DNA of 64,000 nt from positions 84,195 to 148,194 of the forward strand of contig PKTK01000003.1 of assembly GCA_002869165.1 (NCBI GenBank), written 5' to 3'. The translations under genes were made by a program, and so were the position numbers. Origin of the DNA: Candidatus Parcubacteria bacterium. Its GTDB lineage: Bacteria; Patescibacteriota; Patescibacteriia; Patescibacteriales; UBA12075. Position 1 is the first letter of the stretch, and each line of letters begins with the position of its first letter. A model generated the notes under the pieces. That model was not told where the DNA came from. It ran no database searches and saw nothing but the letters and a program-made list of their open reading frames with translations. Positions 1 to 64,000 of this stretch are shown one piece after another.

Positions 1-78
1 GTTGATAAAGTAAGCGGGAAGAACAAGAGTAATCAGGTGAGTGCTTATACGGTGTTTGCAGTTAAGTAAATAGTTGTT

Positions 79-173
79 CTTTTTGTCATTCCTGCGAAGG
101 CAGGAATTCAGACAAATAATACGATTGATCCCGGGTTCCTTCCGCTTCGCTTCAGGCCCCAGGGTGACAAAGG
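79..173. repeat. GC-rich palindromic repeat units, copy 1 of a dispersed family (other copies at 35232-35399 and 42295-42337)
   Basis: The stretch is G+C-rich within an AT-rich spacer. TTTTTGTCAT is followed by a perfect 8-bp hairpin, ATTCCTGC-GAAG-GCAGGAAT (88-107). A second unit runs 127-173: GATCCCGGGTTCC..TCCGCTTCGCTTCA..GGCCCCAGGGTGACAAA. The 14-mer TCCGCTTCGCTTCA (141-154) recurs exactly at 42308-42321. GATCCCGGGTTCC (127-139) and GGCCCCAGG (155-163) recur at 35361-35373 and 35381-35389. Confidence 0.6.
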
Positions 174-181
174 CAAATAAT

Positions 182-1312
182 ATGAAATTATATATAATAA
201 ACAATGTTAGGATGCCGACTGAGAAGGCACACGGATTTCAGATTGCAAAAATGTGTGAGAGTTTTGCGCTTCAAGGGGAGATAGTTGAGTTGATAATACC
301 AAGGCGGGATAATTTTATCAAAGAAGATATTTTTGATTATTATAATGTTGAGAAGAATTTTGAAATAAAACATTTGGATTCTTTTGATTTTTTTAAATTA
401 GAAAAGTTTATCGGTTCTAAATTGGCTTTTTATTTACAGAGCCTAGCATTTAAGTTCAAAGTTGGAAAGTTGAAAGTTGAAAGTAATGGAGTGGTGATGA
501 CTCGTAATCCGGAAATAGTTAGAGTTTTGAAAAAGAAAAAAATAAAAGTATTTTATGACGCACATCGTTGGCCTGAAACTAAGAGACAAATATTCAAGCA
601 CATGCTTAAGAATGTTGATGGGGTGATTTGTAACTCGATTGGTACAGCGCAAGCTTTTAAGGGTAATGGTTTTGTAAACATACTTGTTGCTCCGAACGGA
701 GTTGATTTAAAAGAATATAAGAAAGATGTTGATAAAACAGAAATAAAAAATAAATACAAGCTTCCACTTGATAAGAAAATATTAATGTATGTAGGCCATC
801 TCTATGATTGGAAAGGAGTAGATACTGTTATGGAGGCAGCTAAAGAAGTCGAGAACAAAGACTTGGTATTTGTTTTTGTGGGAGGTACTAAGAAGGATAT
901 TGAAAACTACAAATCAATCTCCAAGGAAAATAATTTAGAGAATGTGATATTCCTTGGACATGTAAAAAAAACGGAAATCGCTTTTTTGCAAAAAACAGCC
1001 GATGTTTTACTACTTCCCAATAAACCAATAAATAGAGAGTCGGAAAAATACACTTCACCGATTAAAATGTTTGAATATATGGCTAGTGGAGTAGTAGTAT
1101 TGGCCTCAAATCTTTCAAGTATTAGAGAGGTTTTGAACAAAAAAAATGCTATTCTTTTTCAAGCCGACAATTTGAAAGATTTTTTGGACAAAATTAACAT
1201 TATTTTTTCAAACAATGAAAAAGCCAAAGAATTGAGTAAGCAAGCCCTAATTGATGTAAGGAAATACTCCTGGGAAGAGCGAGCAAAAAAAATTATAAAT
1301 TTTGTTAATTAA
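182..1312 (+). CDS. glycosyltransferase family 4 (GT-B, group 1)
   Basis: This is ORF 74-1312. The ATG at 182 gives MKLYIINN.., a typical GT4 N-terminus. The C-terminal half has Glycos_transf_1-like segments (VGHLYDWKGVD, SPIKMFEYMASGVVVLAS). Codons 74-181 merely translate the GC-rich repeat. Confidence 0.85.
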   Translation: MKLYIINNVRMPTEKAHGFQIAKMCESFALQGEIVELIIPRRDNFIKEDIFDYYNVEKNFEIKHLDSFDFFKLEKFIGSKLAFYLQSLAFKFKVGKLKVESNGVVMTRNPEIVRVLKKKKIKVFYDAHRWPETKRQIFKHMLKNVDGVICNSIGTAQAFKGNGFVNILVAPNGVDLKEYKKDVDKTEIKNKYKLPLDKKILMYVGHLYDWKGVDTVMEAAKEVENKDLVFVFVGGTKKDIENYKSISKENNLENVIFLGHVKKTEIAFLQKTADVLLLPNKPINRESEKYTSPIKMFEYMASGVVVLASNLSSIREVLNKKNAILFQADNLKDFLDKINIIFSNNEKAKELSKQALIDVRKYSWEERAKKIINFVN

Positions 1313-1313
1313 T

Positions 1314-2009
1314 ATGAAATTTGATAAGTTATCTATTATTATTCCGGTATTCAATGAACGAGAAACAATTGAAAAAATTCTTCGAAATATTGAAGAGGCT
1401 GATTTAGGAGTTGAGAAGGAACTTATCATTGTTGATGATGGTTCGGTGGATGGCACAAGAGAAATACTTGAAGGACTTGAATATAAGTACAGAATAATTT
1501 ACCACGACAAGAATAGGGGAAAGGGAGCAGCAATGCGAACTGGCATAGATTCAGCAACAGGAGACTTTATAGTTCCTCAGGATGCAGACACCGAATATGA
1601 CCCGCTAGATCTTCGAGCTTTGATTGAAAGCGCTAAGCATAATAAGGCAAAAGCAGTATTTGGTTCAAGAAGACTTGGAAGAGCCAAGAAGAAAAACGTA
1701 AAAGCAGGTTGGTCTTATTATTTGGGAGGAGTGATGCTTACTTGGATTACAAACATTCTTTATGGCACACGTATCACCGATGAGCCTACTTGCTATAAGT
1801 TGGTAGACAGAGAACTTATAAGTAGCTTCGAGATTGAATCGCAAGGCTTTGAGTATTGTCCAGAAGTGACTGCGAAGATTGCTAAGAGGAAAATTAAAAT
1901 ACATGAAGTGCCTATTTCATATAATCCTAGAAGTATAGCAGGGGGAAAGAAGATAAGACCTAAGGATGGTTTAGTTGCAATTTGGACATTATTAAGATAT
2001 AGACTTTAA
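1314..2009 (+). CDS. glycosyltransferase family 2, soluble polyprenyl-phosphate-sugar-synthase-like
   Basis: GT2 motifs are present: LSIIIPVFNE, VDDGSVDGT and QDADTEYDP (DXD). The ATG at 1314 lies directly after the upstream TAA (1310-1312). The track ORF begins at a TTG at 1302. Confidence 0.85.
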   Translation: MKFDKLSIIIPVFNERETIEKILRNIEEADLGVEKELIIVDDGSVDGTREILEGLEYKYRIIYHDKNRGKGAAMRTGIDSATGDFIVPQDADTEYDPLDLRALIESAKHNKAKAVFGSRRLGRAKKKNVKAGWSYYLGGVMLTWITNILYGTRITDEPTCYKLVDRELISSFEIESQGFEYCPEVTAKIAKRKIKIHEVPISYNPRSIAGGKKIRPKDGLVAIWTLLRYRL

Positions 2010-2010
2010 T

Positions 2011-2580
2011 ATGGCAAGAAAAGAATTCAATAGACTTGATAAATTTATAAGTTATTTAAGACTGATAAAAATAAAAAAATATATTAAGAAAAATTCAAGT
2101 ATATGTGATTTTGGGTGTGGTAATGGGGATTTGTTGGTAAAATTGCATGAAGAATTTGACTTTAAATTGGCGATTGGTGTTGACGCCTTTGCTAGTTTAA
2201 GCGAACACAAGAAAATAAAATTTATTAAGAAAGATATTAGTGACACAGGTTTGGAGGATGAGGAATACGACACATTGTTAATGCTGGCTCTTATTGAGCA
2301 TATTGATTTAAATAAAGTGGACAAAGTATTATCTGAGGCATATAGAATAATTAAACCTGGTGGAAAGATTATTTTGACCACACCAACTCCAATAGCAAAA
2401 CCAGTACTAGAGTTTATGGCATTTAAATTAAAAATTATTTCTAGTGACGAAATAAAAGACCATAAACACTATTATTCTCTTGGTGAATTAAGCAACTTAT
2501 TGATAAAAAGAAATTTTAAAAAAGTAAGTACAAAGCATTTTCAATTTAGAATGAATGCATTATATGTATTTGAGAAGTAG
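2011..2580 (+). CDS. class I SAM-dependent methyltransferase
   Basis: It has the glycine-rich SAM motif ICDFGCGNGD and the post-II/III segments LMLALIEHI and IIKPGGKIILTTP. It is tightly packed in the + strand operon. Confidence 0.8.
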   Translation: MARKEFNRLDKFISYLRLIKIKKYIKKNSSICDFGCGNGDLLVKLHEEFDFKLAIGVDAFASLSEHKKIKFIKKDISDTGLEDEEYDTLLMLALIEHIDLNKVDKVLSEAYRIIKPGGKIILTTPTPIAKPVLEFMAFKLKIISSDEIKDHKHYYSLGELSNLLIKRNFKKVSTKHFQFRMNALYVFEK

Positions 2581-2583
2581 GAT

Positions 2584-4008
2584 ATGAATTATCAGGATAT
2601 TACAAAGAAAATAAGGGAATATAAATATTGGATATTACTAATTTTTGTTTTTATTTTAGTTAGAATAATTGTTGCAGTTGCTTATTATTTTGCAAATCTT
2701 GATATCGGTGGCTGGAATAACATATATGCTTATACTGACCTTTCTTACAATGTTGTTACAATGAAGCACCTGTTTAAGGCGACTTGTGGAGGCCTGCCAT
2801 TTTATTTCGTGTTTACTTCATTTGTGCAAGCAATATATGATAGTCATTGGTCTGTATATGTAGCGCAAATATTTGCAACTTTTTTTACATTTTATTTTAG
2901 CTATAAATCAATTAGATTGTATTTCTCAAAAAATGTTGCTGTGGCAACTTTGTTGTTGTTGGTGATTGACCCTTTTTATGCTTGGTATAATTTTATGTTT
3001 GCTAGTGGTAACCTTTTTTGTTTGTTTTTTGCTAGTGGTCTTTATAATTTTTTGTTGTTTATTAGAAATAAACAAACAAAAAATCTTGTTTATTTTAGTC
3101 TTTTGATTTCTATTTCTGTTTTAGTAAGAGCTACAGGCATATTATTGATACAAGTTTTTTCAGTTATCTTTATAATATTATTTTTTTATTATAAGTTTTT
3201 TGAAAAAGAAAAAAATTTTTTTGGGGTTAAAACTTTACTGTTATCAATTTTATTTATGAATTTTTGCTATGCTTTATTTGTGGGTGGAGCGGTTATAAAA
3301 AATAAAATTGACTACAATGATTATCGCTTGGCCCCGGACTTAATGACTAATGTTTATTTTTTTAATGTACCAGAGTTATTATCTCTCCAAGAAGGCATCA
3401 GTAATGGTGAGGCAAGAAAAAGACTTACTGATATAGCTAGTCGAGAAATTGATTTTAATATAACTAACATAGGCGATTGCAATAGTATGGGGCAGGAGAA
3501 ATTTAACTTATTTCTTGACTATGTAAATAAAGAAGGGAAGAAATATATTTGGGAGAATTGGTTTGCTTATTCAAAAATTCATTTTTATAAAATGATACCC
3601 TATTATCTGCAATCAGGATATTTTCAGATGTATGAAGGTTATTTTGGTTCAAAGAAAAAACCAAATATTAGCTCTGCAATAATGAATGGTGAGATAAAGG
3701 TGGTATTTGATTTTGTAAAGAAGTTTAATGCACCTGTTGCAATTTATTTCTTTGGTATAGCGTATTGGGGTCTAGCATCTTTTTCAATGTTTTTTACTTT
3801 AATATATTCCTGGTTTAAGGACAGGGAAAAGTTTGTATATATATTAATAATTAATATTTTAACTTTATATTTGGCTTTTACGGTTTCGCCATTTATTATG
3901 CCTAGATACAAGATCATTGCTTATCCTTTTTTCTTGCTATCTTTGATGTATTTTATTAGCATTGTGTTGAATTATATAAAATCACATAAAATAAGAGAAA
4001 AACTATGA
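2584..4008 (+). CDS. polytopic membrane protein, possible GT-C-type (ArnT/PMT-like) glycosyltransferase
   Basis: The 474-aa protein is very hydrophobic, with many predicted TM helices and one larger loop (about aa 245-330). It sits between polyprenyl-P-sugar-type GT2 genes. The family assignment is inference. Confidence 0.6.
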   Translation: MNYQDITKKIREYKYWILLIFVFILVRIIVAVAYYFANLDIGGWNNIYAYTDLSYNVVTMKHLFKATCGGLPFYFVFTSFVQAIYDSHWSVYVAQIFATFFTFYFSYKSIRLYFSKNVAVATLLLLVIDPFYAWYNFMFASGNLFCLFFASGLYNFLLFIRNKQTKNLVYFSLLISISVLVRATGILLIQVFSVIFIILFFYYKFFEKEKNFFGVKTLLLSILFMNFCYALFVGGAVIKNKIDYNDYRLAPDLMTNVYFFNVPELLSLQEGISNGEARKRLTDIASREIDFNITNIGDCNSMGQEKFNLFLDYVNKEGKKYIWENWFAYSKIHFYKMIPYYLQSGYFQMYEGYFGSKKKPNISSAIMNGEIKVVFDFVKKFNAPVAIYFFGIAYWGLASFSMFFTLIYSWFKDREKFVYILIINILTLYLAFTVSPFIMPRYKIIAYPFFLLSLMYFISIVLNYIKSHKIREKL

Positions 4009-4679
4009 AAATTTCTATAGTATTACCAATTTATAATGAAGAAAAAAACATCCCTATTCTTTATCAAGAGTTAAAAGAGGTATTCAATAAAACGGGCTTT
4101 GACTATGAGATAATTGCAGTTAATGATGGATCAAAAGATAAGTCTTGGTTAGAAATGAAAAATATTTCTGAAACTGATAGAAAGTATAAGTTGATAAATT
4201 TTAAATATAATTTTGGTCAGACCTCTGCCTTAGCTGCTGGCATTAAGCTAGCAAGTGGAGATGTAATAATTCCTATGGATTCAGACTTACAAAACGATCC
4301 GGCTGATATCCCAATATTTATAGACAAAATAAACGAAGGCTATGATGTAGTATCCGGTTGGAGACAGAAAAGATGGAAGGGAAACATGTTTTCAAGAAAA
4401 ATCCCGTCTGTTATAGCTAATTGGTTGATCGCTTTTATTACAGGAATAAAAATTCATGATAATGGTTGCACAATGAAAGCTTATAAGAGAGAAATAATTC
4501 AAGGTGTTAACCTATATGGAGAAATGCACAGATTTGTTGCTGCATATGCTTCTTGGAGAGGAGGTAGGGTGATTGAAATCATTGTAAATAGTCGCGAGAG
4601 AAAATACGGAAATACTAATTATGGTATCTCAAGAACATTTAAGGTTTTACTTGACTTAATTGTGTTTAAATTTATGTAA
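4005..4679 (+). CDS. GtrB/ArnC-like GT2 polyprenyl-phosphate glycosyltransferase, catalytic part (ends at in-frame TAA 4677-4679)
   Basis: Motifs ISIVLPIYNEE, AVNDGSKD and PMDSDLQNDP (DXD) are present. The ORF stops at ..LDLIVFKFM*, exactly where family members continue into the juxtamembrane and TM segment. Confidence 0.8.
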   Translation: MKISIVLPIYNEEKNIPILYQELKEVFNKTGFDYEIIAVNDGSKDKSWLEMKNISETDRKYKLINFKYNFGQTSALAAGIKLASGDVIIPMDSDLQNDPADIPIFIDKINEGYDVVSGWRQKRWKGNMFSRKIPSVIANWLIAFITGIKIHDNGCTMKAYKREIIQGVNLYGEMHRFVAAYASWRGGRVIEIIVNSRERKYGNTNYGISRTFKVLLDLIVFKFM

Positions 4680-4685
4680 AAATAT

Positions 4686-4952
4686 ATGAACAGGCCAATG
4701 CATTTTTTTGGTGGCCTGGGCTTTGCATCAATTTTTTTAGGTATTTTGGCAGGCTTAATATCAATCATTTTTAAGATTATTAAATATAAAACCATGATTG
4801 AAACCCCTCTACCAGTTTTGGCTGCTTTGTTTATCATAGTTGGAGTTCAGCTTGTTGTTATGGGAGTTATTGCTGAAATGAATATGCGAATATATTATGA
4901 AGCTCAAAAAAAGAGTCCATATGTAATAGATAAGAAAATTAATTTTGAATAG
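4686..4952 (+). CDS. C-terminal two-TM segment of the same GtrB/ArnC-like GT2 (same frame as 4005-4679)
   Basis: The sequence MNRPMHFFGGLGFASIFLGILAGL.. followed by a second TM helix is the canonical C-terminus of GtrB-type enzymes. It is in the same frame as the upstream piece and only three codons (TAA AAA TAT) separate them. Confidence 0.7.
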   Translation: MNRPMHFFGGLGFASIFLGILAGLISIIFKIIKYKTMIETPLPVLAALFIIVGVQLVVMGVIAEMNMRIYYEAQKKSPYVIDKKINFE

Positions 4953-4953
4953 T

Positions 4954-6861
4954 ATGTGTGGTATAGCCGGCTTCTACGGGAAGGGTAGTAGTGACAATTT
5001 ACTTAAGATGACTGATGCATTAGAGCATCGGGGCCCTGATGATAGAGGGCATTTTAGTGATGGCTTGGTCGGGCTTGGGCAGAGGCGTCTGTCTATTATT
5101 GATACTAGCAGAAATGGGCATCAACCAATGAGTAATGAAGATGAGTCTGTTTGGATTGTGTTTAATGGTGAGATATATAATTTTTTGTCATTGAAAGACA
5201 GACTTAAACAAAAGCATTGTTTTAAAAGCAGTAGTGACACAGAGGTTATTTTACATTTATATGAGGAAATAGGTGAAGAAGTTTTTTCTTTGCTTGAGGG
5301 AATGTTTGCAATTGCTATATATGACAAAGAAAAGGAAGAATTGTTCTTAGCAAGAGATAGAATGGGTAAGAAACCTCTTTACTATCATCTGAATGGTAAT
5401 TCTATTATTTTCGCTTCAGAGCTAAAAGCATTGGTTAAACATAGAGATTTTGTCAAAGAGTTGAATCATGAATCGCTTAAAATGTATTTGTTTTATGAGT
5501 ATATACCGACCCCCAATTCAATATACAAGAATACTTACAAACTTGAACCAGCAACTTATTTAAAATTTAAACACGGTAAACAAAGCAAACGAAGATTTTG
5601 GAACATGTCATTTTCCAGACAAGAAGTTGGTAACGAAAAAGAGGCTTTGCTAAAACTAGACACAGCTATAAACGATTCAGTGAAAGACAGACTGGTGAGT
5701 GATGTTCCTCTTGGGATTCTTCTAAGTGGAGGCATAGATTCTAGTGCTATATGTTATTATGCGCAAAAAAATAGCAGCAGTAAGGTTAAGACTTTTTCAA
5801 TAGGGTTCAAGGAATCAAGTTTTGACGAATCAAACTACGCTAGAGAGGTTGCGAATCATCTTGGAACAGATCATCACGAAGCAATTTTGAGCGCCAATGA
5901 TTCAATTGACTTGATTGAAAAAATCGGAGATGTATTAGATGAACCAATGGCAGATCAGTCTATTTTGCCTACTTATCTTTTGTCGAGATTTACTAAAGAA
6001 AACGTAACAGTAGCGCTTGGCGGAGATGGTGGTGACGAGCTTCTTGGAGGCTATGATACTTTTGTAGCACACAGACTAGCCGAGTTTTATGAGAAAATGC
6101 CAAGTTTCATGAGAGGGGAGTGGCTCAAGGACATAAGCTCCAAGCTTCCAACTTCTTTTTCCAATTTAAGTCTAGATTTTAAAATAAAAACATTTTTAGA
6201 TGGCTTTGAGGGTGAGAAAAAATACAGAGACGCCAGGTGGATGAAGGCATTTGATGTTAATGAGGGAAGTATGTTTGCAAGTAGACTAAAAGATGAAATA
6301 AAGGGCTTTAATGAATTTTTGCCAATTGATAAATATGGAGAAGAATTTGAGCAAATCAATTCGAGCGTTGGTTTTCAAAAACATTTTAATTTTTTGACTT
6401 ATCTGTATCTTCGAATGTATATGATGGATCAAGTTTTAGTAAAGGTAGATAGGGCCAGCATGGCTAATTCGCTTGAAGTAAGAGCGCCTTTACTTGATTC
6501 TAGGGTTGTTGATCTGTCTCTGAGTCTGTCACACAAGTACAAGCTTAGGCCTTTTGCTTGGCCGTATGTATTCGAGACAAAGTATATTTTCAGAAAATTG
6601 ATGCAAGACAAGTTGCCTAATGATATTGTGTGGCGCAAGAAAAAAGGTTTTGGCGTGCCAATGGCTGAGTGGTTGAACGGACCGTTGGAGGAATTGGTAA
6701 AAGAGAAATTGTCCAAAAGAAGAATAGAAGAACAGGGAATATTTGATTATAATTTTGTGAATAATTTAATTACAGACCATAAAAAAAAGAAACAAGACCT
6801 AAGAAAACCGATTTGGACTTTGTTGATGTTTCAGTTGTGGTTTGATAGATGGATGAAATAA
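4954..6861 (+). CDS. asnB: asparagine synthase (glutamine-hydrolysing)-type amidotransferase
   Basis: The N-terminal MCGIAG supplies the catalytic Cys after Met removal. The SGGIDSS PP-loop is present. The length is about 635 aa. The ATG at 4954 is preferred over the track start at 4945 so that Cys is residue 2. Confidence 0.9.
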   Translation: MCGIAGFYGKGSSDNLLKMTDALEHRGPDDRGHFSDGLVGLGQRRLSIIDTSRNGHQPMSNEDESVWIVFNGEIYNFLSLKDRLKQKHCFKSSSDTEVILHLYEEIGEEVFSLLEGMFAIAIYDKEKEELFLARDRMGKKPLYYHLNGNSIIFASELKALVKHRDFVKELNHESLKMYLFYEYIPTPNSIYKNTYKLEPATYLKFKHGKQSKRRFWNMSFSRQEVGNEKEALLKLDTAINDSVKDRLVSDVPLGILLSGGIDSSAICYYAQKNSSSKVKTFSIGFKESSFDESNYAREVANHLGTDHHEAILSANDSIDLIEKIGDVLDEPMADQSILPTYLLSRFTKENVTVALGGDGGDELLGGYDTFVAHRLAEFYEKMPSFMRGEWLKDISSKLPTSFSNLSLDFKIKTFLDGFEGEKKYRDARWMKAFDVNEGSMFASRLKDEIKGFNEFLPIDKYGEEFEQINSSVGFQKHFNFLTYLYLRMYMMDQVLVKVDRASMANSLEVRAPLLDSRVVDLSLSLSHKYKLRPFAWPYVFETKYIFRKLMQDKLPNDIVWRKKKGFGVPMAEWLNGPLEELVKEKLSKRRIEEQGIFDYNFVNNLITDHKKKKQDLRKPIWTLLMFQLWFDRWMK

Positions 6862-6866
6862 TTTTT

Positions 6867-6898
6867 GTTACAATTTAAATTGCATTTTAAATTGTAAC
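6867..6898 (+). terminator. AT-rich 13-bp perfect hairpin after asnB (putative intrinsic terminator)
   Basis: GTTACAATTTAAA-TTGCAT-TTTAAATTGTAAC starts 6 nt after the asnB stop and is followed by T-rich sequence. It lies in the only sizeable gap (6862-7055) of this gene run. Confidence 0.4.
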
Positions 6899-7055
6899 AT
6901 TTATATTTAGAATTTTTTTTAAATTATTAAAATCATACTTGTTAAAATATGTATTTATTGCTAAAATTTGAAGATAAAATAAAGGCATTATTTAACCATA
7001 GAGAAACTATGGAATGTTTTATTTTTTGAATTGATATAGTTTAACTGTATTTTAT

Positions 7056-8969
7056 ATGTTTTTTTTGTTGTTAAAATTAATTTTCTTCGTTTTAATAATA
7101 GTTTTTTTTGCTTGGCAATTTTTACGTGTAGTTTTGAAGCAAAACGAGATATTTTTATTGTTACCTTTTTCATTCGGTTTGGGCATTATCTTCTACACTT
7201 TTTTTGTAAATGTTATTTCTTATTTTATAGATGTGCGAATAAGCTTTTGGTTAGTTTTATTTATAATGTTAGTATTGGCTATTTTTTTGCGATTCAAAAA
7301 GAGAAGCTACTTAATATTGGGTATAGACAAGAAGACTTTTTTAAATATAGCTGTTTTTAGCTTTTTATTTGGCAGCGTATTTGCTTTGATAATATTAAAT
7401 AATTATGCCTATGACGAAGAGTGGCATGTTGGTATAATAGCTACTATCTCAAATGGAAATTTTCCAGTAATGTCTACCTACATTCCAGATATTTTTATGC
7501 GGTATCATTACGCATTTGATCTTTTCGCTGCGTCATTGAAATCAATTTTGTCTATTTCTGTGGTTTTGTCATCTGACTTGGCAATGATATTGATTTTTTT
7601 GCAAATATTTTGGTCAATTTTTGTTGTTGTTAAAAAAATCACTAATAATACTTTAGCCGCCTGGCTTTCATCTTGGTTATTATTTTTTGCAAGTGGTTTT
7701 AGATATTTAACAGCACTTGAGCAAATAGAATGGTCAAAGGGAAAGTATCTTTGGGATTATGTTGGGCAATTTTTAACAGCCTTTTTCTCAGTAAAGCCTA
7801 TGAGTCCAGGGCTATTTCATTCGTTCAGCGTAGATAGTTTGGGTGTGCTAATGTATCATAGACCTACATTGTTTGCGACATTAGTAATGATATTTGTGTT
7901 TTGGCTCATATACCTTGAGCATAAAAGAGGTAAGTTCTTATACCAAATAATACTTGCTTTGTTGTTAGCGTTTTTAGCTCTATCAGCAGAAACATGGTTT
8001 GTGTTAGTTGCGTTTTCTTGGGGTTTGTGGAAGACATTGATTTTATTTAATAGTAAAAACAAAAAGAGTCTTGTGTACACAATAGTATCAGTAACTTTAA
8101 TTACTTCTTTTGTAGTAATATTTCAAGGCGGTGTGATTTCAGATATTTTACTTCATGGAGATGAAGGGACGACTGATGAAAGCATGGGAACTTTTGTTGT
8201 TCGTAAAGTGCCGGGTCTTATATCTTATGGAATTATATATCCATTTACAGAATTCAAGTCTTGGGTAGTTTTGTTTTTGGAGTGGGGTGTTGTACTCATG
8301 TTGTTTCCTTTTGTTATAAGGCATGCGATAAAAAAGAAAGATGTTTTGCTTTATTATTTTTTAACAATTGTTTTTGTCGCTCTTTCGATTGGTTTTTGGT
8401 TGGATTATCCAGTGGCAAGCAGAGACTTGGTGCGAGTAAATCATTTAGCATTTTTTATAATGTCTATATTAGCAGGGATGTATTTACCTTATTTATTAAA
8501 AGAAAGAAAAAAAATATTAGCTTTTGTTATTATAATTATTTCTATTTCTCCTCTAATGTATAACCTTCGAATAATACCAGCTAAATTGCAAGCAAAAAAT
8601 ATTCAGATTAGTTATCCTGATAGAGAAAATGAATATTTAGTATCCAAGGAAATAAAAAAATATTTAATTGAAGAAGGGGCAGTGCTCACCGCCACGCCTT
8701 ACATGATAATTCCTTATTGGGAGAGACAGGTATATTGGGGAAACCCAGAGGTTGATGTTGTGTTTAATAGGGAAGTTGATAATAATTTCAAGAAACTAAT
8801 AGAAGAAAAGGATTTGAATTATATACGATCCAGGGGTGTTAAATATATTTATGTAAATAAAAAATTTAAAGAGCTAGTTGGTAATTATTTTATTGAGAAT
8901 AATAAAGACAGTTTAGAGGAAGTGTATAATAAAGACAATGAGTATGTGGTATATAAAATAGATAAATAA
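7056..8969 (+). CDS. large polytopic membrane protein with C-terminal soluble domain, GT-C-like (putative)
   Basis: The 637-aa protein has more than 12 hydrophobic helices followed by a roughly 130-aa hydrophilic C-terminus. Its architecture parallels 15734-17482. Function is inferred from context only. Confidence 0.6.
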   Translation: MFFLLLKLIFFVLIIVFFAWQFLRVVLKQNEIFLLLPFSFGLGIIFYTFFVNVISYFIDVRISFWLVLFIMLVLAIFLRFKKRSYLILGIDKKTFLNIAVFSFLFGSVFALIILNNYAYDEEWHVGIIATISNGNFPVMSTYIPDIFMRYHYAFDLFAASLKSILSISVVLSSDLAMILIFLQIFWSIFVVVKKITNNTLAAWLSSWLLFFASGFRYLTALEQIEWSKGKYLWDYVGQFLTAFFSVKPMSPGLFHSFSVDSLGVLMYHRPTLFATLVMIFVFWLIYLEHKRGKFLYQIILALLLAFLALSAETWFVLVAFSWGLWKTLILFNSKNKKSLVYTIVSVTLITSFVVIFQGGVISDILLHGDEGTTDESMGTFVVRKVPGLISYGIIYPFTEFKSWVVLFLEWGVVLMLFPFVIRHAIKKKDVLLYYFLTIVFVALSIGFWLDYPVASRDLVRVNHLAFFIMSILAGMYLPYLLKERKKILAFVIIIISISPLMYNLRIIPAKLQAKNIQISYPDRENEYLVSKEIKKYLIEEGAVLTATPYMIIPYWERQVYWGNPEVDVVFNREVDNNFKKLIEEKDLNYIRSRGVKYIYVNKKFKELVGNYFIENNKDSLEEVYNKDNEYVVYKIDK

Positions 8970-8979
8970 ATAATATTTT

Positions 8980-9807
8980 ATGCAAAAAAATATAAACGAC
9001 AAGCCTACTGCTGATGCTTTTGCTGATTCATGGAACAATCTCCCGTTAGGATCCGTGTATGATGAGTACCAATTCAAAGATTTGATTGAACCAATGACGA
9101 AAAAAGATATAGAAGGAAAAAGAGTATTGGAAATGGGGTGTGGAAACGCTAGTTTGATGATGATGATAGCAAATTGGTCCCCAGAGCTATTGGTTGGAGT
9201 TGATTTAGGAGACTCTGTGAAATCTGCAGAGAAGAACATGAAAATGATTTCTTATAAGAATTGGAAAATAGAGCAATCAGATTTAACAGAATATACTTCT
9301 AATGGCTTCGATTTTGTATATTGTATAGGAGTGCTACATCATTTAAAGGATCCAAAAAAAGGATTTGATGCAGTAGTAAGTAATACAAATTCAGGGGGAG
9401 GGTTTCATTGTTGGGTTTATGCTTATGAAGGGAATGCTATTATTCGCTATATTGTAGACCCTATTAGAAAAGTTTCTTGCAAGCTCCCTTGGTGGATTAC
9501 TAAATATTTTATTGCCACCCCTTTGGTTGTCCCATATTATTTTTATGCAAAATTTCTTAAAAGGTTTAACCAAGTTTCATTATTTAAAAAATTGCCTTTA
9601 TATCAATATAGTCAATGGATTGCAAAGAGAGAGTTTTTGTTTTTTAGACATGTTGCGTTCGATCAATTGGTAACACCTCAGACAACTTATATTAAGAAGA
9701 CTACAATCCAGAAGTGGCTTAATGATAATTCTGAAATAAAAAATGATTCAATATATATAATAATGAGAAATGGTAATTCTTGGAAATTTGGGGGAAAGAA
9801 AAAATAA
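8980..9807 (+). CDS. class I SAM-dependent methyltransferase
   Basis: It has the SAM motif VLEMGCGNASL and the downstream segment FDFVYCIGVLHHLKDP. Confidence 0.8.
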   Translation: MQKNINDKPTADAFADSWNNLPLGSVYDEYQFKDLIEPMTKKDIEGKRVLEMGCGNASLMMMIANWSPELLVGVDLGDSVKSAEKNMKMISYKNWKIEQSDLTEYTSNGFDFVYCIGVLHHLKDPKKGFDAVVSNTNSGGGFHCWVYAYEGNAIIRYIVDPIRKVSCKLPWWITKYFIATPLVVPYYFYAKFLKRFNQVSLFKKLPLYQYSQWIAKREFLFFRHVAFDQLVTPQTTYIKKTTIQKWLNDNSEIKNDSIYIIMRNGNSWKFGGKKK

Positions 9808-9809
9808 TT

Positions 9810-10547
9810 ATGAAACTATTATTATTTAATTATGAATATCCACCTTTGGGAGGAGGGGCAGGAAATTCAACAATGAGTATTGCAAAAGCTTATTCAAAAC
9901 TTGGGCACGATGTTTTGGTGGTTACGACTTGGTTCGAGGGATTACCAGAAGAAGATATGGCAAATAATATGAAGGTGCTTAGAGTAAAGTCTAGAAGAAA
10001 GAGGAAGGATAGATCTAATCCGTTGGAGATGTTGGATTATGTGGGAAAAACAAAAAAACTGAAAAATATTATAAAACAATTTAACCCTGATTTTTCAATT
10101 GGTTTTATGGCTTTACCGTCTGGATTATCATCATATTATTATTTTAAGACTCAAAATATTCCTTATATTATTTCAGTACAAGGAGGTGATGTTCCAGGAT
10201 TTTTGCCAGATATTAAGAGCCTTAGAATTTTCCAGTATTTATCAATGCCTTTAACAAAAAAAATATGGAAGAATTCGATTAAAGTAGTGGCTAATAGTAG
10301 AGGTCTTATGCAATTAGCTCAGAAAACGGGTGATAAAATTAATATTAAAACAAATTTTTATCCAAATGGTATTGATTTGAATTTTTTTAAACCAATAGAT
10401 AAAAAAAATGAAATAGTGAAGATACTTTTTGTTGGTAGATTCTACTCTCAAAAAGGATTGAACTATTTATTGGAATCTATAAATATTTTAAAAGAAAGTA
10501 AATTAAGTAAAAAGTTTTGTCTTGAGTTGGTGGGCGATGGACCATAA
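9810..10547 (+). CDS. glycosyltransferase family 4, N-terminal part (ends at in-frame TAA 10545-10547)
   Basis: MKLLLFNYEYPPLGGGAGN is a typical GT4 start. The ORF stops inside the Glycos_transf_1 domain at ..KILFVGRFYSQKGLNYL..LELVGDGP*. The ATG at 9810 immediately follows the upstream stop. Confidence 0.8.
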   Translation: MKLLLFNYEYPPLGGGAGNSTMSIAKAYSKLGHDVLVVTTWFEGLPEEDMANNMKVLRVKSRRKRKDRSNPLEMLDYVGKTKKLKNIIKQFNPDFSIGFMALPSGLSSYYYFKTQNIPYIISVQGGDVPGFLPDIKSLRIFQYLSMPLTKKIWKNSIKVVANSRGLMQLAQKTGDKINIKTNFYPNGIDLNFFKPIDKKNEIVKILFVGRFYSQKGLNYLLESINILKESKLSKKFCLELVGDGP

Positions 10548-10553
10548 AAATCA

Positions 10554-10961
10554 ATGATACTATCAATGGTTGATAAGTATAAATTACATGATTATGTAAA
10601 AATAATTCCCTGGTGTAATAAAGAAGATCTACTTAAAAAATATCAAAATGCTGACTTGTTTGTATTATCTTCTCACGAAGAAGGGATGCCAAATGTAATT
10701 TCTGAAGCAATGGCTTGTGGTTTGCCCATAGTTTCTACTAGGGTTAGGGGGAGTGAGGAATTGGTAAAAGATGGAGAAAATGGTTATTTGATAGAACCAA
10801 AAAACAGTGAACAACTGGCAGATAAGATTCAGAAACTTATTGAAGATGATGCGCTTAGAAATAATTTTTCAAAAAAAAGTTTAGAAATAATTTCTAATTA
10901 TAGCTGGGAAAATGTAGCTAATTATTATATAGAAGTATTTAAAAATAATAAAAATAAATGA
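10554..10961 (+). CDS. glycosyltransferase family 4, C-terminal part (same frame as 9810-10547)
   Basis: It contains the remainder of the GT4 donor-binding domain: LFVLSSHEEGMPNVISEAMACGLPIVSTRVRGSEELV. It is in the same frame as the upstream piece, separated by TAA AAA TCA. Confidence 0.75.
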   Translation: MILSMVDKYKLHDYVKIIPWCNKEDLLKKYQNADLFVLSSHEEGMPNVISEAMACGLPIVSTRVRGSEELVKDGENGYLIEPKNSEQLADKIQKLIEDDALRNNFSKKSLEIISNYSWENVANYYIEVFKNNKNK

Positions 10962-12115
10962 TTAAAATAAGAGAAAAAATTGAGAGGTTTGTATATTCAG
11001 GCAAGATCCAGGGCCCAGGTTCTTTCGGTATATTAAAAATGATTAAGTATGTGGCAAAGGCTGTTGATAGAGGAAAAATTGTAGGTCTTTTTTCATACTT
11101 AAAATTTATAACACTTCCTAAAAAGACAGTCTTAATCTCTAAGCCTTTTGTGATGGCGTGTTTTGTTAATTCAAAATGTAATTTGAATTGCCCGTATTAT
11201 TGTTATGGGGTACCTGATGATAGCCATCTTGGTAGTCAATACGGAGGCAAGGCCTTACTTGGTGGATGTCGAAATATGACAATTGATGATTTCAAAAAGA
11301 TTTCCAATCATGAAGTGTTCAAGAATTCATTGGCTGCTATTTTTTCAGGAGGAGAACCACTTCTTAATAAAGATTTTTTCAAAATTTTAGATTATGCTGG
11401 AAAGAAGTTTCCTGTTATTCATTTAACCACAAACGGTACTTTGATGGCTGATTACGTTGATAAAATAATCGAGTCTCCTCTTACTCATATAAATATTAGT
11501 TTGGATGCTTATAGCGCAGAGGAATATAAGAAAATGCGAGACAAGGAAAATGGTAAAGAATTGTTTGATAGAGTTGTTAAGAACATCAAAAATCTTGTTA
11601 AGAAAAAAGAACAAAATAATAAAGATCTTGAAATAATTATTTCTACAGTTGTCGGAAAATTAAATTACAAAAATATGCAGAAGATGATCGATTTTGCTAA
11701 AAGCCTAGGAGTGAATTCATTAAATTTTCAAAATATTGTAGGTTTTGACAACGGTGAACTAGAAAAGGAGACTCTGATGATTGAAGATCAGGAGGTAAAA
11801 GATTTTATCACAAGTCTCAAAGAGAAGAATAGTGATTTTCATGTTACTTACCCCAGAATCTTGAGTAAAGATAAATCAATTCGGGGTTGCAGACAGCCTT
11901 TTGATAGTTTAACAATAGATGCTGATGGTAATATTGGGCCTTGTTCGGTTATGGTGCCTAATCCAAATAATAATTTTGGTAATATATTTAAAGATAAGGA
12001 TGTTTGGAATTCAAAAGAAATTACTGGACTAAGAAGTTCTTTGCTTGATGGCGAAAAATCATTGGGAAGTCATTTTTGTAAAGATTGTACATTTTTAAAT
12101 GGTAAAATTTTTTAA
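10958..12115 (+). CDS. radical SAM enzyme with C-terminal Cys-rich (SPASM/twitch-like) region
   Basis: The Cys cluster reads SKCNLNCPYYCYG, with CX3CX3C spacing as read from the nucleotides. It has the GGEPLL motif and C-terminal cysteines (GCRQPF..GPCSV..FCKDCTF). Confidence 0.75.
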   Translation: MIKIREKIERFVYSGKIQGPGSFGILKMIKYVAKAVDRGKIVGLFSYLKFITLPKKTVLISKPFVMACFVNSKCNLNCPYYCYGVPDDSHLGSQYGGKALLGGCRNMTIDDFKKISNHEVFKNSLAAIFSGGEPLLNKDFFKILDYAGKKFPVIHLTTNGTLMADYVDKIIESPLTHINISLDAYSAEEYKKMRDKENGKELFDRVVKNIKNLVKKKEQNNKDLEIIISTVVGKLNYKNMQKMIDFAKSLGVNSLNFQNIVGFDNGELEKETLMIEDQEVKDFITSLKEKNSDFHVTYPRILSKDKSIRGCRQPFDSLTIDADGNIGPCSVMVPNPNNNFGNIFKDKDVWNSKEITGLRSSLLDGEKSLGSHFCKDCTFLNGKIF

Positions 12116-12122
12116 TAATAAT

Positions 12123-12824
12123 ATGAAAGTTAATTATAATAAAATTTGGGATGACAAGTGGGGAGATATGCAAAAGTATGGCCCTACACATAGACACCAC
12201 AGAAGAATTGCAAAAAAAATGTTGTCTGGTTTAGATTACGTGAGTGTATTGGATGTTGGGTGTGGTGAAGGTTCAAATTTAGCTTTTCTAAATTCATTGA
12301 AGGATGGCTTAGAATTGAGTGGTTCAGATGTATCTAGTGATGCAATTGATCAAGCCAAGAAGATAGTGCCTCAAGCTAAGTATTATGTAATGGATAGCCA
12401 GAAAGAGAAGATAGAAAAGCAGTTTGATTTAGTTTTTTGCTCTGATGTTGTAGAGCATTTAGAGAATGATAGAGAAGCTATTAAAAATATGTATGATATG
12501 ACAGGTAAATATTGCTTGATTGCTACTGTCCAAGGGCGAATGAGAGAGTTCGAGAAAGGCATTGGTCATATTAGAAATTATAAATACGGAGAGCTGAAGA
12601 AAATCATGCAGAACGCCGGCTTTATTGTTGTTCAAGAAGTTAGTTGGGGTTGGCCTTTTTATTCTCCGATTTTTAGGGATTTATTGGATCGAAAAGGGGT
12701 TGAAAAACAAACGGGTGGGAAGTATGGCTTGTTTAAAAAAATAGTTTCCAATATATTATATTTCATCTTTTTATTTAATTCTCAAAAAAAAGGAGATGTA
12801 ATATTTGTATTAGCAAAAAAATGA
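12123..12824 (+). CDS. class I SAM-dependent methyltransferase
   Basis: It has VLDVGCGEGSN and FDLVFCSDVVEHLEND. The ATG at 12123 is preferred over the overlapping alternative start at 12099. Confidence 0.8.
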   Translation: MKVNYNKIWDDKWGDMQKYGPTHRHHRRIAKKMLSGLDYVSVLDVGCGEGSNLAFLNSLKDGLELSGSDVSSDAIDQAKKIVPQAKYYVMDSQKEKIEKQFDLVFCSDVVEHLENDREAIKNMYDMTGKYCLIATVQGRMREFEKGIGHIRNYKYGELKKIMQNAGFIVVQEVSWGWPFYSPIFRDLLDRKGVEKQTGGKYGLFKKIVSNILYFIFLFNSQKKGDVIFVLAKK

Positions 12825-13705
12825 TTGAAAAATACAAAAAAGAATTAAAAGAAATAGCCTTGCTTATTGAGGATGACTTAAGAGAGCACACAAAGAATAC
12901 TAGCAGAATGAATGTTGAAAGAATTGCAGATGAATATATTAGTAGTAGTAGAATAGAGGAGCAAATAGATTTACTTGAAAGGTATACAGGCAAATTGAAC
13001 GAGAAAAAGATCTTGGAAGTAGGCAGTGGTTTTGGTATGTTTACCGCATATTTAAAAAAGTTTAAACAAATCGATATTGTTGGTCTTGAGCCATCTACGG
13101 ATGAGTATTCAGCAGCCCAAAAAGTATCCGATAGAATATTATCACTTTTTTCTTTGGAAAAAGGCACTATTGTAAACGGTTTTGGTGAAAAGATGCCATT
13201 TCCTGACAATAGTTTTGATGTAATTTATTCTTCGAATGTACTTGAACACACTAGCAATCCAGAAAAAGTTATCAAAGAATCAATTAGAGTTCTGAAGCCA
13301 GGTGGAATCTTACAGTTTGTAATTCCAAATTATGGTTCATTTTGGGAAGGACATTATGCTTTATTTTGGATTCCGTTTATGCCACCTAGTTTAGCAAAGT
13401 GGTATGTTAGATTGCGGGGGCGAAAACCAGATTATGTAGACACATTGCAGTTTATAACTTTTTTTAAATTGAGAAAATATTTGAAAAATTTTGATAAAAA
13501 AAATTCTATTGAAATAATAACCTATGGAGAAGATGTTTTTATTGAAAGAATGAAGAGCTTGGAATTTTCTGGCTGGGGAGGCTTGGGAACAGTTAAGAAG
13601 TGGGTAGAGCTATTAAAAAAAATGAAATTAAATATTGTTGTTGCTAAGATTTTACTTTTTACAAAGTCTTATAATCCTTTTGTGTTAACAGTAAGGAAGA
13701 AATAA
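12821..13705 (+). CDS. class I SAM-dependent methyltransferase
   Basis: It has ILEVGSGFGMF, FDVIYSSNVLEHTSNP and LKPGGILQFVIPN. Its start overlaps the upstream stop in an ATGA. Confidence 0.8.
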   Translation: MIEKYKKELKEIALLIEDDLREHTKNTSRMNVERIADEYISSSRIEEQIDLLERYTGKLNEKKILEVGSGFGMFTAYLKKFKQIDIVGLEPSTDEYSAAQKVSDRILSLFSLEKGTIVNGFGEKMPFPDNSFDVIYSSNVLEHTSNPEKVIKESIRVLKPGGILQFVIPNYGSFWEGHYALFWIPFMPPSLAKWYVRLRGRKPDYVDTLQFITFFKLRKYLKNFDKKNSIEIITYGEDVFIERMKSLEFSGWGGLGTVKKWVELLKKMKLNIVVAKILLFTKSYNPFVLTVRKK

Positions 13706-13709
13706 ATTA

Positions 13710-14657
13710 ATGAAAAAATATTTTGTATATTTTATTAAATTATTAATTAGTTTATTGTTAATTTTTGTTATTTTTTCAAAAATTGATTTTAGCGAGGTTT
13801 CTGAATTGCTAAAAAAGACGAATCTTTTAGTTTTATTGATAGCATTATTTATTTTTGTGCTGAGCTGGATAGTAAATTCAAAGAAATGGCAATTACTGCT
13901 AAGGTTTCTAGGATTTTCTGAGTCATTGTGGTCACTGTTAAAATTAAATTTTATAAGTTTATTTTATGCTTCTGTGCTACCAGGGGGACAAGTAACCGGA
14001 GAAACCATCAAGTGCTATAAAATTTCTAGACAAGAAGAAAATAAAGGAAGATTAATAATATCAGTCATAATGGACAAGATAATCGGCTTAATAGCTTTTG
14101 TTTGGTTGGGTTTTATATGTTTAATAATTTCTAGACCAGATGTTGGTAGTTTTCAAGAAATTTTTTATGTTTATCTTGTTTTTATAATCGGTTCTGTTGT
14201 GGTATTGGCTTTGTTTAATATAGATTTTGAAAATATTTTAAAAACAAACAAGGAAAACTCAAGCAAAGAAAAGAAAGGAAGAATAGTTGAGGTGTTTTTA
14301 AAAGTATTGCCAGTGTTTTCTTCTTTTAGGGGAGCACATAAAACAGTTATAACAGTTATATTTGTGGGAATGGTATTTCAGTTTTTGAATTCATTTAGTG
14401 TTTTTTTACTTGCTAAGAGCATAGGAATTCAAATTAGTTTTTTTGACATAACCTGGATCTATGCATTAGTAAGTATAATCTTAGTTATTCCAATTACAAT
14501 CTTGGGGCTTGGCTTAAGAGAGGGAAGTTTCGTTTATTTTTTAAGTCTTTTGGGTGTTGCAAATGCGTCTGCGCTTGGTTTGTCACTACTAAATTCCTTG
14601 ATATACCTTTCTACAGGTATTCTGGGAGGAATATTAGATATTAATAATAAAAAATAG
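13710..14657 (+). CDS. integral membrane protein, lysylphosphatidylglycerol-synthase-TM / flippase-like family (putative)
   Basis: The 315-aa protein has about 8 TM helices and a conserved-looking LPGGQVTGE loop. The family call is made from memory of the family pattern and is tentative. Confidence 0.55.
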   Translation: MKKYFVYFIKLLISLLLIFVIFSKIDFSEVSELLKKTNLLVLLIALFIFVLSWIVNSKKWQLLLRFLGFSESLWSLLKLNFISLFYASVLPGGQVTGETIKCYKISRQEENKGRLIISVIMDKIIGLIAFVWLGFICLIISRPDVGSFQEIFYVYLVFIIGSVVVLALFNIDFENILKTNKENSSKEKKGRIVEVFLKVLPVFSSFRGAHKTVITVIFVGMVFQFLNSFSVFLLAKSIGIQISFFDITWIYALVSIILVIPITILGLGLREGSFVYFLSLLGVANASALGLSLLNSLIYLSTGILGGILDINNKK

Positions 14658-14659
14658 TT

Positions 14660-15733
14660 ATGAATAAATATATACAGTATTTAAAAAGCTTTTACTCTTC
14701 AATTGTTAAGCCCGATGTAGTGAAGACTCGGCCTATTCACATACAAATTGAACCTTCAACATATTGTAATCTGGATTGTCCTCATTGCCCAAGAAATGAG
14801 TATATTGAGAATAGCACTCATATGAGCTTGAATCAATTTAAGCATATTATAAAAGCTGTGAAGCCTAGAAATGTTTCTTTGAACGGTTTGGGTGAAACTT
14901 ATCTAAATCCAGATGCGATTAAAATGATAAAATATGCAAAACAGCACGATATAGAGATAAGTACAATTACAAATTTTATAGCAATAAGTGATGAGCATAT
15001 TGATTGTATAGTTAAAAGTGGTTTAAATTTAATAAATGTTTCTCTTGATTCTACCAATAAAGAAACATATATAAAAGTAAGGAAAAGCGATGCGTTTGAG
15101 AGAATAATTTCTAATATAAAAAAATTACAAGCCAAGAAGAAAGAGCTAGGACTATCAACCCCACACCTACGACTTAGTTTTGTGATTGAAAAAAATAATT
15201 ACACCGAGATGATTGCTTTTTATGAGCAGGCTAAGTCTTTGGGAGCTGATGCAGTATTGTTTCAAATATTTAATACTTTTGATCAAGAAAAGGGAGAGTT
15301 GTTTGAGGGGGTTAATATGAAAAAATTAGAAGAGATGCTATTAGAAATTTCAGTTTTAGAAAAAGAGTATAAGTCACCAGCTACTAATATAGAATTTTTA
15401 AAATCAAGAATTGAGGAAATAAAGAATATTTATAACAAAAAAGTTCAAAATTCTGTGAAGAAATGTATAATGCCTTGGGTGTCGTTGTACGTTTCTGTAG
15501 AGGGTGACGTGAGGTATTGTTGTATATTTTCTGCAAAGAGATTTAGTTTGGGTAATATTTATGAGGTGGATGACATAATGGAGATATATAATAAAAAAGA
15601 ATATCAAGATTTTAGAAGAAGACTTAAAGAGGGGAAGTTGCCAGATAAAGTTTGTGCTGATTGTATTCCTGAGTCACCATTTGATGTAGTAAAAAGATCA
15701 AAATGGACACCAAATTTTATTTTTAAAAAATAG
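14660..15733 (+). CDS. radical SAM / SPASM-domain enzyme
   Basis: It has a canonical CNLDCPHC (CX3CX2C) cluster, GLGETYLNP, and C-terminal Cys motifs (KKCIMPW.., RYCCIFS, CADCIPE). Confidence 0.8.
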   Translation: MNKYIQYLKSFYSSIVKPDVVKTRPIHIQIEPSTYCNLDCPHCPRNEYIENSTHMSLNQFKHIIKAVKPRNVSLNGLGETYLNPDAIKMIKYAKQHDIEISTITNFIAISDEHIDCIVKSGLNLINVSLDSTNKETYIKVRKSDAFERIISNIKKLQAKKKELGLSTPHLRLSFVIEKNNYTEMIAFYEQAKSLGADAVLFQIFNTFDQEKGELFEGVNMKKLEEMLLEISVLEKEYKSPATNIEFLKSRIEEIKNIYNKKVQNSVKKCIMPWVSLYVSVEGDVRYCCIFSAKRFSLGNIYEVDDIMEIYNKKEYQDFRRRLKEGKLPDKVCADCIPESPFDVVKRSKWTPNFIFKK

Positions 15734-17026
15734 ATGAAAATAATTGATAGAGAAAGATTTATAATCAAGGAGTATTGGCTGGCGATTGTTATAGCTATGG
15801 TAGTTGCTTTTATTTATTTTGCGCCATATTTTTTGTCTTTATTTGAGAATGAGTATAAAGGTGTTTTGTTTACTTCGCTTGATTCAGAAGTGCACTACCT
15901 TGCAAGACTTAATGAGATATCAGAGGGGTATTGGAATTATGCAAGCACTTATTTGTATGAATACAAAGATAGTAGCACGGTTGTAAATCAATATTCAGAT
16001 GTATTGTATGGTTTGATTGTTGGTCTATTGGGCATATCGGTTGTTTCTTTTTATTTGTTTGCAAAGATATTTTTTGCTTTTTTGAATTATCTTTTGTGGT
16101 ATTTTTTAAGTTATTTGTTGTCGAATAATAAAAAATTTTCAATTCTTACTGCACTTTTTGTAACGATTGGATATACAGTAAAAGAAAATATTAATATAAC
16201 AGATCAAATAAATATTTTATTTTGGAAAGGAGATGTTTCTAATTTTCTAGTTTTTAGTAGGATTGTTAATCCTTTTGTAGTTCATCCGTTTTTTATAATC
16301 TCTATAATACTGTTGTTTCTGTTTTTTAAAAAGAATCAACTTAAATATTCAATATGGTTTGGCGTGTTGCTCGGACTAAATTATTATTTGTTTTTTTATT
16401 CATGGGTGTATTTGCTGGTTGTTGCATTTTTGTTAATTCTGTATTTTGTGATATATAAAAAGTTTGATGAGGTGAAAAAATTAGCTTGTGGACTTTTCTT
16501 GTCGTTTGTTTTGGGGGTGTATTATTTCTATATGATGTTCAAGTTGGCTTTTTTTAGTTTTGCTGAGGACGCAACCGCTGGCGCTTTGTCATTATTTGAG
16601 AGCACTCATGAAATAATATTGTCAAAGTATGTTTTTTTTATTTTTTTGATATTTCTTGTATATTTGATTTATAAAAAAGTGAGAATAAAAGATGTTAGTA
16701 CTTCAGATATTTTTTTATTATTATTAATATCAGGTTCAATCATTGTTGTAAATCAACAAGTATTAACCGGAATGTTGGTTGAGGAAGGGCATTTTCATTG
16801 GTATATAAATACTCCAATTACATCAATAGTATTAGCTTATTTAATTTATTATACTTCTTCTTTTTTTAAGAAAAAATCACTAAATATTTTTGTTTTTTCT
16901 TTATTTTTAATTTATTTTATCTTTTTTGGTCTTGGTTATCAGCTTTCAGCTTATGGTAATGTGAAAGAAGAGTTTATTAAAAAACAAAGATATGCTGAAT
17001 TTTATGAATGGTTGAATAAAAACTAA
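15734..17026 (+). CDS. polytopic membrane protein, GT-C-like (ends at in-frame TAA 17024-17026)
   Basis: The 430-aa protein is highly hydrophobic and ends ..YAEFYEWLNKN*. A same-frame ORF follows after four codons. Confidence 0.65.
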   Translation: MKIIDRERFIIKEYWLAIVIAMVVAFIYFAPYFLSLFENEYKGVLFTSLDSEVHYLARLNEISEGYWNYASTYLYEYKDSSTVVNQYSDVLYGLIVGLLGISVVSFYLFAKIFFAFLNYLLWYFLSYLLSNNKKFSILTALFVTIGYTVKENINITDQINILFWKGDVSNFLVFSRIVNPFVVHPFFIISIILLFLFFKKNQLKYSIWFGVLLGLNYYLFFYSWVYLLVVAFLLILYFVIYKKFDEVKKLACGLFLSFVLGVYYFYMMFKLAFFSFAEDATAGALSLFESTHEIILSKYVFFIFLIFLVYLIYKKVRIKDVSTSDIFLLLLISGSIIVVNQQVLTGMLVEEGHFHWYINTPITSIVLAYLIYYTSSFFKKKSLNIFVFSLFLIYFIFFGLGYQLSAYGNVKEEFIKKQRYAEFYEWLNKN

Positions 17027-17038
17027 GACTTTGACTCA

Positions 17039-17482
17039 GTGGTGATGACTAATGGGAGTATATCTAATTCTGTGCCGGCATATACTCATAATAATGTTTA
17101 TTTCTCTGAATATATAAAACACTATAGTTCTACTCCTTTTGAAAGAAGAGTAAATGCTTTTTATGTAAATTATATTTTAGAGAAAGGTGAAATTAATTGT
17201 GATAATCTGGATTATAGTGCTAGTGATAAATTAATGAAAGATTGGGTGTATTTTAAATATCTTAGAGGGAGAGGAACAGAGGTTCCAGTTGAAATAAAAG
17301 ATGCGGTTTTTGGAGGATGTCAAAATTATGACAATAGAGATTTTTATGATATATTAAACGAATATCGTTTGGATTATATATTGTGGGACAAGGATTTAAA
17401 TCCAGGTTGGGAAATTGATAAATACGATTTTGTAGAAGAAATATATAATAAAAATAATATTTTTTTATATAAAATTATATGA
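17039..17482 (+). CDS. soluble C-terminal domain probably belonging to the 15734-17026 membrane protein (same frame)
   Basis: It has a GTG start in the track and is in the same frame as the upstream ORF. Its composition and position match the hydrophilic C-terminal domain of the paralogous-architecture protein at 7056-8969. The link between the two pieces is inference. Confidence 0.55.
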   Translation: MVMTNGSISNSVPAYTHNNVYFSEYIKHYSSTPFERRVNAFYVNYILEKGEINCDNLDYSASDKLMKDWVYFKYLRGRGTEVPVEIKDAVFGGCQNYDNRDFYDILNEYRLDYILWDKDLNPGWEIDKYDFVEEIYNKNNIFLYKII

Positions 17483-18183
17483 AAATATTAGGTTTGTCAT
17501 GTTTTTACCACGACAGTGCTGCCTGCTTGATAGTGGATGGTGAGATTAGAGCTGCAGCACACGAGGAACGTTTTACGCGGATAAAGCATGATTCACAATT
17601 TCCAAAGAAGGCTATAGAGTATTGCCTAGATGAAGAAAGCTTGGATATCAATGAGCTTGATTTGATTGTGTTTTATGACAAGCCATTTTTGAAATTTGAA
17701 AGACTTTTAGAAACATATTTAGCTTATGTGCCCAAAGGATTAAAGTCTTATTTAAAGGCTATGGAAGCCTGGTTGAAGCAAAAGCTATGGATACCGAGTA
17801 TTATTGAGGGCGAAACAGGCTATAAAGGAAAAATTATATATTCTGAACATCATCTTTCTCATGCTGCTTCATCATTTTTTCCATCTCCATTTGACAGGGC
17901 TGCTTTTTTGACTGTTGACGGTGTAGGTGAATGGGCAACAACTTCATATGGAATTGGAAATGGGAATAAAATAGAGATGAAGAAAGAAATATTGTTTCCT
18001 CATTCTTTGGGCTTGCTTTATTCAGCTTTTACTTATTACACAGGTTTTAAGGTTAATTCTGGAGAGTATAAATTAATGGGATTGGCTCCATACGGTGAAG
18101 CTAAGTATAAAGATTTGATTTATAAAAATTTGATAGACTTGAAAGACGACGGATCTTTCAGATTGAATATGGATTATTTTTAA
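17479..18183 (+). CDS. carbamoyltransferase (NodU/CmcH/SxtI family), N-terminal part (ends at in-frame TAA 18181-18183)
   Basis: MKILGLSCFYHDSAACLIVDGEI..HEERFTRIKHD.. is a typical family N-terminus. The ORF stops at ..FRLNMDYF*, in the middle of the conserved linker. Confidence 0.85.
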   Translation: MKILGLSCFYHDSAACLIVDGEIRAAAHEERFTRIKHDSQFPKKAIEYCLDEESLDINELDLIVFYDKPFLKFERLLETYLAYVPKGLKSYLKAMEAWLKQKLWIPSIIEGETGYKGKIIYSEHHLSHAASSFFPSPFDRAAFLTVDGVGEWATTSYGIGNGNKIEMKKEILFPHSLGLLYSAFTYYTGFKVNSGEYKLMGLAPYGEAKYKDLIYKNLIDLKDDGSFRLNMDYF

Positions 18184-18201
18184 TATCCGGCAGGACTTAG
18201 A

Positions 18202-19296
18202 ATGACGAATAAAAAGTTCCATGATCTTTTTGGCGGTGAACCAAGAAGACCAGAATCAGAGATTACGCAAAAGGAAATGGATATTGCAAAATCTATTCAA
18301 GAGGTTACAGAGGAAATAATGCTCGAGCTTGTAAAAAATATTCATAAAGTAACTGGCGAGAAATATTTGTGTTTGGCTGGGGGTGTGGCATTGAATTGTG
18401 TATCTAATAGGCGACTTTTGGAAGAAGGACCTTTTGAAGATATTTGGATACAGCCAGCATCCGGTGATGCGGGAGGAGCCTTGGGAGCTGCTTTGGTTGG
18501 TCACTATTTATATGCAGAGGGAGATAGACCAGAACTAAGAAATAAAAAGGACAGACAAAAGGGCTCTTATTTAGGCCCAGAGTTTAGTGCTAAGGAAATT
18601 AAAAAAGTTCTTGATAAGAATAAGGCCAAATATAGAAAAATTGAGAGTGATGTCGAGCTTTATTCACAAGTTGCAGATTTTCTAGCAGGTGAAAAAGTTG
18701 TTGGCTGGTTCCAGGGTCGTATGGAATATGGGCCAAGGGCGCTTGGAAATAGGTCAATCATTGGAGATGCTAGATCTGCAAAGATGCAGAAACAGATGAA
18801 TTTGAAAATAAAGTTTCGTGAAGGTTTTAGACCTTTTGCACCGTCAGTTCTTGAAGAGCAGGTCGCTAAGATATTTAAAACTGAACATGATTCGCCCTAT
18901 ATGCTTTTAACCTCTGAGGTTAGAGATGAGATAAAAAAACCCCTTGACCAAGAACTAAAAGGACTTGATAAGCTTAATCATGTTAGATCAAGTGTACCAG
19001 CGATTACTCATGTGGATTATTCAGCTAGACTTCAAACAGTTTCAAGTGATGGGGGCAATAAACGATATCATGATTTGATAAGTAAATTTTTTGAAAAAAC
19101 CGGCAGCCCTGTTATAATAAATACATCTTTTAATGTGCGTGGTGAGCCGATTGTTTGTAGTCCAGAGGATGCATATCTTTGTTTTATGAGAACTGATATG
19201 GATTATTTGGTGATGGGAAATTTTGTTTTAAATAAAATTGATCAGCCAAAACTAGAAAATGATGAGGACTGGCGAAGTAAATACGTACTTGATTAA
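18202..19296 (+). CDS. carbamoyltransferase, C-terminal part (same frame as 17479-18183)
   Basis: The frame continues YPAGLRMTNKKFHDLFGGEPRRPE.., then LAGGVALNCV, GPRALGNRSI and INTSFNVRGEPIV, which are family motifs. The combined length of about 600 aa equals a normal enzyme. Confidence 0.85.
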   Translation: MTNKKFHDLFGGEPRRPESEITQKEMDIAKSIQEVTEEIMLELVKNIHKVTGEKYLCLAGGVALNCVSNRRLLEEGPFEDIWIQPASGDAGGALGAALVGHYLYAEGDRPELRNKKDRQKGSYLGPEFSAKEIKKVLDKNKAKYRKIESDVELYSQVADFLAGEKVVGWFQGRMEYGPRALGNRSIIGDARSAKMQKQMNLKIKFREGFRPFAPSVLEEQVAKIFKTEHDSPYMLLTSEVRDEIKKPLDQELKGLDKLNHVRSSVPAITHVDYSARLQTVSSDGGNKRYHDLISKFFEKTGSPVIINTSFNVRGEPIVCSPEDAYLCFMRTDMDYLVMGNFVLNKIDQPKLENDEDWRSKYVLD

Positions 19297-19297
19297 T

Positions 19298-20509
19298 ATG
19301 AAAAATTTTTTAAAAAATTCAATTTTAGTTTTGGTAAGTATTATTTTTTCTTTGGTTTTAGCTGAGCTTGTGATTAGGTGGATGGAGCCTGAAAAAACTG
19401 TCGGAAATGATATTTTGGCATATATTGGAACGCCCGGAGGAGATATTGACGAAAGAGGTTTTCGAAACAATGAAGCCTTGGAACAAGCAAGTATCGTAGT
19501 GATAGGTGACTCGCAAACATATGGTAACAACGCCAGTCTGGAAGAGGCCTGGCCACAGGTCTATGCTGGTTTAGTGGAGGAAAAGATGTATCAAATGGCA
19601 TACGGTGGATATGGACCGATTCAATATCGATATCTTTTTGATAAAGCGCAAGAACTTGAGCCTAAAAAAATAATAGTTGCTATGTATTTGGGTAATGATT
19701 TTTATGATGCTTACAACATGGCTTGTAATAAAGATTATTGGAAAAACTATTGCGGAGTAGGTGAATTGGAAAACAATGTAAGCCAGGAATCAAAAAATGT
19801 AAGAATGATGATTTTGTATGGGTATGATGATGATTCTATTCAAATGAAGATTTTAAAATTAAGACAATTGATAAGAAAACATAGCAGACTGTATGGACTT
19901 CTTGGTAATGCCTCAAGGTCACTGAGGGAGAAACTTGGTTTAGCTCAGAAAAAAGAAGAAGTAGCTAACAGAGTCAATGACTGGGCAGAAAACAATGATG
20001 AAGCAATTCTTTTTAAATATAATGACAGCTCTACAATTTTGAGTCCTGAGTATAGACTTGGTGCAGTCAGTCTTGATGATCCAAAAACAGCAGAAGGTTT
20101 TGAAGTGTTCAAAAAGACCTTTGCTGAAATGAATGATTTAGCAACTGAAAAAAATATAGAATTTGAAGTGGTGATAATACCAACCAAAGAGATTATATAT
20201 TATAATTATTCCAAGCAGACTGAAGGCACTGACTTGAGTGGGTTAGATGCATATATCTTAAAAGAGGAGGAATTGCTTAGAAATGTGGAAGGATTTTTTG
20301 ATGAAGATGGCATAGAATATCATTTGGTATTAAGTGATATGGTAAAAGCCCTTGAAGATGGAGGGGTTTTGTATAACAAAGGGATAGATGGTCATCCGAA
20401 TTCTGCAGGGTATGAAGTAATTGCCCAAAGTGTATATAATTTTGAGCAAACCAAAAATATTGAAACGGAAACAGCTACAACTAGTTTAGAAAAAATATTA
20501 GAAGAATAA
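19298..20509 (+). CDS. SGNH/GDSL-family hydrolase or acyl-esterase with N-terminal membrane anchor
   Basis: An N-terminal TM helix is followed by VVIGDSQTYG (GDS block I) and a C-terminal DGHPNSAGY (DxxH block V). The ATG at 19298 lies right after the upstream stop. Confidence 0.7.
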   Translation: MKNFLKNSILVLVSIIFSLVLAELVIRWMEPEKTVGNDILAYIGTPGGDIDERGFRNNEALEQASIVVIGDSQTYGNNASLEEAWPQVYAGLVEEKMYQMAYGGYGPIQYRYLFDKAQELEPKKIIVAMYLGNDFYDAYNMACNKDYWKNYCGVGELENNVSQESKNVRMMILYGYDDDSIQMKILKLRQLIRKHSRLYGLLGNASRSLREKLGLAQKKEEVANRVNDWAENNDEAILFKYNDSSTILSPEYRLGAVSLDDPKTAEGFEVFKKTFAEMNDLATEKNIEFEVVIIPTKEIIYYNYSKQTEGTDLSGLDAYILKEEELLRNVEGFFDEDGIEYHLVLSDMVKALEDGGVLYNKGIDGHPNSAGYEVIAQSVYNFEQTKNIETETATTSLEKILEE

Positions 20510-20513
20510 AAAA

Positions 20514-20930
20514 ATGAGTGAAATAATAAAAAAAATTAAAGCATTAGATTGTAAGAGCAAAGAATTTGTAAGTTTTTCAGTTTTGTTTATAGTAATTGTT
20601 ATATCAATAGTTCTTTTTTTTGATTTTAGTTTAAAAACGGAAAGAATTCTATTGATTCTTGGTATTTATTTTGCGCTTGGTATAGTTATACCAGTATTAA
20701 CAAAATATCTTTTTTATTTATGGATGTTTATTTCCTTTTCGTTAAGTAAAATAATGTTTACTTTGCTTTTTTCTGTCTTTTATTGCATACTTATAATACC
20801 AATCGGAGTTTTAAAAAAAATTAGCAAAGGTGACTTTTTGGAAAAAGGCTACAACAAAGAACTGAAAAGTTATTGGAAGGATTTCGATGCTAATAGAATA
20901 AATAAAGAATCATTGGAAAAATTATATTAA
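20514..20930 (+). CDS. SxtJ-family small membrane protein
   Basis: The 138-aa protein has 3-4 TM helices and a C-terminal ..LKKISKGDFLEKGYNKELKSYWKD.. segment that resembles the SxtJ pattern. It is adjacent to a carbamoyltransferase and a DUF5989-like gene. Confidence 0.6.
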   Translation: MSEIIKKIKALDCKSKEFVSFSVLFIVIVISIVLFFDFSLKTERILLILGIYFALGIVIPVLTKYLFYLWMFISFSLSKIMFTLLFSVFYCILIIPIGVLKKISKGDFLEKGYNKELKSYWKDFDANRINKESLEKLY

Positions 20931-20941
20931 ATTTATAAAAT

Positions 20942-21100
20942 ATGGGAAAATTAAAAATTTTAGTACAATTTTTTGAGTTTTTGAAAGTTAGGAAAAAATA
21001 TTGGCTTTTGCCAGTTGTTTTGGTTTTTGCTACGATTGGCTTATTACTGGTAGTTTCAGAAGGAAGCGTAGTAGCTCCATTTATATATACTTTGTTTTAG
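20942..21100 (+). CDS. DUF5989 / SxtK-like small membrane protein (52 aa, below the ORF-track cutoff)
   Basis: I translated this by hand as MGKLKILVQFFEFLKVRKKYWLLPVVLVFATIGLLLVVSEGSVVAPFIYTLF*. The pattern ..FLKVRKK.WL.P.. and the C-terminal APFIYTLF are the hallmarks of this family as I recall it. Confidence 0.7.
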   Translation: MGKLKILVQFFEFLKVRKKYWLLPVVLVFATIGLLLVVSEGSVVAPFIYTLF

Positions 21101-21113
21101 GATAGAAAATTAC

Positions 21114-22133
21114 ATGAAAAACATATTAGTTACAGGTGGACTTGGCTATATTGGATCACACACAGTGCTTGAGCTTATTGCTAGAGGATATGAAGTTTTT
21201 GTGATTGATAATTTATCAAACTCACATATTGATACATTAGACAGAATTGAGAAGATTAGCGGTAAGCGTCCTGCTTTTTTTGAGTTTGATTTGTGTGACA
21301 AGGACAGGGTTGATAAGTTCTTTAGCCAAAATCAAATTGACTCTGTGATTCATTTTGCAGCTTCCAAGGCAGTGGGTGAGTCAATGCAAGTTCCGCTCAA
21401 GTATTATCGCAACAATTTATTGCCACTAATGAATATCTTGGAGGCAATGATAGCTTATAATGTCGATAGGATTGTGTTTTCATCCTCCTGTACTGTGTAT
21501 GGTCAGCCTGACAAGTTGCCAGTTGATGAGAAGGCTCCAGTTCAGAAAGCAGAATCACCCTATGGCAATACAAAGCAAATTAGCGAAGAGATGATAGCAG
21601 ACACTGTTAGAGCCAGCGAAAGCATGAAAGCAATTTCGCTTAGATATTTCAATCCAATTGGTGCTCATGAGTCAGCCTTGATTGGGGAGCTACCAATCGG
21701 TACACCGAATTGTTTGGTTCCGTATGTTACTCAAACTGCCATTGGTGTTCGTGAGCAACTAACAATTCATGGAGATGATTATGACACGCCAGACGGAACA
21801 TGTATTAGAGATTATTTGCATATTGTAGATTTGGCTGAAGCACACATCAATGCTATAGAGTATATGCATGATGGTGGGAATAAAGACAGAATTGGATATT
21901 TTAATCTAGGTACTGGCCGAGGCTATTCGGTTCAAGAAGTAGTTGATGAGTTTGAGAAAGTGACTGAGCAAAAACTTAATTATAAGATAGGGCCAAGGCG
22001 TGAAGGTGATGTAGAAGAAGTCTATGCCGATCCAAGTTTGGCTGAGAAGGAATTAAAATGGAAAGCAAAGAGGGGGCTGGGAGAAATGCTGAAATCAGCC
22101 TGGGAATGGGAAAAAAATTATAGAAAAAACTAA
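21114..22133 (+). CDS. galE: UDP-glucose 4-epimerase
   Basis: It has ILVTGGLGYIGSH (Rossmann fold), SSSCTVYG, the YGNTK catalytic Y-x3-K, and DGTCIRDYLHIVDLA. The length is 339 aa. Confidence 0.92.
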   Translation: MKNILVTGGLGYIGSHTVLELIARGYEVFVIDNLSNSHIDTLDRIEKISGKRPAFFEFDLCDKDRVDKFFSQNQIDSVIHFAASKAVGESMQVPLKYYRNNLLPLMNILEAMIAYNVDRIVFSSSCTVYGQPDKLPVDEKAPVQKAESPYGNTKQISEEMIADTVRASESMKAISLRYFNPIGAHESALIGELPIGTPNCLVPYVTQTAIGVREQLTIHGDDYDTPDGTCIRDYLHIVDLAEAHINAIEYMHDGGNKDRIGYFNLGTGRGYSVQEVVDEFEKVTEQKLNYKIGPRREGDVEEVYADPSLAEKELKWKAKRGLGEMLKSAWEWEKNYRKN

Positions 22134-22167
22134 ATACCTATTTAAATAGGTATTTAAATAGGTATTT
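22132..22167. repeat. three abutting copies of a 12-mer (one inverted, two direct) filling the galE-to-next-gene spacer
   Basis: AAATACCTATTT (22132-22143) is the reverse complement of AAATAGGTATTT. That 12-mer follows twice in tandem (22144-22155 and 22156-22167) and ends exactly at the ATG at 22168. Confidence 0.8.
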
Positions 22168-23208
22168 ATGAAAATTTGCTATTTTGGTGACTATGATTCA
22201 AATTACTCCAGAAATAAGATAATTATTCAGGGCTTAAGGGAGAATGGTTTTAGTGTGGAGGAAGTCAAAATAAACAAAAGTAAATCCAGTGTAAACTTTG
22301 TAAAGGAGTTGTTTAAATTATCAAAAGAAATAAAACAAAAATATGATGTCTGCATCGTAGGATATTCTGATAATCGCTTGATTGTACCCTTATTAAAATT
22401 ATTTGGAGTAAAAAAAATATATTGGGACGCATTTTACTCAATTTTTGATAGCTGGGTCTATGATCGGGAATTGGTGGGTAGATTCAGTATTAAGTATTTT
22501 TATTATTGGTTTATAGAGTTTTTAAATTGTCAGCTTTCATTTAGAATAATACTTGATACAGAAGAGCATATTAAATTTTTTGTAAATACATTCATAATTA
22601 AACGCAAGAAATTTATCAAGGTGTATGTTGGGTCATTTGCAAGAAAACTGGAAAACAGTAAGCAGAATGAAAATAATTTTTCAGTTTTTTTCTACGGAAA
22701 ATATATTCCATTGCAAGGTGTAGAATATATAATCAAATCCGCAAAGATTGTTGAAAGAGATGATATAGTTTTTAGATTAGTTGGTAAAGGGCAAACTTAT
22801 AACAATGCAAGAAAGCTGGCAAAAGACTTGCAAGTAAGAAGTATAGAATTTATTGACAGGGTTTCATTTGAAGAACTAGAAAAGTATACAAGTGAAGCAG
22901 ATGTGTGTCTGGGAATATTTGGTAAAACCGCCAAAGCAAAAAGAGTTATCCCAAATAAAGTTTACGACGCTATCGCAATGGCTAAACCAGTAATCAGCGG
23001 AAATACTCCGGCCCTGAATGAATTATTTGAAGACAAGAAAAATATTTTAATGTGTGACATTGCAGATGAGAAAGATCTGGCAAAGAAAATATTAGAACTA
23101 AAAAATGATGAATCATTGAGAGAAAAAATAGCCAGAGGTGCAGATGAAATATATAAAAATAAACTATTGCCAAAAATTGTTGTTGATGATTTGGTAAAAG
23201 AATTATAA
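22168..23208 (+). CDS. glycosyltransferase (GT-B, Glycos_transf_1-like C-terminal domain)
   Basis: The C-terminal segment ADVCLGIFGKTAKAKRVIPNKVYDAIAMAKPVISGNTPALNELF is typical of group-1 glycosyltransferases. Confidence 0.65.
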   Translation: MKICYFGDYDSNYSRNKIIIQGLRENGFSVEEVKINKSKSSVNFVKELFKLSKEIKQKYDVCIVGYSDNRLIVPLLKLFGVKKIYWDAFYSIFDSWVYDRELVGRFSIKYFYYWFIEFLNCQLSFRIILDTEEHIKFFVNTFIIKRKKFIKVYVGSFARKLENSKQNENNFSVFFYGKYIPLQGVEYIIKSAKIVERDDIVFRLVGKGQTYNNARKLAKDLQVRSIEFIDRVSFEELEKYTSEADVCLGIFGKTAKAKRVIPNKVYDAIAMAKPVISGNTPALNELFEDKKNILMCDIADEKDLAKKILELKNDESLREKIARGADEIYKNKLLPKIVVDDLVKEL

Positions 23209-23210
23209 TT

Positions 23211-23855
23211 ATGTCATATATAGATTTTTATAATAAAAAAACATATAATAAGGTCGGTGGGTTTAGAAAGAAGGCGATATTAGGTTTTATATCCAAGAAT
23301 AGAACAGTGGTTTTAGATATTGGCTGCAGTGATGGGGAGTTAGGTGAGATAATTAAAGTAGAAAAAGAGTGTAGAGTATGGGGTGTAGATATTTCCCATG
23401 AGTCTATTGAGCAAGCAAGTAAAAAAATAGACAAGACTTTTGTTGTTGACATTGATATGGAGCTGGCCAAATGGCCAGGAGAAATAGTTGCGCAAAAATT
23501 CGACTATATAATTCTTTCAGAAGTTCTGGAACACATGTTGCATCCTGAAGAAGTGTTGAGAAAAGCAAAAGAATTATTAAATAGTGATGGAAAAATTATA
23601 ATCACTGTCCCAAATATTCTTTTTTGGAAGAATAGATTGAGAATATTTTTTGGAAATTTTGACTATGAAGATAAAGGATTGATGGACAGAGGTCATATAC
23701 ACTTTTTTTCTTGGAAAAGTTTTTGTAAAACCATAGAAGGTTCTGGTTTAAAGATAATTAATACAAATAATCATATACCAACAAGAGGCACGAAAAAACT
23801 AGGAAAGCAATTCCCTGGATTGTTTTCGTATCAGTTTGTGGTTGAGGTTAATTGA
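23211..23855 (+). CDS. class I SAM-dependent methyltransferase
   Basis: It has VLDIGCSDGELG, FDYIILSEVLEHMLHP and DGKIIITVPN. Confidence 0.8.
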   Translation: MSYIDFYNKKTYNKVGGFRKKAILGFISKNRTVVLDIGCSDGELGEIIKVEKECRVWGVDISHESIEQASKKIDKTFVVDIDMELAKWPGEIVAQKFDYIILSEVLEHMLHPEEVLRKAKELLNSDGKIIITVPNILFWKNRLRIFFGNFDYEDKGLMDRGHIHFFSWKSFCKTIEGSGLKIINTNNHIPTRGTKKLGKQFPGLFSYQFVVEVN

Positions 23856-23919
23856 GGATGTAGAAAAATATTTAAAATAACAAGTAAAAGCATTTAATAA
23901 AATGATTTGTTTAAAATAA

Positions 23920-25272
23920 ATGAAAAGTGATAAAAAAATCGTAATAATTGGTGGAGGACCTACAGGAATAGGGGCAGCTTACAGATTAAATAGTATTGGC
24001 TATAAGAACTGGTGTTTATACGAAAAAGAGAATCAATATGGAGGATTGTCTGCAACCATAGAGGATGAGTATGGTTTTCTGTGGGATTTTGGTGGGCATG
24101 TTTCTTTCTCTCACTATGATTATTACGACAAGTATGTTGAGGAAGTATTGAAAGATGATGTATATAAGCATGACAGAGAAAGTTGGGTGCGTTATATTGA
24201 CGCCTGGGTGCCATATCCTTTTCAAAATAATCTCAGATATTTAAACAAAGAAGATCAATTGAAGTGTATAAATGGTTTATTAGATCTAGAAAAAAGTAAT
24301 TGTGAAAGCTTTGAGGATTGGATATATGGTGTTTTTGGTGAAGGAATTGCTGAAAAATTTATGATACCTTATAATTTTAAAGTTTGGGCAACTCCGGCGA
24401 ATTTGATGAGTGATAATTGGATAAAAGAAAGAGTGAGCGTAATAGATATAAAAAGAGCCATTAAAAATATTATTTTAGAAACAGACGATTTAGGATGGGG
24501 ACCTAATAATAAATTTTCATTTCCAAAATATGGAGGGACGGGTGAGATATTTAATAAGGGGATGAAAAGAATTGGTAAAAATCAGCATAAAAACAAAACA
24601 CTAAAAAGAATTGAAGTTAATAAAAAATTAGTTTATTTTAGTGATGGGTCAAGTGACAACTATAATAAGCTCATTTCAACAATACCACTTGATAGTTTAG
24701 TAAAGATGATTGATGATGTGCCTAAAAAGATACTAGAGAAGTCTGAGGAATTGGTGCATAATTCAGTTTATGTTATAGGTATTGGAATTAAAAAAAAGAT
24801 CGAGACAAGCAAATGCTGGGTTTATTTTCCAGAAAAGGACACACCTTTTTATAGATTAACTTTTTTCCATAATTACTCGAATAACAATGTCCCTGGTGGT
24901 GATACTGAACAGTACTCTTCATTAATGCTTGAAGTGTCGTATTCTGAGTATAAACAGGTTGATAAAAGCAAAGTAATAGACGATTGCATAGAGGCATTAG
25001 CAAGAAATAAGATAATAGGAGAGAGTGATAAAGATAAGATTGTCTCTAGACAAATATATGATTTGCCATATGCATATCCAGTGCCGACTTTAAAGCGTGA
25101 AGGTGCTTTAGGTAAAATTCAGAAATATTTAATGGACAATGATATATATTCAAGAGGAAGGTTTGGGGGATGGAAGTATGAGGTTGGCAACATGGATCAT
25201 TCTTTTATGCAGGGAGTTGAGTCAGTTGAGAGAATTTTAAAAAATAAAGATGAAAGTATTTATAATTATTAA
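23920..25272 (+). CDS. FAD-dependent enzyme, UDP-galactopyranose mutase-like (long, eukaryote-like type)
   Basis: It has the N-terminal dinucleotide fold IVIIGGGPTGIGAAYRL. The C-terminal GRFGGWKYEVGNMDHSFMQGVE closely resembles the C-terminus of the long UGM family as I remember it. It lies in a sugar-nucleotide context near galE. Confidence 0.55.
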   Translation: MKSDKKIVIIGGGPTGIGAAYRLNSIGYKNWCLYEKENQYGGLSATIEDEYGFLWDFGGHVSFSHYDYYDKYVEEVLKDDVYKHDRESWVRYIDAWVPYPFQNNLRYLNKEDQLKCINGLLDLEKSNCESFEDWIYGVFGEGIAEKFMIPYNFKVWATPANLMSDNWIKERVSVIDIKRAIKNIILETDDLGWGPNNKFSFPKYGGTGEIFNKGMKRIGKNQHKNKTLKRIEVNKKLVYFSDGSSDNYNKLISTIPLDSLVKMIDDVPKKILEKSEELVHNSVYVIGIGIKKKIETSKCWVYFPEKDTPFYRLTFFHNYSNNNVPGGDTEQYSSLMLEVSYSEYKQVDKSKVIDDCIEALARNKIIGESDKDKIVSRQIYDLPYAYPVPTLKREGALGKIQKYLMDNDIYSRGRFGGWKYEVGNMDHSFMQGVESVERILKNKDESIYNY

Positions 25273-25275
25273 TAT

Positions 25276-26361
25276 ATGAAAATAAACTTCATAACTGTTA
25301 GCAATCATTTAACAGGAGGCAATAGAGTTATCATGGAGCTTGTAAATGGTTTAGCGCGAAAAGGACACGAGCTAAACATAGTAACATTGGGAAATAAAGA
25401 TGATTTAAATTGGATAAATATTGAGGCAAATATTATAGAGGTGAAGAGAAATTTTTTTCAGAAAATTGTCGGATATGGATACAGAAAGGCTTTTGGCTTT
25501 CAGTCATGGCCAGAGGAGCAAACCAGAATGTTAATAAAAAATATGCCCGAAGCCGATGTAAGTATTGCGACTATGTCATATACAGGATTTTCTGTTGCAA
25601 GACAAAACAAATCTCTGCCTTTTCAACTTCATATGCATTATGAGCCATATGTAAGAGGTGAGGGCTATACTCACAAAGTAATGAAAGAATGCTATCATTT
25701 ACCAGTTAACATTATTGCAAATAGTACATGGGTAAAAAATACTATAAAAAAAGAAAATAATAAGGAGTGTGTAGGGGTTGTTTGTCCTGCTATAGACCAT
25801 AATGTTTTTTATAAAAGGAAAGAATTTAAACCAATTAATAAAAATAATGTTAAAATTGTTTCACTGTCTAAACATAAAATTTGGAAAGGTATACCCGAGG
25901 CATTAAAAACTATTAAAATTTTAAGAGATAGGGGTTATAATATAGAATTTAAAACATTTGGTGGCGACTTTCCTAGCGATAAATTAAGTAATGAATTAAA
26001 AGATGTTATTTATAGTTATGAGGGAAGAAAAGAGAATGATGAGTTGGCAAAATTTTATTCTGAAGCAGATATTTTAATATCTTCATCATATTATGAGAGT
26101 TTTCCTTTGCCACAGTTAGAGGCTATGGCATGTGGCACCCCTGTGGTAACTACTAAATATGGCACAGAAGATTATGCGTACAATAACGAAAATTGTTATG
26201 TGGTTGAACCAAAAAATCCTGAAATGATGGCAATGGCTATTGAAAAGTTAATAAACTCTCCAGAGATATATAAAAAGTTTAGCGAAAGAGGAGTTGAGAC
26301 GGCAAAAAAATTTACATGGGATAAATCAGTAGATTTATTAGAGAGTATTTTATTAAAGTAA
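25276..26361 (+). CDS. glycosyltransferase family 4
   Basis: It has the motif YYESFPLPQLEAMACGTPVVTTKYGTEDY (EX7E region) and is 361 aa long. Confidence 0.85.
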   Translation: MKINFITVSNHLTGGNRVIMELVNGLARKGHELNIVTLGNKDDLNWINIEANIIEVKRNFFQKIVGYGYRKAFGFQSWPEEQTRMLIKNMPEADVSIATMSYTGFSVARQNKSLPFQLHMHYEPYVRGEGYTHKVMKECYHLPVNIIANSTWVKNTIKKENNKECVGVVCPAIDHNVFYKRKEFKPINKNNVKIVSLSKHKIWKGIPEALKTIKILRDRGYNIEFKTFGGDFPSDKLSNELKDVIYSYEGRKENDELAKFYSEADILISSSYYESFPLPQLEAMACGTPVVTTKYGTEDYAYNNENCYVVEPKNPEMMAMAIEKLINSPEIYKKFSERGVETAKKFTWDKSVDLLESILLK

Positions 26362-26368
26362 TTAAAAA

Positions 26369-27253
26369 ATGAAAAAATTGATTAGTGTAATAATGCCAAC
26401 ATATAATCGATCAGATTTGGTAGGGGTGTCTATTAAGTCTGTTTTAAGTCAAACTTATCGTGATTTTGAATTGATTGTTGTTGATGATGGGATTGAAGAG
26501 CGAGCAGAAAAAGTTGTGAAGTCATTCAATGATGATAGGATTAGATATATTCAACATGAGAAAAGCAAAGGAGGGGGAGCTGCTCGAAATACTGGTATAA
26601 AAAATGCCAAGGGAGAATTCGTGGCATTTTTGGATGACGATGATGAATGGGCACAAAATAAATTAGAGATACAAGTGAGGCAGTTTGAAAAAACAGATGA
26701 TAGTATTGGTTTTAGTTTTACAGCTGTTGAGAATATTACTGACACAGGTAGTTTTTGTACAAATGTTCCTGATGGTGTTCAAGATTTTCATGAAAGAGCT
26801 CTTAAGCGTTTTTCTGGGTTTTTGACAGTTACATTGATGATCAAAAAACAAGTTTTTGAAGAAGTTGGTGTCTTTGATGAGATATTCCCCAGTAATCAAG
26901 AGCCAGATTTAATGATAAGGGTAACGAAGGAGTATAAGGGTTTGGGTATAAACAAACCTCTTAGCTTTGTTAACATGAAAGAACATGAACATATAAATAG
27001 TAATTGGGATAATAGAATTAATGGAAGAAAGATGATATTTGAGAAATATCAGGATGATTTTAATAAATATCCAAAATATTTAGCGAAACATTATTTTGAT
27101 CTTGCTTTAATGTGTAGAGATGTTAAGTATTTCAAAGAAGCAAAAAAATATTTTGTTAAAGCAATAAAAATTAATTTTAAATTATTATATATAGCGCATT
27201 ATTTTAATGTATTAGTGAAGAGTTTCTTGCTTTTTGGTGATACGAAGAATTAG
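26369..27253 (+). CDS. glycosyltransferase family 2
   Basis: It has ISVIMPTYNRSDLV, ELIVVDDG and AFLDDDDEW (DXD). Confidence 0.85.
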   Translation: MKKLISVIMPTYNRSDLVGVSIKSVLSQTYRDFELIVVDDGIEERAEKVVKSFNDDRIRYIQHEKSKGGGAARNTGIKNAKGEFVAFLDDDDEWAQNKLEIQVRQFEKTDDSIGFSFTAVENITDTGSFCTNVPDGVQDFHERALKRFSGFLTVTLMIKKQVFEEVGVFDEIFPSNQEPDLMIRVTKEYKGLGINKPLSFVNMKEHEHINSNWDNRINGRKMIFEKYQDDFNKYPKYLAKHYFDLALMCRDVKYFKEAKKYFVKAIKINFKLLYIAHYFNVLVKSFLLFGDTKN

Positions 27254-27272
27254 TTAATTTTTTAAATAATTT

Positions 27273-28511
27273 ATGTTAAAAGTTTCGTATGTACTAGGAA
27301 AATTTCCGGTAACCTCTGAAAGCTGGTTGCAAGAAAAACTGTCCTGGATAATTAAAGAATCTAAGGGGGACATAAAATATAGTTTTTTTTCATTTGGCAC
27401 TGGCAATGAGAAAATAGATGAACAAGTAAAAGATTTGAGATTTTTGAGTGTCCCCAAGAGCGTTACGATTAGATATTTTTTATCAATTTTTTTGTTTGTA
27501 AAGTATTTTTTTATTGACAGGATGGCGTTGCTTAGATTTGTTAGAGATAAGAATTTAAATATTAAGGAAAAGATAGTTACTCAAATTTTTTATTTTGATT
27601 TTTTCTATGACTGTCTCCGAAGTTCAGATATTGTGCATTGTCATTTTGGTATGATAGCCAACAAGATATTAACTGTAGAGAGGTCTATAAAATCTAGTGC
27701 GAAGATAGTGGTTTCGTTTTATGGACAAGACGTAGAAAGATACCCATTGTTAAAAGGAAGGGATTATTATAAATACATGATAGAAAGATCTGACTATATT
27801 TTGGCTATGACAAATTTTATGAAAAAGCGTTTAGTGACATTGGGATTTGATAGTGGGCGAGTGAGGTTGATGAGGTCAGGGGTAGATCTAGGAAAATATA
27901 AATTTAAAAATAGATACTTTTATTCTGGCAGCATATTTAGAATGGTTAGCATGGGCAGGATTGTTGAAAAAAAAGGATTTGATGATTTATTAAAAGCAAT
28001 AGCGCTTGTTAAAAAAATGCATCCCAATATTCATCTTAGAATTATTGGAGGAGCCCATGAAAGTTGGAGAAAATACGAGAAGGAATTGTTTGAGTTGAAA
28101 AAAACTTTGGGACTGGATAATGAAGTTAAATTTACAGGGATGGTGCCACATGATAAAATTGGTGAATATATGGACGATGCTCATTTGATGGTGCAATTAA
28201 GTAAAACCGGAAAAGATAAAGACACGGAGGGGTTACCTTTTGTAATTTTAGAGGGTCAGTCAATGGGGTTGCCAGTAGTTGCAACTAAACATGCAGGAAT
28301 CCCAGAGGGTGTTTTAGACGGGGAGACAGGATTTTTAGTAGAAGAAGGAGATTATAAACAAGCCGCAGAAAAGATAAAATATTTTATTAATAATTCTAAT
28401 GAAGTTGATGTTTTTTCTAAAAATGCACGACTTTTTATGGAAGCTGAATTTGATATATCAAAACGAGGTTTTGAAATGAGTCATTTTTATAAAGAATTAA
28501 TATTAAAATAA
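27273..28511 (+). CDS. glycosyltransferase family 4
   Basis: It has KGFDDLLKA, HLRIIGG and TEGLPFVILEGQSMGLPVVATKHAGIPEGV. Confidence 0.85.
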   Translation: MLKVSYVLGKFPVTSESWLQEKLSWIIKESKGDIKYSFFSFGTGNEKIDEQVKDLRFLSVPKSVTIRYFLSIFLFVKYFFIDRMALLRFVRDKNLNIKEKIVTQIFYFDFFYDCLRSSDIVHCHFGMIANKILTVERSIKSSAKIVVSFYGQDVERYPLLKGRDYYKYMIERSDYILAMTNFMKKRLVTLGFDSGRVRLMRSGVDLGKYKFKNRYFYSGSIFRMVSMGRIVEKKGFDDLLKAIALVKKMHPNIHLRIIGGAHESWRKYEKELFELKKTLGLDNEVKFTGMVPHDKIGEYMDDAHLMVQLSKTGKDKDTEGLPFVILEGQSMGLPVVATKHAGIPEGVLDGETGFLVEEGDYKQAAEKIKYFINNSNEVDVFSKNARLFMEAEFDISKRGFEMSHFYKELILK

Positions 28512-28521
28512 GAGTTTTTTT

Positions 28522-28549
28522 AAAAGACAGTATTTAGATACTGTCTTTT
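28522..28549. terminator. intrinsic terminator hairpin at the convergent gene junction
   Basis: AAAAGACAGTAT-TTAG-ATACTGTCTTTT is followed by a T-run (28551-28558) on the + strand. The stop and last codons of the minus-strand gene 28534-29649 lie inside the hairpin. Confidence 0.7.
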
Positions 28550-29649
28550 ATTTTTTTTAAGAAATAGTTTCCTATAGGTTTTGGAGTGAAATATTTATGA
28601 GCATCTTCTGTTGCTTGCAGTCTATATTTGTCTAGAGTTTCTTTGTTTTTATATAAAAATCTTGCCTTACTTGTTAATTCATAGTATGAATTATAAACAG
28701 CAAAAGAACACAACTCTGTAATTGGATAATCACTGCAGTTTATATTTGGTTTAGACATTAATACTAAACATCCATTAGCATAAGATTCCCAGGGTCTTTT
28801 TGATTCCCAAATTCCACCATCAACAATTCCTGGGTATATTAAAATCTTAGCATTATTTAACATTTGGAAATAATTTTTTGAGATACCCCATCTATTGTAT
28901 CCATGAATGTTTTTGTCTTTTTTTGCTATTTCTTTTATTTTCTCTGGGTATTCTATTTCTCCTTTTACGTATCCGTTAAATATTTTTCCAGGGATAAGAT
29001 GAAGAAGAGAATTGAAATTAAGAAATTTTTTCATCCTTTTTCTTTTTTCCCCCGGGCCATCTATGTTTACAAAATCGTATGGTCTTTTTTCTAAAGAATT
29101 AATCTTTGTATTTATATACTCTTTTGCAATTCCGAAAGGTAGGTAATATCCCTGTTCCTTAATATTTGTCCTTTGTGTTGTAAATAAAATGTCTGGTTTG
29201 TATTTATTTAAATCTTCAATCCATCTACAATCTGATAACTTTTTCATTTTTATATTTTCATCGGGGTTATTTACGTATCTGTTTTTGTATCTACAATATT
29301 TGTATTTCCAATTAGGGAAATTTTTGGTGTTATCATCTCCATCAATCAAAATTTTTAAGTAGTTATTTAGTTTATATTTTTCAAAATAACTCCACCTTGT
29401 GCCCCAGTGAAGATTGCTGAGAATGAAATCAAATTTATATTTGTTGGGATCATTAATTACAATATTACAAAACCATGAATTTATATTAGTTTTGTTGATT
29501 GTATAAATTTTAAATCCCAATTCATCAAGTCCTTGGATTGTTGTAACTGTTGCAGCATCATAGCCCTCAGAACCGATGAATAGAATTTTTTTATTAGCAA
29601 AGTGTTTTTCACTATTTTTGCTTTCTAAATATGCGTTTTTTAAGTTCAT
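28534..29649 (-). CDS. hypothetical protein, possible CgeB/Glyco_trans_1_2-like glycosyltransferase
   Basis: The 371-aa protein has a C-terminal segment (..NAKILIYPGIVDGGIWESKRPWESYANGCLVLMSKP..) that resembles CgeB-type GT-B domains. It is the last gene of the minus-strand glycan operon. The call is tentative. Confidence 0.45.
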   Translation of the reverse strand: MNLKNAYLESKNSEKHFANKKILFIGSEGYDAATVTTIQGLDELGFKIYTINKTNINSWFCNIVINDPNKYKFDFILSNLHWGTRWSYFEKYKLNNYLKILIDGDDNTKNFPNWKYKYCRYKNRYVNNPDENIKMKKLSDCRWIEDLNKYKPDILFTTQRTNIKEQGYYLPFGIAKEYINTKINSLEKRPYDFVNIDGPGEKRKRMKKFLNFNSLLHLIPGKIFNGYVKGEIEYPEKIKEIAKKDKNIHGYNRWGISKNYFQMLNNAKILIYPGIVDGGIWESKRPWESYANGCLVLMSKPNINCSDYPITELCSFAVYNSYYELTSKARFLYKNKETLDKYRLQATEDAHKYFTPKPIGNYFLKKIKDSI

Positions 29650-29655
29650 GCGTGA

Positions 29656-30660
29656 TCAGAAGAAATTTGGGTGAATATCTTTTTTTGGATTATTTAGGTA
29701 GTACAATGTTTTGTTTATTTCATGATTTTTGCAACATGTTTGACAACAATCACATACAAAATCATTATTTTTAATCCGACCTCTTTGTTCTGATTGCCAG
29801 ATATCAGAAAATAAATTTTCATTAATATTTCCGAATGTATAATCCGGGTTGTGTAGCCAATACATACAAGTCATTACATCTCCATTGTAATTAATTGCTG
29901 GTGAGAAAAAGTGACCAAGACATTTTTTGTATTCGATGGGCTTTACGCTTTCTTCAAATTTGTATTCCGAAAGGAATATATTAAAATCATCTGTTTCGTA
30001 TTTCTTGAGGTGTGTTGGAATTTCAAGTTTTTCTTGATCTTTGTAGGATCTTTGTAGAGCGGGCCTTATTTGAAAGTAATCAAAGCCTAAGCTTTTTACT
30101 TCTTCTGCCATTCTTTCCAGGTCATCATACATGTTTTTTGTTATACTTAAACAGGCACCTATTGTGGTTTTTGGCGCTTTGCTTTTGTAGAAGTCTATTA
30201 ATTTTTTACTTATTCCTTCAACTCCTTTGTTTGTAATTGATACTCTAATCCAATCAAGTAGTTCCGGATTTTCGATTTTATTTAATTCATAATCTAACGC
30301 ATTAGTGAAAACTCCTTGTGATAAGCCACTTTCATGAGCAAGTTTTACAAATTCATTGAAGTTTGGATGTAATGTAGGTTCTCCTCCTCCGGTCCATGAA
30401 ATTGCTTTTGTTCCTATTTTAGCGATATCGGCAAGATTCTTTTTCATTACAATATTTTCTATGTGAACTTTTTTTGAATTATTTTTGTGGTCACAATGTT
30501 CATATATGTAAAAACACCATGGGCATGATGCATTACAGTAATTTGTTGGACTTATTTCTATTAGAACAGGATTTGTATCTCCACTGTTTAGCCAGTCATT
30601 TATTTTTGGCCAATGGTTTCTTAAAAATTTTAATTGCGGATTAAAAATTACATTTTTCAT
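29656..30660 (-). CDS. radical SAM enzyme
   Basis: It has a canonical CNASCPWC (CX3CX2C) cluster, WTGGGEPTL, and a C-terminal Cys cluster (CDCCQTCC). Confidence 0.8.
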   Translation of the reverse strand: MKNVIFNPQLKFLRNHWPKINDWLNSGDTNPVLIEISPTNYCNASCPWCFYIYEHCDHKNNSKKVHIENIVMKKNLADIAKIGTKAISWTGGGEPTLHPNFNEFVKLAHESGLSQGVFTNALDYELNKIENPELLDWIRVSITNKGVEGISKKLIDFYKSKAPKTTIGACLSITKNMYDDLERMAEEVKSLGFDYFQIRPALQRSYKDQEKLEIPTHLKKYETDDFNIFLSEYKFEESVKPIEYKKCLGHFFSPAINYNGDVMTCMYWLHNPDYTFGNINENLFSDIWQSEQRGRIKNNDFVCDCCQTCCKNHEINKTLYYLNNPKKDIHPNFF

Positions 30661-31429
30661 ATAAATATTCTTTTAGGGCTTTTTCATAGGGGCGTAAACC
30701 TCCTTTAACTGAAGAGTCTTTGCACCGTTTTGCCACTTCTTTAAAATTATTATTAATATAGAATTTATCTTTTATGTTAAGTATTTTAGCGATTTTTTTA
30801 GCAAGAGTATATTTGGATACGGTTCCCTTGTTGGCTAGATCTTTTGTTTCATAGTTTTCCTTTTCAAAATTATCAATACAATATTTTGCAACATCTTTGA
30901 CATACGCAGGGGAGCCTAAGTAATTATCTGTTAAACCTAGTTTGTTGTTTTCTTTTAGGTTGTTTATTACAAATTCAACAAAATTATTTTTTTTGTCGGG
31001 ATTGCCAAAAAGCCACCCTAATCTGTATCTATAAGTCTTTTTGTGTTCAACAAGATCAGGTATTTGAAGAGATATTTTTTTTGTTAAAGCATAAACATTT
31101 GTTATTTCATTATCAACTGTGCTGCCAAAAAGCATTAAATCGATGTTTTTTTCTTTGCATATCTTATTTAAATAGTATACACCAAGTATATGTACATGCA
31201 AAGCTTCATTAGGGTCTCTTTCTACCTCATCAACGTTTATAAGACCGGCACAGTTTATTACTAAATTAATATCATTATTTATGTGTTTTTTTAAATCGTT
31301 TATTTTTGATATATTACATTCTTTTCTTGAGGGAGAGATAATATTATATTTTTTTCTTTTTTTGAGCTCTTCGGCGAAAGCGGTGCCAAGAATTCCTCCA
31401 CCACCAATTATTAAAATATTTTTTGTCAT
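30641..31429 (-). CDS. NAD(P)-dependent sugar-nucleotide reductase/epimerase, RmlD-like short SDR
   Basis: It has an N-terminal ILIIGGGGILG Rossmann motif, is 262 aa long, and overlaps both neighbouring genes. Confidence 0.65.
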   Translation of the reverse strand: MTKNILIIGGGGILGTAFAEELKKRKKYNIISPSRKECNISKINDLKKHINNDINLVINCAGLINVDEVERDPNEALHVHILGVYYLNKICKEKNIDLMLFGSTVDNEITNVYALTKKISLQIPDLVEHKKTYRYRLGWLFGNPDKKNNFVEFVINNLKENNKLGLTDNYLGSPAYVKDVAKYCIDNFEKENYETKDLANKGTVSKYTLAKKIAKILNIKDKFYINNNFKEVAKRCKDSSVKGGLRPYEKALKEYLYEKCNF

Positions 31430-32676
31430 TTTTTTATTATTGAAAAATAATACTCTATTATTATTGCGATAATATTAGAAATAATTATAGCATACAATAA
31501 TCCGTATATCCCGTAAAAATATATAAGTATTGTAAATAGAATTATTTTTATACTTGGGTTAAATATTCTTAAGAAATATAAAGTTTTAGTGTCTGCTTTA
31601 ACAATGATTATTTGAGATATGAGTCTCATTGGAAAGAATAGTAGAGTTACTGAAAATAATTGAGATAAAAGTATAGAATCTTGGTACTGAGGAAAAAATA
31701 TTTTATAAACAAAAGGCGCTACCATAATATAAAGTATCACCATAGGAATTAATAATATGGTAAATTTTAGTATTTTTAATGGAAAGGTTTTCTTTAACAA
31801 GGTTATATCTGTGTTTGACATTTTCGGAAGAGCTAGCGTTGTGACTGACTTTAAGAAAGATTGAGCTTGACTAACAGGAAGTGTTGCAAAAGAGTATATA
31901 GCTAGTTGAAGTGGGCCCAGAAAGTGCCAAAGCAATATTTTGTCAATTTGTTCCGCAACCACTGATACAATGTTCATGAGACTTAGGTGTTTGCCATAAG
32001 AGATAGTTCCTTCGTCTTTTTTGTTGTTGGGTGTGTATTTCCAAAAGGTGTATTTGTAAAATGAAAATTGTAGAATCATGTTAATTGCATAGAAACCCAC
32101 AACAATTGTGATTAATTTTGGGAAGGATAAAACTATTGTTGCGATAACGATTGATGAAATTATGTTTTTAAGGGAGTTGTATATTGAAGTAACTTTAAAT
32201 AGTTTTTTTCCTCGTAAGTATGACCCATAAACAAGACTGTTTATAAAAGGTGTTGTGACAGCCGCGATTAAAAAACAATATCCTAATTCAATATTTTTGT
32301 TGAAAAAGTAATAAAAAGAGATGAATATTCCTACAAGAGATCCTATAAGTGACCATTTTAGTTTTAATTTTATTGCCTCAGAAAATGACCCTTCATATCC
32401 GCGCGCGACTGACCTGGTTAATGAGATGTCAATCCCAGTAAGTGAAAACAAAATTAACATTGAAGAAACAGATAGTACATATTTGTAGGTTGCATAGGTT
32501 TCTTTTGGTAGAAAATTAGCATATATTACGGCTAACAAGAATGCGGTTATCGTTCCAACTAATTTATTTGAAGTTAACCAAAAACTACCCTTTGCAAGGT
32601 ATATCATATCTGTTTTTGTCCATTTTTCAGATTTTTTTAGAAGTTTGTATGTCTTGTTTTTTATATATTTGAACAT
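31426..32676 (-). CDS. polysaccharide flippase (Wzx / MOP superfamily)
   Basis: The 416-aa protein has about 12 TM helices and an N-terminus typical of polysaccharide-biosynthesis (PST) family proteins. It is the first gene of the minus-strand operon. Confidence 0.7.
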   Translation of the reverse strand: MFKYIKNKTYKLLKKSEKWTKTDMIYLAKGSFWLTSNKLVGTITAFLLAVIYANFLPKETYATYKYVLSVSSMLILFSLTGIDISLTRSVARGYEGSFSEAIKLKLKWSLIGSLVGIFISFYYFFNKNIELGYCFLIAAVTTPFINSLVYGSYLRGKKLFKVTSIYNSLKNIISSIVIATIVLSFPKLITIVVGFYAINMILQFSFYKYTFWKYTPNNKKDEGTISYGKHLSLMNIVSVVAEQIDKILLWHFLGPLQLAIYSFATLPVSQAQSFLKSVTTLALPKMSNTDITLLKKTFPLKILKFTILLIPMVILYIMVAPFVYKIFFPQYQDSILLSQLFSVTLLFFPMRLISQIIIVKADTKTLYFLRIFNPSIKIILFTILIYFYGIYGLLYAIIISNIIAIIIEYYFSIIKK

Positions 32677-32829
32677 ATATTTATTATATATTACTATTCA
32701 TCTTGCGTCTAGGAATAGGAAAATTTAATAAAAGATTGTAATTAGATAATAAAAATGTTAAAATTGTATTATAATTATTTAAACAAGAAAGTAGGATTTC
32801 CATAAAATTTTTCTTTTTTGCAATTTTTT

Positions 32830-35205
32830 ATGATTAAAAATTTTTTTATTATTAGAAAATATCGAAAGATATTTTTTTTGTTGGCTGTTTTCCTGTTTTT
32901 TGGCGTGCAACAGGTAAATGCAAAAACAGCAACCTCTACAATTAAAATTTATACTGATGAAACAGACGGTTATGTTACTAATTGGATACCTGATCATGGC
33001 ACATCTCAGGCTCTTTGGAATTTAACACATGATGCACCCGAGTCTAATATTAAAAATGAAAATAGAGATTTTATAGAAGTTGCCTCAGGATGGTGTGATG
33101 ATAGAAGGTTGTATATCCATAGAGCAAGGTTAATATTTGATTTATCTCAGGTGCCAGACACTTCTAATATTAAAAAAATAGAATTATTTGTAAATGGACG
33201 GAAAAAAAGGAATTCGTTAGATGATTATTATAGTTATGTTTCGGTTGTTGGTGCGAATTCATTTGAAAATTTAATTGAACAAGATTATTCAAGTATAGGG
33301 GAAAGTAATTTGATGGGTTGGGGCTATTCTTATTTAAATGATATTGTTGAAATTTCTGATAAAAAAAATATATCAGATTTTAAAGTTGGTGAGTATAATA
33401 GTTTTCTAATAAGTGATGAATTTGATAAATATGCAATAAACAAAAAATTATCACTTGGATTAAGAGAGGGGCACGATATTCATGATATTTATCCTAGTGA
33501 TTTTCCTGTTGATGGGGCAGAAAGAATCCATTTTTATTCCACAGAGCATGGTACAACGACTGCACCTTATTTAGAGATTACATATACTTATGATGATGGA
33601 GAACCTGAAAATGATACAAGCCCCCTCCTCATAATCCCCGGCATTATGGGTTCTTGGCGGGAAGGTGGTGAATTGGTTTTGGATCCGATACTTGGGACTT
33701 ATGATGAATTAGTTGAGACTTTTGATAGTACTGAGGAGTATGAGAAAGGGGTTAACTTTTTTTCATTTACTTATGAATGGAGGAATTCTAATGTGTTAAC
33801 AGCTAGCTATTTGGAAAGTAAGATAACTGGCATCAAAGAAAGTACGGGAGCAGACAAGGTGGATGTGATAGCTCATAGTATGGGTGGACTGGTTATGCGA
33901 GAATATCTGAGTGCTCCTGGTAATGAAGTTAATATAGGTAAATTAGTATTTTTGGCAACTCCTCATCGGGGTGCGCCTGAGGCTTATTTGACTTGGGAGG
34001 GTGGAGAATTTAGTGGTGGTGTCGGTTCTTGGGCAATTAAAAAAATATTCAAACAAGAGGCTAGGGAAAATGGCTATAAGAATATTTATAATTATGTGCG
34101 TGGTAATAGTATTTATTCTATTCAGGAATTATTGCCTATTTATGATTATTTAATTTATAAAGATAATTTGAGGGCATATCCCGTGGAATATCCTAGGAAC
34201 GAATTTCTTGAAAATTTAAATCAAGAGGATGTTTTGGATTCTTTAGCTGATAGCGGAGTGACTATTAGGAATTATTTGGGATCTGGTGAAAAAATGATTG
34301 ACTATATAAATGTAAAACCAGCAAATAATAAAAAAGATGAGTGGGAGTATGGCAAACCATACAAATTTAATCCATTTATTAAGGGAGAAGGAGATGGAAC
34401 TGTACCAGAGCGAAGTAATCAGAATTTCTTAGATCTTGATGACGTGACATTCGAGTCTAGTCATCGAGGGATTGTGAGTGATTCGAGTATGGATGTTTTT
34501 CAATTTTTAACTGGAGAGACCTTGCCCGAAGAAGAGCAAATGGCAATGTATAATCCTATTGAGTCTATGGTGTTTGTAATGGTGATGTCTCCGGTTGATT
34601 TACAGGTTATTAATGAAGAGGGAGAGCTGGCGGGTAAAGACTTTGAAACCGGAGAAAGTAAAAAAGAAATTCATAGATCATTCTATACGGGAAGTGACGC
34701 GAAGTCTGAGTTTGTTAGTATTGTGAATCCTGTAGAAGGGGATTATCAAATAAACCTTGAGGGGGTTGGTAAAGGTCCATACACCGTATTGGTGAGTATG
34801 TACAGAGATGGTGAGGAATTTGAAGAGTATCACAGAGGAGCAGTAAAGGAAGGTGAAATTATTAATTTAAACTTTGATATAAATGATGAGGGTCTTAGTA
34901 AAATTAAAAAAGAAAAAGAGAGTTGTGATTTGTTTTCTGTATTAAAACAAAAAATTAATCTAGCAAAAGAAGAAGGTTTTTTCAAGCGGGAGTCATATTA
35001 TAATTTGTTAATCAATAAAGTAGCAGCGATTGAGAAAGGATATACAAGTGAAAGCCATAGCAAAACGAAAAATAGAATTGTTAAATTTCGTTTAAAGGTA
35101 TTAAAAGCGCAACTAAGTTTTTATAAAGTAGCTGAATGGTTGGATGCTGATGTAGTTGATGACATAAAATCTGAGATTGATAATATTATTAACTTAATAG
35201 ATTGA
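32830..35205 (+). CDS. secreted multidomain alpha/beta-hydrolase (LCAT/PGAP1-like lipase-esterase core)
   Basis: A signal-peptide-like N-terminus (..FFLLAVFLFFGVQQVNA) is followed by LLIIPGIMGSW. Candidate Ser-Asp-His triad elements are the nucleophile elbow AHSMGG, GDGTVPERS and SSHRGIV. Unknown domains of about 250 aa (N-terminal) and about 230 aa (C-terminal) flank the core. The ATG at 32830 is preferred over the TTG at 32818. Confidence 0.7.
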   Translation: MIKNFFIIRKYRKIFFLLAVFLFFGVQQVNAKTATSTIKIYTDETDGYVTNWIPDHGTSQALWNLTHDAPESNIKNENRDFIEVASGWCDDRRLYIHRARLIFDLSQVPDTSNIKKIELFVNGRKKRNSLDDYYSYVSVVGANSFENLIEQDYSSIGESNLMGWGYSYLNDIVEISDKKNISDFKVGEYNSFLISDEFDKYAINKKLSLGLREGHDIHDIYPSDFPVDGAERIHFYSTEHGTTTAPYLEITYTYDDGEPENDTSPLLIIPGIMGSWREGGELVLDPILGTYDELVETFDSTEEYEKGVNFFSFTYEWRNSNVLTASYLESKITGIKESTGADKVDVIAHSMGGLVMREYLSAPGNEVNIGKLVFLATPHRGAPEAYLTWEGGEFSGGVGSWAIKKIFKQEARENGYKNIYNYVRGNSIYSIQELLPIYDYLIYKDNLRAYPVEYPRNEFLENLNQEDVLDSLADSGVTIRNYLGSGEKMIDYINVKPANNKKDEWEYGKPYKFNPFIKGEGDGTVPERSNQNFLDLDDVTFESSHRGIVSDSSMDVFQFLTGETLPEEEQMAMYNPIESMVFVMVMSPVDLQVINEEGELAGKDFETGESKKEIHRSFYTGSDAKSEFVSIVNPVEGDYQINLEGVGKGPYTVLVSMYRDGEEFEEYHRGAVKEGEIINLNFDINDEGLSKIKKEKESCDLFSVLKQKINLAKEEGFFKRESYYNLLINKVAAIEKGYTSESHSKTKNRIVKFRLKVLKAQLSFYKVAEWLDADVVDDIKSEIDNIINLID

Positions 35206-35231
35206 TGGCTCTTTAGTAAAAAAGTGGAACC

Positions 35232-35399
35232 CTTTTGTCATACTGGACGCCGAAGGCGATCCGGGATCCAGGAGTGCGAGAACATAGTATTGATAATAGT
35301 CTAATGTTTATCGGGTTCCAAGTGTTTGCATGTAGTTATTATTTTTGTGGGTAAACCCTGGATCCCGGGTTCCGCTCCGCGGCCCCAGGATTACAAAAA
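35232..35399. repeat. composite inverted-repeat element built from two GC-rich family units flanking an AT-rich core (MITE-like architecture, no ORF)
   Basis: The left arm is CTTTTGTCATACTGGACGCCGAAGGCGATCCGGGATCCAGG. The reverse complement of the right arm is TTTTTGTAATCCTGGGGCCGCGGAGCGGAACCCGGGATCCAGG. The two arms include a perfect 12-bp inverted pair, CCGGGATCCAGG (35261-35272) and CCTGGATCCCGG (35357-35368). Confidence 0.6.
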
Positions 35400-35510
35400 T
35401 ATGCTTTTGTTGGGAAAATAGTTTTAAATAAAGTAAAGTCACTTATGCATAAACGTTAATATTATACAGCCAGATTGATTTGACTATTATTTGTAAAATG
35501 ATAAAATATA

Positions 35511-35548
35511 AAAGAACGGAGAGTGGCCGTTCTTTTATTTATTTTTTT
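35511..35548 (+). terminator. intrinsic terminator-like hairpin plus T-run
   Basis: AAAGAACGG-AGAGTGG-CCGTTCTTT is followed by TATTTATTTTTTT. Confidence 0.55.
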
Positions 35549-35573
35549 AACCCCTCCCTCTCGTTCCACTCGA

Positions 35574-35646
35574 GTACTCCCCTTGAGAAGGGGAGAATTA
35601 AAATGTGGACAGGGTACTCCCCTTTAAAAAAGGGAGAATTAAAAAA
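35574..35646 (+). repeat. two tandem hairpin-containing repeat units upstream of cysC
   Basis: Unit A is GTACTCCCCTTGAGAAGGGGAGAATTAAAA (35574-35603), with the stem CTCCCCTT/AAGGGGAG. Unit B is GTACTCCCCTTTAAAAAAGGGAGAATTAAAAAA (35614-35646). Confidence 0.6.
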
Positions 35647-35689
35647 GAATAGCGGGGATCTCTATTAAACAGGAAAATAATAGTAGAAT

Positions 35690-36229
35690 ATGACAAATAA
35701 CAATAAAAAAGGTTTTGTGCTTTGGTTTACGGGGTTTTCAGCAGCAGGGAAAACCACTATAGCTGATAAGGTTCATGAACTTCTTAAGCATAATGGCAAT
35801 AGACTTGAGAGATTGGATGGTGATATTGTTAGGAAAAATCTCACCCAAGATCTTGGTTTTTCCAAAGAAGATCGTGATGAAAATATTCGACGGATTGGCT
35901 TTGTGGCAAATTTATTATCAAGAAATGACATCGGTGTGATAGCTTCGTTTATCTCCCCTTATCGAGCCCAGAGAGAAATGCTTAGAGAAAATGTCACAAA
36001 CTTTATTGAGATATTTGTTGATGCGCCTATTGAGGTTTGTGAGAGCAGGGACCCAAAAGGAATGTACAAGAAAGCGAGAGCCGGGGAACTCAAAAATTTT
36101 ACTGGAGTAGATGACCCCTATGAGCCACCTGAAAATCCTGACATTCATTTACTATCCAGCGAGCATTCTCCAGATGATTTGGCTAAAGTAGTGTTAAGTT
36201 TTTTAAGGACCAATGATTATATAGATTAA
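35690..36229 (+). CDS. cysC: adenylylsulfate (APS) kinase
   Basis: It has the P-loop FTGFSAAGKTT, plus LDGDIVR, FSKEDRDENIRR and SFISPY. The length is 179 aa. Confidence 0.9.
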   Translation: MTNNNKKGFVLWFTGFSAAGKTTIADKVHELLKHNGNRLERLDGDIVRKNLTQDLGFSKEDRDENIRRIGFVANLLSRNDIGVIASFISPYRAQREMLRENVTNFIEIFVDAPIEVCESRDPKGMYKKARAGELKNFTGVDDPYEPPENPDIHLLSSEHSPDDLAKVVLSFLRTNDYID

Positions 36230-36242
36230 TTTTTTTTGAATA

Positions 36243-36276
36243 AAAAAAGTAGCGCTTATTTAAGTGCTACTTTTTA
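36243..36276. terminator. bidirectional intrinsic terminator between convergent cysC and the sugar transferase gene
   Basis: An A-run is followed by the AGTAGCGC-TTATTTAA-GTGCTACT hairpin (one G.U pair) and then a T-run. Confidence 0.65.
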
Positions 36277-36285
36277 TTTGTTAGA

Positions 36286-37656
36286 TTAGATTCCAGCTCT
36301 ACTTAATACGGTTGAAATAGTTTTGAGTATAATGCTGGTATCTAAGTATAGAGAGCGATTTTTTATGTAAAATAAATCATATTGTAATTTTTTCAAGGTG
36401 TCTTCCTCTGAGGGTGAGTGGTATTCACCTGATACCTGATCCCAACCAGTTAGGCCTGGTTTGACTAGTAGGCGCTCCTTATAAAATGGTACGCTTTTTT
36501 CCAGTCTCTCTATTATTTCTGGTCGTTCAGGTCTTGGCCCAATGAAGCTCATATCACCAAGTAAGATATTAATCACTTGAGGAATCTCATCAATGCGAGA
36601 CTTTCTCAAGAAGTTTCCTATTTTGGTGGTACGGCGATCATTCTTCTTGGCTGGTTCAGGATCCTCCGAGTTAATGGTTTTTTGGGTACGGAATTTTAGT
36701 ATCGAAAAAACCCTCCCGTCTTTACCTACTCGTTTTTGCATGAAAAAAACAGATTCTTTGTTTTCTATTTTTAAAAGAAGTCCGATCAAAGGCCAGAACA
36801 CAGCTGTGCTTATTAAGATAAAAGAAGCAATAGCCACATCATATATTCTCTTTATTGTGTCGTAAGTATTTTTACTACCTTCGGATAAATTTTCCAGAAA
36901 CCAACTCTCTGAAATTGCTTCAATCGGCACCTTACCAGTAATTTGTTCATAAAAATTGCTGAAGTTTTGAAAATTGATTTTAAGTGGTAAACAGGAAAAA
37001 AGAATAGATCTGAGTTCTTTTGACTGACTTAGATCGCTTGAAGTTATAATGGTATTTATTTTCTCTTTTTTGATAGTTGCTTTGATTTTATAAATATTGC
37101 TTTGTACAGGAATGCCGTCTAGATAATAACCGGTATGATTGGAAAAAATTGTAGAAATTTCATAACCTAGATGAGGTTTTTGTCTGAGTGAACGAACCAG
37201 TTCTTGAACCTGGCTATTGTAGCCGATAAAAGCAATTCTTATTTTCGGTAAATAGGAATTGAGTGACCAGTTAAAAAATCTTCTCCAAAGAAGAAAAAGA
37301 CCAGTGAAAATAATCAAATAGATCACCAGGTTTCTTTTTGGAGCAATATCTATGTGAGAATTTAAGTAGAAAAAAACAGCTGATATTAAAATAGCAATAA
37401 ATATAGACTTGAATGATTTGCTGGTAAATTTTTCGTTATTAACGGCTAAATGTAAGTTATATAGATCATTAATGTAAAATATAATTATCCATGCTATATA
37501 AACAATAGAAAAATACCAAAAGTGCTTGAACCAGGTTTCGCTTCCGGGAATACTAAAATACCTCACTACTAAAGTGAGATAAAGAGATGAATATAATACT
37601 ATTATGTCGCCTAATATTAGTATTAATTTTTTATTTTTATGGTTGTTCATGGCCAA
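36286..37656 (-). CDS. polyprenyl glycosylphosphotransferase (WbaP/exopolysaccharide sugar transferase family), initiating enzyme
   Basis: The N-terminal half has several TM helices. The C-terminal bacterial sugar transferase domain has KRIYDVAIASFIL, FMQKRVGKDGRVFSILKFRT, DEIPQVINILLGDMSFIGPRPERPE and PGLTGWDQV. Confidence 0.9.
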   Translation of the reverse strand: MAMNNHKNKKLILILGDIIVLYSSLYLTLVVRYFSIPGSETWFKHFWYFSIVYIAWIIIFYINDLYNLHLAVNNEKFTSKSFKSIFIAILISAVFFYLNSHIDIAPKRNLVIYLIIFTGLFLLWRRFFNWSLNSYLPKIRIAFIGYNSQVQELVRSLRQKPHLGYEISTIFSNHTGYYLDGIPVQSNIYKIKATIKKEKINTIITSSDLSQSKELRSILFSCLPLKINFQNFSNFYEQITGKVPIEAISESWFLENLSEGSKNTYDTIKRIYDVAIASFILISTAVFWPLIGLLLKIENKESVFFMQKRVGKDGRVFSILKFRTQKTINSEDPEPAKKNDRRTTKIGNFLRKSRIDEIPQVINILLGDMSFIGPRPERPEIIERLEKSVPFYKERLLVKPGLTGWDQVSGEYHSPSEEDTLKKLQYDLFYIKNRSLYLDTSIILKTISTVLSRAGI

Positions 37657-37780
37657 ACCTTAGCATAAAATGAACAAAATGTCAATTACCTATAGCTTAA
37701 AACTCTGTAAAATAAGCTTAATTTATACTTTCTTTTATTTATTATTAATGATATAATTTATTATGTATTAGTGTTTTTAA

Positions 37781-38806
37781 ATGATTATGAAGGATAAAAT
37801 TGTGTGGCCATCTTTGGCAAACGAACAAATTATAAAATATTTGGAAAAAAGTATTTTAGAAAACAATCCGGAGGGATCTTATGTATTTTCTGGTCCAGAC
37901 AATATTGGTAAATCAACTGTTGCTAAAAGTTTTGCCCAGATATTACTTTGTAAGAACAAGGGTTTTTTACCCTGTGGAGTATGTGAATCATGTAGAAGAT
38001 TTACCATCAAGGATAATGAAGAGTATTTTAGTCATGGTGATTTTACTTTTGTAACCAGAGCCAAAGATAAAAAAAATATTAGTATTGAACAAATCAGAGA
38101 TTTTATCAGAGTGCTTAATATGAGTTCTTTTGCTGGAGGGTATAAGATTGGCGTTGTTAAACATGCAGAATTATTGAGCACAGAGGCGGCGAATGCTTTA
38201 CTTAAGACACTGGAAGAACCCAAAGAAAAAACCATAATTATTTTGATAAGCAGTGAGGCTGAACTTTTACCAACCACCATTCTCTCTAGGTGTAAGATTC
38301 TGTATTTTAAACCGGTTATGACTGAAAAAATTTATGACTATTTAGTAAAAGAAAGAAATGTTTCTCGGGAAAAGGCTCGTAATTTGTCTCGTTTAAGTCT
38401 AGGACGACCTGCTCTAGCTATTAAATTCTTGGAAGATGAGGAGTTTTATTATTTTTATAATAACAATGTAGAGGACTTTTTACATATTTGCGGTTCAGGA
38501 ATAAATGAGCGGCTAATGCTAGTAGAAGAATTAACTGGCAAAGAAAAGGGTCAAGCTGGCACTCGAATTGCTCATCGTGTCATAGAAATTTGGCAGGGAG
38601 TTTGTCGAGATTGGTTGTTGCTTCTTTTGGGGCAAAATAATTATGTCCAACATATTTATTTAGCTGACGAGATCAAGCATCAAGGAATCGAATATACAGA
38701 AGCAGAGATAGTTAGACTTTCAAAACTTCTTTCTCGAGCTCATTTATACCTAAAAGCCAATGTCAGCCCCAGGTTAGTGCTTGAAAATATCGTTTTAAAT
38801 TTTTAA
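37781..38806 (+). CDS. holB: DNA polymerase III delta-prime subunit
   Basis: It has a GPDNIGKST P-loop-like motif, a CGVCESCRRF zinc module, LLKTLEEP and SRCKILYF (sensor region). Confidence 0.8.
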   Translation: MIMKDKIVWPSLANEQIIKYLEKSILENNPEGSYVFSGPDNIGKSTVAKSFAQILLCKNKGFLPCGVCESCRRFTIKDNEEYFSHGDFTFVTRAKDKKNISIEQIRDFIRVLNMSSFAGGYKIGVVKHAELLSTEAANALLKTLEEPKEKTIIILISSEAELLPTTILSRCKILYFKPVMTEKIYDYLVKERNVSREKARNLSRLSLGRPALAIKFLEDEEFYYFYNNNVEDFLHICGSGINERLMLVEELTGKEKGQAGTRIAHRVIEIWQGVCRDWLLLLLGQNNYVQHIYLADEIKHQGIEYTEAEIVRLSKLLSRAHLYLKANVSPRLVLENIVLNF

Positions 38807-38815
38807 AATATTTTT

Positions 38816-39877
38816 ATGTTAAAGAATATAAAAACTTTTTCTTTATTAATGTTGGTAGCAATCTCAACTAGTGCATGTTTGCAAATCAATACAGGGTCAA
38901 GCAATGAATTGTTGCCTGATGGTGGTTTGTATATTTCTAGTGATGAAGGTATGAGTTGGCAACAAAAGACTGAGATATTGGAAACTGGTGGAGTGGCTAG
39001 GAATTTTTCCATGGCAGGAGCTGTGCAAATGTTCCAGGACCCGAATAATGCAGATACTTTGTATTATGGGACTTATGAAAATGGTCTTTTGTATAGCTAT
39101 GACAAGGGAGAAGGTTGGACTTTGGCCAAAAATTTAGGCAAAGGAACGGTATCAGGAATTGCAATTGACTATGATGATGTTTGTGTGGTTTATGCTGGCA
39201 TTGGAAATAAATTGTATAAAACTGAAGACTGTAACCGAACTTGGAAGGAAATTTTTACTGACAATACTTCGTATTCAGATATAACAGAGGTTATAACTGA
39301 TCATTTTAATAAAAACAATATTTACCTAGCTCTTTCAACTGGCGACTTAGTGAAAAGCACAGACAAAGGTAAGAGCTGGAAAACCTTGTATAGATTTGGC
39401 AAGAGAATCCATAGACTTTATCTGCACCCAGGAGATTCTAGGGTGATGTATGCCAATATCAATAATGATGGTATTTATCGAACTGACGATGGGGGTACAA
39501 GCTGGGAAGAAATCACTAAGGAAGTCAAGGATATGGGAGTAGGAACAAAGCTTATGGGAGTGGAAATGTTTGTTAATGACTTGAATTTATATTTTCTAGC
39601 AACTGATAGCGGTATTTTACGTTCGAATGATGGCGCTAAAACTTGGGAAGTATTGGAACTTCTTCCTGCTAACAAAAAAGCAGATATCAAGTCAATTGCG
39701 GTAAATCCACAAGATGTTAATAAAATTTTCTATGTAACATCCAATACTTTTTACAGAACTAGCGATGGAGGCAAAAATTGGTCACCAAAAAAAATAGGCA
39801 GTACTAGAGAAGCTAAGATACTAAAGATTGACAATAAAAATCCAGAAATATTATACTTAGCTATGTGGATTGAATAA
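38816..39877 (+). CDS. secreted/lipoprotein-like BNR (Asp-box) repeat beta-propeller protein
   Basis: An N-terminal hydrophobic segment ends ..AISTSAC. About seven S/T-x-D-x-G-x-x-W repeats follow: SSDEGMSW, STDKGKSW, TDDGGTSW, SNDGAKTW, TSDGGKNW and others. Confidence 0.65.
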   Translation: MLKNIKTFSLLMLVAISTSACLQINTGSSNELLPDGGLYISSDEGMSWQQKTEILETGGVARNFSMAGAVQMFQDPNNADTLYYGTYENGLLYSYDKGEGWTLAKNLGKGTVSGIAIDYDDVCVVYAGIGNKLYKTEDCNRTWKEIFTDNTSYSDITEVITDHFNKNNIYLALSTGDLVKSTDKGKSWKTLYRFGKRIHRLYLHPGDSRVMYANINNDGIYRTDDGGTSWEEITKEVKDMGVGTKLMGVEMFVNDLNLYFLATDSGILRSNDGAKTWEVLELLPANKKADIKSIAVNPQDVNKIFYVTSNTFYRTSDGGKNWSPKKIGSTREAKILKIDNKNPEILYLAMWIE

Positions 39878-39900
39878 AAATTAATAAATAAATTAAACAT

Positions 39901-40455
39901 ATGAATCAATACATTGAAGCACAAAAAGATGAATTTAGCTCAGCGCTTGAGTTTTTCAAAAAGGAGATCTCCAATCTTCGTACTGGTAGGGCAAATCCAA
40001 ATATTCTAGAGGGTGTACAGGCTGAAAGTTATGGTGTAAAAACTCCTTTGAACGGACTGGCTTCTATTACCGTGCCTGATGGACAAAGTATCTTAGTAGC
40101 TCCATGGGATAAAAATATTATCAAAGAAATAGAAAAAGCTATCGCTGATGCTGATTTAGGCTTCAGTATCGTAAATGAAGGAGAGAAAATTAGACTAACA
40201 GTTCCTAAAATGACTGAAGAGAATAGACTAGCTATAGTTAAGAAGCTTAATGAAAAAAATGAAGAAACTCGAATTAAATTTCGTAAAATTAGAGACGAGA
40301 TAAAGACAGCTATTGAAAAAGCAGAAAAAGACAAAGAAATCACTGAGGATGATAAATTTTTGTTTATCAAGGAGCTCGATGAAGAGGTGGTAAAGCAAAA
40401 TAGTGCCTTGAAGGATCTTCGAGATAAAAAAGAATCAGATATAATGACAATATAA
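39901..40455 (+). CDS. frr: ribosome recycling factor
   Basis: The 184-aa protein has LRTGRANPNILEGV, the ITVPDGQSILVAPWDK region and LTVPKMTEENR, all typical of RRF. Confidence 0.95.
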   Translation: MNQYIEAQKDEFSSALEFFKKEISNLRTGRANPNILEGVQAESYGVKTPLNGLASITVPDGQSILVAPWDKNIIKEIEKAIADADLGFSIVNEGEKIRLTVPKMTEENRLAIVKKLNEKNEETRIKFRKIRDEIKTAIEKAEKDKEITEDDKFLFIKELDEEVVKQNSALKDLRDKKESDIMTI

Positions 40456-40504
40456 TCTAGATTTAAGAATAATGAATTAAGATTTAAGATATGGACCTAA
40501 GCAG

Positions 40505-41653
40505 ATGCATGTCTTAACGGAAATTATGTTTATAACAATTATTACCTTTATATTAGTTTTGTCCCTTTTGGTCTTTGTACACGAATTAGGCCATTTTTGG
40601 GTAGCTAGGAAATTTGGTCTCAAACCAAAGGAATTTGGTTTTGGCTTTCCACCAAGAGCTTTTGGTTACTACAAGAACACAGAAGGAAAATGGAAGAAAG
40701 TTATTGGTACCAAGGATCCAGAAGACGCTAGTGATACTATATATTCTATAAATTGGTTACCTCTAGGAGGCTTTGTGAACTTAGAAGAAGATGAGGACAA
40801 AGGGGATGACCCTAATCATTTTTCCAATAAGCCAATTTATCAAAGAACCTTGATTTTGATAGCTGGTGTAAGTATGAATATAATTTTAGCTGCAGTGTTA
40901 ATTTCTGTTGGCTATATGATCGGACTTCCGCAGACTATTTCAGATTTAGGCACTGGAGCAAAGGTTAGTGATGTAAAGGTGCAGGTATTGGATGTAGCTA
41001 AAGATTCTCCTGCAGAAGCAGGTGGAGTGGAAGCTGGAGATGTGATATTGTCCTTAAATGGAATAGAAATAGACTGTAATCAGACAATCCAGGATTTATC
41101 AGATCAAAATGTGGACAATGAAGTTGTTTATAAGATTAAAAGAGCTGATAAAGAGATTGATCTAAGAATGACCCCTCAGATTATTGAGGAAACTGGGAGG
41201 GGAGGAATCGGTGTAAGTATTGCTGAAACAGGCATTGTTAGATATAGTTTTTTTAGAGCTATTTGGGAAGGTGTGAGGACTACTCTGATTATGACTTGGA
41301 TTATTATTATTGCTTTTTATGAATTGATAAAAGGTCTTGTAATCGGCAACGGTGTTAGTATCGAAGTGGGGGGGCCTGTAAGAATCGCTCAAATTACTGG
41401 TGATGCAGTGCGAATGGGATTTTCTTACTTAATTAATTTTTCAGCCCTACTCTCTATTAACTTGGCGATAATTAATGCTTTTCCTTTTCCAGCCCTTGAT
41501 GGTGGAAGAGTGGTATTTCTCTTGGTTGAAAAGATTCAAGGCCACCCCGTTAGCAAAAGAATTGAAACCGCTATTCATAGTATAGGGTTTGCTCTATTGA
41601 TGGTATTGATAGTCTTGGTAACTTATCAAGATATTGCTAGATTTTGGCAATAA
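40505..41653 (+). CDS. rseP: RIP site-2 metalloprotease (M50, RseP-type) with PDZ domain
   Basis: It has the HELGHF zinc motif in TM1, a central PDZ-like region (SPAEAGGVEAGDVILSLNG), and a C-terminal NAFPFPALDGG motif. Confidence 0.9.
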   Translation: MHVLTEIMFITIITFILVLSLLVFVHELGHFWVARKFGLKPKEFGFGFPPRAFGYYKNTEGKWKKVIGTKDPEDASDTIYSINWLPLGGFVNLEEDEDKGDDPNHFSNKPIYQRTLILIAGVSMNIILAAVLISVGYMIGLPQTISDLGTGAKVSDVKVQVLDVAKDSPAEAGGVEAGDVILSLNGIEIDCNQTIQDLSDQNVDNEVVYKIKRADKEIDLRMTPQIIEETGRGGIGVSIAETGIVRYSFFRAIWEGVRTTLIMTWIIIIAFYELIKGLVIGNGVSIEVGGPVRIAQITGDAVRMGFSYLINFSALLSINLAIINAFPFPALDGGRVVFLLVEKIQGHPVSKRIETAIHSIGFALLMVLIVLVTYQDIARFWQ

Positions 41654-41680
41654 TTATTTTTTAAAAATTAAAATAAATAT

Positions 41681-42004
41681 ATGCAAGTAAAAATTAAAGC
41701 AACAAAAATTGAATTGAATGACAAGATAAAAGATTATGTACAGGAAAAAATGGATATGCTTGAAAAATATTTAGGTTCGGTTACTGCAACTAATTGTGAC
41801 TTTGAAGTTGCCCAAGAACTAGGCGGACAGAACAAAGGGAAGATCTATCGTGCTGAACTGAATCTAAGCGTACCAGGAGAATTGCTTCGAGTCGAAAAAC
41901 AAGAAGCAGATCTGTTTAAGGCAATTGACAAAGTAAAAGATCACATGGCTAGAAGTATCAAGCGCTACAAAGAAAAAAGAATGGATAAAAAAAGAAAAGG
42001 CTAA
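41681..42004 (+). CDS. hpf: ribosome hibernation factor (short HPF/RaiA family)
   Basis: The 107-aa protein has ..ELNDKIKDYVQEKMDMLEKY.. and ..AELNLSVPGELLRVEKQEADLFKAIDKV.., typical of sigma-54 modulation/HPF proteins. Confidence 0.85.
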   Translation: MQVKIKATKIELNDKIKDYVQEKMDMLEKYLGSVTATNCDFEVAQELGGQNKGKIYRAELNLSVPGELLRVEKQEADLFKAIDKVKDHMARSIKRYKEKRMDKKRKG

Positions 42005-42041
42005 AAGTAGTAAGTAATTTTAATTTAGATATACAAAAAAT

Positions 42042-42068
42042 ATCAGGCTGTTTTGTCTGATTTTTTTT
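42042..42068 (+). terminator. intrinsic terminator after hpf
   Basis: ATCAGGC-TGTTTT-GTCTGAT is a 7-bp stem with one G.U pair, followed by eight T. Confidence 0.6.
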
Positions 42069-42085
42069 AAAATTTTTAGGGTATT

Positions 42086-42124
42086 CTATAGTGTCCTCTA
42101 TAGTGGTAACTATAGTGTCACTAT
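42086..42124. repeat. 12-bp-periodic direct repeats CTATAGTG (three full copies plus a partial copy)
   Basis: The copies are CTATAGTGTCCT, CTATAGTGGTAA, CTATAGTGTCAC and TAT. They start at 42086, 42098 and 42110. Confidence 0.7.
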
Positions 42125-42185
42125 TTAAAAAACATAATAATTTAATGTATTTATTTGATTTTTTTTAATATTAGTACTATACTTA

Positions 42186-42219
42186 AAAACACGAAATAGA
42201 TTTATTTTCGTGTTTTTTT
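42186..42219 (+). terminator. hairpin plus T-run (terminator or attenuator) upstream of secA
   Basis: AAAACACGAAA-TAGATTTAT-TTTCGTGTTTT is an 11-bp stem followed by further T residues. A TTGATT-17-TATACT promoter-like pair (42155-42183) abuts it. Confidence 0.5.
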
Positions 42220-42294
42220 ATTGAATATTATATTAACAAGTCATAGGGATTGATAGTGAAAATTTTCTTAGTGTTAGCTTAGGTTAGTATTGAC

Positions 42295-42337
42295 GGGATT
42301 GCCACGCTCCGCTTCGCTTCACTCGCAATGACAAAAA
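42295..42337. repeat. GC-rich palindromic repeat unit, family copy 3
   Basis: GGGATTGCCACGCTCCGCTTCGCTTCACTCGCAATGACAAAAA contains the exact 14-mer TCCGCTTCGCTTCA shared with 141-154 and the ..TGACAAA cap. It ends 5 nt before the secA ATG at 42343. Confidence 0.6.
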
Positions 42338-42342
42338 TGTAT

Positions 42343-45129
42343 ATGAGTTTTTTAGACAAAATTTTTGGTGACCCGAATGAAAAAGTAATTAAATCATATG
42401 AGCCAATTATTAATAAAATTAATAATTTTGGATCTCAAATGGAAGCTTTGAGTGATAGTGAGCTAAAAGCAAAAACCGAAGAATTTAAAAAAAGAATTAA
42501 AGAAGCTAAAGATAGAGATTTAATATTGGAAGAAGTGCTACCAGAAGCTTTTGCAGTTATTAGAGAAGCTGCTAGCCGTGTTTTGGACATGAAACATTAT
42601 GATGTTCAGATGGTTGGTGGAATAGTTTTGCATCGAGGAAGTATTGCAGAGATGAAAACTGGAGAGGGTAAGACCTTTGTAGCTACCTTGCCACTTTATT
42701 TGAATGCTTTAACAGAAGAGGGTGTTCAACTTATTACAGTGAATGATTATTTATCTAGAGTGGGTGCAGGTTGGATGGCTCCAGTCTATTCATTTTTAGG
42801 TTTAAGCACAGCTGTAATCGTTCATGACTCTGCTTTGGTTTATGATCCCGGATATGTAGATGACACACAATATGACGAAAGACTAAAGAATTTTCGCAAG
42901 GTGGATCGTAAGGAAGCTTATGCATGTGATATTTTGTATGGCACTAACAATGAATTTGGGTTTGATTATTTACGTGATAATATGGCACCTAGCTTGGAAA
43001 GAAAAGTGCAAAGAGCTCTTAGTTATGCAATTGTTGATGAGATTGACTCTATTTTGATAGATGAGGCTAGAACCCCATTGATCATATCTGCTCCTGCACA
43101 GGATTCAACTGATAAATATTTTACTTTTGCTGGACTTGTAAATCAACTCGAGGAAGATCGGCACTATAACATTGATGAAAAAATGAGAGCAGCTACTTTA
43201 ACTGAAGAGGGTATTGCCAAGATGGAAAAATTACTTGGAGTTGAAAATATCTATACTAGCGGTGGAATTAGAGAAGTACATCATATTGAACAAGCCCTCA
43301 AAGCAAAGACATTGTTTTTGAAAGACAGGGATTATGTGGTTAAAGATGGTGAAGTTGTGATAATTGATGAGTTTACCGGACGTATGATGCATGGTAGAAG
43401 GTATTCAGAGGGATTACACCAAGCGATTGAAGCCAAAGAAGGTGTAAAAGTGCAGAAAGAATCTCAAACCTATGCTTCAATTACTTTTCAAAATTATTTT
43501 CGTATGTATAAGAAGCTTGCTGGTATGACCGGTACAGCAGCCACTGAGGCTGAGGAATTCGCCAAGATTTATAATTTGGATACAGTTATTATCCCAACTA
43601 ATAAACCAAATATTAGGAAAGATGAAAATGATTTGATATATAGGAATGAAGAAGGGAAGTTTAAGGCCGTAATAGAGGAGATAAAAAAAAGAAGTCAAAA
43701 TGGTCAACCTGTCTTGGTTGGTACTATTTCGATTGAAAAAAACGAGCTTCTATCAAGAATGATGGAGCGAGAGGGTTTAAAACCACAACTTTTAAATGCT
43801 AAGAACCACGAAAAAGAAGCCAAAATTATAGCCCAAGCCGGTAAAAAAGGGGCAATTACAATTGCTACGAATATGGCTGGTAGAGGAGTTGATATTATTT
43901 TGGGAGGCAATCCTCCAAGTCCAGAGGAGCAAAAAGCAGTTAGAGAGGCTGGTGGTCTGCATGTGATTGGCACAGAAAGACATGAGTCTAGGCGGATAGA
44001 CAATCAGCTTCGTGGTAGAGCAGGCAGACAGGGAGATCCAGGCTCTTCTCAGTTTTTTGTTTCCATGGAGGATGATTTGATGAGGATTTTTGGTGGAGAT
44101 AGAATGAAAAATATCATGACAACACTAAATGTCCCTGAGGATATGCCGATTGAGAACAAGCTTATTTCTAGGTCCATTGAATCAGCCCAAAAAAAAGTAG
44201 AGGGAAATAATTTTGATATCAGAAAACACTTTGTTGATTTTGATGATGTTATCAATAAACATAGGATGGCAATTTACACCAAGAGGGACGAAGTTTTACA
44301 AACAGCCAAAGATGCAACAGAAGAAGAGGGAGATGATGAAAAACTAGAAACTAAATTATCAGAGATGATTTTTGAAATGATTGAAACAGAGATTGAGCAC
44401 GTTGTTAGTTTTCATACTAGCGATGAAAGAATTGATAAATGGGATATTAATGAAATATTACAAGTAGCTGGCACGATATTTCCAGTTGGTTCAAAAATAA
44501 AAGATGCAACTGAAGATTTAACTAAAGAACATGAAAAATTAGACAAAGTAAATGTACGAACTAAAATAATAGAGTATCTAAGTGAGCAAGCTAGAACTGC
44601 CTATCAAAACATGCTTCTAAATGCAAAGGAATTAGGAATTAAGTGGATTGAGATTGAAAAAGCCGTGATGATAAGATCAATAGATACATTGTGGGTAGAA
44701 CATTTGGATGCCATGTCTTCTGTTAGGCAAGGGATAGGTTTAAGAGGTTATGGGCAAAGAGATCCATTGATTGAATACAAAAAAGAAGCTTTTAGATTGT
44801 TTAATGAACTTAATAGTCTTATTCAAAAAGAAGTAGTTTATTCTATATTTAAAGTTGGTTCAGCTCAAACTGAAGCGGGACAAGCACAAAGAAACTTTGC
44901 TAGTTTTTCTTCGCCAGGAATAGCTGATAAGGCAACTAATTTTTCAGCTCCACAAAAAACTATTAGCACATCAAATTCATCCTTTTCTGCGTTTGAAAAA
45001 ACTGGAGCCGGAAAAGAGAACAAGGATACAATAAGACAAAAAGCAATTGATGCTCAGGGTAATAAAGTAGGACGCAATGATCCTTGTCCTTGTGGGTCCG
45101 GGAAAAAATATAAAAAGTGTTGCGGATAA
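42343..45129 (+). CDS. secA: preprotein translocase ATPase SecA
   Basis: It has MSFLDKIFGDPNEK.., the Walker A motif MKTGEGKT, the DEAD-like VDEIDSILIDEARTPLIIS, and the C-terminal zinc finger CPCGSGKKYKKCCG. The track start at 42328 lies inside the repeat, so either start is possible. Confidence 0.95.
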   Translation: MSFLDKIFGDPNEKVIKSYEPIINKINNFGSQMEALSDSELKAKTEEFKKRIKEAKDRDLILEEVLPEAFAVIREAASRVLDMKHYDVQMVGGIVLHRGSIAEMKTGEGKTFVATLPLYLNALTEEGVQLITVNDYLSRVGAGWMAPVYSFLGLSTAVIVHDSALVYDPGYVDDTQYDERLKNFRKVDRKEAYACDILYGTNNEFGFDYLRDNMAPSLERKVQRALSYAIVDEIDSILIDEARTPLIISAPAQDSTDKYFTFAGLVNQLEEDRHYNIDEKMRAATLTEEGIAKMEKLLGVENIYTSGGIREVHHIEQALKAKTLFLKDRDYVVKDGEVVIIDEFTGRMMHGRRYSEGLHQAIEAKEGVKVQKESQTYASITFQNYFRMYKKLAGMTGTAATEAEEFAKIYNLDTVIIPTNKPNIRKDENDLIYRNEEGKFKAVIEEIKKRSQNGQPVLVGTISIEKNELLSRMMEREGLKPQLLNAKNHEKEAKIIAQAGKKGAITIATNMAGRGVDIILGGNPPSPEEQKAVREAGGLHVIGTERHESRRIDNQLRGRAGRQGDPGSSQFFVSMEDDLMRIFGGDRMKNIMTTLNVPEDMPIENKLISRSIESAQKKVEGNNFDIRKHFVDFDDVINKHRMAIYTKRDEVLQTAKDATEEEGDDEKLETKLSEMIFEMIETEIEHVVSFHTSDERIDKWDINEILQVAGTIFPVGSKIKDATEDLTKEHEKLDKVNVRTKIIEYLSEQARTAYQNMLLNAKELGIKWIEIEKAVMIRSIDTLWVEHLDAMSSVRQGIGLRGYGQRDPLIEYKKEAFRLFNELNSLIQKEVVYSIFKVGSAQTEAGQAQRNFASFSSPGIADKATNFSAPQKTISTSNSSFSAFEKTGAGKENKDTIRQKAIDAQGNKVGRNDPCPCGSGKKYKKCCG

Positions 45130-45152
45130 ATTGTTCTGTATAGGAGGATGAA

Positions 45153-45437
45153 ATGAAAATTTTTAGGTTTTTGCTTTTTATTGTCATTTTTCTTTGTTTT
45201 CAAACTTGTTTTGCCTGGGACATTAGATCAGTTAATGTGGCAAAACATCAAATAAGTCGAATTGAACTTATTTGCAAAAACACCAAAACAAAAGAAACAA
45301 AGAGAATAGTTTTGAATGGCACAGAAAGCAATTCTATTGTTCGTGCTAAAATTGGAAAAGGAGAGTGGAAAATCAATACCATTATTTATTTTAAAGATGG
45401 TAAAAAAGAAAGCTCAACGAAGAAATATCATTTTTGA
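45153..45437 (+). CDS. small secreted hypothetical protein (94 aa)
   Basis: A strong AGGAGG lies 5 nt upstream of the ATG. A signal-peptide-like N-terminus (MKIFRFLLFIVIFLCFQTCFA) is followed by a Lys-rich mature part. Confidence 0.6.
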   Translation: MKIFRFLLFIVIFLCFQTCFAWDIRSVNVAKHQISRIELICKNTKTKETKRIVLNGTESNSIVRAKIGKGEWKINTIIYFKDGKKESSTKKYHF

Positions 45438-45450
45438 TGGAGGTAAGAAA

Positions 45451-45591
45451 ATGTTTGATTTTGTTGGAAGGGCAATGAGGTTGAACTATGATTACTTGAT
45501 GGAGTTTTCTCAAAAAAAACAAAAACAAGAACCAAAAGGCAAAGTGATTACTTTTGAATCCTTAAAATTAACCCAGGCTTTAAAGGTATAA
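45451..45591 (+). CDS. small hypothetical protein (46 aa)
   Basis: GGAGGT lies 7 nt upstream of the ATG at 45451. This is a shorter reading of track ORF 45316-45591, whose 5' part overlaps the previous gene. Confidence 0.4.
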   Translation: MFDFVGRAMRLNYDYLMEFSQKKQKQEPKGKVITFESLKLTQALKV

Positions 45592-45631
45592 AAGTCCAAA
45601 AAGGTAAATAAAAAATGTTTAGAATATTTTG

Positions 45632-45664
45632 AGCCTCTTTGTAAAATAAAGAGGCTTTTATTTT
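45632..45664 (+). terminator. intrinsic terminator closing the secA unit
   Basis: AGCCTCTTT-GTAAAAT-AAAGAGGCT is followed by TTTTATTTT. Confidence 0.75.
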
Positions 45665-45828
45665 GGTGGTTTTTTTATTTAATGTTAGATAAAAAAAATA
45701 AAACAACTAAATATTTATAATACTTTTATAAATATTTGTCAACATTGAATTTTTCTTTATATTAGTATAAAATGTATTTAAATAATTAATTACTTAACAA
45801 CCTCTTAGAAAAAGAGTTTTTTATTTTT

Positions 45829-47916
45829 ATGGAAGGAAATTTTATTTCAAAGTTATTTGAACCTAGCGCCAGGGCAAAAGTTTGGCGGATTTTTATTTTT
45901 ATAATAGTTATTTTTGTTATTTCAGGTAGTATCGCTGGTGGATCCTATTTGAATAAAGGTGTTGATTATCTAAAAAACAAAACTGGAATAAGTATTAATT
46001 TGCCGGGACTACCCGAAATTCCTTTTAAGTTGGGATTGGATTTACTTGGTGGAACCCATTTGGTTTATACAGCTGATATGAGTGAAATTGATAATGCCGA
46101 CAGGGCTAGCGCCTTGGAAGGTGTTCGAGATGTGATTGAGCGAAGAGTAAATGTTTTTGGTGTGTCAGAGCCCTTGGTGCAAACCAACATTTCAGGTGGA
46201 GATTATCGAATTATTGTTGAATTAGCAGGTATCCAAGATGTAGCGGAAGCAGTAAAAATGATTGGAGAAACTCCTTTGCTTGAATTCAAGGAAGAAGATA
46301 CAGCACAAAGAGAGTTAACAGAAGAAGAGAGGAAAATAATGGATGATTTCAACACAGAGTCATTGACCAAAGTTACCGAGGTAATTGCCAAGGTTGTGGC
46401 CGGAGAAGATTTTGCCACCTTGGCTAAAACTTATAGTGATGATGATAATACCAAGGATAATGGTGGGGAACTAGGTTGGATTACAGCTAATGATTATCCA
46501 CAGGTGGCTGGTGAGGTAGAAAACTATGAGGTTGGTGATACTAGTAAAGAATATATAGTTGCAGAAAATGGTTATGAGATTTTTAAGCTTAATGACAAAA
46601 GAGTAAAAACAAACCCATTTGACGAAACTCAAAAAGAAACAGAGGTCAAAGCCTCTCATCTTTTGCTTTGTCATAATGAGATTGAAGGCTGTGAATCAGG
46701 TTTAAGTAAGGAAGATGCGTTGGCAAAAATTAAGGAAATTGAAACAGAAGCAACGCCTAATAATTTTACAGATTTGGTAAAAGAATATTCAACTGAACCA
46801 GGTGCAAGTGAAACAGGGGGTGAGCTTGGTTGGTTTGATAGAAATACTATGGTCGAACCTTTTACAGTGACTGTATTTGATAATCAGGAAGTGGGAACTA
46901 TCTCATATATTGTTGAAACTCAGTTTGGTTACCATTTAATTTATAAGGAAGACGAAAGAGATATTATTGAATATAATGTTTCACATATTTATGTAGCAAC
47001 AATCTCGGAAGCTGATATTATCGCAAATGATTCTAGAAATTGGAAGTTAACTGAATTAACTGGAAAGTATTTGGATCGAGCCAGTCTTTCATTTAATCCA
47101 AATGATAATTCAGCTGAGGTATCTCTTGAGTTTGATTCTGAAGGATCTGATCTATTTGCAGATATTACAGGTAGGAATATAGGTAAGCCAGTTGCAATAT
47201 TTTTGGACGGACAGCCTATTAGTATCCCCACAGTAAATGGGCAAATTTTCGGTGGCAGAGCTGTGATTTCAGGCGATTTTAGCATTGATGATGCAAAATT
47301 ATTGGCTCAAAGGTTAAATGCTGGTGCCTTACCTGTACCAATTGAGATTGTTAGCCAGCAAACAGTTGGAGCAACCCTTGGACATGTTTCTCTTCAAGCT
47401 AGTCTAAAAGCTGGTATTATTGGTCTTATTTTGGTTGCATTATTTATGATCTTATATTATCGTTTGCCTGGAATTTTTGCAGTCGTGGCATTGATGTTTT
47501 ATGGAGTAGTGATTTTGGCAATGTTTAAAATATTTTCCGTTACTTTGACATTGTCAGGGTTAGCTGGTTTGATCTTGTCTATTGGTATGGCGGTGGACGC
47601 AAATGTTTTAATTTTTGAAAGATTGAAAGAGGAGTTGGCTAGCGGAAAGCCAAGTGGAATTGCTATCAGAGACGCTTTTGAGCGAGCTTGGACTTCAATC
47701 CGTGATGGAAATGTCTCTACTATTATAACTTGTGTTATTTTATATATTTTTACTACTTCAATGGTAAGAGGTTTTGCAATTACTCTTGGCTTAGGTGTTA
47801 TAGTGTCAATGTTCTGTGCAATTTTTGTTACTAGAAATCTTTTGCAATTAGTAATTTCAGATAAAATATCAAAAAACACATGGCTACTTGCATATAAAAA
47901 AACAATTAATGATTAG
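45829..47916 (+). CDS. secD: protein translocase subunit SecD with inserted parvulin-type PPIase domains
   Basis: The SecD N-terminal TM helix and P1 base (LGLDLLGGTHLVY, ERRVNVFGVSEP, IIVELAG) are present, as is the C-terminal six-TM SecD core. Between ..PLLEFKEED and the rest of the P1 head there are about 220 aa. This segment includes a canonical parvulin domain (KASHLLL..LVKEYSTEPGASETGGELGWF..TQFGYHLIY) and a degenerate one (DFATLAKTYSDD..NGGELGWI). Confidence 0.9.
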   Translation: MEGNFISKLFEPSARAKVWRIFIFIIVIFVISGSIAGGSYLNKGVDYLKNKTGISINLPGLPEIPFKLGLDLLGGTHLVYTADMSEIDNADRASALEGVRDVIERRVNVFGVSEPLVQTNISGGDYRIIVELAGIQDVAEAVKMIGETPLLEFKEEDTAQRELTEEERKIMDDFNTESLTKVTEVIAKVVAGEDFATLAKTYSDDDNTKDNGGELGWITANDYPQVAGEVENYEVGDTSKEYIVAENGYEIFKLNDKRVKTNPFDETQKETEVKASHLLLCHNEIEGCESGLSKEDALAKIKEIETEATPNNFTDLVKEYSTEPGASETGGELGWFDRNTMVEPFTVTVFDNQEVGTISYIVETQFGYHLIYKEDERDIIEYNVSHIYVATISEADIIANDSRNWKLTELTGKYLDRASLSFNPNDNSAEVSLEFDSEGSDLFADITGRNIGKPVAIFLDGQPISIPTVNGQIFGGRAVISGDFSIDDAKLLAQRLNAGALPVPIEIVSQQTVGATLGHVSLQASLKAGIIGLILVALFMILYYRLPGIFAVVALMFYGVVILAMFKIFSVTLTLSGLAGLILSIGMAVDANVLIFERLKEELASGKPSGIAIRDAFERAWTSIRDGNVSTIITCVILYIFTTSMVRGFAITLGLGVIVSMFCAIFVTRNLLQLVISDKISKNTWLLAYKKTIND

Positions 47917-47953
47917 TAGTTTTTATAAGTAAAAAGAGAATTAAACATAAAAT

Positions 47954-48946
47954 ATGTATCAAATTATTCAAAAAAGAAAAATATGGTTAAGCATCTCTGG
48001 TTTTTTGGTGCTAGCTTCAATTATAGCTCTAGGAATATGGGGTTTGAATTTTGGAATTGATTTTACTGGTGGATCTTTACTGGAAGTAAAATTTAGAGAT
48101 GATAGACCAAGTGTGGTAGATGTAAACACAAAATTAGGGGATATGGATCTTGGGAGTCTTATTGTTCAACCAGTGGATGAACAAGGAATGATTCTTCGCT
48201 TTCAAGAAATCGACGAAGAAAAACATCAAGAAGTGCTAACAAGATTAAATGAACTGGTTTCATCTGAAGACGATGTAGTCATAGAGACAGAAATAGCCAC
48301 TTCAACTGATGATATGGCTAGTTCAACAGATGGCATTGAAATATTGACGACCAAGGTGAATGATTCATATGTTGAAGAATTACGCTTTGATTCTGTCGGA
48401 CCAACTATTGGTGCAGAGTTAAAAAGTAAATCAGTTACTGCGATTGTTGTAGTATTGGTAGCAATTATTCTTTATATTGCCTGGGCGTTTCGAGCAGTTT
48501 CTAAGCCTGTTGCCTCATGGAAGTATGGATTGGCTGCTATTGTAGCCTTGTTTCATGATGTAATGATCACTTTGGGAGTATTTTCAATCTTGGGATATTT
48601 ATATGAGGTAGAAATAACTACAGCTTTTGTAGCAGCTATATTGACTGTACTTGGTTATTCTGTAAATGACACGATTGTTGTGTTTGATAGAGTTAGAGAA
48701 AATCTTCCTAAAAGCAGCGATGACTTTGAGGGCACAGTTAATACTTCTGTAAATCAAACAATAAAACGTTCTGTAAATACATCATTAACAACCCTTTTAG
48801 TACTTCTATCAATATTGTTTTTTGGCGGTACTTCGATTAGAGATTTCGTTTTAGCTTTGTCTATTGGTGTATTTGTTGGTACTTATTCGTCTATATTTTT
48901 AGCTAGCCCGGTATTGGTGTTATGGGAGAAATTGGGCCGAAAATAA
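47954..48946 (+). CDS. secF: protein translocase subunit SecF
   Basis: It has GIDFTGGSLLEV, a periplasmic P4 region, and a six-TM core with LFHDVMITLGVFS and GYSVNDTIVVFDRVREN. Confidence 0.92.
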   Translation: MYQIIQKRKIWLSISGFLVLASIIALGIWGLNFGIDFTGGSLLEVKFRDDRPSVVDVNTKLGDMDLGSLIVQPVDEQGMILRFQEIDEEKHQEVLTRLNELVSSEDDVVIETEIATSTDDMASSTDGIEILTTKVNDSYVEELRFDSVGPTIGAELKSKSVTAIVVVLVAIILYIAWAFRAVSKPVASWKYGLAAIVALFHDVMITLGVFSILGYLYEVEITTAFVAAILTVLGYSVNDTIVVFDRVRENLPKSSDDFEGTVNTSVNQTIKRSVNTSLTTLLVLLSILFFGGTSIRDFVLALSIGVFVGTYSSIFLASPVLVLWEKLGRK

Positions 48947-48962
48947 TATACTTTCTAATATT

Positions 48963-48991
48963 AAAGAGGAGCCCAAAAAGCTCCTCTTTTT
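48963..48991 (+). terminator. intrinsic terminator after secF
   Basis: AAAGAGGAGC-CCAAAAA-GCTCCTCTTT is a 10-bp stem followed by a short T-run. Confidence 0.65.
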
Positions 48992-49071
48992 ATAATATTG
49001 TCGTTTTGACAAATGAGGGGTAAATAATGTAATATAAAGAAGACTCTATCAAATATTATTAATATGCTTAT

Positions 49072-50307
49072 ATGAAACTTAGTAATAATTTTACTAAAAC
49101 TACAAAAGATTTTCCCAAAGATGAAACAAGTCTAAATGCCCAGCTATTAATTAAAGCCGGTTTTATTGATAAATTAATGGCAGGGGTTTATACAATGTTG
49201 CCTTTAGGTTATAGGGTGTATAAAAAAATTGAACAAATCATTCGAGAAGAAATGAATGCCCTTGGCGGGCAAGAAATGTATATGCCCACCATACAGCCCA
49301 AGGCAAATTGGGATTTAACTGGCAGATGGGATGAAATGGATGTGCTTTTCAAGATGAATTTGTCAGATGTGAAAAGACAAGTCGCTCTTGGTCCAACTCA
49401 TGAGGAAGTGGTGTCACCTCTAGTAAAAAAATATATTAATTCATACAAGGATCTGCCTTTTTCTGTTTATCATATTCAAAATAAATTTAGAAATGAAAAA
49501 AGAGCCAAATCAGGTATATTGCGTGGTCGAGAGTTCATGATGAAAGATCTTTATTCTTTTCATGAAAGTCAAAATGATCTGGATAAATATTATGAACAGG
49601 TGTCTGTAGCTTATGAAAATGTTTTTAAAAGAGTAGGAATTGGGAATGAAACATACAAAACATATGCTTCAGGCGGAACATTCTCTAAATATTCTCATGA
49701 GTTTCAAACTTTAACAGACGCGGGGGAGGATTATATTTATATTTGTGATAAATGTCGGGTGGCTATAAATAAAGAAATTTTAGCAGACCAAAAAAATAAA
49801 TGTCCTGAATGTGGTAACTCTGAGTTACGTGAAGAAAAAGCAGTTGAAGTTGGTAATATTTTTAAATTAGGTAATAAATTCTCTGCTCCTTTTGAATTGC
49901 AATACACTGATGAGTCGGGTGAGAAAAAAGATGTAATCATGGGTTGTTATGGGATAGGTTTGCAAAGATTAATGGGAACAGTGGTGGAGGTGTGTAATGA
50001 CGAGAATAGTATAATTTGGCCAGAGTCGGTGGCTCCATTTAAAGTGCATTTAATTTCTATCAAGAAAAATAATGAAGCGGAAATGATTTATAATGACTTA
50101 GTTGAATCTGGTGTTGAGGTGTTGTATGACGATAGGGAAGATGTGGGGGTTGGAGCAAAATTTGCTGACGCTGATTTAATTGGCTGCCCTATTAGGTTAG
50201 TAGTTAGTGAGAAGACGCTAAAAGAGAAATCTGTAGAGTTTAAAAGAAGAGACTCTGAAGAGGTAAGAAATATTAAAATTGATGAGATTATAAAAGAAAT
50301 TAAATAA
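49072..50307 (+). CDS. proS: prolyl-tRNA synthetase, compact bacterial-type lacking the INS editing domain
   Basis: Class II motifs are present: FRNEKRAKSGILRGREFMMKDLYSF (motif 2) and GCYGIGLQRLMG (motif 3), with a C-terminal anticodon-binding domain. Only about 100 aa lie between motifs 2 and 3, and they contain CDKC..CPEC. Confidence 0.88.
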   Translation: MKLSNNFTKTTKDFPKDETSLNAQLLIKAGFIDKLMAGVYTMLPLGYRVYKKIEQIIREEMNALGGQEMYMPTIQPKANWDLTGRWDEMDVLFKMNLSDVKRQVALGPTHEEVVSPLVKKYINSYKDLPFSVYHIQNKFRNEKRAKSGILRGREFMMKDLYSFHESQNDLDKYYEQVSVAYENVFKRVGIGNETYKTYASGGTFSKYSHEFQTLTDAGEDYIYICDKCRVAINKEILADQKNKCPECGNSELREEKAVEVGNIFKLGNKFSAPFELQYTDESGEKKDVIMGCYGIGLQRLMGTVVEVCNDENSIIWPESVAPFKVHLISIKKNNEAEMIYNDLVESGVEVLYDDREDVGVGAKFADADLIGCPIRLVVSEKTLKEKSVEFKRRDSEEVRNIKIDEIIKEIK

Positions 50308-50311
50308 ATTA

Positions 50312-51355
50312 ATGTTGAATAAATTTTTAGGAAAATTTAGCAAAGACTTAGGTATTGATCTAGGAACTAAGAATACTTTGGTGTATACCCGTGAAAAGGG
50401 CATAGTTATCAATGAACCGTCTGTGGTAGCAGTGAACACTAGAACCGATGAGATTTTGGCAGTAGGAGAAGAGGCTATGAAAATGGTTGGCAAAACTCCT
50501 TCATATATTCAAGCAATCAAGCCATTGGTAGATGGAGTAATATCTGATTTTGAAGTTACTGAAAAAATGCTTAAGTATTTCATTGATAAAGTTCACTCAG
50601 AATCTTTTACCTTAATTCCTCGTCCAAGAGTAGTTATTGGTATCCCGCTTGATATTACTGAAGTTGAAAAAAAGGCAGTAGATGATGCAGCTAAATCAGC
50701 TGGAGCTAGGCAAGTATTCTTAATCGAAGAGTCAATGGCAGCCGCAATTGGGGCTAGACTCCCGGTAGCTGATCCAACTGCTACTATGGTAGTTGATATC
50801 GGTGGTGGAACAACTGAGATTTCTGTGATCTCTTTGGGTGGCGTAGTTACTTGGAAGACTTTAAGACAAGCTGGTAATGAGCTGGATAATAATATTGTTC
50901 AATATGTTAGAGAGGAGTTCAATATTTTGATTGGTGAACAAGTAGCTGAGAAAACCAAAATCAATATTGGTTCAGCTACTCCATTAAAAGAGCCTATGGA
51001 AATGGAAATAAGAGGTAGAGATTTAATAAACGGATTGCCCAAGGCTATTACGATTAATGATACTCAGATAAGAGAAGCTATTTCCAGGACCGTTAACCAA
51101 ATAATTGAAAATATAAAAATAACTTTAGAAACAACTCCTCCTGAATTGGTGTCAGATATTTATGAATTTGGTATTGTTTTAGCTGGTGGAGGTGCTTTGC
51201 TTAGAGGTTTGGATAAAGAAATTGCTCAAGCCACTAAGATACCTGTAAGGATTGTTGATGACCCATTAACTTGTGTAGTTAGAGGAGCTGGTATGTTGCT
51301 AGCTGACCCCGAACTTCTTGATAAAGTATTAACCCCGGGTGCAGAGGAACTGTAA
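50312..51355 (+). CDS. mreB: rod shape-determining actin homologue MreB
   Basis: It has DLGIDLGTKNTLVY, VVIGIPLDITEVEKKA, MVVDIGGGTTEISVISLGG and GIVLAGGGALLRGLD. Confidence 0.95.
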   Translation: MLNKFLGKFSKDLGIDLGTKNTLVYTREKGIVINEPSVVAVNTRTDEILAVGEEAMKMVGKTPSYIQAIKPLVDGVISDFEVTEKMLKYFIDKVHSESFTLIPRPRVVIGIPLDITEVEKKAVDDAAKSAGARQVFLIEESMAAAIGARLPVADPTATMVVDIGGGTTEISVISLGGVVTWKTLRQAGNELDNNIVQYVREEFNILIGEQVAEKTKINIGSATPLKEPMEMEIRGRDLINGLPKAITINDTQIREAISRTVNQIIENIKITLETTPPELVSDIYEFGIVLAGGGALLRGLDKEIAQATKIPVRIVDDPLTCVVRGAGMLLADPELLDKVLTPGAEEL

Positions 51356-51408
51356 TAAATAACACACAAGATATTTATGTTTTTTTAATATAATTCTTGT
51401 GTTTTTTT

Positions 51409-52236
51409 ATGCTTAAGATATTTATAAAAAAAATTTTTAAATATTTGCTAGCTTTGATAGCAGTTTTTGTGCTGTATGCGTTTGGACTTCTTTCACCCTT
51501 GGAAGGAGTTTTTTTGCATTTGTTTAATCCAGTTTTTTCTAGAGTACAAAATTTATCAATTTCTTTTTCTGAGAAATATTATGAACAAACTTCAAAAGTG
51601 GATATCGCTCAAAGAAATAGAGATTTGGAAAAACAAGTTTCTGAACTGTTGTCAAAAAATGCCGAGTTAGAGATTGTCAAGGAGGAAAATGAGACTATGA
51701 GAGGGTTTCTAAATTTTTTTTCTGAGAACAAGTTTGAAAACGTAATGGCTGAAGTGATTTCTAGAGGTGACTTTAGTGACTCTGCCGGTCGAATAGAGTC
51801 GATAACTATTGACAAAGGAAGTGATAACGGCCTTTATGACGGCCTAGTTGTTATAAATCAGGCAGGTTTGGTTGTTGGGAAAATTATCAATACAAAAGAT
51901 GCGATTTCTGAAGTTGCTCTCTTGACTAATAAGGACTGTAAGCTGGCAGCCACTATATTGGGAGAAGATAAAACCAGTGGAATTGTGGAAGGAGAATTGG
52001 GTTTGACTATGACTATGAATTTTATCCCGCAATCAAAAAGTATTAATAAAGAAGATATAGTGGTTACTTCAGGACTTGAAAGAACTATAACCAGGGGATT
52101 AGTGATTGGTCAGATTTCAGAGGTGATAAAAGAGAGCAATGAACTGTGGCAGGAAGCAGTACTTGAGTCAAATATTAATTTTAATGAATTGACCATTGTT
52201 TCGGTTTTATTACCAGTAACAAGTAGTGAACAATGA
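51409..52236 (+). CDS. mreC: rod shape-determining protein MreC
   Basis: An N-terminal TM helix and a coiled coil (ELLSKNAELEIVKEEN) are followed by a beta-barrel region (GLVVGKIINT.., VVTSGLERT..GLVIGQI). Its position follows mreB. The ATG at 51409 is preferred over the TTG at 51397. Confidence 0.85.
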   Translation: MLKIFIKKIFKYLLALIAVFVLYAFGLLSPLEGVFLHLFNPVFSRVQNLSISFSEKYYEQTSKVDIAQRNRDLEKQVSELLSKNAELEIVKEENETMRGFLNFFSENKFENVMAEVISRGDFSDSAGRIESITIDKGSDNGLYDGLVVINQAGLVVGKIINTKDAISEVALLTNKDCKLAATILGEDKTSGIVEGELGLTMTMNFIPQSKSINKEDIVVTSGLERTITRGLVIGQISEVIKESNELWQEAVLESNINFNELTIVSVLLPVTSSEQ

Positions 52237-52763
52237 ATTATTTAAAAATTGCAAGTAAATTTTTTTTATTACTTTCCTTGTTAGTTTTTCAAGTTTCTTT
52301 TATTAGTGGTCTACCTGCCTGGGTGTCCAATCTAAATCTAATTTTACTTGTTCTGATATTGATCCTAGGTTTTTCTTCATATAGAAGATCTTTGATGTGG
52401 GCAATGGGTATTGGTTTATTGTTTGACATGTATCATTTCACGTTTTTTGGAGTCAATACTATTTCTTTGCTACTGGCACTTTATCTTACTAATTTTTTAC
52501 TTGAGAATTTATTGACAAATAGATCTTTGTATACTTTTATTTTTTTAACAATATTTGCAAGTGCAATATTTCAATTAAATGTAATTTTTTTAAATTTAGT
52601 ATTCGGTTTTTTGAAAGGTTATGAAGCAGTGTATAGTTTTTCTAATATTTTTTGGTTGGATGAATTAAAAAAGATCATTGTGAATGTTGTTTTTATATTT
52701 TTTCTTTTTTACGTAGTAAGTTTTTTCAGTAAAAGATTTAAACCAATGTTTCTTGTTAAATAA
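52233..52763 (+). CDS. mreD: rod shape-determining protein MreD
   Basis: The 176-aa protein has five TM helices, overlaps the mreC stop and precedes PBP2. The call rests mostly on synteny. Confidence 0.7.
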   Translation: MNYLKIASKFFLLLSLLVFQVSFISGLPAWVSNLNLILLVLILILGFSSYRRSLMWAMGIGLLFDMYHFTFFGVNTISLLLALYLTNFLLENLLTNRSLYTFIFLTIFASAIFQLNVIFLNLVFGFLKGYEAVYSFSNIFWLDELKKIIVNVVFIFFLFYVVSFFSKRFKPMFLVK

Positions 52764-54788
52764 ATGTTTAAAAAAAATTATATCAGAACCAAAAAAATAT
52801 CTAGAGGTGGCGACCCTTTTTCTATTCAAAGTGGCAGATTTAAGGATGCTAAAATCGATACGGTATATAGATCTGGTTGGTCAGAGGATGTGTTTACTTC
52901 AGATACTAGGGACAAAGAAGTAGTGGGAAATACTTTTAACCCCACCAAGCTTAGCCTATTTGTTTTTGCTTTGGTGTTGTTTTTGAGCATGTTGATTGCT
53001 AGAACAGCTTGGTTACAAATCTTGAAGGGGGATTATTATTATACAATGGCTGAGGAAAATAGAATTAGAATTGAGCGTCTACAGCCTAACAGAGGAGTTA
53101 TTTATGATAGGAACTTAAATCCGCTCGTTAGGAACAAGGCAAATTTTATGCTTTATCTTGTCCCTATTGATTTGCCTAGTGAAGAAGATGATTTTGAGCA
53201 AATTAAGTCTAGATTAGCGGAAGTTTTAGGAGATAATATAAGAACAGAAATAGATGAGGCATTAGTGGATGTTGATCGAAGTAGTTTAGATGCTTATCAG
53301 CCCTTATTTATTCGTGATAATATTGATTATGAAATAGCCATGCTACTGCACTTGGAATCTTTATCATGGCCAGGAGTTGTTCTTTCAACCAGGACAAACC
53401 GTGAATATCTTTATACTGGGCAAGCAATTGAATTTAATGACAGCGAAGATGACGCTAGGTATTTGTTCTCCTTGTCACATTTAATGGGTTATACGGGAAA
53501 AATAAATTCAAGTGAGCTGGAGGAATTTGGTGATGATTATTTGCCAATTGATTATATTGGAAAGATGGGAATTGAATATTTTTGGGAGAATGAGTTAAAG
53601 GGTGTAAACGGCAAAAAACAGATTGAGGTTGACGCTCTAGGTAATGAAAAGAAGATAATTGGTGAAGAAGTGCCACTTGATGGTAACAATCTTGTATTAT
53701 CATTAGACGTTGTTTTTCAGCTTAAGCTCGAGGAGATAATGTTGAAGCATTTAGATGAATTGGGGCTTGCCAGAGCTTCGGCTATTGCCTTGGATCCAAG
53801 AAATGGTGAGGTAATTGCCATGGTATCTTTGCCTGCATACAATAATAATCTTTTTGCTCGTGGGATAACTCAAGAAGAGTATTCAGCGCTACTTAATCAT
53901 CCTGATAATCAATTATTCAATCGTAGTATTAGTGGTGAGTTTCCATCAGGCTCAACCATCAAGCCAGTGATGGCGATTTCAGCTTTGGAAGAGGGGGTAA
54001 TCACTGAAAATACCTACTTTTATTCAACTGGAGGAATCGGAATTGGCCAATGGTATTTCCCTGACTGGAAAGCTGGTGGGCATGGCAGGACTAATGTAAG
54101 AAAAGCAATCGCTGAATCAGTTAACACTTTTTTCTATTATATTGGTGGCGGCTATGAAGATTTTAAAGGTTTAGGACTTGAAAGGATGGTAAATCATATG
54201 GAGGATTTTGGTCTTGGTTCTCAACTTGGTGTTGATTTAGCTGGTGAAGCCAGTGGTCTTTTACCTAATAGAGCTTGGAAGGAAGAAGTAAAAGGAGAAC
54301 CTTGGTATATAGGAGACACTTATCATATGGCGATTGGTCAAGGTGATATTTTGGTTACTCCATTACAGGTAGCTAATTTTACTGCTGCTTTTGCAAATAA
54401 TGGAAAAATATATCGACCTCATTTGATTAGAATGATACTTGATAGTGACGATAATATTATTAAACAAGTAGATGCTTATCCTATTAAGGAGAATTTTTTG
54501 GATAATTATAATATTCAAGTAATAAAAGAGGGGATGAGACAAACAGTTACAGACGGTTCTGCTAGAAGTATGTATGATGCTCCAGTGGAAATAGCTGGTA
54601 AGACTGGAACAGCACAATGGTCCAGTGTAAAAGACAACCATGCTTGGTTTACAGGTTTTGCGCCTTATGATGAACCAGAAATGGTGATAACTATTTTAGT
54701 TGAAGAAGGAGGTGAGGGAAGTGCTGTTGCTGTACCAATTGCTAAAGAGGCTTTGAGTTGGTATTTTGGAGAATATAAAAATAAATAA
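52764..54788 (+). CDS. mrdA: penicillin-binding protein 2 (elongasome transpeptidase)
   Basis: It has an N-terminal TM anchor and a PBP dimerisation domain. The transpeptidase motifs are SGSTIKP (SxxK), ESVN (SxN) and KTGTAQ (KTG). Confidence 0.92.
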   Translation: MFKKNYIRTKKISRGGDPFSIQSGRFKDAKIDTVYRSGWSEDVFTSDTRDKEVVGNTFNPTKLSLFVFALVLFLSMLIARTAWLQILKGDYYYTMAEENRIRIERLQPNRGVIYDRNLNPLVRNKANFMLYLVPIDLPSEEDDFEQIKSRLAEVLGDNIRTEIDEALVDVDRSSLDAYQPLFIRDNIDYEIAMLLHLESLSWPGVVLSTRTNREYLYTGQAIEFNDSEDDARYLFSLSHLMGYTGKINSSELEEFGDDYLPIDYIGKMGIEYFWENELKGVNGKKQIEVDALGNEKKIIGEEVPLDGNNLVLSLDVVFQLKLEEIMLKHLDELGLARASAIALDPRNGEVIAMVSLPAYNNNLFARGITQEEYSALLNHPDNQLFNRSISGEFPSGSTIKPVMAISALEEGVITENTYFYSTGGIGIGQWYFPDWKAGGHGRTNVRKAIAESVNTFFYYIGGGYEDFKGLGLERMVNHMEDFGLGSQLGVDLAGEASGLLPNRAWKEEVKGEPWYIGDTYHMAIGQGDILVTPLQVANFTAAFANNGKIYRPHLIRMILDSDDNIIKQVDAYPIKENFLDNYNIQVIKEGMRQTVTDGSARSMYDAPVEIAGKTGTAQWSSVKDNHAWFTGFAPYDEPEMVITILVEEGGEGSAVAVPIAKEALSWYFGEYKNK

Positions 54789-54853
54789 TATATTTTTTGC
54801 GTAATAATAACAGACATTAAAAAAAGTCTTTTTTTGTGGTCATTTTATTGATT

Positions 54854-54880
54854 TTAGCACTCTCTTGACACGAGTGCTAA
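54854..54880 (+). promoter_or_regulatory. CIRCE operator (HrcA binding site)
   Basis: TTAGCACTC-TCTTGACAC-GAGTGCTAA is a perfect match to the CIRCE consensus TTAGCACTC-N9-GAGTGCTAA. It ends 46 nt upstream of the hrcA start. Confidence 0.92.
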
Positions 54881-54892
54881 AGATGATATAAT
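54865..54892 (+). promoter_or_regulatory. sigma-70-type promoter embedded in CIRCE
   Basis: TTGACA (54865-54870, in the CIRCE loop), a 16-nt spacer, then TATAAT (54887-54892). Both hexamers match the consensus. Confidence 0.65.
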
Positions 54893-54925
54893 TACTAATG
54901 ATTTAAATTATTCCCTGTAAAAAAT

Positions 54926-55606
54926 ATGGATACTAGGAAAGAACTTATTCTAAATACAATACTGAAGGAGCATATTAAGACAGGTTTGCCTGTGGCTTCA
55001 AAAATGTTAGTAGAAAAGTATAAATTAGATATTTCTCCAGCAACAGTCCGAAATGAAATGGCTGCATTGGAGCTAGATGATTATATTATTCAACCACACA
55101 CATCTTCAGGTCGCATTCCTACTGAAAGAGCTTATAATTGGATGCTTAATTCTATAAAGACAAAAAGTCCTAATCCATCAGAAATAGATATCATTGAAGA
55201 CGCTTTAAAAAATAAAAACGAAACAGGGTTTAAACAGTTAGCCAAGCACTTATCACAAACTACTGGTAACGCAGTTTTTTGGGCATTTCATAAACACAAC
55301 CTTTATTACACTGGTATTTCAAATTTATTTCAACAACCAGAATTTTCCAGAATTAATGTGATACATGATATTTCTACAGTAATAGACCGGCTTGATGAGA
55401 TTGTGAATTTGGTTATTGATGAAACTGAGCAAGGAGTTCATACGTTAGTGGGCGAGAATAATCCCTTTGGTTCTATTTTTGGAGTTAGCTTTGCTAAATA
55501 TAAATTAAAGGAGAATCTAGGAATGTTCGGTGTGCTTGGTCCTATGCGCATGGATTACCAAAAAGTAATTTCTTTAGTTGATTTTATAAATAAAAGTTTA
55601 AAATAA
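54926..55606 (+). CDS. hrcA: heat-inducible transcription repressor HrcA (compact form)
   Basis: It has an N-terminal winged-helix region (..LPVASKMLVEKYKLDISPATVRNEMAALE..GYI..PHTSSGRIPT) and a C-terminal ..GVLGPMRMDYQKVISLVDFI.. segment. It is only 226 aa long. Confidence 0.88.
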   Translation: MDTRKELILNTILKEHIKTGLPVASKMLVEKYKLDISPATVRNEMAALELDDYIIQPHTSSGRIPTERAYNWMLNSIKTKSPNPSEIDIIEDALKNKNETGFKQLAKHLSQTTGNAVFWAFHKHNLYYTGISNLFQQPEFSRINVIHDISTVIDRLDEIVNLVIDETEQGVHTLVGENNPFGSIFGVSFAKYKLKENLGMFGVLGPMRMDYQKVISLVDFINKSLK

Positions 55607-55612
55607 TTTTTT

Positions 55613-56416
55613 ATGGATATGAAAAGTGCAAAAGTAATAGTTGGAGCATTTATCAAAAACGATAAAGATGAATTATTGCTTTTAAAATCTGAAAAAGGAA
55701 ATAATAAGTATACTTGTCCTAGTGGTCATGTTGAATTCAATGAAAAGCTTGAAGACGCACTAAAAAGAGAAGTAAAAAAAGAAACAGGCTTAAAGATTCA
55801 TGATATTGAGTTTCTCGGTATCGGTGAAGCAGTGAAGAAGGGCAAGGAATTTAAAAAAAATGAAGAGCATCACGTATATATAAATTACTCTGCTAGAGTA
55901 AAAAATGATAAAGTTAAGCATAGCGATGAATCAAGTGGATACAAATGGCTAAAGATCGAAGAATGGAAAAAAAGAGACGATATAGGAGTAGATGTCGTTG
56001 ATATTTTGGATAAATTGAGTGCAGATACTTATGAAAATATGTATAAGAGAGCTCTGGCTGATTATCAAAATCTTTTAAAACAAAACGCCAAAGAAAAACA
56101 AGATTTAGTTAAATATGCCAACGAACAATTTTTGTATGAGTTATTACCGGTTTACGACAATCTAAAAGTTTCTTTGCTTCATATAAATGAAAGTAGCGAT
56201 GTCAATGCTTGGGCAGAAGGAATAAAGTATGTAGTTAAACAATTTTCTCAAGTTTTGGAAGGGATTGGTGTCGAGGAAATAAAGACAATTGGTGAGAAAT
56301 TTAATCACGAAACAATGGAGGCGATGAAAGGCAGAGGGGAGATTGTTAAAAAGGAAGTAAGGCCAGGCTACAAATTAAATGGCAAAGTAATAATTGCCGC
56401 TAAAGTTGAACTATAA
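55613..56416 (+). CDS. grpE: Nudix hydrolase domain fused to GrpE nucleotide-exchange factor core
   Basis: Residues 1 to about 135 carry a Nudix box, GHVEFNEKLEDALKREVKKETGL (GX5EX7REVxKExGL). Residues from about 140 to 267 carry the GrpE pattern: YKRALADYQNLLKQNAKEKQDLVKYANEQFLYELLPVYDNL.., a four-helix bundle and a beta domain ending ..YKLNGKVIIAAKVEL. It is a single uninterrupted ORF. Confidence 0.85.
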   Translation: MDMKSAKVIVGAFIKNDKDELLLLKSEKGNNKYTCPSGHVEFNEKLEDALKREVKKETGLKIHDIEFLGIGEAVKKGKEFKKNEEHHVYINYSARVKNDKVKHSDESSGYKWLKIEEWKKRDDIGVDVVDILDKLSADTYENMYKRALADYQNLLKQNAKEKQDLVKYANEQFLYELLPVYDNLKVSLLHINESSDVNAWAEGIKYVVKQFSQVLEGIGVEEIKTIGEKFNHETMEAMKGRGEIVKKEVRPGYKLNGKVIIAAKVEL

Positions 56417-56483
56417 AATTTTATATAAAAAATTAATTGATCAAGTTATAGTCTTGGATGTCTATAGCTTGTGAGCAAAAAAT

Positions 56484-56918
56484 ATGTCGCTAATAAGATG
56501 GAGTCCATTTTTCGAACCATTCGAGGAAATGGAAAAGGCTTTTGGAGACATGACTCCAAGCATTAGAAATAACCAGTTTGGTTTTGTGCCAGCGGTAGAT
56601 ATGTATGAAGAAAAAGACAATGTAGTAGTGGAGGCTAATTTAGCAGGCATTGATCCGGAAAAAGTAAATGTTTCAATCGAGAATGATGTCTTGTGTATCA
56701 AGGGAGAAAGCGAGAAAAAAAGCGAAGTGGATGACAAGAATTATTATCGCAAAGAAATAAGAAGAGGATCCTTTTATAGATCTGTTACATTGCCAGCCAA
56801 AGTGGATGGTGATAGGGCAAATGCTGTAACAGAGGATGGAGTACTTAAAATAAGTATACCAAAAATAAAAGAATCTAAGCCAAAACAAATTAAAATTAAA
56901 AATAAGAAAAATAAGTAA
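56484..56918 (+). CDS. small heat-shock protein (Hsp20/alpha-crystallin family)
   Basis: It has the alpha-crystallin domain PAVDMYEEKDNVVVEANLAGIDPEKVNVSIENDVLCIKGE..FYRSVTLPAKVD..GVLKISIPK. Confidence 0.9.
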   Translation: MSLIRWSPFFEPFEEMEKAFGDMTPSIRNNQFGFVPAVDMYEEKDNVVVEANLAGIDPEKVNVSIENDVLCIKGESEKKSEVDDKNYYRKEIRRGSFYRSVTLPAKVDGDRANAVTEDGVLKISIPKIKESKPKQIKIKNKKNK

Positions 56919-57013
56919 TTTAATAGCATCATTGTAAGCATCTAGAATATTTAGGTGTCCCCCCTTAGGGGTCTACCTGGAAAAAGCGTTCAGATGGTTA
57001 ATGTCATAACATT

Positions 57014-57904
57014 ATGGGCAGTTTAAACATTTCAGTCAACAAAGAGGAAGAGTCAAAAAAACCTGCCAAAAAAAGAGGTAGACCAAGAAAAGCTACTATA
57101 AAAACAGTCGCCAAAAGTGCTGAGATTAAGACTAGTGTAGCTGAAGCTCGCAAGAAATCAAAGACGGTTGATAAACAAAAAGATTCAAAAAAGAATCCCA
57201 AAAAAGAGAGAAATATTTTGACTACTATTATTTCAGCGGTCGTTGTTTCTTTGATAGTCGGGGGAGTGATTTATGCTTGGAAGACTGATGAAGGAAAAAA
57301 GAAGATTGATCAATTAAGAAGCGATGCCAAAGCTGTTAGAGTTGGTTTTGAACAAGATATTGATAGATTGAAGAATAAGCTAACTGGCATAGAAACAGAA
57401 AATGAAGAATTAAAAAATACCACCAAAGAACTTGAAGAACAGGTTAAGTTATTAAATGGGGCAAAAAAGGATTTTGTAGATCCTGAATTGGGAATTAGCT
57501 TTGACTATCCTGCGACCTTTGGTGATGTAGTTCTTGAAATGGTAGATGGCAAAACTGGTAAGAAATTCAAAGGCACATTTTCCAAAAATGAAAAATTAGT
57601 TTTTGGGGGAGTGAGTAGTGATTATGAGCCAATGGCGACCACTACTATCGTTGAATTTTTAGAAACTCAAGGTTTTTATGAGAGAAGAGATAATTACTAT
57701 TTTATTGGTATTGGGGAAGACAGAGAATCTGAGGATATAGAAATGATTCCAAGTAAAGGAATTGAATATGATGATAATGTTGCCTTAATCATCTACAAGA
57801 ACAGTTTTGTTCTTGATGAGGGCGCTGATGGTTTACCAGTAAATATTGGTGAAAATATTGGCGCACTAGTTAATCTAGAAGGTGATAATTTCTTTGGTCT
57901 GTGA
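57014..57904 (+). CDS. hypothetical membrane-anchored protein with N-terminal AT-hook-like basic tail and coiled coil
   Basis: KKPAKKRGRPRKA contains the RGRP core. A single TM helix (ILTTIISAVVVSLIVGGVIYAW) follows, then a coiled coil (..IDRLKNKLTGIETENEELKNTTKELEEQVKLL) and a C-terminal domain of about 150 aa. Confidence 0.6.
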   Translation: MGSLNISVNKEEESKKPAKKRGRPRKATIKTVAKSAEIKTSVAEARKKSKTVDKQKDSKKNPKKERNILTTIISAVVVSLIVGGVIYAWKTDEGKKKIDQLRSDAKAVRVGFEQDIDRLKNKLTGIETENEELKNTTKELEEQVKLLNGAKKDFVDPELGISFDYPATFGDVVLEMVDGKTGKKFKGTFSKNEKLVFGGVSSDYEPMATTTIVEFLETQGFYERRDNYYFIGIGEDRESEDIEMIPSKGIEYDDNVALIIYKNSFVLDEGADGLPVNIGENIGALVNLEGDNFFGL

Positions 57905-58020
57905 TTTCTTGATCAAGATTTGGGAATATTACCAATGGATTCATTTGAAAAAATATTAAAAAGTATAAAAGTAACTAAACAATAAGTTATTTACACAAAT
58001 AATTAATTTAATAAAATATT

Positions 58021-59925
58021 ATGGGAAAAATATTAGGAATTGATCTAGGTACCACCAATTCAGCTATGGCTATTATGGAAGGTGGTAAACCCAAGATACT
58101 TGAAAATGCAGAAGGAAACAGAACAACTCCTTCAATTGTGGCGATTTCTAAAAATGGAGAAAGATTGGTTGGGCAAAGTGCCAAAAGACAATCTGTAACC
58201 AATCCTGAAAATACAGTTTATGCTGTTAAGAGATTGATCGGTAGAAAATTTGAAGACGCCGAAGTGCAAAAAGATGTAAAAACATCACCTTACAAAATAA
58301 TTAAATCAGATACTGCTGTAAAGGTATCTATGAATGGTAAGGATTATTCTCCAGAAGAAATTTCTGCCATGATCTTATCAAAGTTAAAAGCAGACGCAGA
58401 AGCTAAAATTGGTGAAAAGATTACCGAAGCTGTTATTACCGTGCCTGCCTACTTTGATGATTCACAAAGGCAAGCTACCAAGGATGCTGGTAAGATTGCT
58501 GGGCTTGAAGTAAAAAGAATTGTAAACGAACCAACCGCTGCCGCTTTAGCATATGGATTTGAAAAGAAAAAAGGCCAGCAGATCGCTGTTTATGATCTTG
58601 GTGGTGGTACTTTTGATATTTCAATTTTGGACGTTTCAGAAGATACTGTAGAAGTTAAATCTACTAACGGAGATACTCATTTAGGTGGTGAAGATTTTGA
58701 TAAAGCAATTATTAATTGGATTTTGGATGAGTTTAAAAAAGATAATGGAATTGATTTATCTCATGATCCATTGGCTTTACAAAGAATTAAAGAAGCAGCT
58801 GAAAAAGCTAAGATTGAGCTTTCTACTACGATGGAATCTGAGATCAATCAGCCATTTATAACAACTGATGAAACTGGGCCAAAACATATGGTTATGAAAT
58901 TAACTAGAGCCAAGCTTGAAGACTTGGTCGGTGATTTAGTGGAAAAGACTTTAAAACCATGTAAAGATGCTTTGGCTGATGCCGGGTTAAGTACTTCTGA
59001 TATTGAAGAAGTTATTATGGTAGGTGGTATGACCAGGATGCCACTTGTCCAAGAGAAAGTTAAGAAATTTTTTGACAAAGAACCACACTTAGGAGTAAAT
59101 CCTGATGAGGTGGTGGCTAATGGAGCTGCAGTACAGGCAGGTGTTTTACAGGGCGATGTTAAGGATGTTTTATTGCTTGATGTTACTCCATTGACATTGG
59201 GAATTGAAACTCTTGGTGGAGTTGCTACTCCTTTGATCGATAGAAATACAACTATTCCAACTTCAAAATCACAAATATTTTCAACAGCAGCTGATAACCA
59301 ACCTAGTGTAGAGATACATGTTTTACAGGGAGAAAGATCAATGGCTAGTGATAACAAGACTTTAGGCCGTTTTATTCTAGATGGTTTACCACCAGCACCA
59401 AGAGGCGTACCACAAGTTGAAGTTTCTTTTGATCTTGATTCAAACGGAATTCTAAATGTAAAAGCACTTGACAAAGCTAGTGGAAAAGAACAGAAAATTA
59501 CGATTACAGCTAGCTCATCTCTTTCCGAAGATGAAGTTGAAAAGATGAAAAAAGAAGCTGAGATGCATGCTGAAGAAGATAAGAAGAAAAAAGAAAAGAT
59601 TGAAGTGGTTAATAATGCTGATTCTGTAATTTTTCAAACTGAAAAACTTATCAAAGATACTGGTGATAAAATGAAAGACGAAGACAAAAAAGAACTAGAA
59701 GAAAAAATTACTGCCTTGAAAAAGGCCAAAGAAGCTGATGATTTAGATGATATGAAAAAGAAAATGGAAGAGATGAATGAAGTTGCCCAAAGAATAGGTT
59801 CTGCTATGTATCAACAACAAGCTCAAGCAGGAGGAGCTGCTCCAGGTGCTGAAGCTTCAGAGCAAGCTGAGGAGAAGAAGAATGATGATGAGGTGGTAGA
59901 AGGTGAAGTGGAAGAAAATAAATAA
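58021..59925 (+). CDS. dnaK: molecular chaperone DnaK (Hsp70)
   Basis: It has [17 protein letters not shown] and VGGMTRMP, and is full length at 634 aa with an acidic C-terminus. Confidence 0.98.
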
Positions 59926-59942
59926 ATTAAAATAAATTCTTA

Positions 59943-59968
59943 GTCTACTGATTGTTAAATCAGTAGAC
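59943..59968 (+). other. 10-bp perfect hairpin directly after dnaK (no T-run)
   Basis: GTCTACTGAT-TGTTAA-ATCAGTAGAC lies 18 nt after the dnaK stop and about 30 nt upstream of a strong AAGGAGG. Confidence 0.5.
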
Positions 59969-60009
59969 ACTAGAGTTCATTTTTACTAACAAAACCAAAG
60001 GAGGAAAAT

Positions 60010-60261
60010 GTGATTCAAAGCATTGAACAATCTGATTTAATTAAAGGGAAAAAATTTATCGTTGAGCTTGGAAATAATCGGCAATGTGTACTTATTAAAG
60101 ACAACATTATTTTGCCAGGACAGGATAGTCCAGCTAAGTCAAAACTTGAATTAAAACATTGCTTCGTCGGGAAACCCATGATCTTTGTCTATACCAATCT
60201 TGACGGAGAAATCTCATATCCAGAGTTAGGTTCAGTGGTCCAGTCTATCAGGGCTTTGTGA
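60010..60261 (+). CDS. hypothetical protein (83 aa, GTG start)
   Basis: AAGGAGG lies 6 nt upstream of the GTG at 60010. I recognised no family. It sits between dnaK and dnaJ. Confidence 0.5.
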   Translation: MIQSIEQSDLIKGKKFIVELGNNRQCVLIKDNIILPGQDSPAKSKLELKHCFVGKPMIFVYTNLDGEISYPELGSVVQSIRAL

Positions 60262-60326
60262 TCAAAGTGTGGGAGACTTGTTTCCCCCACAATTATTTTA
60301 AAATTATTAATTTAACATATAAAAAT

Positions 60327-60617
60327 ATGACAAATCAAAATAATCAACCACAAAAAAAGGAAATTAAAATCGCTGACAATATTCCCGGAGCAGAATACTC
60401 AAATGCCATGCAGGTAAATCATAATAAAGATGAATTTCAACTTGTGTTTTTAAATATTTTTGGTGGTTCTGGAAGAGTTGCCGGAAAGATTGTTACTAGC
60501 CCAGGTCATTACAAAAGAATGATTATGGCCATGCAGGATAATCTGAATAAATACGAAGACAACTTTGGTGAAATAAAAGAAGCTAGTGCTCCGGAGAAGG
60601 AGATTGGATTTAAATAA
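60327..60617 (+). CDS. DUF3467-family protein
   Basis: The sequence from ATG 60327 (MTNQNNQPQKKEIKI..YSNAMQVNHNKDEFQLVFLNI..GKIVTSPGHYKRMIMAMQDNLNKYEDNFGEI) resembles the DUF3467 pattern as I recall it. The track start at 60258 is a GTG with a poor N-terminus. Confidence 0.6.
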   Translation: MTNQNNQPQKKEIKIADNIPGAEYSNAMQVNHNKDEFQLVFLNIFGGSGRVAGKIVTSPGHYKRMIMAMQDNLNKYEDNFGEIKEASAPEKEIGFK

Positions 60618-60717
60618 TTATTGCAAAATAATAAATTCACAAATACTAATTAAAACAGAATGTGAATAATAGATTTTTTGTGAATTTGTGCTTTGATTTA
60701 GTGAATTTGTAATTCAT

Positions 60718-61803
60718 ATGGGAAAAGATTATTACAATATATTAGGAGTGTCTAAAAGCGCTAGCCAAGATGAGATTAAAAAAGCTTTTCGAAAAAAGGC
60801 TCATGAATATCATCCAGACAAAGCGAGCGGAGATGAGGCTAAGTTTAAGGAGGTAAACGAAGCTTACCAGGTTATTGGAGACTCTAAAAAAAGAAGTCAA
60901 TACGATCAATATGGTTCCAGCTTTGAGGATATGCAAAGAAATGGTGGCTTTGGTGGCTTTGGCGGTTTTAGCGGTGGTCAAGGAGGAGTTCATGTTGATA
61001 TGGATGATCTTGGTGATCTTTTTGGTGGTCTTGGTGATATGTTTGGTTTTGGTGGAGGAAGCACTAGAACTAGTACAAGATCAAGAAAAGCAAATGATGT
61101 TAGAGTCGCTATTGAAATTGATTTTTTAGAAGCGGTAAAAGGAGTTGAAAAGGAATTGAAATTCAAGAAAAAAATAAAGTGTGAGCATTGTAACGGCAAT
61201 ATGGCAGAACCAGGTTCAAAGATTTCCAACTGTAATAAATGTAATGGAACAGGAAGGGTGACCAAAATACAAAGAACGATATTGGGGAATATGCAAATGC
61301 AAGCAACCTGTGATGATTGTAATGGCGAAGGAAAGACGTACGAACAAAAGTGTAGCAAATGTCATGGCGACGGAGTAGTGGAAGACTTGTTTAAGTTAAA
61401 AGTCAAAATTCCGGCAGGTATTGATGATGGCGAAACTATTCGTATCAGAGAAAAAGGTGAAGCTGGTGTAGGCGGGGCTAAGGACGGAGATTTATTTTTG
61501 CTTATTAGAGTTAGACCCGATAAGCGATGGGTACGACAAGATTATGATATATTAACTGATTATAGTTTGAAGTTTTCTCAAGCAGCTCTGGGTGATAAAG
61601 TTAAGATTGAAACTGTTGATGGTGAGGTAAGTCTTAAGATTCCAGCTGGAACTCAAGCAGGAACCAGGTTCAAATTGCGAGGCAAGGGAATAAATAATCT
61701 TCATGGTGGACCAAAAGGGGATCATTATGTTAAAGTAAAGGTAGAAGTCCCTAAATCTCTAAACAGAAAACAGAAGAAAATTTTAGAGGACCTAGGTTTA
61801 TAA
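60718..61803 (+). CDS. dnaJ: molecular chaperone DnaJ (type I Hsp40)
   Basis: It has a J-domain with the HPD motif (YHPDK), a G/F-rich linker, four CxxCxGxG zinc motifs and the C-terminal substrate domains. Confidence 0.97.
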
Positions 61804-61825
61804 TTTTGTTAATTAAAAATATCGC

Positions 61826-62944
61826 ATGCAAAAAAATATAATAAAAATTAGCTTTTTAGCCATTACTCTAGCTTTTGTTTTGGGTAGTGGTTTTTTTATG
61901 GGTAGTTTTTACCCCAAACAATTAATAGCAGAAAACCTGTCTCTTGATGAACAAGAGGCAACTGTCAGAGCAATAGAAAAAACCATTCCAGCAGTTGTTT
62001 CTATTTTGGTATACAATGAAGAAGACATTGTTTATTACAATCTTGATACTGGCGGACAAACTGCAACTAAAGAAAATCGTCTAAAGGGAAGAGGAACGGG
62101 TTTTATTATATCTTCTGAAGGCTATATTTTAACAAATAAACATGTAGTGAGTTTAGCAGATAAAAGCGGCTCTTATCGAATAGTATTGAATTCTGGTAAA
62201 CAATATTACGCTCAGTTGATAGGCAAGGATCCAATAAATGATTTAGCAGTATTAAAAATATTTGATCAAAATTTACCTTATATTGAATTGGGAGATTCTT
62301 CAAGTTTAAAAGTTGGTTATTCAGTGATTGCGATTGGTAATGCTCTGGGAGTTTATAATAATACCGTAACCAAAGGTATAGTCAGTGGACTTGGGAGAAG
62401 TATTTTGGCTAGTGATGCTAATGGTACTGTTGAGTATATCGATAACACAATTCAGACTGATGCGGAAATTAATCTTGGTAATTCAGGAGGACCTTTGGTT
62501 GATTTAAATGGAAAAGTAGTAGGAGTAAATGTAGCTACAGACGAATCAGGTTCTTCAATCGGTTTTGCTATTCCAATAAATGATGCTAGGCCTGTGATAA
62601 ATAGTATAATAGAGTCGGGTAGGATTATCAGACCTCGTTTGGGTTTACAGTATATTATGCTTACTCCAGAAATTGCGCTTGATAACAAATTAAACAAAAC
62701 AGAAGGTGCTTGGATAAGTACAGGAAACTCGGATTCAAATCCAATAGTTGAGGGTGGTCCAGCTGATTTAGCGGGCTTGGAACCAGGAGATATTGTTTTT
62801 GAGATAAATGCTATAAAAGTGCAAGGAACAGATACATTATTGTCAATAATTCAACGTTATAAACCAGGAGATAAGATTGGAATGAAAGTTTTACGTGGAG
62901 AAAGAGTATTAATATTAGTAGCGGAATTAGACGAATTTAAATAA
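61826..62944 (+). CDS. htrA: HtrA/DegP-family serine protease with one PDZ domain
   Basis: An N-terminal anchor is followed by the catalytic triad contexts TNKHV, NDLAVLKI and GNSGGPL, and a C-terminal PDZ domain (GGPADLAGLEPGDIV). Confidence 0.92.
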   Translation: MQKNIIKISFLAITLAFVLGSGFFMGSFYPKQLIAENLSLDEQEATVRAIEKTIPAVVSILVYNEEDIVYYNLDTGGQTATKENRLKGRGTGFIISSEGYILTNKHVVSLADKSGSYRIVLNSGKQYYAQLIGKDPINDLAVLKIFDQNLPYIELGDSSSLKVGYSVIAIGNALGVYNNTVTKGIVSGLGRSILASDANGTVEYIDNTIQTDAEINLGNSGGPLVDLNGKVVGVNVATDESGSSIGFAIPINDARPVINSIIESGRIIRPRLGLQYIMLTPEIALDNKLNKTEGAWISTGNSDSNPIVEGGPADLAGLEPGDIVFEINAIKVQGTDTLLSIIQRYKPGDKIGMKVLRGERVLILVAELDEFK

Positions 62945-62970
62945 TTTGGCTAATATTAAAATTAAAATAT

Positions 62971-63003
62971 AAAAAAATAACTAAGTTTGCTAGTTATTTT
63001 TTT
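62971..63003. terminator. intrinsic terminator after htrA (A-run/hairpin/T-run, potentially bidirectional)
   Basis: AAAAAA-ATAACTA-AGTTTGC-TAGTTAT-TTTTTTT. Confidence 0.65.
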
Positions 63004-63036
63004 AAAGTTAGCGATTTTTTTATCCACAATTATTAC

Positions 63037-63090
63037 TTGAAAAATATTCACTTAGTATTATAATAGAAGATATGATATTATAATACTAAG
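63037..63090 (+). promoter_or_regulatory. promoter-like hexamers overlapped by a 14-bp perfect inverted repeat (candidate operator) upstream of the ABC ATPase gene
   Basis: TTGAAA (63037-63042), a 16-nt spacer, then TATAAT (63059-63064). The inverted repeat is CTTAGTATTATAAT (63051-63064) and ATTATAATACTAAG (63077-63090), separated by 12 nt. Confidence 0.45.
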
Positions 63091-63145
63091 GGGGATAGCT
63101 AGGTAGCTATTCTTTTTCGTTTTTATATAAATTAAAATTGTAAAT

Positions 63146-63721
63146 ATGATCGAGATTAAAAATTTATCAAAACGATTTGCTTCCACAGCAGTATTGGAAG
63201 ATTTGAATTTGGAGGTAAAAAAAGGAGAAATCCTTGGTTTTTTAGGTCCGAATGGAGCTGGAAAAACCACTACCATGAAAATAATCACTAGTTTTTGGGC
63301 TCCCAGCGGCGGTAGTGTTAAGGTAGATGGTATTGATGTAACAGAGGATTCACAAAAGAGCCGAGCCAAAATTGGTTATTTACCAGAAACTGTCCCGCTA
63401 TACGAAGATATGAGAGTTTATGAATATTTGAAGTTTATTGCTGAAGTTAGAGGAATAGAAAAAGACAGAATCAAAAAGAGAATAAAAGAAGTTGCACATG
63501 ATTGCGGTTTATCTTCAGTTATTAGAAAGCCTATTGATGAATTGTCAAAGGGATATAGACAAAGAGTAGGTCTAGCTCAAGCAATAATGCACGAACCCGA
63601 AATTCTTATTTTGGATGAACCAACTACAGGACTTGATCCAAATCAAATTTCTGAAATCAGAGAACTTATTAAAAAAATCGGAAAGGAAAAAACGGTTATT
63701 TTTTCAACCCATATTTTGTAA
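63146..63721 (+). CDS. ABC transporter ATP-binding protein (ABC-2/GldA-like), ends at in-frame TAA 63719-63721
   Basis: It has Walker A GPNGAGKTT, the Q-loop region, the signature LSKGYRQR, Walker B ILILDEPTTGLD and the H-loop FSTHIL, followed by TAA. Confidence 0.88.
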   Translation: MIEIKNLSKRFASTAVLEDLNLEVKKGEILGFLGPNGAGKTTTMKIITSFWAPSGGSVKVDGIDVTEDSQKSRAKIGYLPETVPLYEDMRVYEYLKFIAEVRGIEKDRIKKRIKEVAHDCGLSSVIRKPIDELSKGYRQRVGLAQAIMHEPEILILDEPTTGLDPNQISEIRELIKKIGKEKTVIFSTHIL

Positions 63722-64000
63722 GAAGTAGAGGCAACTTGCGATAGAGCAATTATTATCAACAAAGGAAAGATTGTTGTTGAGGGAACTCCTTCAGAACTAG
63801 CCAGAAAGGCCGGAGGCAAGGAAAAGATTTATGTGAAGATTAAGGGTCCAAAGGAAAAGGTTTTGGAGGCTTTGAAAAATCTTGATGAGATAGTTAAGAT
63901 CGAAGAAAAAGACAAAGAAAGTGATGAGATTTTTGGTTATAGCATAGAAGCAAAAGAAGGAATAGACGTAAGAGAAAAACTTTCAACAACTCTAATGAAT
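63722..64000 (+). CDS. continuation of the ABC ATPase reading frame after the in-frame TAA (partial, runs off the window)
   Basis: The same frame translates without a stop to position 64000. It reads EVEATCDRAIIINKGKIVVEGTPSELARKAG.., the expected post-H-loop sequence, and then a C-terminal regulatory-like domain. There is no nearby start codon. Confidence 0.6.

Follow-up and report, generated by a model that had tools for sequence, protein, structure and literature searches.

A mosaic, wbaP-anchored surface-glycan locus with radical-SAM enzymes in a Candidatus Parcubacteria bacterium

A first-pass annotation of the 64 kb stretch of DNA analysed here (the window) described its first part as a glycan island of about 37 kb and unusual chemical breadth, which raises the question of whether these genes form a single locus, and of what its radical-SAM enzymes act upon. 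Profile searches (Pfam and NCBIfam) bear out the breadth: nearly every ORF between 212 and 37650 is carbohydrate-active, and the annotatable ORFs of the island are all carbohydrate-active or donor-supplying, so that a largely non-carbohydrate role for these genes fails. Judged by this content, the region is a real surface-glycan biosynthesis locus of a bacterium of the candidate phyla radiation (CPR), although it may encode more than one product. The explanation developed below, of a mosaic locus of ~45.5 kb anchored by wbaP, with a proposed scheme of assembly and decoration, is considered as a whole to be fairly likely.

Extent, setting and gene number

Near-identical assemblies, which show about 35 differences from the window in 50,455 positions compared (99.94% identity over 20.5 kb), revise the size of the island. 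The right border at ~37656 is correct, but the window start cuts the island, whose true start lies 7.9 kb further upstream (left border at about window position -7866). The full island measures ~45.5 kb and holds 42 genes. The nine additional upstream genes encode a fourth radical-SAM enzyme, two GT4 glycosyltransferases, three sulfotransferases, two methyltransferases and a P-loop kinase-like protein. In the other assemblies the left border adjoins amidase, thioredoxin-like and GIY-YIG genes. Downstream of ~37656 all genes are housekeeping: a DNA polymerase III delta'-like gene, RRF, RseP, HPF, SecA and SecDF, and further on MreBC, PBP2, HrcA, GrpE, DnaK and DnaJ. The locus occupies a conserved chromosomal site, with the amidase/thioredoxin-like/GIY-YIG genes on one side and the delta'-like-frr-rseP-hpf-secA block on the other. 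The GC content of the island is 0.317, against 0.342 in the rest of the window.

The + strand operon (genes below are on the + strand unless marked otherwise) is tightly packed as first described, with 11 overlapping gene pairs in the locus and most other gaps below 20 nt. Its gene number is affected by five in-frame TAA codons, found in the window assembly only, that split or shorten five genes. A GT2 gene (4005-4952; Glycos_transf_2, 2.2e-31) is interrupted at 4677-4679 through a C>A change at 4678 and encodes 315 aa in three other assemblies. A GT4 gene (9780-10961) is divided at 10545-10547, through G>T at 10545, into two ORFs of the same frame with the Glyco_transf_4 and Glycos_transf_1 halves; it is uninterrupted elsewhere, with 393 aa in two assemblies and 383 aa in a third, where a later start is called. 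The third stop (17024-17026) lies in the gene of a membrane protein (15734-17482) that has 582 aa in a sister assembly. The fourth (18181-18183) separates the N and C domains of a NodU/CmcH-type carbamoyltransferase (17479-19296; Carbam_trans_N 4.4e-67, Carbam_trans_C 1.5e-71) into two ORFs of one frame, 605 aa when intact in the sister assembly. The fifth (26359-26361, SNP at 26360) costs a GT4 (25276-26385; Glycos_transf_1 7.5e-26) the last 8 of the 369 residues that it has in the sister assembly.

A sense codon stands at each of these positions in every assembly checked (three others for the stops at 4677 and 10545, one for those at 17024, 18181 and 26359). C>A or G>T accounts for 30 of the 35 differences, and of the 27 coding differences 5 create stops, 7 are synonymous and 15 are nonsynonymous, where random change is expected to give 12% stops; the SNP set is biased and apparently unselected. 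Because the stops are confined to the window and belong to such a set, they most likely arose as errors of assembly or sequencing. This lowers the gene number of the + strand from about 30 to 26, and that of GT2/GT4 enzymes in the window from nine to eight.

Chain assembly and decoration

The window encodes, by profile, five GT4 and three GT2 enzymes and one PMT_2 GT-C protein, and a further protein is predicted to adopt the GT-C fold. By domain content the whole island has seven GT4, three GT2, a WbaP-type transferase, Wzx and at least two GT-C proteins. The WbaP-type initiating phosphoglycosyl transferase (36286-37650, - strand; Bac_transf 6e-58, CoA_binding_3) would start an oligosaccharide on polyprenyl phosphate, and the GT4 and GT2 enzymes would lengthen it in the cytoplasm. 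Besides the three interrupted genes, these enzymes are GT4s at 212-1312 (366 aa from the start called in sister assemblies; Glycos_transf_1 3.7e-26), 22168-23208 (6.7e-18) and 27273-28511 (1.2e-36), the last being the final gene of the + strand operon, and GT2s at 1314-2009 (Glycos_transf_2 4.2e-32) and 26369-27253 (4.8e-35). A soluble protein of 371 aa without hydrophobic segments (28534-29649, - strand) gives a sub-threshold Glyco_trans_1_2 match (E 0.029) and is possibly a GT-B-like enzyme. Precursors would include UDP-Gal and UDP-galactofuranose, supplied by a GalE-like NAD-dependent epimerase/dehydratase (21114-22133; GDP_Man_Dehyd 2.5e-58, Epimerase 3.9e-51) and a UDP-galactopyranose mutase of the long, eukaryote type (23920-25272). 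The latter, of NCBIfam PRK07208 type and first noted as a mutase-like flavoenzyme, matches solved mutases over its full length (PDB 4dsg, 1.3e-119; 3uka/3ute, ~1e-112).

The completed unit would be flipped by the Wzx-type protein (31426-32676, - strand; Polysacc_synt 9.7e-22). On the outer face, further sugars would be added from polyprenyl-phosphate sugars by two of the three membrane proteins that had been called GT-C-like. One, at 2584-4008, is an ArnT/PMT-like polytopic protein with eight hydrophobic segments (PMT_2 6.6e-10; 39.9 bits, cut-off 26.1). The 582-aa protein is a GT-C enzyme by its predicted fold: the top 22 PDB matches of its AF2 model (pLDDT 74.9, pTM 0.77) in Foldseek are all GT-C, including STT3, DPY19, AftA, PglB and ArnT. 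The third, a polytopic protein of 637 aa with 13 hydrophobic segments (7056-8969), matches no family in Pfam, NCBIfam or PDB, and a profile comparison with the 582-aa GT-C family found no similarity; it is a candidate polymerase, ligase or GT-C. No recognisable family of Wzy polymerase, chain-length regulator, LCP ligase or oligosaccharyltransferase was detected in the locus. The polyprenyl-phosphate sugars would be made by short GT2s, of which that at 1314-2009 is a likely synthase of GtrB/ArnC type from its size and its position beside a GT-C gene. They would be moved by an MprF-flippase-like protein (13710-14657; LPG_synthase_TM 2.1e-42), the presumed flippase for lipid-linked sugar.

Decoration would involve seven divergent class I SAM methyltransferases, the carbamoyltransferase and an AsnB-type glutamine amidotransferase (4954-6861; Asn_synthase 1.7e-99, GATase_7 3.8e-46), which probably amidates a uronic acid to give a uronamide. 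Two of the methyltransferases are upstream, and all five that had been counted in the window are confirmed by profile: 2011-2580 (Methyltransf_23/11/25), 8980-9807 (Methyltransf_31/23/12), 12099-12824 (Methyltransf_12/25/23), 12821-13705 (Methyltransf_11, 5.9e-21) and 23211-23855 (Methyltransf_23, 2.1e-21). Profiles likewise uphold the earlier assignments of the amidotransferase, carbamoyltransferase module, GalE, Wzx, CysC and WbaP. The supposed SGNH esterase, a membrane-anchored protein of 416 aa with one N-terminal hydrophobic segment (19259-20509), retains only a weak SGNH/GDSL signal (Lipase_GDSL_2, 25.6 bits; cut-off 32.9). It is followed by a small protein with three predicted hydrophobic segments and no family match in profile searches (20514-20930), and by a DUF5989 membrane protein of 52 aa (20942-21100; PF19451, 3.7e-21), called as a gene in the sister assembly. 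A large, N-terminally anchored alpha/beta hydrolase (32830-35205; LCAT 5.8e-11, PGAP1 7.7e-9) is an uncertain member of the pathway; one related locus (L054) has a weak homologue of it close to wbaP.

Sulfation, at first only possible, has become probable, given three sulfotransferase genes immediately beyond the window and the repeated presence of PAPS-pathway genes next to wbaP in relatives. The sulfotransferases would draw PAPS from the CysC adenylylsulfate kinase (35690-36229; APS_kinase 2.7e-63). ATP sulfurylase is absent from the 64 kb window; the variable side of wbaP in 17 related loci scanned has four ATP sulfurylase, two APS kinase and three CysQ-like ORFs.

Radical-SAM enzymes

The three radical-SAM enzymes first recognised in the window all carry Radical_SAM and SPASM profiles, and none of the radical-SAM enzymes matched a curated family. 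Their genes are embedded in operons, with start and stop codons overlapping the neighbours. rSAM1 (10958-12115; Radical_SAM 1e-17, SPASM 3.6e-9) overlaps both adjoining genes, has a C-terminal SPASM/twitch-type domain with only four cysteines and the cluster motif C74-X3-C78-X3-C82, and reaches no NCBIfam cut-off. rSAM2 (14660-15733; 2.5e-18, 1.6e-12) has CX3CX2C at 36/40/43 and a twitch-like domain with C269, C287/288, C332 and C335. In rSAM1, rSAM2 and the upstream rSAM4, the C-terminal cysteines suffice for at most one auxiliary cluster, like those of twitch domains, which bind one such cluster; BtrN oxidises a cyclitol (PMC9012708). rSAM3 (29656-30660, - strand; 3.7e-9, 7.6e-9) has CX3CX2C and seven C-terminal cysteines, and is translationally coupled, through a 20-nt overlap, to an RmlD-like SDR reductase gene on its upstream side (30641-31429, - strand; RmlD_sub_bind 3.9e-29), where a reductase had been proposed.

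Radical-SAM/SPASM proteins might be peptide maturases, and in a fold search with rSAM2 the maturases SuiB, SkfB, CteB and anSME rank as close as the sugar enzymes DesII, BlsE and BtrN; structure thus leaves the substrate class unsettled. Context speaks against action on peptides, which is not probable, since relatives of these enzymes lie in glycan loci across phyla. The rSAM2 family (233 representatives at E<=1e-30) includes natural fusions of the GT4+rSAM, rSAM+GT4 and methyltransferase+rSAM types, from metagenome gene calls among which mis-assemblies are possible. Its relatives at 30-45% identity occur in Deltaproteobacteria, Fibrobacter, Vecturithrix, Armatimonadota and Planctomycetota. 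The upstream neighbour is a GT4 gene in 6 of 13; methyltransferase, LPG_synthase_TM, GT2, polysaccharide deacetylase and epimerase genes are also found next to these relatives. LPG_synthase_TM genes adjoin rSAM2 relatives in two loci (L004 and L008), the latter also with a 235-bit homologue of a window methyltransferase next to the rSAM2 relative, and one lies near an rSAM3 relative in L131. The rSAM3 family is widespread (260 relatives), its source-named members being mostly Patescibacteria or Parcubacteria. In three of four foreign contexts, all glycan loci, an overlapping SDR gene adjoins the rSAM3 relative, and in L136 a Glyco_trans_1_2 gene does so.

From this context and the fusions, the four radical-SAM enzymes are probably sugar-tailoring and would abstract hydrogen from sugar C-H bonds. 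The pairing of rSAM3 with its SDR resembles AprD4/AprD3, and a radical-SAM dehydratase that works together with a reductase has been described before (PMC5461906). By that analogy, the pair probably dehydrates or oxidises its substrate by radical chemistry and then reduces the product with NAD(P)H, with deoxygenation or epimerisation as the probable net outcome. rSAM1, rSAM2 and rSAM4 would work with GT4 and methyltransferase partners. Such enzymes are, as had been remarked, uncommon in model O-antigen loci, but other sampled CPR genomes have radical-SAM-rich glycan loci, in one of which six radical-SAM genes lie within 17 kb, so the feature is not unique to this genome.

The wbaP anchor and the intergenic elements

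Cross-genome comparison indicates that the locus is not inherited as a single unit. At least 10 metagenome loci encode a WbaP of ~50-60% identity, and in these the DNA polymerase III delta'-like, BNR, frr and rseP genes are kept on one side, usually followed, where the contig reaches, by hpf, secA and secD. The other side varies, with differing SDR, methyltransferase, Wzx, GT, NeuB and GT11 genes. On this gene-order evidence the locus is a mosaic in which wbaP and its flank alone are conserved among relatives and the remainder is swapped, a pattern that is normal in surface-glycan loci. Sub-modules are also distributed separately: relatives of rSAM2 occur with methyltransferase, LPG_synthase_TM and GT4 genes in other phyla, and relatives of rSAM3 with an SDR gene in other CPR bacteria. 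Since all modules are carbohydrate-related, these distributions do not reduce the island to unrelated operons.

Terminator-like hairpins lie between the convergent + and - strand operons (28521-28550; 13-bp stem, then a T run; a match by consensus only) and after cysC, which has its own (36244-36275). GC-rich palindromic intergenic elements occur twice. Copy 2 (35232-35400; inverted arms 35245-35272 and 35357-35384) has a folding z-score of only -1.74 and no Rfam match. Copy 1 (84-190) lies where the upstream sulfotransferase module meets the GT4 gene at 212. It resembles copy 2 at 35357-35400, where the 13-mer GATCCCGGGTTCC recurs without mismatch and the similarity takes in ~45 nt of flanking sequence; for a 14-mer that includes GATCCCGGGTTCC, chance would yield about 0.03 matches.

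Gene content and borders of the locus

The best-supported reading of the region is a mosaic surface-glycan locus that, judged from sequence and structural models, would use both a Wzx flippase and GT-C enzymes and would have exceptional tailoring capacity. Set against known systems the type of locus is familiar, and the greatest interest lies in its uncharacterised radical-SAM families, which are linked to GT4 glycosyltransferases, methyltransferases and SDRs. In the ORF listing the + strand genes are nearly gap-free up to 28511, and are followed by a minus-strand block at 28534-32676 and three more genes up to 37656. When Pfam and NCBIfam profiles were run on all ORFs of at least 100 aa in 1-42000, the gene inventory of the first-pass annotation was matched almost entry for entry. 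The in-window glycosyltransferases comprise five GT4, three GT2 and one PMT_2-type GT-C enzyme, while tailoring is represented by five class I methyltransferases, three Radical_SAM + SPASM proteins (rSAM1, 10958-12115, +; rSAM2, 14660-15733, +; rSAM3, 29656-30660, -), an AsnB-type amidotransferase and a NodU/CmcH-type carbamoyltransferase. Also present are an LPG_synthase_TM membrane protein, a GalE-like epimerase, an RmlD-like SDR, a MOP-family Wzx flippase (Polysacc_synt, 9.7e-22, at 31426-32676), CysC and a WbaP-type transferase, whose Bac_transf (6e-58) and CoA_binding_3 matches at 36286-37650 mark it as an initiating polyprenyl-phosphate phosphoglycosyl transferase.

The carbamoyltransferase (Carbam_trans_N + Carbam_trans_C; a single 605-aa protein in a sister assembly) and the amidotransferase (GATase + Asn_synthase) share complete domain architectures with the NodU/CmcH O-carbamoyltransferases and the WbpS/AsnB-type uronic-acid amidotransferases, respectively. 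Unlike known NodU/CmcH enzymes, the carbamoyltransferase is here accompanied by SGNH-like, small membrane and DUF5989 proteins. The genes for the carbamoyltransferase, the membrane-anchored SGNH-like protein, the small protein with three hydrophobic segments and the 52-aa DUF5989 protein are tightly packed at 17479-21100, and this packing suggests a four-gene carbamoylation cassette. The flavoenzyme at 23920-25272 had been called UGM-like, and rightly so: it aligns along its whole length (residues 5-450) with solved eukaryote-type UDP-galactopyranose mutases (E 1.3e-119 to 4dsg and ~1e-112 to 3uka and 3ute), which makes galactofuranose a likely building block of the glycan. The enzyme is of the long form of trypanosomes and fungi, not the short bacterial Glf form, and no GLF domain was detected in it by the Pfam scan.

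To the right of 37656 all genes are housekeeping, with DNA polymerase III delta'-like, BNR, RRF, RseP, HPF, SecA and SecDF genes followed by ProS-like, MreBC, PBP2, HrcA, GrpE, DnaK and DnaJ genes. Two of their products have added domains. SecD (45829-47916) carries two PpiC-type peptidyl-prolyl isomerase (rotamase) domains within its N-terminal periplasmic region, as it does in a sister contig, and would thereby be a foldase-translocon fusion; in GrpE (55613-56416) a NUDIX hydrolase domain (residues 8-118) lies N-terminal to the GrpE domain (136-266), an unusual chaperone co-factor fusion. Neither a tRNA nor any other Rfam family reached gathering score across the 64 kb, so that no RNA gene was recognised in the window.

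The island had been placed at 1-37656. The right end stands, but the left end lies ~7.9 kb further upstream in the sister assemblies, which contain nine extra genes 5' of window position 1, in the order rSAM4 (a fourth radical-SAM gene), GT4, sulfotransferase, GT4, sulfotransferase, methyltransferase, P-loop kinase-like, sulfotransferase and methyltransferase. The left border falls at about window position -7866, where amidase, thioredoxin-like and GIY-YIG genes precede rSAM4; directly before rSAM4, ~8.1-8.8 kb 5' of position 1 (L128:1032-1718), are the GIY-YIG nuclease-domain gene and a divergent 65-aa hydrophobic ORF. The whole locus measures ~45.5 kb and holds ~42 genes. Its assembly enzymes are seven GT4, three GT2, at least two GT-C, WbaP and Wzx, and its tailoring and precursor genes encode seven methyltransferases, three sulfotransferases with CysC, four radical-SAM enzymes, AsnB, the carbamoyltransferase, GalE, UGM and an SDR; several further proteins have no assignment. 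Paralogues share 22-40% identity among the methyltransferases and ~26-28% among the radical-SAM proteins, and the sulfotransferases are scarcely alignable; such divergence suggests that the paralogues are old, and each presumably has a separate specificity. The window has a GC content of ~32-34%, with 0.317 in the island versus 0.342 in the housekeeping part, and a strongly positive GC skew, which is positive (0.05-0.09) even over the minus-strand operon at 28.5-32.7 kb.

Several island genes are interrupted in the window. Over 50,455 positions compared with the three sister assemblies (Logan SRR5894289, ENA ERZ794999 and JGI 3300007102), the window shows ~35 differences (99.94% identity over 20.5 kb), and base-by-base comparison identified 30 of the 35 as C>A or G>T in the window; where all three sisters cover a site, they agree against the window nearly every time. 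Five differences create premature TAA codons, at 4678, 10545, 17025, 18181 and 26360. Single in-frame TAA codons split the GT4 gene at 9780 (at 10545; 393 aa when intact) and the carbamoyltransferase gene (at 18181; 605 aa when intact). The GT2 at 4005 has 224 aa in place of 315, the 582-aa membrane protein (15734-17482, +) is divided into 430 + 147 aa, and the GT4 at 25276 loses its last eight residues. At each stop site that they cover, the sister assemblies read TCA or GAA, both sense codons (two stops checked in three assemblies, the other three in one). The 27 coding C>A/G>T differences comprise 5 stops, 7 synonymous and 15 nonsynonymous changes, and the stops are not depleted (5/27 vs 12% expected under random mutation, P=0.24). 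The changes thus look unselected, and this lack of purifying selection, together with the mutation signature, points to oxidative damage or consensus errors, or at most to very recent mutations; the split genes are therefore described in their intact form throughout.

It is improbable that the five nonsense mutations are real and that the locus is decaying in this strain, the glycan being altered or no longer made. Such decay would account for the five genes with premature TAA codons and for the NCBI record, which annotates the truncated 430-aa product at 15734 as C0583_03825, but assemblies of the same population show sense codons wherever a comparison could be made, and a set of changes dominated by C>A and G>T without depletion of stops fits damage, consensus errors or extremely recent mutations. 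An alternative genetic code or read-through at TAA was rejected, given the sense codons of the sisters and the many normal genes that end in TAA. The window copies of rSAM1 and rSAM2 also hold private substitutions, and the deposited protein C0583_03820 [Candidatus Parcubacteria bacterium], a 'hypothetical protein', is reported as 100% identical to rSAM2. The five split genes serve as a warning that this public assembly probably holds C>A/G>T consensus errors yielding false pseudogenes.

Surroundings of wbaP and sulfation

A WbaP scan of metagenome contigs yielded 80 loci, of which those with a WbaP of ~50-60% identity were compared. One side of wbaP is constant and divergently transcribed: the block opens with genes for the DNA polymerase III delta'-like and BNR proteins, frr and rseP, and on contigs of sufficient length hpf, secA and secD come next. 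Opposite this block, island-protein homologues are patchy, and which ones occur depends on the contig. Among 77 ORFs scanned with Pfam on that variable side in 17 related loci were 14 SDR epimerases/dehydratases, 8 methyltransferases, 5 Wzx, 4 GT4, 4 ATP sulfurylases, 3 CysQ-like phosphatases, and two each of APS kinase, GT2, GT11 and NeuB. The constant flank taken with the patchy other side argues for a hypervariable glycan locus at a conserved site, with wbaP as its anchor, and this anchor is a simple handle by which glycan diversity could be catalogued across Parcubacteria metagenomes. The BNR/sortilin-Vps10-like beta-propeller gene (38816-39877) is an odd fixed member of the housekeeping block; all related contigs examined (L055-L069) have it between frr and the delta'-like gene.

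Sulfate activation appears to be a recurrent theme beside the wbaP anchor. Three Sulfotransfer_1/3 proteins are encoded just 5' of the window, and CysC is the sole PAPS-pathway gene within it. ATP sulfurylase was not found in the 64 kb, while relatives carry one beside wbaP, together with APS kinase and CysQ-like genes. In one Parcubacteria-type contig the gene beside wbaP (L063:12246-15032, -) encodes a 929-aa fusion of a pyruvate-kinase barrel, PUA_2, ATP sulfurylase and APS kinase, which would be a PAPS synthase with an unexpected kinase-barrel N-terminus. The capsule loci of marine Vibrio and Cobetia (PMC11641403, PMC11766843) resemble the present one in that sulfotransferase genes occur among glycosyltransferases together with PAPS-pathway genes, but the present locus belongs to a CPR lineage. 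A literature search, which was not exhaustive, found nothing relevant on CPR sulfotransferases.

Terminator-like hairpins, each a consensus match only, occur between the convergent operons (28521-28550), after an LCAT-like gene (35508-35538) and between cysC and wbaP (36244-36275). A GC-rich palindromic intergenic element is found at ~84-190 and again at 35232-35400, the latter copy in the 484-nt gap before cysC. Common to both copies is the exact 13-mer GATCCCGGGTTCC, present in no other place in the window or in the ~58 kb of further sequence of this organism that was examined; the chance expectation for a 14-mer containing it is ~0.03 matches. The copy at ~84-190 lies exactly where the upstream sulfotransferase module meets the first GT4 gene of the window, and the two copies bracket a 35-kb block, 212-35205. 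REP/MITE-like elements are one possibility for the pair, and the footprint of a cassette insertion is another. A riboswitch or other known RNA in the gap before cysC was rejected, there being no credible Rfam match and a folding z-score of only -1.74.

Given this bracketing, insertion of the 35-kb block into a smaller sulfated-glycan locus would be a possibility, which with two copies only is a lead and not a result. The region could then house two or more independent glycan pathways side by side, a compact sulfated set (rSAM4, GT4, sulfotransferase, methyltransferase and kinase-like genes with cysC and wbaP) and the ~35-kb block 212-35205 inserted between its parts. Element copies exactly at both junctions, with an exact 13-mer unseen elsewhere in the examined sequence, would be explained, as would the separate transcription units with terminator-like hairpins, the PAPS genes directly beside wbaP in relatives and the independent distribution of sub-modules. 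However, just two element copies are known and may bracket the block by coincidence, there is one initiating transferase and one Wzx for the entire locus, GC content shows no step at the junctions, and no integrase or recombinase gene was found, though the GIY-YIG nuclease-domain gene lies just outside the left border. Separate pathways are thus conceivable but doubtful, and one mosaic locus with wbaP as its fixed anchor is preferred.

Membrane proteins and the glycan product

The 582-aa protein is encoded directly 3' of rSAM2 and belongs to a small family (11 matches, the named ones from Parcubacteria/Paceibacterota). It has no Pfam or NCBIfam match, and a PDB sequence search gave nothing at E<=10. 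Its AF2 model (pLDDT 74.9, pTM 0.77) has GT-C enzymes as all of its top 22 Foldseek PDB matches, among them STT3, DPY19, AftA, PglB, AglB, ArnT, ALG3 and Pmt1 (E down to 1.3e-5, TM 0.45-0.51), and the protein is accordingly modelled as a member of the GT-C superfamily, with a membrane fold and a C-terminal extracytoplasmic domain.

Each of the two GT-C enzymes, the PMT_2 protein at 2584 and the 582-aa protein, is encoded beside short GT2 genes or a flippase-like protein, an arrangement that, from gene order and the model, would correspond to the architecture of three-component extracytoplasmic glycosylation systems. It resembles GtrA/GtrB/GtrC, ArnC/ArnEF/ArnT and CsbB/GtcA/YfhO in that short GT2s flank the PMT_2 GT-C and, at the second site, a flippase-like protein is followed by the GT-C-fold protein. 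An rSAM2 homologue in a deltaproteobacterial relative (L004) likewise has three-component-like surroundings, with PMT, YfhO, GT2 and LPG_synthase_TM. The present arrangement differs from these systems in its putative flippase, which is LPG_synthase_TM (MprF-like) and not GtrA, and in the methyltransferases and radical-SAM enzyme that are interposed; their position suggests modification of a lipid-linked sugar.

The means of polymerisation is less apparent. In Pfam scans of island ORFs none matched a Wzy or O-antigen-ligase family, and Wzz, Wza and LCP were found neither among window ORFs of at least 100 aa (Pfam) nor among the upstream genes of the sister assemblies. The 637-aa protein (7056-8969, +), which has 13 hydrophobic segments, could be the missing polymerase or ligase. 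A PDB sequence search with it gave nothing at E<=10, and profile comparison of this protein and the PMT_2 protein with the 582-aa family revealed no relationship. The 371-aa protein (Unk371; 28534-29649, -) is soluble, with only a sub-threshold Glyco_trans_1_2 signal, and was rejected as Wzy for having no hydrophobic segments.

In its Bac_transf protein, Wzx, many GT2 and GT4 enzymes, GalE and UGM, as well as in its slightly lower GC than the surroundings and its hypervariable content between conserved flanks, the locus is like WbaP-initiated Wzx O-antigen/capsule loci such as Salmonella rfb. Unlike these it is without recognisable Wzy, Wzz, export or ligase genes, and it differs further in its CPR host, its size of ~45 kb and its four radical-SAM enzymes, three sulfotransferases, seven methyltransferases, carbamoyltransferase and amidotransferase. 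The locus might serve not a free polysaccharide but protein glycosylation (e.g. of pilins or surface-layer proteins) or the decoration of wall polymers or glycolipids, the GT-C enzymes transferring the Wzx-flipped oligosaccharide and polyprenyl-P-sugars to protein or wall-polymer acceptors. In structure the 582-aa protein is best matched by the oligosaccharyltransferases STT3 and PglB and by the C-mannosyltransferase DPY19, a PMT_2 protein is present, and Wzy, Wzz, LCP and export genes are missing among the annotated ORFs. Yet the Foldseek TM-scores are only ~0.45-0.5, ArnT and AftA, enzymes that act on lipid or glycan acceptors, match equally well, no gene for an acceptor protein is evident in the locus, and the protein with 13 segments at 7056 may be a polymerase that has escaped recognition. 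We consider such a role unlikely, and retain the surface-glycan locus with Wzx and GT-C enzymes as the reading.

Because CPR bacteria, with their minimal genomes, are thought to live on the surface of host cells, the chemistry of their own surface lies at the heart of their biology, and very little of it has been described. The bacterium studied here devotes ~45 kb to a glycan that probably bears methyl, sulfate, carbamoyl and amide groups and contains galactofuranose.

Radical-SAM enzymes

All four radical-SAM proteins match PF04055, with 37-67 bits vs a cut-off of 29.5. The cluster motif is CX3CX2C, as is normal for radical-SAM enzymes, in rSAM2, rSAM3 and rSAM4, and CX3CX3C (CNLNCPYYC, residues 74-82) in rSAM1. 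C-terminal cysteines number four in rSAM1 and rSAM4, five in rSAM2 and seven in rSAM3. A SPASM domain holds two auxiliary clusters and a motif of about seven cysteines, and a twitch domain holds one auxiliary cluster (PMC9012708). By this count rSAM1, rSAM2 and rSAM4 would have cysteines enough for one auxiliary cluster, as in twitch enzymes, and too few for a full SPASM domain, whereas rSAM3 may be a full SPASM protein.

Profiles and fold say little about the substrate. No curated NCBIfam model reached its cut-off for any island radical-SAM protein; the best matches are generic, with 54-143 bits vs a cut-off of 380 for a W-cofactor maturase model and 55, 37 and 37 bits vs 349 for the anSME model TIGR03942. 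PDB sequence matches are remote, and only rSAM1 reaches a solved protein at E<1e-6, the peptide maturase CteB. Structural modelling, which had been proposed for the radical-SAM proteins, was carried out for rSAM2 (AF2; pLDDT 81, pTM 0.84) and proved uninformative on this point: SuiB, DesII, BlsE, SkfB, CteB, anSME, viperin, BtrN and MoaA are matched with similar TM-scores (0.5-0.66), peptide and sugar enzymes about equally, so that the modelled fold would not decide between a peptide and a sugar substrate.

The proteins might be peptide or protein maturases, with the locus partly making a modified peptide (RiPP- or anSME-type) or maturing a protein such as a sulfatase. SPASM domains are typical of peptide maturases, the top fold matches of rSAM2 include SuiB, SkfB, CteB and anSME, and many peptide-maturase models are among the sub-threshold NCBIfam matches. 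Every one of those matches is, however, far under its cut-off, anSME at 55 bits vs 349 for example. Only 16-70 residues precede the cluster motif, which in the rSAM2 model form a single N-terminal helix before the barrel, and rSAM1, rSAM2 and rSAM3 overlap or abut their neighbour genes; in view of these short N-termini and tight junctions there would be space for neither an RRE domain nor a precursor-peptide gene, as expected of a RiPP maturase. No sulfatase gene was found in the window, the island is without protease or peptide exporter, and relatives adjoin or are fused to GT4 and methyltransferases. Identity as an anSME or peptide maturase was rejected because the NCBIfam scores are too low, an RRE domain is absent and a precursor gene would not fit, and a maturase role of any kind is very improbable.

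Gene context argues for sugars. Relatives of rSAM2 with 30-45% identity occur in Deltaproteobacteria, Fibrobacter, Vecturithrix/UASB270, Armatimonadota and Planctomycetota. A GT4 gene occupies 6 of their 13 upstream neighbour positions, and class I methyltransferase genes are also neighbours, with overlapping starts in L004 and a JGI contig; LPG_synthase_TM, GT2, polysaccharide deacetylase, epimerase and TylF-type methyltransferase genes are found as well, and L008 repeats the window trio of rSAM2, methyltransferase and LPG_synthase_TM. An exhaustive HMMER search gave 233 representatives of the rSAM2 family at E<=1e-30, which include fusions of GT4 with rSAM (P0171, 757 aa), of rSAM with a GT4 C-terminal domain (P0281, 729 aa) and of a class I methyltransferase with rSAM (P0189, 661 aa). 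The gene order in the window is GT4, rSAM1, methyltransferase, methyltransferase, LPG_synthase_TM, rSAM2, GT-C, and the types of fusion partner are the types that flank rSAM1 and rSAM2.

The rSAM3 family is the much larger one, with 260 matches, and its members with a source name are mostly from Patescibacteria or Parcubacteria. In the window rSAM3 and the RmlD-like SDR gene overlap by 20 nt. Among four foreign contexts, three have an RmlD/epimerase-type SDR gene that directly adjoins the rSAM3 relative, the stop codon of one gene overlapping the start codon of the other, and all four are glycan loci, with Wzx, GT4, GT2, NeuB, CMP-sugar synthetase, DegT or C-methyltransferase genes. Since relatives neighbour or are fused to GT4 and methyltransferases, and rSAM3 is paired with an SDR in glycan loci, the four enzymes probably act on sugars and not on peptides, a judgement in which context, not fold, decides.

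Precedents come from antibiotic biosynthesis. In AprD4/AprD3 a radical-SAM enzyme and a dedicated reductase carry out C3'-deoxygenation of a sugar (PMC5461906), and BtrN is a twitch enzyme that oxidises a cyclitol C-H (PMC9012708). Set beside the radical-SAM sugar enzymes of such pathways (AprD4/AprD3, BtrN, DesII and BlsE), rSAM1, rSAM2 and rSAM4 are alike in having 4-5 C-terminal cysteines, which would serve one auxiliary cluster as in twitch domains, and the structural neighbours of the rSAM2 model include DesII, BlsE and BtrN. The pairing of rSAM3 with an SDR gene is observed, and by analogy the AprD4 dehydratase with its AprD3 reductase would be its closest biochemical precedent. Unlike these antibiotic sugar enzymes, which belong to secondary metabolism, the island enzymes sit in a cell-surface glycan locus.

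It is tentatively proposed that rSAM1-4 and their relatives are undescribed families of glycan-tailoring radical enzymes coupled to GT4, class I methyltransferases and SDRs, that they would install deoxygenation, epimerisation, keto formation or C-alkylation on nucleotide- or lipid-linked intermediates, and that radical-SAM-rich sulfated surface-glycan loci are a general, overlooked CPR trait, possibly linked to episymbiosis. A literature search on radical SAM in CPR glycan loci found nothing relevant, though it was not exhaustive and is no proof of novelty. With neighbours, overlaps and fusions that tie them to glycosyltransferases, methyltransferases and reductases, the families offer concrete candidates in which to test for new radical chemistry on sugars.

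Larger and more numerous radical-SAM genes were also encountered. Eight giant relatives of rSAM2 have 950-1930 aa; P0201, P0230, P0233, P0239 and P0283, which were scanned with Pfam, contain 2-4 tandem radical-SAM modules each, with a B12-binding domain also in P0239, and for P0206, P0249 and P0279 several matched stretches are known from the HMMER search only. Radical-SAM genes of the B12-binding type (class B) are abundant in other CPR glycan loci (L131/L132:710-13272; L135:3660-9277; L133:11015-12445), with up to five in one 17-kb stretch, and are interleaved there with GT4, Wzx and methyltransferase genes and the rSAM3-SDR pair.

Follow-up and report, generated by a model that had tools for sequence, protein, structure and literature searches.

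The stretch of DNA analysed here (64,000 nucleotides, referred to below as the window) belongs to a 156,199-bp contig of an NCBI MAG deposited as 'Candidatus Parcubacteria bacterium', and its proteins correspond to PLX27402 onward (locus tags C0583_037xx). Seven of its 55 genes, about one in eight, are hit by a premature in-frame stop codon. The affected genes, with the lengths that their products have if intact, are as follows:

4005..4952, + strand: GT2 glycosyltransferase gene, 315 aa
9780..10961, + strand: GT4 glycosyltransferase gene, called at 383-393 aa
15734..17482, + strand: membrane protein gene, without Pfam family, 582 aa
17479..19296, + strand: carbamoyltransferase gene (Carbam_trans_N and Carbam_trans_C), 605 aa
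25276..26385, + strand: second GT4 glycosyltransferase gene, 369 aa
57014..57985, + strand: hypothetical protein gene, 323 aa
63146..64000, + strand: ABC transporter ATPase gene, 309 aa, extending past the window end

The stops themselves are listed below together with the codons that replace them in other assemblies of the same population and with the underlying substitutions, which are private to the window:

4677..4679, + strand: TAA in the GT2 (GtrB-like) gene; TCA (Ser225) in other assemblies, private C>A at 4678
10545..10547, + strand: TAA in the GT4 gene; GAA elsewhere (Glu256 of the 393-aa call), private G>T at 10545
17024..17026, + strand: TAA in the membrane protein gene; TCA (Ser431) in other assemblies, private C>A at 17025
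18181..18183, + strand: TAA in the carbamoyltransferase gene; GAA (Glu235) in other assemblies, private G>T at 18181
26359..26361, + strand: TAA in the second GT4 gene; TCA (Ser362) in other assemblies, private C>A at 26360
57902..57904, + strand: TGA in the hypothetical protein gene; GGA (Gly297) in other assemblies, private G>T at 57902
63719..63721, + strand: TAA in the ABC ATPase gene, directly after the H-loop; TCA in JGI (Ser192 of 309 aa), private C>A at 63720

An earlier note on this DNA, made from its letters, had described five of these stops as a pattern of conserved genes, each broken by one same-frame TAA. All five are indeed present on the + strand at the positions that it gave, the two halves of each gene lie in the same frame, and homology does continue past the stops: Pfam Glycos_transf_1 (residues 194-356) spans the one in the GT4 gene at 10545 and Carbam_trans_N (residues 2-339) the one in the carbamoyltransferase. 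The pattern is larger than the note described, as two more stops had escaped attention. The first is the TAA at 26359-26361, which shortens the second GT4 from 369 to 361 aa with loss of the last 8 residues, and the other is the TGA at 57902-57904, which leaves the hypothetical protein at 296 aa instead of 323. The stop types are thus TAA in six cases and TGA in one. The residues that they replace are Ser (four), Glu (two) and Gly (one), and not the single consistent amino acid for which the note had proposed to look. The core housekeeping genes for SecA, DnaK, ProRS, PBP2 and MreB are free of these stops.

The comparison set from the same population consisted of Logan SRR5894289 (SRR5894289_164), JGI 3300007102 (Ga0102541_1098923) and NODE_42 of ENA ERZ794999 (164 kb, cov 23). 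A sister sample, ERZ794998, provided low-coverage contigs (cov 2.3-2.7). The Logan, JGI and ENA ERZ794999 assemblies are mutually identical wherever they overlap, and the five genes of the earlier note are uninterrupted in all three. Across 20,961 bp, the Logan/JGI-corrected sequence and the ENA contig agree completely (100.000% identity), and the 17 sites at which the window departs from the one are also those at which it departs from the other. The sister-sample contigs side with the other assemblies at 7/7 overlapping window-private sites, and one of them (L001) has sense codons at both noted stop sites within its span; of the 15 changes private to these contigs, 10 are G>T or C>A.

For all eight variant proteins looked up (P0244, P0250, P0257, P0261, P0263, P0266, P0269 and P0271) the window version was found in NCBI only, while unchanged window proteins are common to NCBI, JGI, Logan and ENA. 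The variants occur nowhere else in a 15-billion-protein collection, in which Logan assemblies of public runs are represented. Neither the fragment of the truncated carbamoyltransferase nor the 933-aa SecA ORF had an exact match, since the window versions differ from every other assembly or start elsewhere. When the N-terminal half of the GT4 was searched against genome and metagenome contigs, only distant relatives (24-42% identity) and one 25-residue match at 76% were retrieved, and the source organism was absent among the GTDB representatives searched.

Across all 64 kb, 43 substitutions (approximately 0.6-0.7 per kb) and no indels separate the window from the other assemblies, in line with the earlier remark that frameshifts are lacking. 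These private sites are:

1-64000, part 1: 4678, 6200, 7603, 8459, 9083, 9714, 10545, 11067, 11199, 14140, 14465
1-64000, part 2: 15005, 15013, 16276, 16903, 17025, 18181, 22641, 26360, 27040, 29748, 32792
1-64000, part 3: 33769, 34176, 35242, 35392, 37057, 38450, 39027, 41075, 41569, 43396, 44232
1-64000, part 4: 49370, 51425, 53911, 54614, 54918, 56898, 57794, 57902, 58702, 63720

They comprise 21 C>A, 18 G>T, 2 G>A, 1 T>G and 1 A>C changes; 39 of the 43 are therefore C>A or G>T, the A or T being always on the side of the window. Transitions and transversions stand at 2:41. The changes are evenly distributed along the window (KS p = 0.37). Read along the strand that carries the changed guanine, 21 of the 39 sites have A as the next base on the 3' side, 15 have G, 3 have C and none has T (chi-square p = 3e-5); T predominates on the 5' side. 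Per site, minus-strand guanines were changed approximately twice as often (p 0.03-0.045).

The C>A and G>T changes include 7 nonsense, 20 missense, 8 synonymous and 4 intergenic ones. A flat-rate null predicts 4.3 nonsense changes, but this null was superseded by context-aware ones once the 3'-purine preference had been seen, and random placement at context-aware rates leads to an expectation of 6.5-7.9. The seven observed are close to this random expectation, which indicates that selection has not acted on them. Under the same type of G>T/C>A model, TAA should make up 55-63% of new stops, and the earlier caution that five TAA out of five is not decisive was thus well placed. PDB alignments, consulted for effects of missense changes on invariant residues, placed both ProRS G100V and DnaK Q228K at variable or ambiguously aligned positions. 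Synonymous and intergenic changes number 12 against approximately 6.5 expected, a mild excess (chi-square p 0.04-0.10). This excess, or the strand asymmetry, could hint at a biological process.

The earlier note had listed pseudogenisation, readthrough and consensus or assembly error (or strain heterogeneity) as possible explanations and had made no choice between them. Of these, the last is supported by the sense codons in the three other assemblies and in the overlapping sister-sample contigs, whereas pseudogenisation fits poorly and readthrough is contradicted. We consider it probable, at roughly 0.85 on the strength of the sequence comparisons, that the in-frame stops are consensus errors of one deposited MAG contig and not part of the organism's genes. 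That Ser and Glu codons occupy the five positions noted first in three other assemblies argues for a G-to-T type error signature and against an oddity of the genetic code. The changes most likely stem from guanine-oxidation-type damage, or from miscalls, in the sequencing data or the pipeline of the submitter, from where they would have passed into the deposited consensus. In AT-rich coding sequence, such G>T and C>A changes would convert GAA, TCA and GGA to TAA, TAA and TGA, respectively, and scattered errors would thus give mostly TAA stops in otherwise intact genes. The purine-3' context of the changed guanines is compatible with guanine oxidation: a 3' G bias has been described for 8-oxoG (PMC6974700), and oxidation during library preparation is a documented source of C>A/G>T artefacts (PMC3616734). 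We infer an origin of the changes in vitro or in silico, and not in a living subclone.

The length of the contig, 156 kb, implies good coverage, under which random read errors should miss the consensus; this is a point against consensus error. It also argues for solid coverage of the variant alleles in the submitter's data, a point in favour of the best-surviving alternative, in which the MAG represents a real clonal sub-lineage that has lost 8-oxoG (GO) repair of the MutY/MutM/MutT type. G:C>T:A transversions would then accumulate faster than selection removes them, and the stops would reflect very recent, genuine pseudogenisation. Mutagenesis by 8-oxoG in vivo matches the spectrum and context of the changes as well as damage in vitro does, and the mild synonymous and intergenic excess, the roughly twofold strand asymmetry and the sparing of the five housekeeping genes by the stops also point in this direction. 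However, the variant alleles are missing from three other assemblies and, at 7/7 sites, from the sister sample, the variant proteins are unique within the 15-billion-protein collection, and nonsense changes are not depleted. With only four non-oxidative differences, a hypermutator lineage would have to be otherwise the same clone. Furthermore, the low-coverage sister contigs show the same type of error among their own private changes, which suggests how these data fail. We therefore regard an oxidative hypermutator sub-lineage as unlikely, and much less likely than consensus errors. To read the deposited MAG as the faithful consensus of such a sub-lineage, without 8-oxoG repair and in the midst of an unselected G:C>T:A burst of about 0.6 changes per kb, is likewise to hold something distinctly unlikely. 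Were this true, a natural oxidative hypermutator would have been caught in a candidate-phyla-radiation symbiont, with approximately one in six changes creating a new stop.

Ordinary decay, in which a symbiont with a reduced genome would have fixed nonsense pseudogenes across the species, is very improbable. TAA is the easiest stop to create in AT-rich genomes, and the genes hit include several dispensable ones for glycosylation, as decay would have it. On the other hand, 39 of the 43 changes are C>A or G>T, indels are absent from the 64 kb and transitions almost so, and the changes are shared with no other assembly of the population. Fixed pseudogenes are directly contradicted by the intact genes of the Logan, JGI and ENA contigs.

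Hardly credible at all is site-specific TAA readthrough or a suppressor tRNA that would keep the interrupted genes fully translated: homology does resume straight past the stop in five conserved genes, but other assemblies of this population do not show the stops, which replace Ser, Glu and Gly instead of one amino acid, one of the seven stops is a TGA, the five noted first share no 3' context (AAA TAT, AAA TCA, GAC TTT, TAT CCA and GAA GTT), the same process also gave the missense, synonymous and intergenic changes, neither the window nor 20 kb of its flanks (loci L007-L011) yielded a tRNA, and an Rfam search of the window returned no match. Global reassignment of TAA had already been excluded in the earlier note, correctly so, since this codon accounts for 36 of the 54 genuine terminators.

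The main value of these observations, if the stops are consensus errors, lies in a warning. A public MAG record with approximately 0.6-0.7 G>T-type consensus errors per kb carries an error load that is enough to break about one gene in eight, as judged from the window, and to imitate stop-codon recoding or genome decay. Alternative-code scans, pseudogene counts and metabolic reconstructions based on this record, and perhaps on sister MAGs from the same submission, would be misled. Comparison with an independent assembly of the same run suffices to decide such patterns, and the substitution spectrum offers a quick screen, the signature being only transversions, C>A/G>T, and zero indels.

Known cases of stop reassignment and readthrough (genetic codes 4 and 25, and TAG/TGA recoding in phages) resemble the window in that in-frame stops are followed by continuing homology. 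Recoded stops are reproducible, involve one stop type and one amino acid, and are accompanied by a matching tRNA or by a release-factor change. The window differs, as its stops are not reproducible, are of two types and stand for three residues, and no tRNA was detected in the window or its flanks. Hypermutators of the GO system (mutY/mutM/mutT) share with the window a spectrum dominated by G:C>T:A and nonsense and missense changes that are weakly filtered by selection; unlike the alleles of such lineages, those of the window are unique to one record and are known solely from the assembly. The oxidative artefacts of Costello et al. (2013; PMC3616734), for which read-orientation bias is the defining diagnostic, peak at CCG>CAG and occur at low allele fraction in reads, whereas the changes in the window have mostly T on the 5' side and A as often as G on the 3' side, and belong to a deposited consensus. 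Like these artefacts, the window changes consist almost entirely of C>A and G>T, favour guanines with a 3' purine, including G, have no counterpart in independent data from the same DNA population, and are blind to coding consequence.

Premature stop codons interrupt seven genes of the window, each differing by one base from the sense codon of other assemblies of the same population:

4678, + strand: TCA>TAA (codon starting at 4677), GtrB-like GT2
10545, + strand: GAA>TAA, GT4
17025, + strand: TCA>TAA (codon starting at 17024), membrane protein
18181, + strand: GAA>TAA, carbamoyltransferase
26360: TCA>TAA (codon 26359-26361), second GT4, which loses 8 C-terminal residues
57902: GGA>TGA (codon 57902-57904), hypothetical protein, which loses 27 residues
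63720, + strand: TCA>TAA (codon starting at 63719), ABC ATPase

The five TAA codons reported in the earlier note, at 4677, 10545, 17024, 18181 and 63719 of the + strand, are indeed present, the open segments upstream and downstream of each share one frame, and C>A/G>T is the sole substitution class behind all five. In a Pfam scan of the joined products, a Glycos_transf_1 match spans the stop of the first GT4 and a Carbam_trans_N match that of the carbamoyltransferase. That list was nevertheless incomplete, since premature stops that arose in the same way also occur at 26360 and 57902, and the pattern is not restricted to TAA, comprising six TAA and one TGA (57902). Nor does one consistent residue underlie the stops, the other assemblies having Ser at four of the seven positions, Glu at two and Gly at one. 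Of the genuine terminators in the gene set after correction, 36 are TAA, 11 TGA and 7 TAG.

Exact-sequence look-up retrieved the window proteins from NCBI (PLX27402, PLX27403 and so on; locus tags C0583_037xx) and found three further assemblies with proteins of the same population, given here with a sister assembly:

JGI/IMG metagenome 3300007102: Ga0102541_1098923, 80,527 bp
Logan assembly of run SRR5894289: 79,456 bp
ENA ERZ794999: NODE_42, 164,046 bp, coverage 23
ENA ERZ794998 (sister assembly): short contigs of the same organism, coverage 2.3-2.7

In exact look-ups, unchanged window proteins are common to NCBI, JGI, Logan and ENA, whereas the window version of the changed proteins occurs in NCBI only, JGI, Logan and ENA agreeing on another version. 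GT2 (315 aa), GT4 (393 aa), the membrane protein (582 aa) and the carbamoyltransferase (605 aa) are intact on the Logan contig, and all four also on the ENA 23x contig; the ABC ATPase (309 aa) is intact on the JGI contig. A homology search also returned a 605-aa protein (P0001) on ERZ794998 NODE_6329 that equals the joined carbamoyltransferase save two residues, one of them a Glu at the stop position.

Five comparison loci (L012, L007, L009, L011 and L008) jointly span all 64,000 window bases and differ from them by 43 substitutions and 0 indels, which bears out the earlier claim that frameshifts are absent. The spectrum consists of 21 C>A, 18 G>T, 2 G>A, 1 T>G and 1 A>C; the window has A or T at all 39 C>A/G>T sites, and the transition:transversion ratio of 2:41 is the reverse of natural strain variation. 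Over 20,961 bp, the ENA 23x contig matches the Logan/JGI sequence at 100.000% identity and departs from the window at 17 sites, exactly those at which Logan/JGI do. Two low-coverage ERZ794998 contigs (L001 and L010) side with the other assemblies at 7/7 overlapped window-private sites; they carry 15 private substitutions of their own (10/15 G>T or C>A), and their private G>T changes indicate that this error type recurs in the project's data. On L010, a private change breaks the gene at 3587-4702 (237 + 120 aa versus 371 aa); L001 has its own private G>T changes at 1021-1028, three clustered within 8 bases, and at 1604.

By effect, the 39 C>A/G>T changes comprise 7 nonsense, 20 missense, 8 synonymous and 4 intergenic. 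A flat null, random over all C and G sites, predicts 4.3 nonsense changes (P(>=7) = 0.13). The changes have a marked sequence context: on the G strand (n = 39), the altered G is followed by A 21 times, by G 15 times, by C 3 times and never by T (p = 3e-5). A null that includes this context predicts 6.5-7.9 nonsense changes, with TAA making up 55-63% of new stops. The seven stops, of which six are TAA, thus match the yield of unselected changes of this type in the codon usage of the window. The changes are evenly distributed along it (KS p = 0.37).

We consider it most likely, with a probability of roughly 0.85, that oxidation-type read errors got into the consensus of the submitter's assembly, possibly through a separate library that was damaged or low-input, or through the use of low-coverage reads for consensus building or polishing. 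A real GO-repair-deficient hypermutator subclone would be expected to give the same spectrum, and is mildly favoured by the long contig (156,199 bp), which implies good coverage, at odds with read errors entering a consensus. Synonymous and intergenic changes are also mildly over-represented (p 0.04-0.10), and minus-strand guanines are changed about twice as often per site (18/3516 versus 18/7569 plus-strand GR sites; p 0.03-0.045), which mildly favour the subclone as well, although this asymmetry may be due to chance or to finer context, or may hint at an in-vivo process. We nevertheless regard such a subclone as improbable: the window alleles are absent from every other assembly and protein set compared, nonsense changes show no depletion, and the lineage is otherwise an identical clone. 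Readthrough or a suppressor tRNA, offered in the earlier note, is contradicted by stops that fail to recur in other assemblies, replace three amino acids, include one TGA and share nothing in the sequences that follow. The DNA available (window plus 20 kb flanks) has no tRNA. The spectrum, like the absence of indels, contradicts pseudogenisation by ordinary genome decay.

Within the 64-kb window (G+C 32.7%, GC skew strongly positive), neither a tRNA gene nor a match to an Rfam family was found. Minus-strand genes are confined to 28534-32676 and 36286-37656, all others lying on the + strand; the skew dips at 28-32 kb (about 0.3 down to 0.07), coinciding with the first of these blocks, and is strongly positive elsewhere. 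The entire first half of the window, together with 7 kb upstream in L012, forms a dense cluster of genes for glycan modification (GT2, GT4, radical SAM/SPASM, many methyltransferases, sulfotransferases, asparagine synthase); two function-unknown genes (416 and 138 aa) and a DUF5989 gene of 52 aa come after the carbamoyltransferase (17479-21000). Note also that, in precomputed Pfam matches, the GrpE product (55613-56416, 267 aa; identical gene in L008/L011) has a NUDIX hydrolase domain N-terminal of the GrpE domain, an unusual fusion, and rotamase (PpiC-type PPIase) domains separate SecD_1st from the P1 head in the SecD product (45829-47916, 695 aa; L011).

The in-frame stops are no biological feature of interest; the finding serves as a quality flag on this MAG record, and signals of an alternative code should first be compared with another assembly of the same data. 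Adenine paired with 8-oxoguanine leads to G>T/C>A, and the guanine easiest to oxidise is the 5' G of GG and GA steps, which the context in the window fits. A guanine bias on the 3' side of 8-oxoG has been reviewed (PMC6974700), and C>A/G>T is the artefact class that Costello et al. attributed to DNA oxidation during library shearing (PMC3616734), although the window context is unlike their CCG>CAG peak. The stop pattern falls outside every recoding system and, judged from sequence, resembles the oxidative C>A/G>T artefact, membership of which is supported but not proven.

Follow-up and report, generated by a model that had tools for sequence, protein, structure and literature searches.

A Nudix domain fused to the nucleotide-exchange factor GrpE is widespread in Patescibacteria

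A single 267-aa ORF in the 64,000-nucleotide stretch of DNA analyzed here (the window) encodes a Nudix hydrolase domain fused to GrpE. The same architecture is widespread in Patescibacteria, where it is found in a subset of the group. In the prevailing view bacterial GrpE works alone as an exchange factor without enzymatic activity, and its disordered tail and coiled-coil stalk adjust substrate release and the sensing of temperature. To our knowledge no enzymatic fusion to bacterial GrpE has been described, and a literature search found no published description of a Nudix-GrpE fusion. We favor, with a probability of roughly 60%, the reading that the fusion is real and conserved and makes a bifunctional co-chaperone under heat-shock control, with a Nudix domain at the tip of the GrpE stalk that is active in most members and weakened or inactive in the window copy.

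Both domains were identified in the one ORF by Pfam, as an earlier sequence-only reading of this DNA had proposed. NUDIX matches residues 8–118 (E 2e-17, 63.9 bits, cut-off 21.1) and GrpE (PF01025) matches residues 136–266 (E 1.5e-28, 100 bits, cut-off 25.8), covering positions 26–162 of the 165 in the HMM. Both scores are far above chance. The strings quoted in that reading were all located in the ORF, namely GHVEFNEKLEDALKREVKKETGL, YKRALADYQNLLKQNAKEKQ (residues 144–163) and LLPVYDNL (177–184). An AF2 model of the fusion protein (mean pLDDT 83.7, pTM 0.53) places a Nudix alpha/beta/alpha fold at residues 7–136, a 51-residue helix at 140–190, a second helix at 199–217 and a beta domain at 220–266, with a connector of about 3 residues between the Nudix fold and the stalk. 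Most family members have approximately 5–12 residues ahead of the first Nudix strand. Neither a second grpE nor another Nudix was found within the window with the family HMM and a regular expression for the Nudix box. The features are listed in Table 1.

Table 1. Positions of the fusion gene, its parts and the surrounding heat-shock genes in the window.
Feature	Position	Strand	Remarks
CIRCE operator (predicted HrcA binding site), TTAGCACTC-N9-GAGTGCTAA	54854..54880	+	46 nt 5' of hrcA start
Sigma-70-type promoter, TTGACA-16-TATAAT with extended TG	54865..54892	+	12/12 consensus; consensus match only
hrcA, short form, 226 aa	54926..55606	+	Pfam HrcA C-terminal domain, E 1e-17
nudix-grpE fusion gene	55613..56416	+	ATG start; 267 aa plus stop
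Nudix-fold module	55631..56020	+	Residues 7–136, including C-terminal helix 126–136; Pfam, AF2, Foldseek
Nudix box GHVEFNEKLEDALKREVKKETGL	55724..55792	+	Residues 38–60
Codon AAA, Lys56	55778..55780	+	Site of the first Glu of the pair in REUXEE; Glu in the family consensus
GrpE stalk helix into first bundle helix	56030..56182	+	Residues 140–190; AF2, alignment to E. coli, G. kaustophilus, T. thermophilus and Mtb GrpE
GrpE second bundle helix and C-terminal beta-sheet domain	56183..56413	+	Residues 191–267; G203 = E. coli G122
hsp20, small heat-shock protein	56484..56918	+	Pfam HSP20, E 8.7e-22; syntenic in relatives
Conserved unknown gene inside operon, 296 aa	57014..57904	+	No Pfam match above cut-off
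dnaK, 634 aa, presumed partner of the fusion	58021..59925	+	HSP70 at equivalent position in relatives
dnaJ	60718..61803	+	Pfam DnaJ, DnaJ_CXXCXGXG, DnaJ_C

The genes around the fusion point to heat-shock control. The CIRCE element has 0 mismatches, against a chance expectation of 0.03 matches per window, and the -35 hexamer of the predicted promoter falls within the CIRCE spacer, which is the classical layout for repression by HrcA. Because a perfect CIRCE overlaps a consensus promoter, the gene is placed in a predicted HrcA-controlled heat-shock operon. Only 6 nt separate the end of hrcA from the start of nudix-grpE, and no terminator-like sites were found on the + strand between hrcA and dnaK. 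The order hrcA-nudixgrpE-hsp20-dnaK is kept in relatives, on a 1.27 Mb contig and others, with an HrcA of 228–247 aa at the equivalent position. The 296-aa unknown protein has a basic N-terminus, one hydrophobic segment and a coiled-coil region; in one relative (L081) its position is taken by a 307-aa protein that likewise has no Pfam match.

The sequence-only reading had suggested looking for the same fusion in related genomes. Both NUDIX and GrpE were found in 120/120 best homologues, which are 44–60% identical to the window protein and belong to the Patescibacteria/CPR. There are at least 120 distinct fusion proteins, and residue counts below are taken over the best 120 homologues. After clustering at 50%, Nudix-GrpE proteins account for 20 of the 150 top-ranking representatives, and approximately 29/80 species-representative genomes have an intact fusion. 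The architecture, of which the sequence-only reading knew no description, is not rare; the literature search likewise found no description. The database entries for these proteins carry the name "GrpE" only.

In sister lineages the same position is occupied by a degenerate Nudix, by DUF1653, by two Nudix modules or by nothing. Many close relatives, with GrpE halves 55–69% identical, have no Nudix or have DUF1653 instead, so the module is dispensable for GrpE function in the group. The sole PDB relative of DUF1653 is an uncharacterized protein, 3BE3. One lineage (L008, L082 and L083) has a standalone nudix gene upstream, and its downstream gene is itself a Nudix-GrpE fusion. The architectures are interleaved on a neighbor-joining tree of the GrpE domain (128 columns, no support values), which serves for that statement only and not for counts of gain and loss. 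Three of the closest standalone Nudix relatives lie outside chaperone operons; only the tandem lineage has one inside such an operon.

The C-terminal half, residues 140–267, is a complete GrpE core comprising the DnaK-contact segment of the stalk, the bundle helices and the beta-domain. A profile search of the PDB matched GrpE structures 4ani (6.6e-27), 3a6m, 1dkg and 8gb3, with alignments that reach the end of the first three, and the bundle helices and C-terminal beta-sheet domain are present in both the AF2 model and the profile alignment. The DnaK-contact segment, YKRALADYQNLLK, spans residues 144–156 within the stalk helix. Residues R146, N153 and K156 align to R64, N71 and K74 of the E. 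coli and Mtb proteins, and G203 aligns to E. coli G122. Window residues 142–162 correspond to the Mtb segment of aa 60–80, with L155, Q157 and K160 in place of R73, R75 and R78. Conservation across the family is highest in the stalk (mean pairwise identity 0.72). The protein falls short of every NCBIfam GrpE equivalog cut-off, its best score being 70.9 bits against 194, and by its sequence it is a divergent CPR GrpE.

The disordered N-terminal tail is missing and the Nudix fold fills that region. The module replaces the tail plus about the first third of the stalk (roughly E. coli 40–57). The idea that the canonical N-terminus had been replaced thus holds for the tail and the start of the stalk; the long paired helix is largely kept, as seen in helix 140–190 and in R146, N153 and K156. 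In canonical GrpE the N-terminal tail (E. coli 1–33, with an IIM motif) binds the groove of the DnaK substrate-binding domain (SBD) and is functionally required (PMC12915176). The stalk segment of aa 60–80 contacts subdomain IA of the nucleotide-binding domain (NBD-IA) and the SBD, as established by structures and NMR, and the C-terminal beta-domain opens the nucleotide cleft by acting on IB/IIB (PMC10803776). Since the contact segment is retained, comparison with these homologous complexes indicates that the Nudix domain most likely lies beside the SBD and NBD-IA and not at the mouth of the cleft, where the sequence-only reading had put it. A GrpE dimer would hold a pair of Nudix domains at the tip of its stalk, and these could provide heat-shock-coupled nucleotide hydrolysis while standing in structurally for the missing tail.

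The N-terminal 136 residues form a small Nudix fold of the MutT/NUDT1/NudI type. Membership in the Nudix hydrolase superfamily (PF00293) is supported by Foldseek, which gave a probability of 1.00 to many Nudix structures over alignments of 118–150 columns. G38, E44, R52, E53, E56 and E57, plus E106 and H86, are each kept in 117–120 of the 120 best homologues. Taken together, the members follow the box GX5EX7REUXEEXGU, except that the last Gly is often Asn (85/120). The window protein departs from it at residue 56, which is Glu in 118/120 homologues and Lys in the window protein alone. The same K56-bearing sequence is present in other assemblies. The lysine that the sequence-only reading noted at the first position of the EE pair is present in this protein and is not a trait of the family. 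In RppH, Mg2+ is bound by E53 and E57, and the catalytic role is tentatively assigned to E56 (PMC7144940); a literature search turned up no usable mutational data on MutT E56. Because Lys56 is unique among the 120 homologues it is uninformative about the chemistry of the family, and suggests instead that the window copy is impaired. Judged from the residue affected, the E56K change has probably weakened or abolished hydrolysis in the window copy, which would then be mainly a GrpE exchange factor with its Nudix domain as a structural or ligand-binding cap.

In most other members the Nudix domain is probably an active pyrophosphohydrolase with a small nucleotide-type substrate. NCBIfam, the PDB profile search and Foldseek gave no match that discriminates among substrates. 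The HMM and fold matches are divided evenly among MutT-like proteins, NUDT15, NudI, AtNUDX1, Ap4A/Ap6A hydrolases and GDPMH, and the NCBIfam scores all lie below their equivalog cut-offs (NudI 36.9/95, NAD+ diphosphatase 33/158, RppH 32.4/139 and YtkD 27.2/154 bits). Two substrate markers are said to go back to work by Dunn and colleagues in 1999: ADP-ribose pyrophosphatases reportedly have Pro about 16 residues past the Nudix box, and ApnA hydrolases reportedly have Tyr 16–18 residues past it. Position 76, where the Pro would be expected, is K in the window protein and L in 68, V in 17 and P in 15 of 120 homologues. Positions +16 to +18 are unconserved, and the nearest aromatic position, residue 80 (Y in 90 and F in 8 of 120; F in the window protein), lies 20 residues past the box. 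The NADH pyrophosphatase motif SQPWPFPxS is absent from the window protein and from the family consensus. The leading substrate candidates would be stress dinucleotides such as Ap4A, along with damaged or ordinary NTPs. Ap4A, which accumulates in stressed cells, can be crosslinked to DnaK, GroEL and ClpB (reviewed in PMC10148737). The Ap4A-DnaK connection has been an open question since Johnstone & Farr in 1991, cited in that review.

The near-invariance of the catalytic residues was counted as evidence for selection on catalysis. So was a second module in L008 and P0057, where the GrpE-proximal Nudix is degenerate and an intact module lies directly upstream or is fused in front. Retention of the fold after loss of the box, seen in one clade (L031, L033, L038, L040 and L042), was counted as evidence for a structural role.

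It is possible, though we doubt it, that the Nudix domain is a pseudo-enzyme in the window genome and perhaps more widely, a ligand sensor or structural cap with no need for hydrolysis. Such a cap would dimerize and stabilize the shortened coiled-coil thermosensor or dock on the DnaK SBD. NrtR and other Nudix-related regulators are a precedent, and an ADP-ribose-bound NrtR Nudix domain is among the fold matches (rank 46). The window protein itself has E56K and, when 111 sequences are ordered by their deviations at conserved Nudix positions, comes 10th, against 49th for its GrpE half. Single catalytic losses occur elsewhere as well (E53K in P0052 and P0080, E57K in P0149), a clade keeps the fold without the whole box, and the slot may also hold the non-enzymatic DUF1653 or nothing. 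However, all catalytic residues are kept in >95% of family members, which is hard to explain without catalysis, and the retention of an intact second module beside a damaged one argues the same way.

An unlikely alternative is that a streamlined genome took a house-cleaning Nudix hydrolase into its heat-shock operon and fused it to grpE for co-expression only, the Nudix acting on its own and uncoupled from the DnaK cycle. Standalone relatives with 35–45% identity occur in unrelated contexts, one of them next to Maf and another Nudix, and the interleaved presence and absence of the Nudix on the GrpE tree can be read as repeated gain and loss. The linker is also the least conserved part of the family (0.26 identity). 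On the other side, the connector has only about 3 residues and the W112-to-A147 distance stays at 35–41 residues. Furthermore, the fold outlasts catalytic decay, directly adjoins the essential DnaK-contact segment and replaces a tail that canonical GrpE requires. These observations argue against an uncoupled Nudix.

A more specific proposal, which we regard as rather improbable, is that the Nudix domain is a nucleotide-gated replacement for the tail on the DnaK SBD. Substrate release and nucleotide exchange would be tuned by a stress nucleotide such as Ap4A, either bound or hydrolyzed. The intact, E56K and degenerate versions would represent tuning states and DUF1653 an alternative plug-in.

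The mechanism first suggested for the fusion, in which a Nudix domain by the DnaK cleft hydrolyzes the ADP released by GrpE and makes exchange irreversible, is very unlikely. The Nudix is physically joined to an ADP-release factor, and RppH is among the Nudix enzymes that hydrolyze NDPs slowly (PMC7144940). But the beta-domain opens the cleft on IB/IIB while the stalk has its N-terminal end next to NBD-IA and the SBD, the window copy carries E56K, and no feature pointing to ADP was found by NCBIfam, the PDB profile search or Foldseek. Destroying ADP in every cycle would presumably also be costly for an energy-limited cell. Finally, a mis-join of two genes or a lost stop codon is rejected with near certainty: although L008, L082 and L083 show that separate Nudix genes are possible at this locus, the downstream gene of that tandem lineage is a fusion too, and the reading frame runs unbroken through the junction, which AF2 models as a confident helix. 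All of the 120 best homologues are fused, many studies together supply more than 120 independent fusions, and contigs assembled separately from other datasets carry the identical protein, so the junction is no assembly artefact.

The fusion represents an alternative co-chaperone design, in which a group of ultra-small bacteria has exchanged the tail for a folded Nudix or DUF1653. As a natural Rosetta-stone case, it hints at a tie between nucleotide or alarmone metabolism and the Hsp70 cycle; should the nucleotide-gated replacement of the tail prove true, alarmone levels would be physically linked to that cycle. The Nudix module occurs in a natural series, from intact through single-mutant and fully degenerate to duplicated or absent, that lends itself to experiment.

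The fusion shares with canonical bacterial GrpE (E. coli 1DKG, G. kaustophilus 4ANI, T. thermophilus 3A6M, M. tuberculosis 8GB3) the stalk segment, the bundle helices, the beta-domain and the glycine equivalent to E. coli G122, and its gene is likewise part of a CIRCE-bearing heat-shock operon, hrcA-grpE-dnaK-dnaJ. Unlike canonical GrpE it has no disordered N-terminal tail, no IIM-type SBD-binding motif and no first third or so of the stalk, and has a folded 136-residue Nudix instead. Nudix proteins of the MutT/NUDT1/NudI type (4KYX, AtNUDX1 5GP0, NudI 3OGA, M. mazei MutT 3GRN) have the same fold and size (~135 aa), and the family consensus shares with them G38, E44, R52, E53, E56, E57 and the downstream Glu, E106. 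Profile E-values to this group range from 8e-18 to 2e-12, and AtNUDX1 is 30% identical with an rmsd of 1.7–1.9 A. The differences are the fusion to GrpE, the Asn that usually replaces the Gly at the end of the box, and E56K in the window copy. Nudix hydrolases of Ap4A and other ApnA (human NUDT2 3U53, C. elegans 1KT9/1KTG, A. aeolicus 3I7U, T. thermophilus Ndx1 1VC8) share the fold and the catalytic box; they match more weakly than the MutT-like proteins (profile E ~1e-10, Foldseek ~1e-9), and the family Tyr (Y80) lies 20 residues past the box, beyond the 16–18 reported for their marker. In NrtR-type regulators a Nudix is likewise joined to a non-enzymatic effector domain, there a DNA-binding one, and the clade with a degenerate box and the E56K change of the window copy resemble a shift from enzyme to binder. 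In contrast to NrtR, the partner here is a co-chaperone and not a transcription factor, and most family members keep their catalytic residues.

The single nudix-grpE ORF proposed by the sequence-only reading is present as claimed, and the peptides it quoted lie at residues 38–60 (the Nudix box), 144–163 and 177–184. NUDIX and GrpE each scored above their Pfam gathering cut-offs. The protein was modeled by AlphaFold2 from 111 homologues with confidence (mean pLDDT 83.7). A break of three residues separates Nudix from stalk in the model, and across this connector the W112-to-A147 spacing is constant within 35–41 residues in the family. Among the 120 best of 1673 homologues, the Nudix residues G38 (119), E44 (120), R52 (120), E53 (117), E56 (118) and E57 (120) are kept, and H86, E106 and W112 are likewise near-invariant. 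At the sequence level, the Nudix module of the family is conserved and mostly intact in its catalytic residues. The lysine noted in the window Nudix box was confirmed as Lys56, the sole lysine at this position among the 120. In RppH (PMC7144940) the same box positions hold two Mg2+-binding residues, E53 and E57, and a putative catalytic residue, E56. The E56K charge reversal probably impairs hydrolysis in the window protein. Its Nudix half deviates at 4/26 conserved positions (P6A, F15K, G37S and E56K; rank 10 of 111) and its GrpE half at 2/50 (rank 49 among the 111).

Beyond the original claim, the N-terminal slot proved variable. Related GrpEs, 55–69% identical in the GrpE half, carry differing N-terminal parts before the same stalk. 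In 80 species-representative genomes the slot holds a short basic tail and nothing else (28; relatives' loci L028 and L066), an intact Nudix (24; most of L001–L027, and L064), DUF1653 (20; L030), DUF1653 plus Nudix (4; L013), or a Nudix fold with a degenerate box (5; fully lost in L031, L033, L038 and L040, partly lost in the fused copy of L008). L042, a degenerate Nudix followed by DUF1653, was counted as DUF1653 by automatic labelling. These architectures are interleaved on a neighbor-joining tree of the GrpE domain, built from a short alignment and carrying no support values.

In the clade with the fully lost box, RE has become KK and G38 and E44 are gone (the L031 box reads LSALVPSKKEPLETIKKKAEKELNL), while a Nudix-like fold is kept N-terminally; no intact Nudix was found in the flanks examined (up to 6 kb per side). 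One lineage (L008, L082 and L083) has a standalone intact nudix gene immediately upstream of the fusion, in the order hrcA-nudix-nudixgrpE-hsp20-dnaK-dnaJ. Another encodes Nudix-Nudix-GrpE proteins of ~450 aa (P0132/L084, P0213, P0235 and P0057). L008 and P0057 have a damaged module next to GrpE (KRKIKDEIGI and KRKMKDEVGI) and a canonical one in the distal or standalone position, which looks like subfunctionalisation. Two separable pressures are suggested: one on catalysis, whose residues survive in >95% of members or in a second copy, the other on the fold itself, which outlasts catalytic decay and would serve structurally at the tip of the stalk. A Nudix that is a pseudo-enzyme, acting as sensor or structural cap, is possible but the less favored reading. 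In most species the module would instead hydrolyse a small stress-linked nucleotide; the window E56K copy probably works mainly as a GrpE, its Nudix forming a cap for binding or structure.

DUF1653 (PF07866), with a YRHYKGGEY motif, forms the N-terminus of many sister-lineage GrpEs (ORFs in L030, L032, L035–L037, L039, L041, L045, L047, L050–L052, L055, L060, L063, L070 and L072–L074; proteins P0094, P0096, P0099 and P0101). It occurs in place of Nudix, ahead of it (L013, L015, L022 and L023) or behind a degenerate Nudix (L042). Among solved structures its sole relative is 3BE3, an uncharacterised protein. The two fusions, DUF1653-GrpE and Nudix-GrpE, appear equally common and equally undescribed.

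Downstream of a promoter overlapping a CIRCE operator lie hrcA, a 6-nt gap, nudix-grpE, hsp20, a gene for an unknown 296-aa protein, dnaK, dnaJ and an HtrA-like protease gene. No + strand terminator-like site was found between hrcA and dnaK. The operator, overlapping promoter, gene order and lack of such a site therefore strongly suggest that nudix-grpE belongs to an HrcA-repressed heat-shock operon. The 64 kb window holds no second GrpE-like or Nudix-box ORF. That the fusion serves co-expression only is unlikely. The perfect CIRCE repeat and perfect -35/-10 overlap (54854–54892) is unusually textbook for a CPR genome. HrcA is short (226 aa; 228–247 aa at the same position in relatives); its C-terminal domain is clear and its Pfam wHTH DNA-binding domain weakly detected (E 0.03). 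The 296-aa protein is conserved and without a Pfam family. Its N-terminus is basic and AT-hook-like (KKRGRPRK), and it also contains a single hydrophobic segment and a coiled-coil region. L081 (307 aa) and L085 have a syntenic counterpart, which is absent from L082 and L084. The dnaK-dnaJ interval of L081 holds two small genes, of 93 aa and 98 aa (the latter with DUF3467).

Coordinates of features in the window, the window protein and relatives
Feature	Source	Position	Remarks
CIRCE operator	window	54854-54880	TTAGCACTC-N9-GAGTGCTAA; 0 mismatches, 0.03 expected
Sigma-70 consensus promoter, extended TG	window	54865-54892	12/12 match; -35 hexamer within CIRCE spacer
hrcA	window	54926-55606	226 aa
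nudix-grpE	window	55613-56416 (+)	ATG start; 267 aa
Lys56 codon	window	55778-55780	AAA
296-aa protein gene	window	57014-57904	between hsp20 and dnaK
dnaK	window	58021-59925 (+)	
dnaK-dnaJ interval	window	59926-60717	~790 nt; no ORF >=120 aa
dnaJ	window	60718-61803 (+)	
NUDIX (Pfam)	window protein	8-118	E 2e-17; 63.9 bits, cut-off 21.1
GrpE (Pfam)	window protein	136-266	E 1.5e-28; 100 bits, cut-off 25.8; HMM 26-162 of 165
Nudix alpha/beta/alpha sandwich (AlphaFold2)	window protein	7-119	own C-terminal helix 126-136
Single helix (AlphaFold2)	window protein	140-190	51 residues
Helix, then beta-domain (AlphaFold2)	window protein	199-217, 220-266	
Fully degenerate Nudix GrpE (266-267 aa)	L031	754-1554	
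Same	L033	5992-6792	
Same	L038	1580-2377	
Same	L040	5980-6780	
Standalone nudix + nudix-grpE	L008	1062-1505 + 1520-2368	
Same	L082	5001-5441 + 5446-6309	
Same	L083		
Nudix-Nudix-GrpE	P0132/L084	5001-6350	

The GrpE core of the window protein is complete. The family profile matched GrpE of G. kaustophilus (4ANI, 6.6e-27), T. thermophilus (3A6M, 1.2e-18) and E. coli (1DKG, 1.2e-15), as well as human GrpEL1 and Mtb 8GB3. R146, N153 and K156 align with E. coli/Mtb R64, N71 and K74, and G203 with E. coli G122. In Mtb GrpE, stalk segment aa 60–80 contacts DnaK NBD-IA and SBD (PMC10803776). The corresponding residues 142–162 are the most conserved family stretch, with Y144, R146 to L154 and K156 each at least 90% conserved; mean pairwise identity of the stalk is 0.72. 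Since this segment is retained, aligned and highly conserved within a long helix, the paired helix was not replaced, contrary to the sequence-only reading. A GrpE dimer would thus carry a pair of Nudix modules at the tip of its stalk, adjoining the DnaK SBD, interdomain linker and NBD-IA. The sequence-only reading had also placed Nudix beside the DnaK nucleotide cleft and raised hydrolysis of released ADP as one possibility; this is improbable, because the IB/IIB mouth is opened by the C-terminal beta-domain and Nudix would sit away from it.

PF00293 and PF01025 are both present in 120/120 of the best homologues of 1673 (identity 44–60%, 272–305 aa), which answers the call for a survey of related genomes. 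Their named sources are Parcubacteria, Falkowbacteria or Patescibacteria group. An intact fusion occurs in ~29/80 species-representative genomes. With the Nudix half alone as query, an exhaustive HMMER search gave 212 representatives at E<=1e-10, and 20 of the top 150 (50% clustering) were Nudix+GrpE. A 1.27 Mb contig keeps the gene order at ~55% identity (mreB-mreC-x-PBP2-IMPDH-hrcA-nudixgrpE-hsp20-unknown-dnaK-...-dnaJ), and the identical 267-aa protein, including K56, was assembled from Logan SRR5894289 (79 kb contig) and ENA ERZ794998. Given both domains in every best homologue, conserved synteny and these other datasets, an assembly artefact is extremely improbable. P0087 (389 aa) joins NUDIX, GrpE and HSP20, either by extra fusion with the downstream hsp20 or by read-through or a gene-calling artefact. 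For CPR-type sequences (L006, L007, L009, L010, L012 and many more loci, and P0090), many MAG records (TPA assemblies) are titled "uncultured Gammaproteobacteria bacterium" and one "Planctomycetes bacterium". Such taxonomic titles are probably placeholders or mistakes and no evidence for the fusion outside Patescibacteria.

Nudix-GrpE proteins are already in public databases under generic names: the best 120 are annotated merely "nucleotide exchange factor GrpE", with both domains listed in one JGI name. In the literature library searched, no paper combined GrpE, Nudix and Patescibacteria, and those with both GrpE and Nudix were unrelated, in line with the earlier claim of an undescribed architecture. 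What appears new is a GrpE whose N-terminal module is putatively enzymatic and which is conserved within a subgroup of CPR.

Some Nudix subfamilies are marked by Pro at +16, Tyr at +16–18 or SQPWPFPxS after the box. At +16 the window protein has Lys and the 120 homologues mostly Leu (68; Val 17, Pro 15); nothing is conserved at +16 to +18, the conserved aromatic residue (Tyr 90, Phe 8; Phe in the window protein) lying at +20; and SQPWPFPxS is absent from the window protein and the family consensus. The window protein reached no NCBIfam Nudix equivalog cut-off. By profile the closest solved relative is 4KYX, annotated "ADP-ribose pyrophosphatase MutT" (8e-18), followed by AtNUDX1 (7.5e-14; Foldseek 30% identity, rmsd 1.7–1.9 A), NudI (2e-13), Ap4A hydrolases (~1e-10) and MutT (1e-8). 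Foldseek E-values were flat (1e-10 to 5e-9) across GDPMH, NUDT15, MutT-like proteins, AtNUDX1, Ap4A/Ap6A hydrolases and NudI. Its crosslinking to DnaK, GroEL and ClpB (review PMC10148737) makes Ap4A an attractive candidate substrate, although the family sequence is closer to MutT/NudI-like NTP hydrolases than to Ap4A hydrolases.

In GrpE, tail motif 17-IIM-19 transiently occupies the DnaK substrate groove, GrpE 33–197 is poor at peptide release and temperature dependence comes from coiled-coil melting (Gierasch and colleagues, PMC12915176). Relative to E. coli GrpE, the window protein lacks the disordered tail (E. coli ~1–33) and roughly E. coli residues 40–57. At the stalk tip, the Nudix module may stand in for this tail: canonical GrpE has a disordered tail, whereas the window protein has a folded domain in that place.
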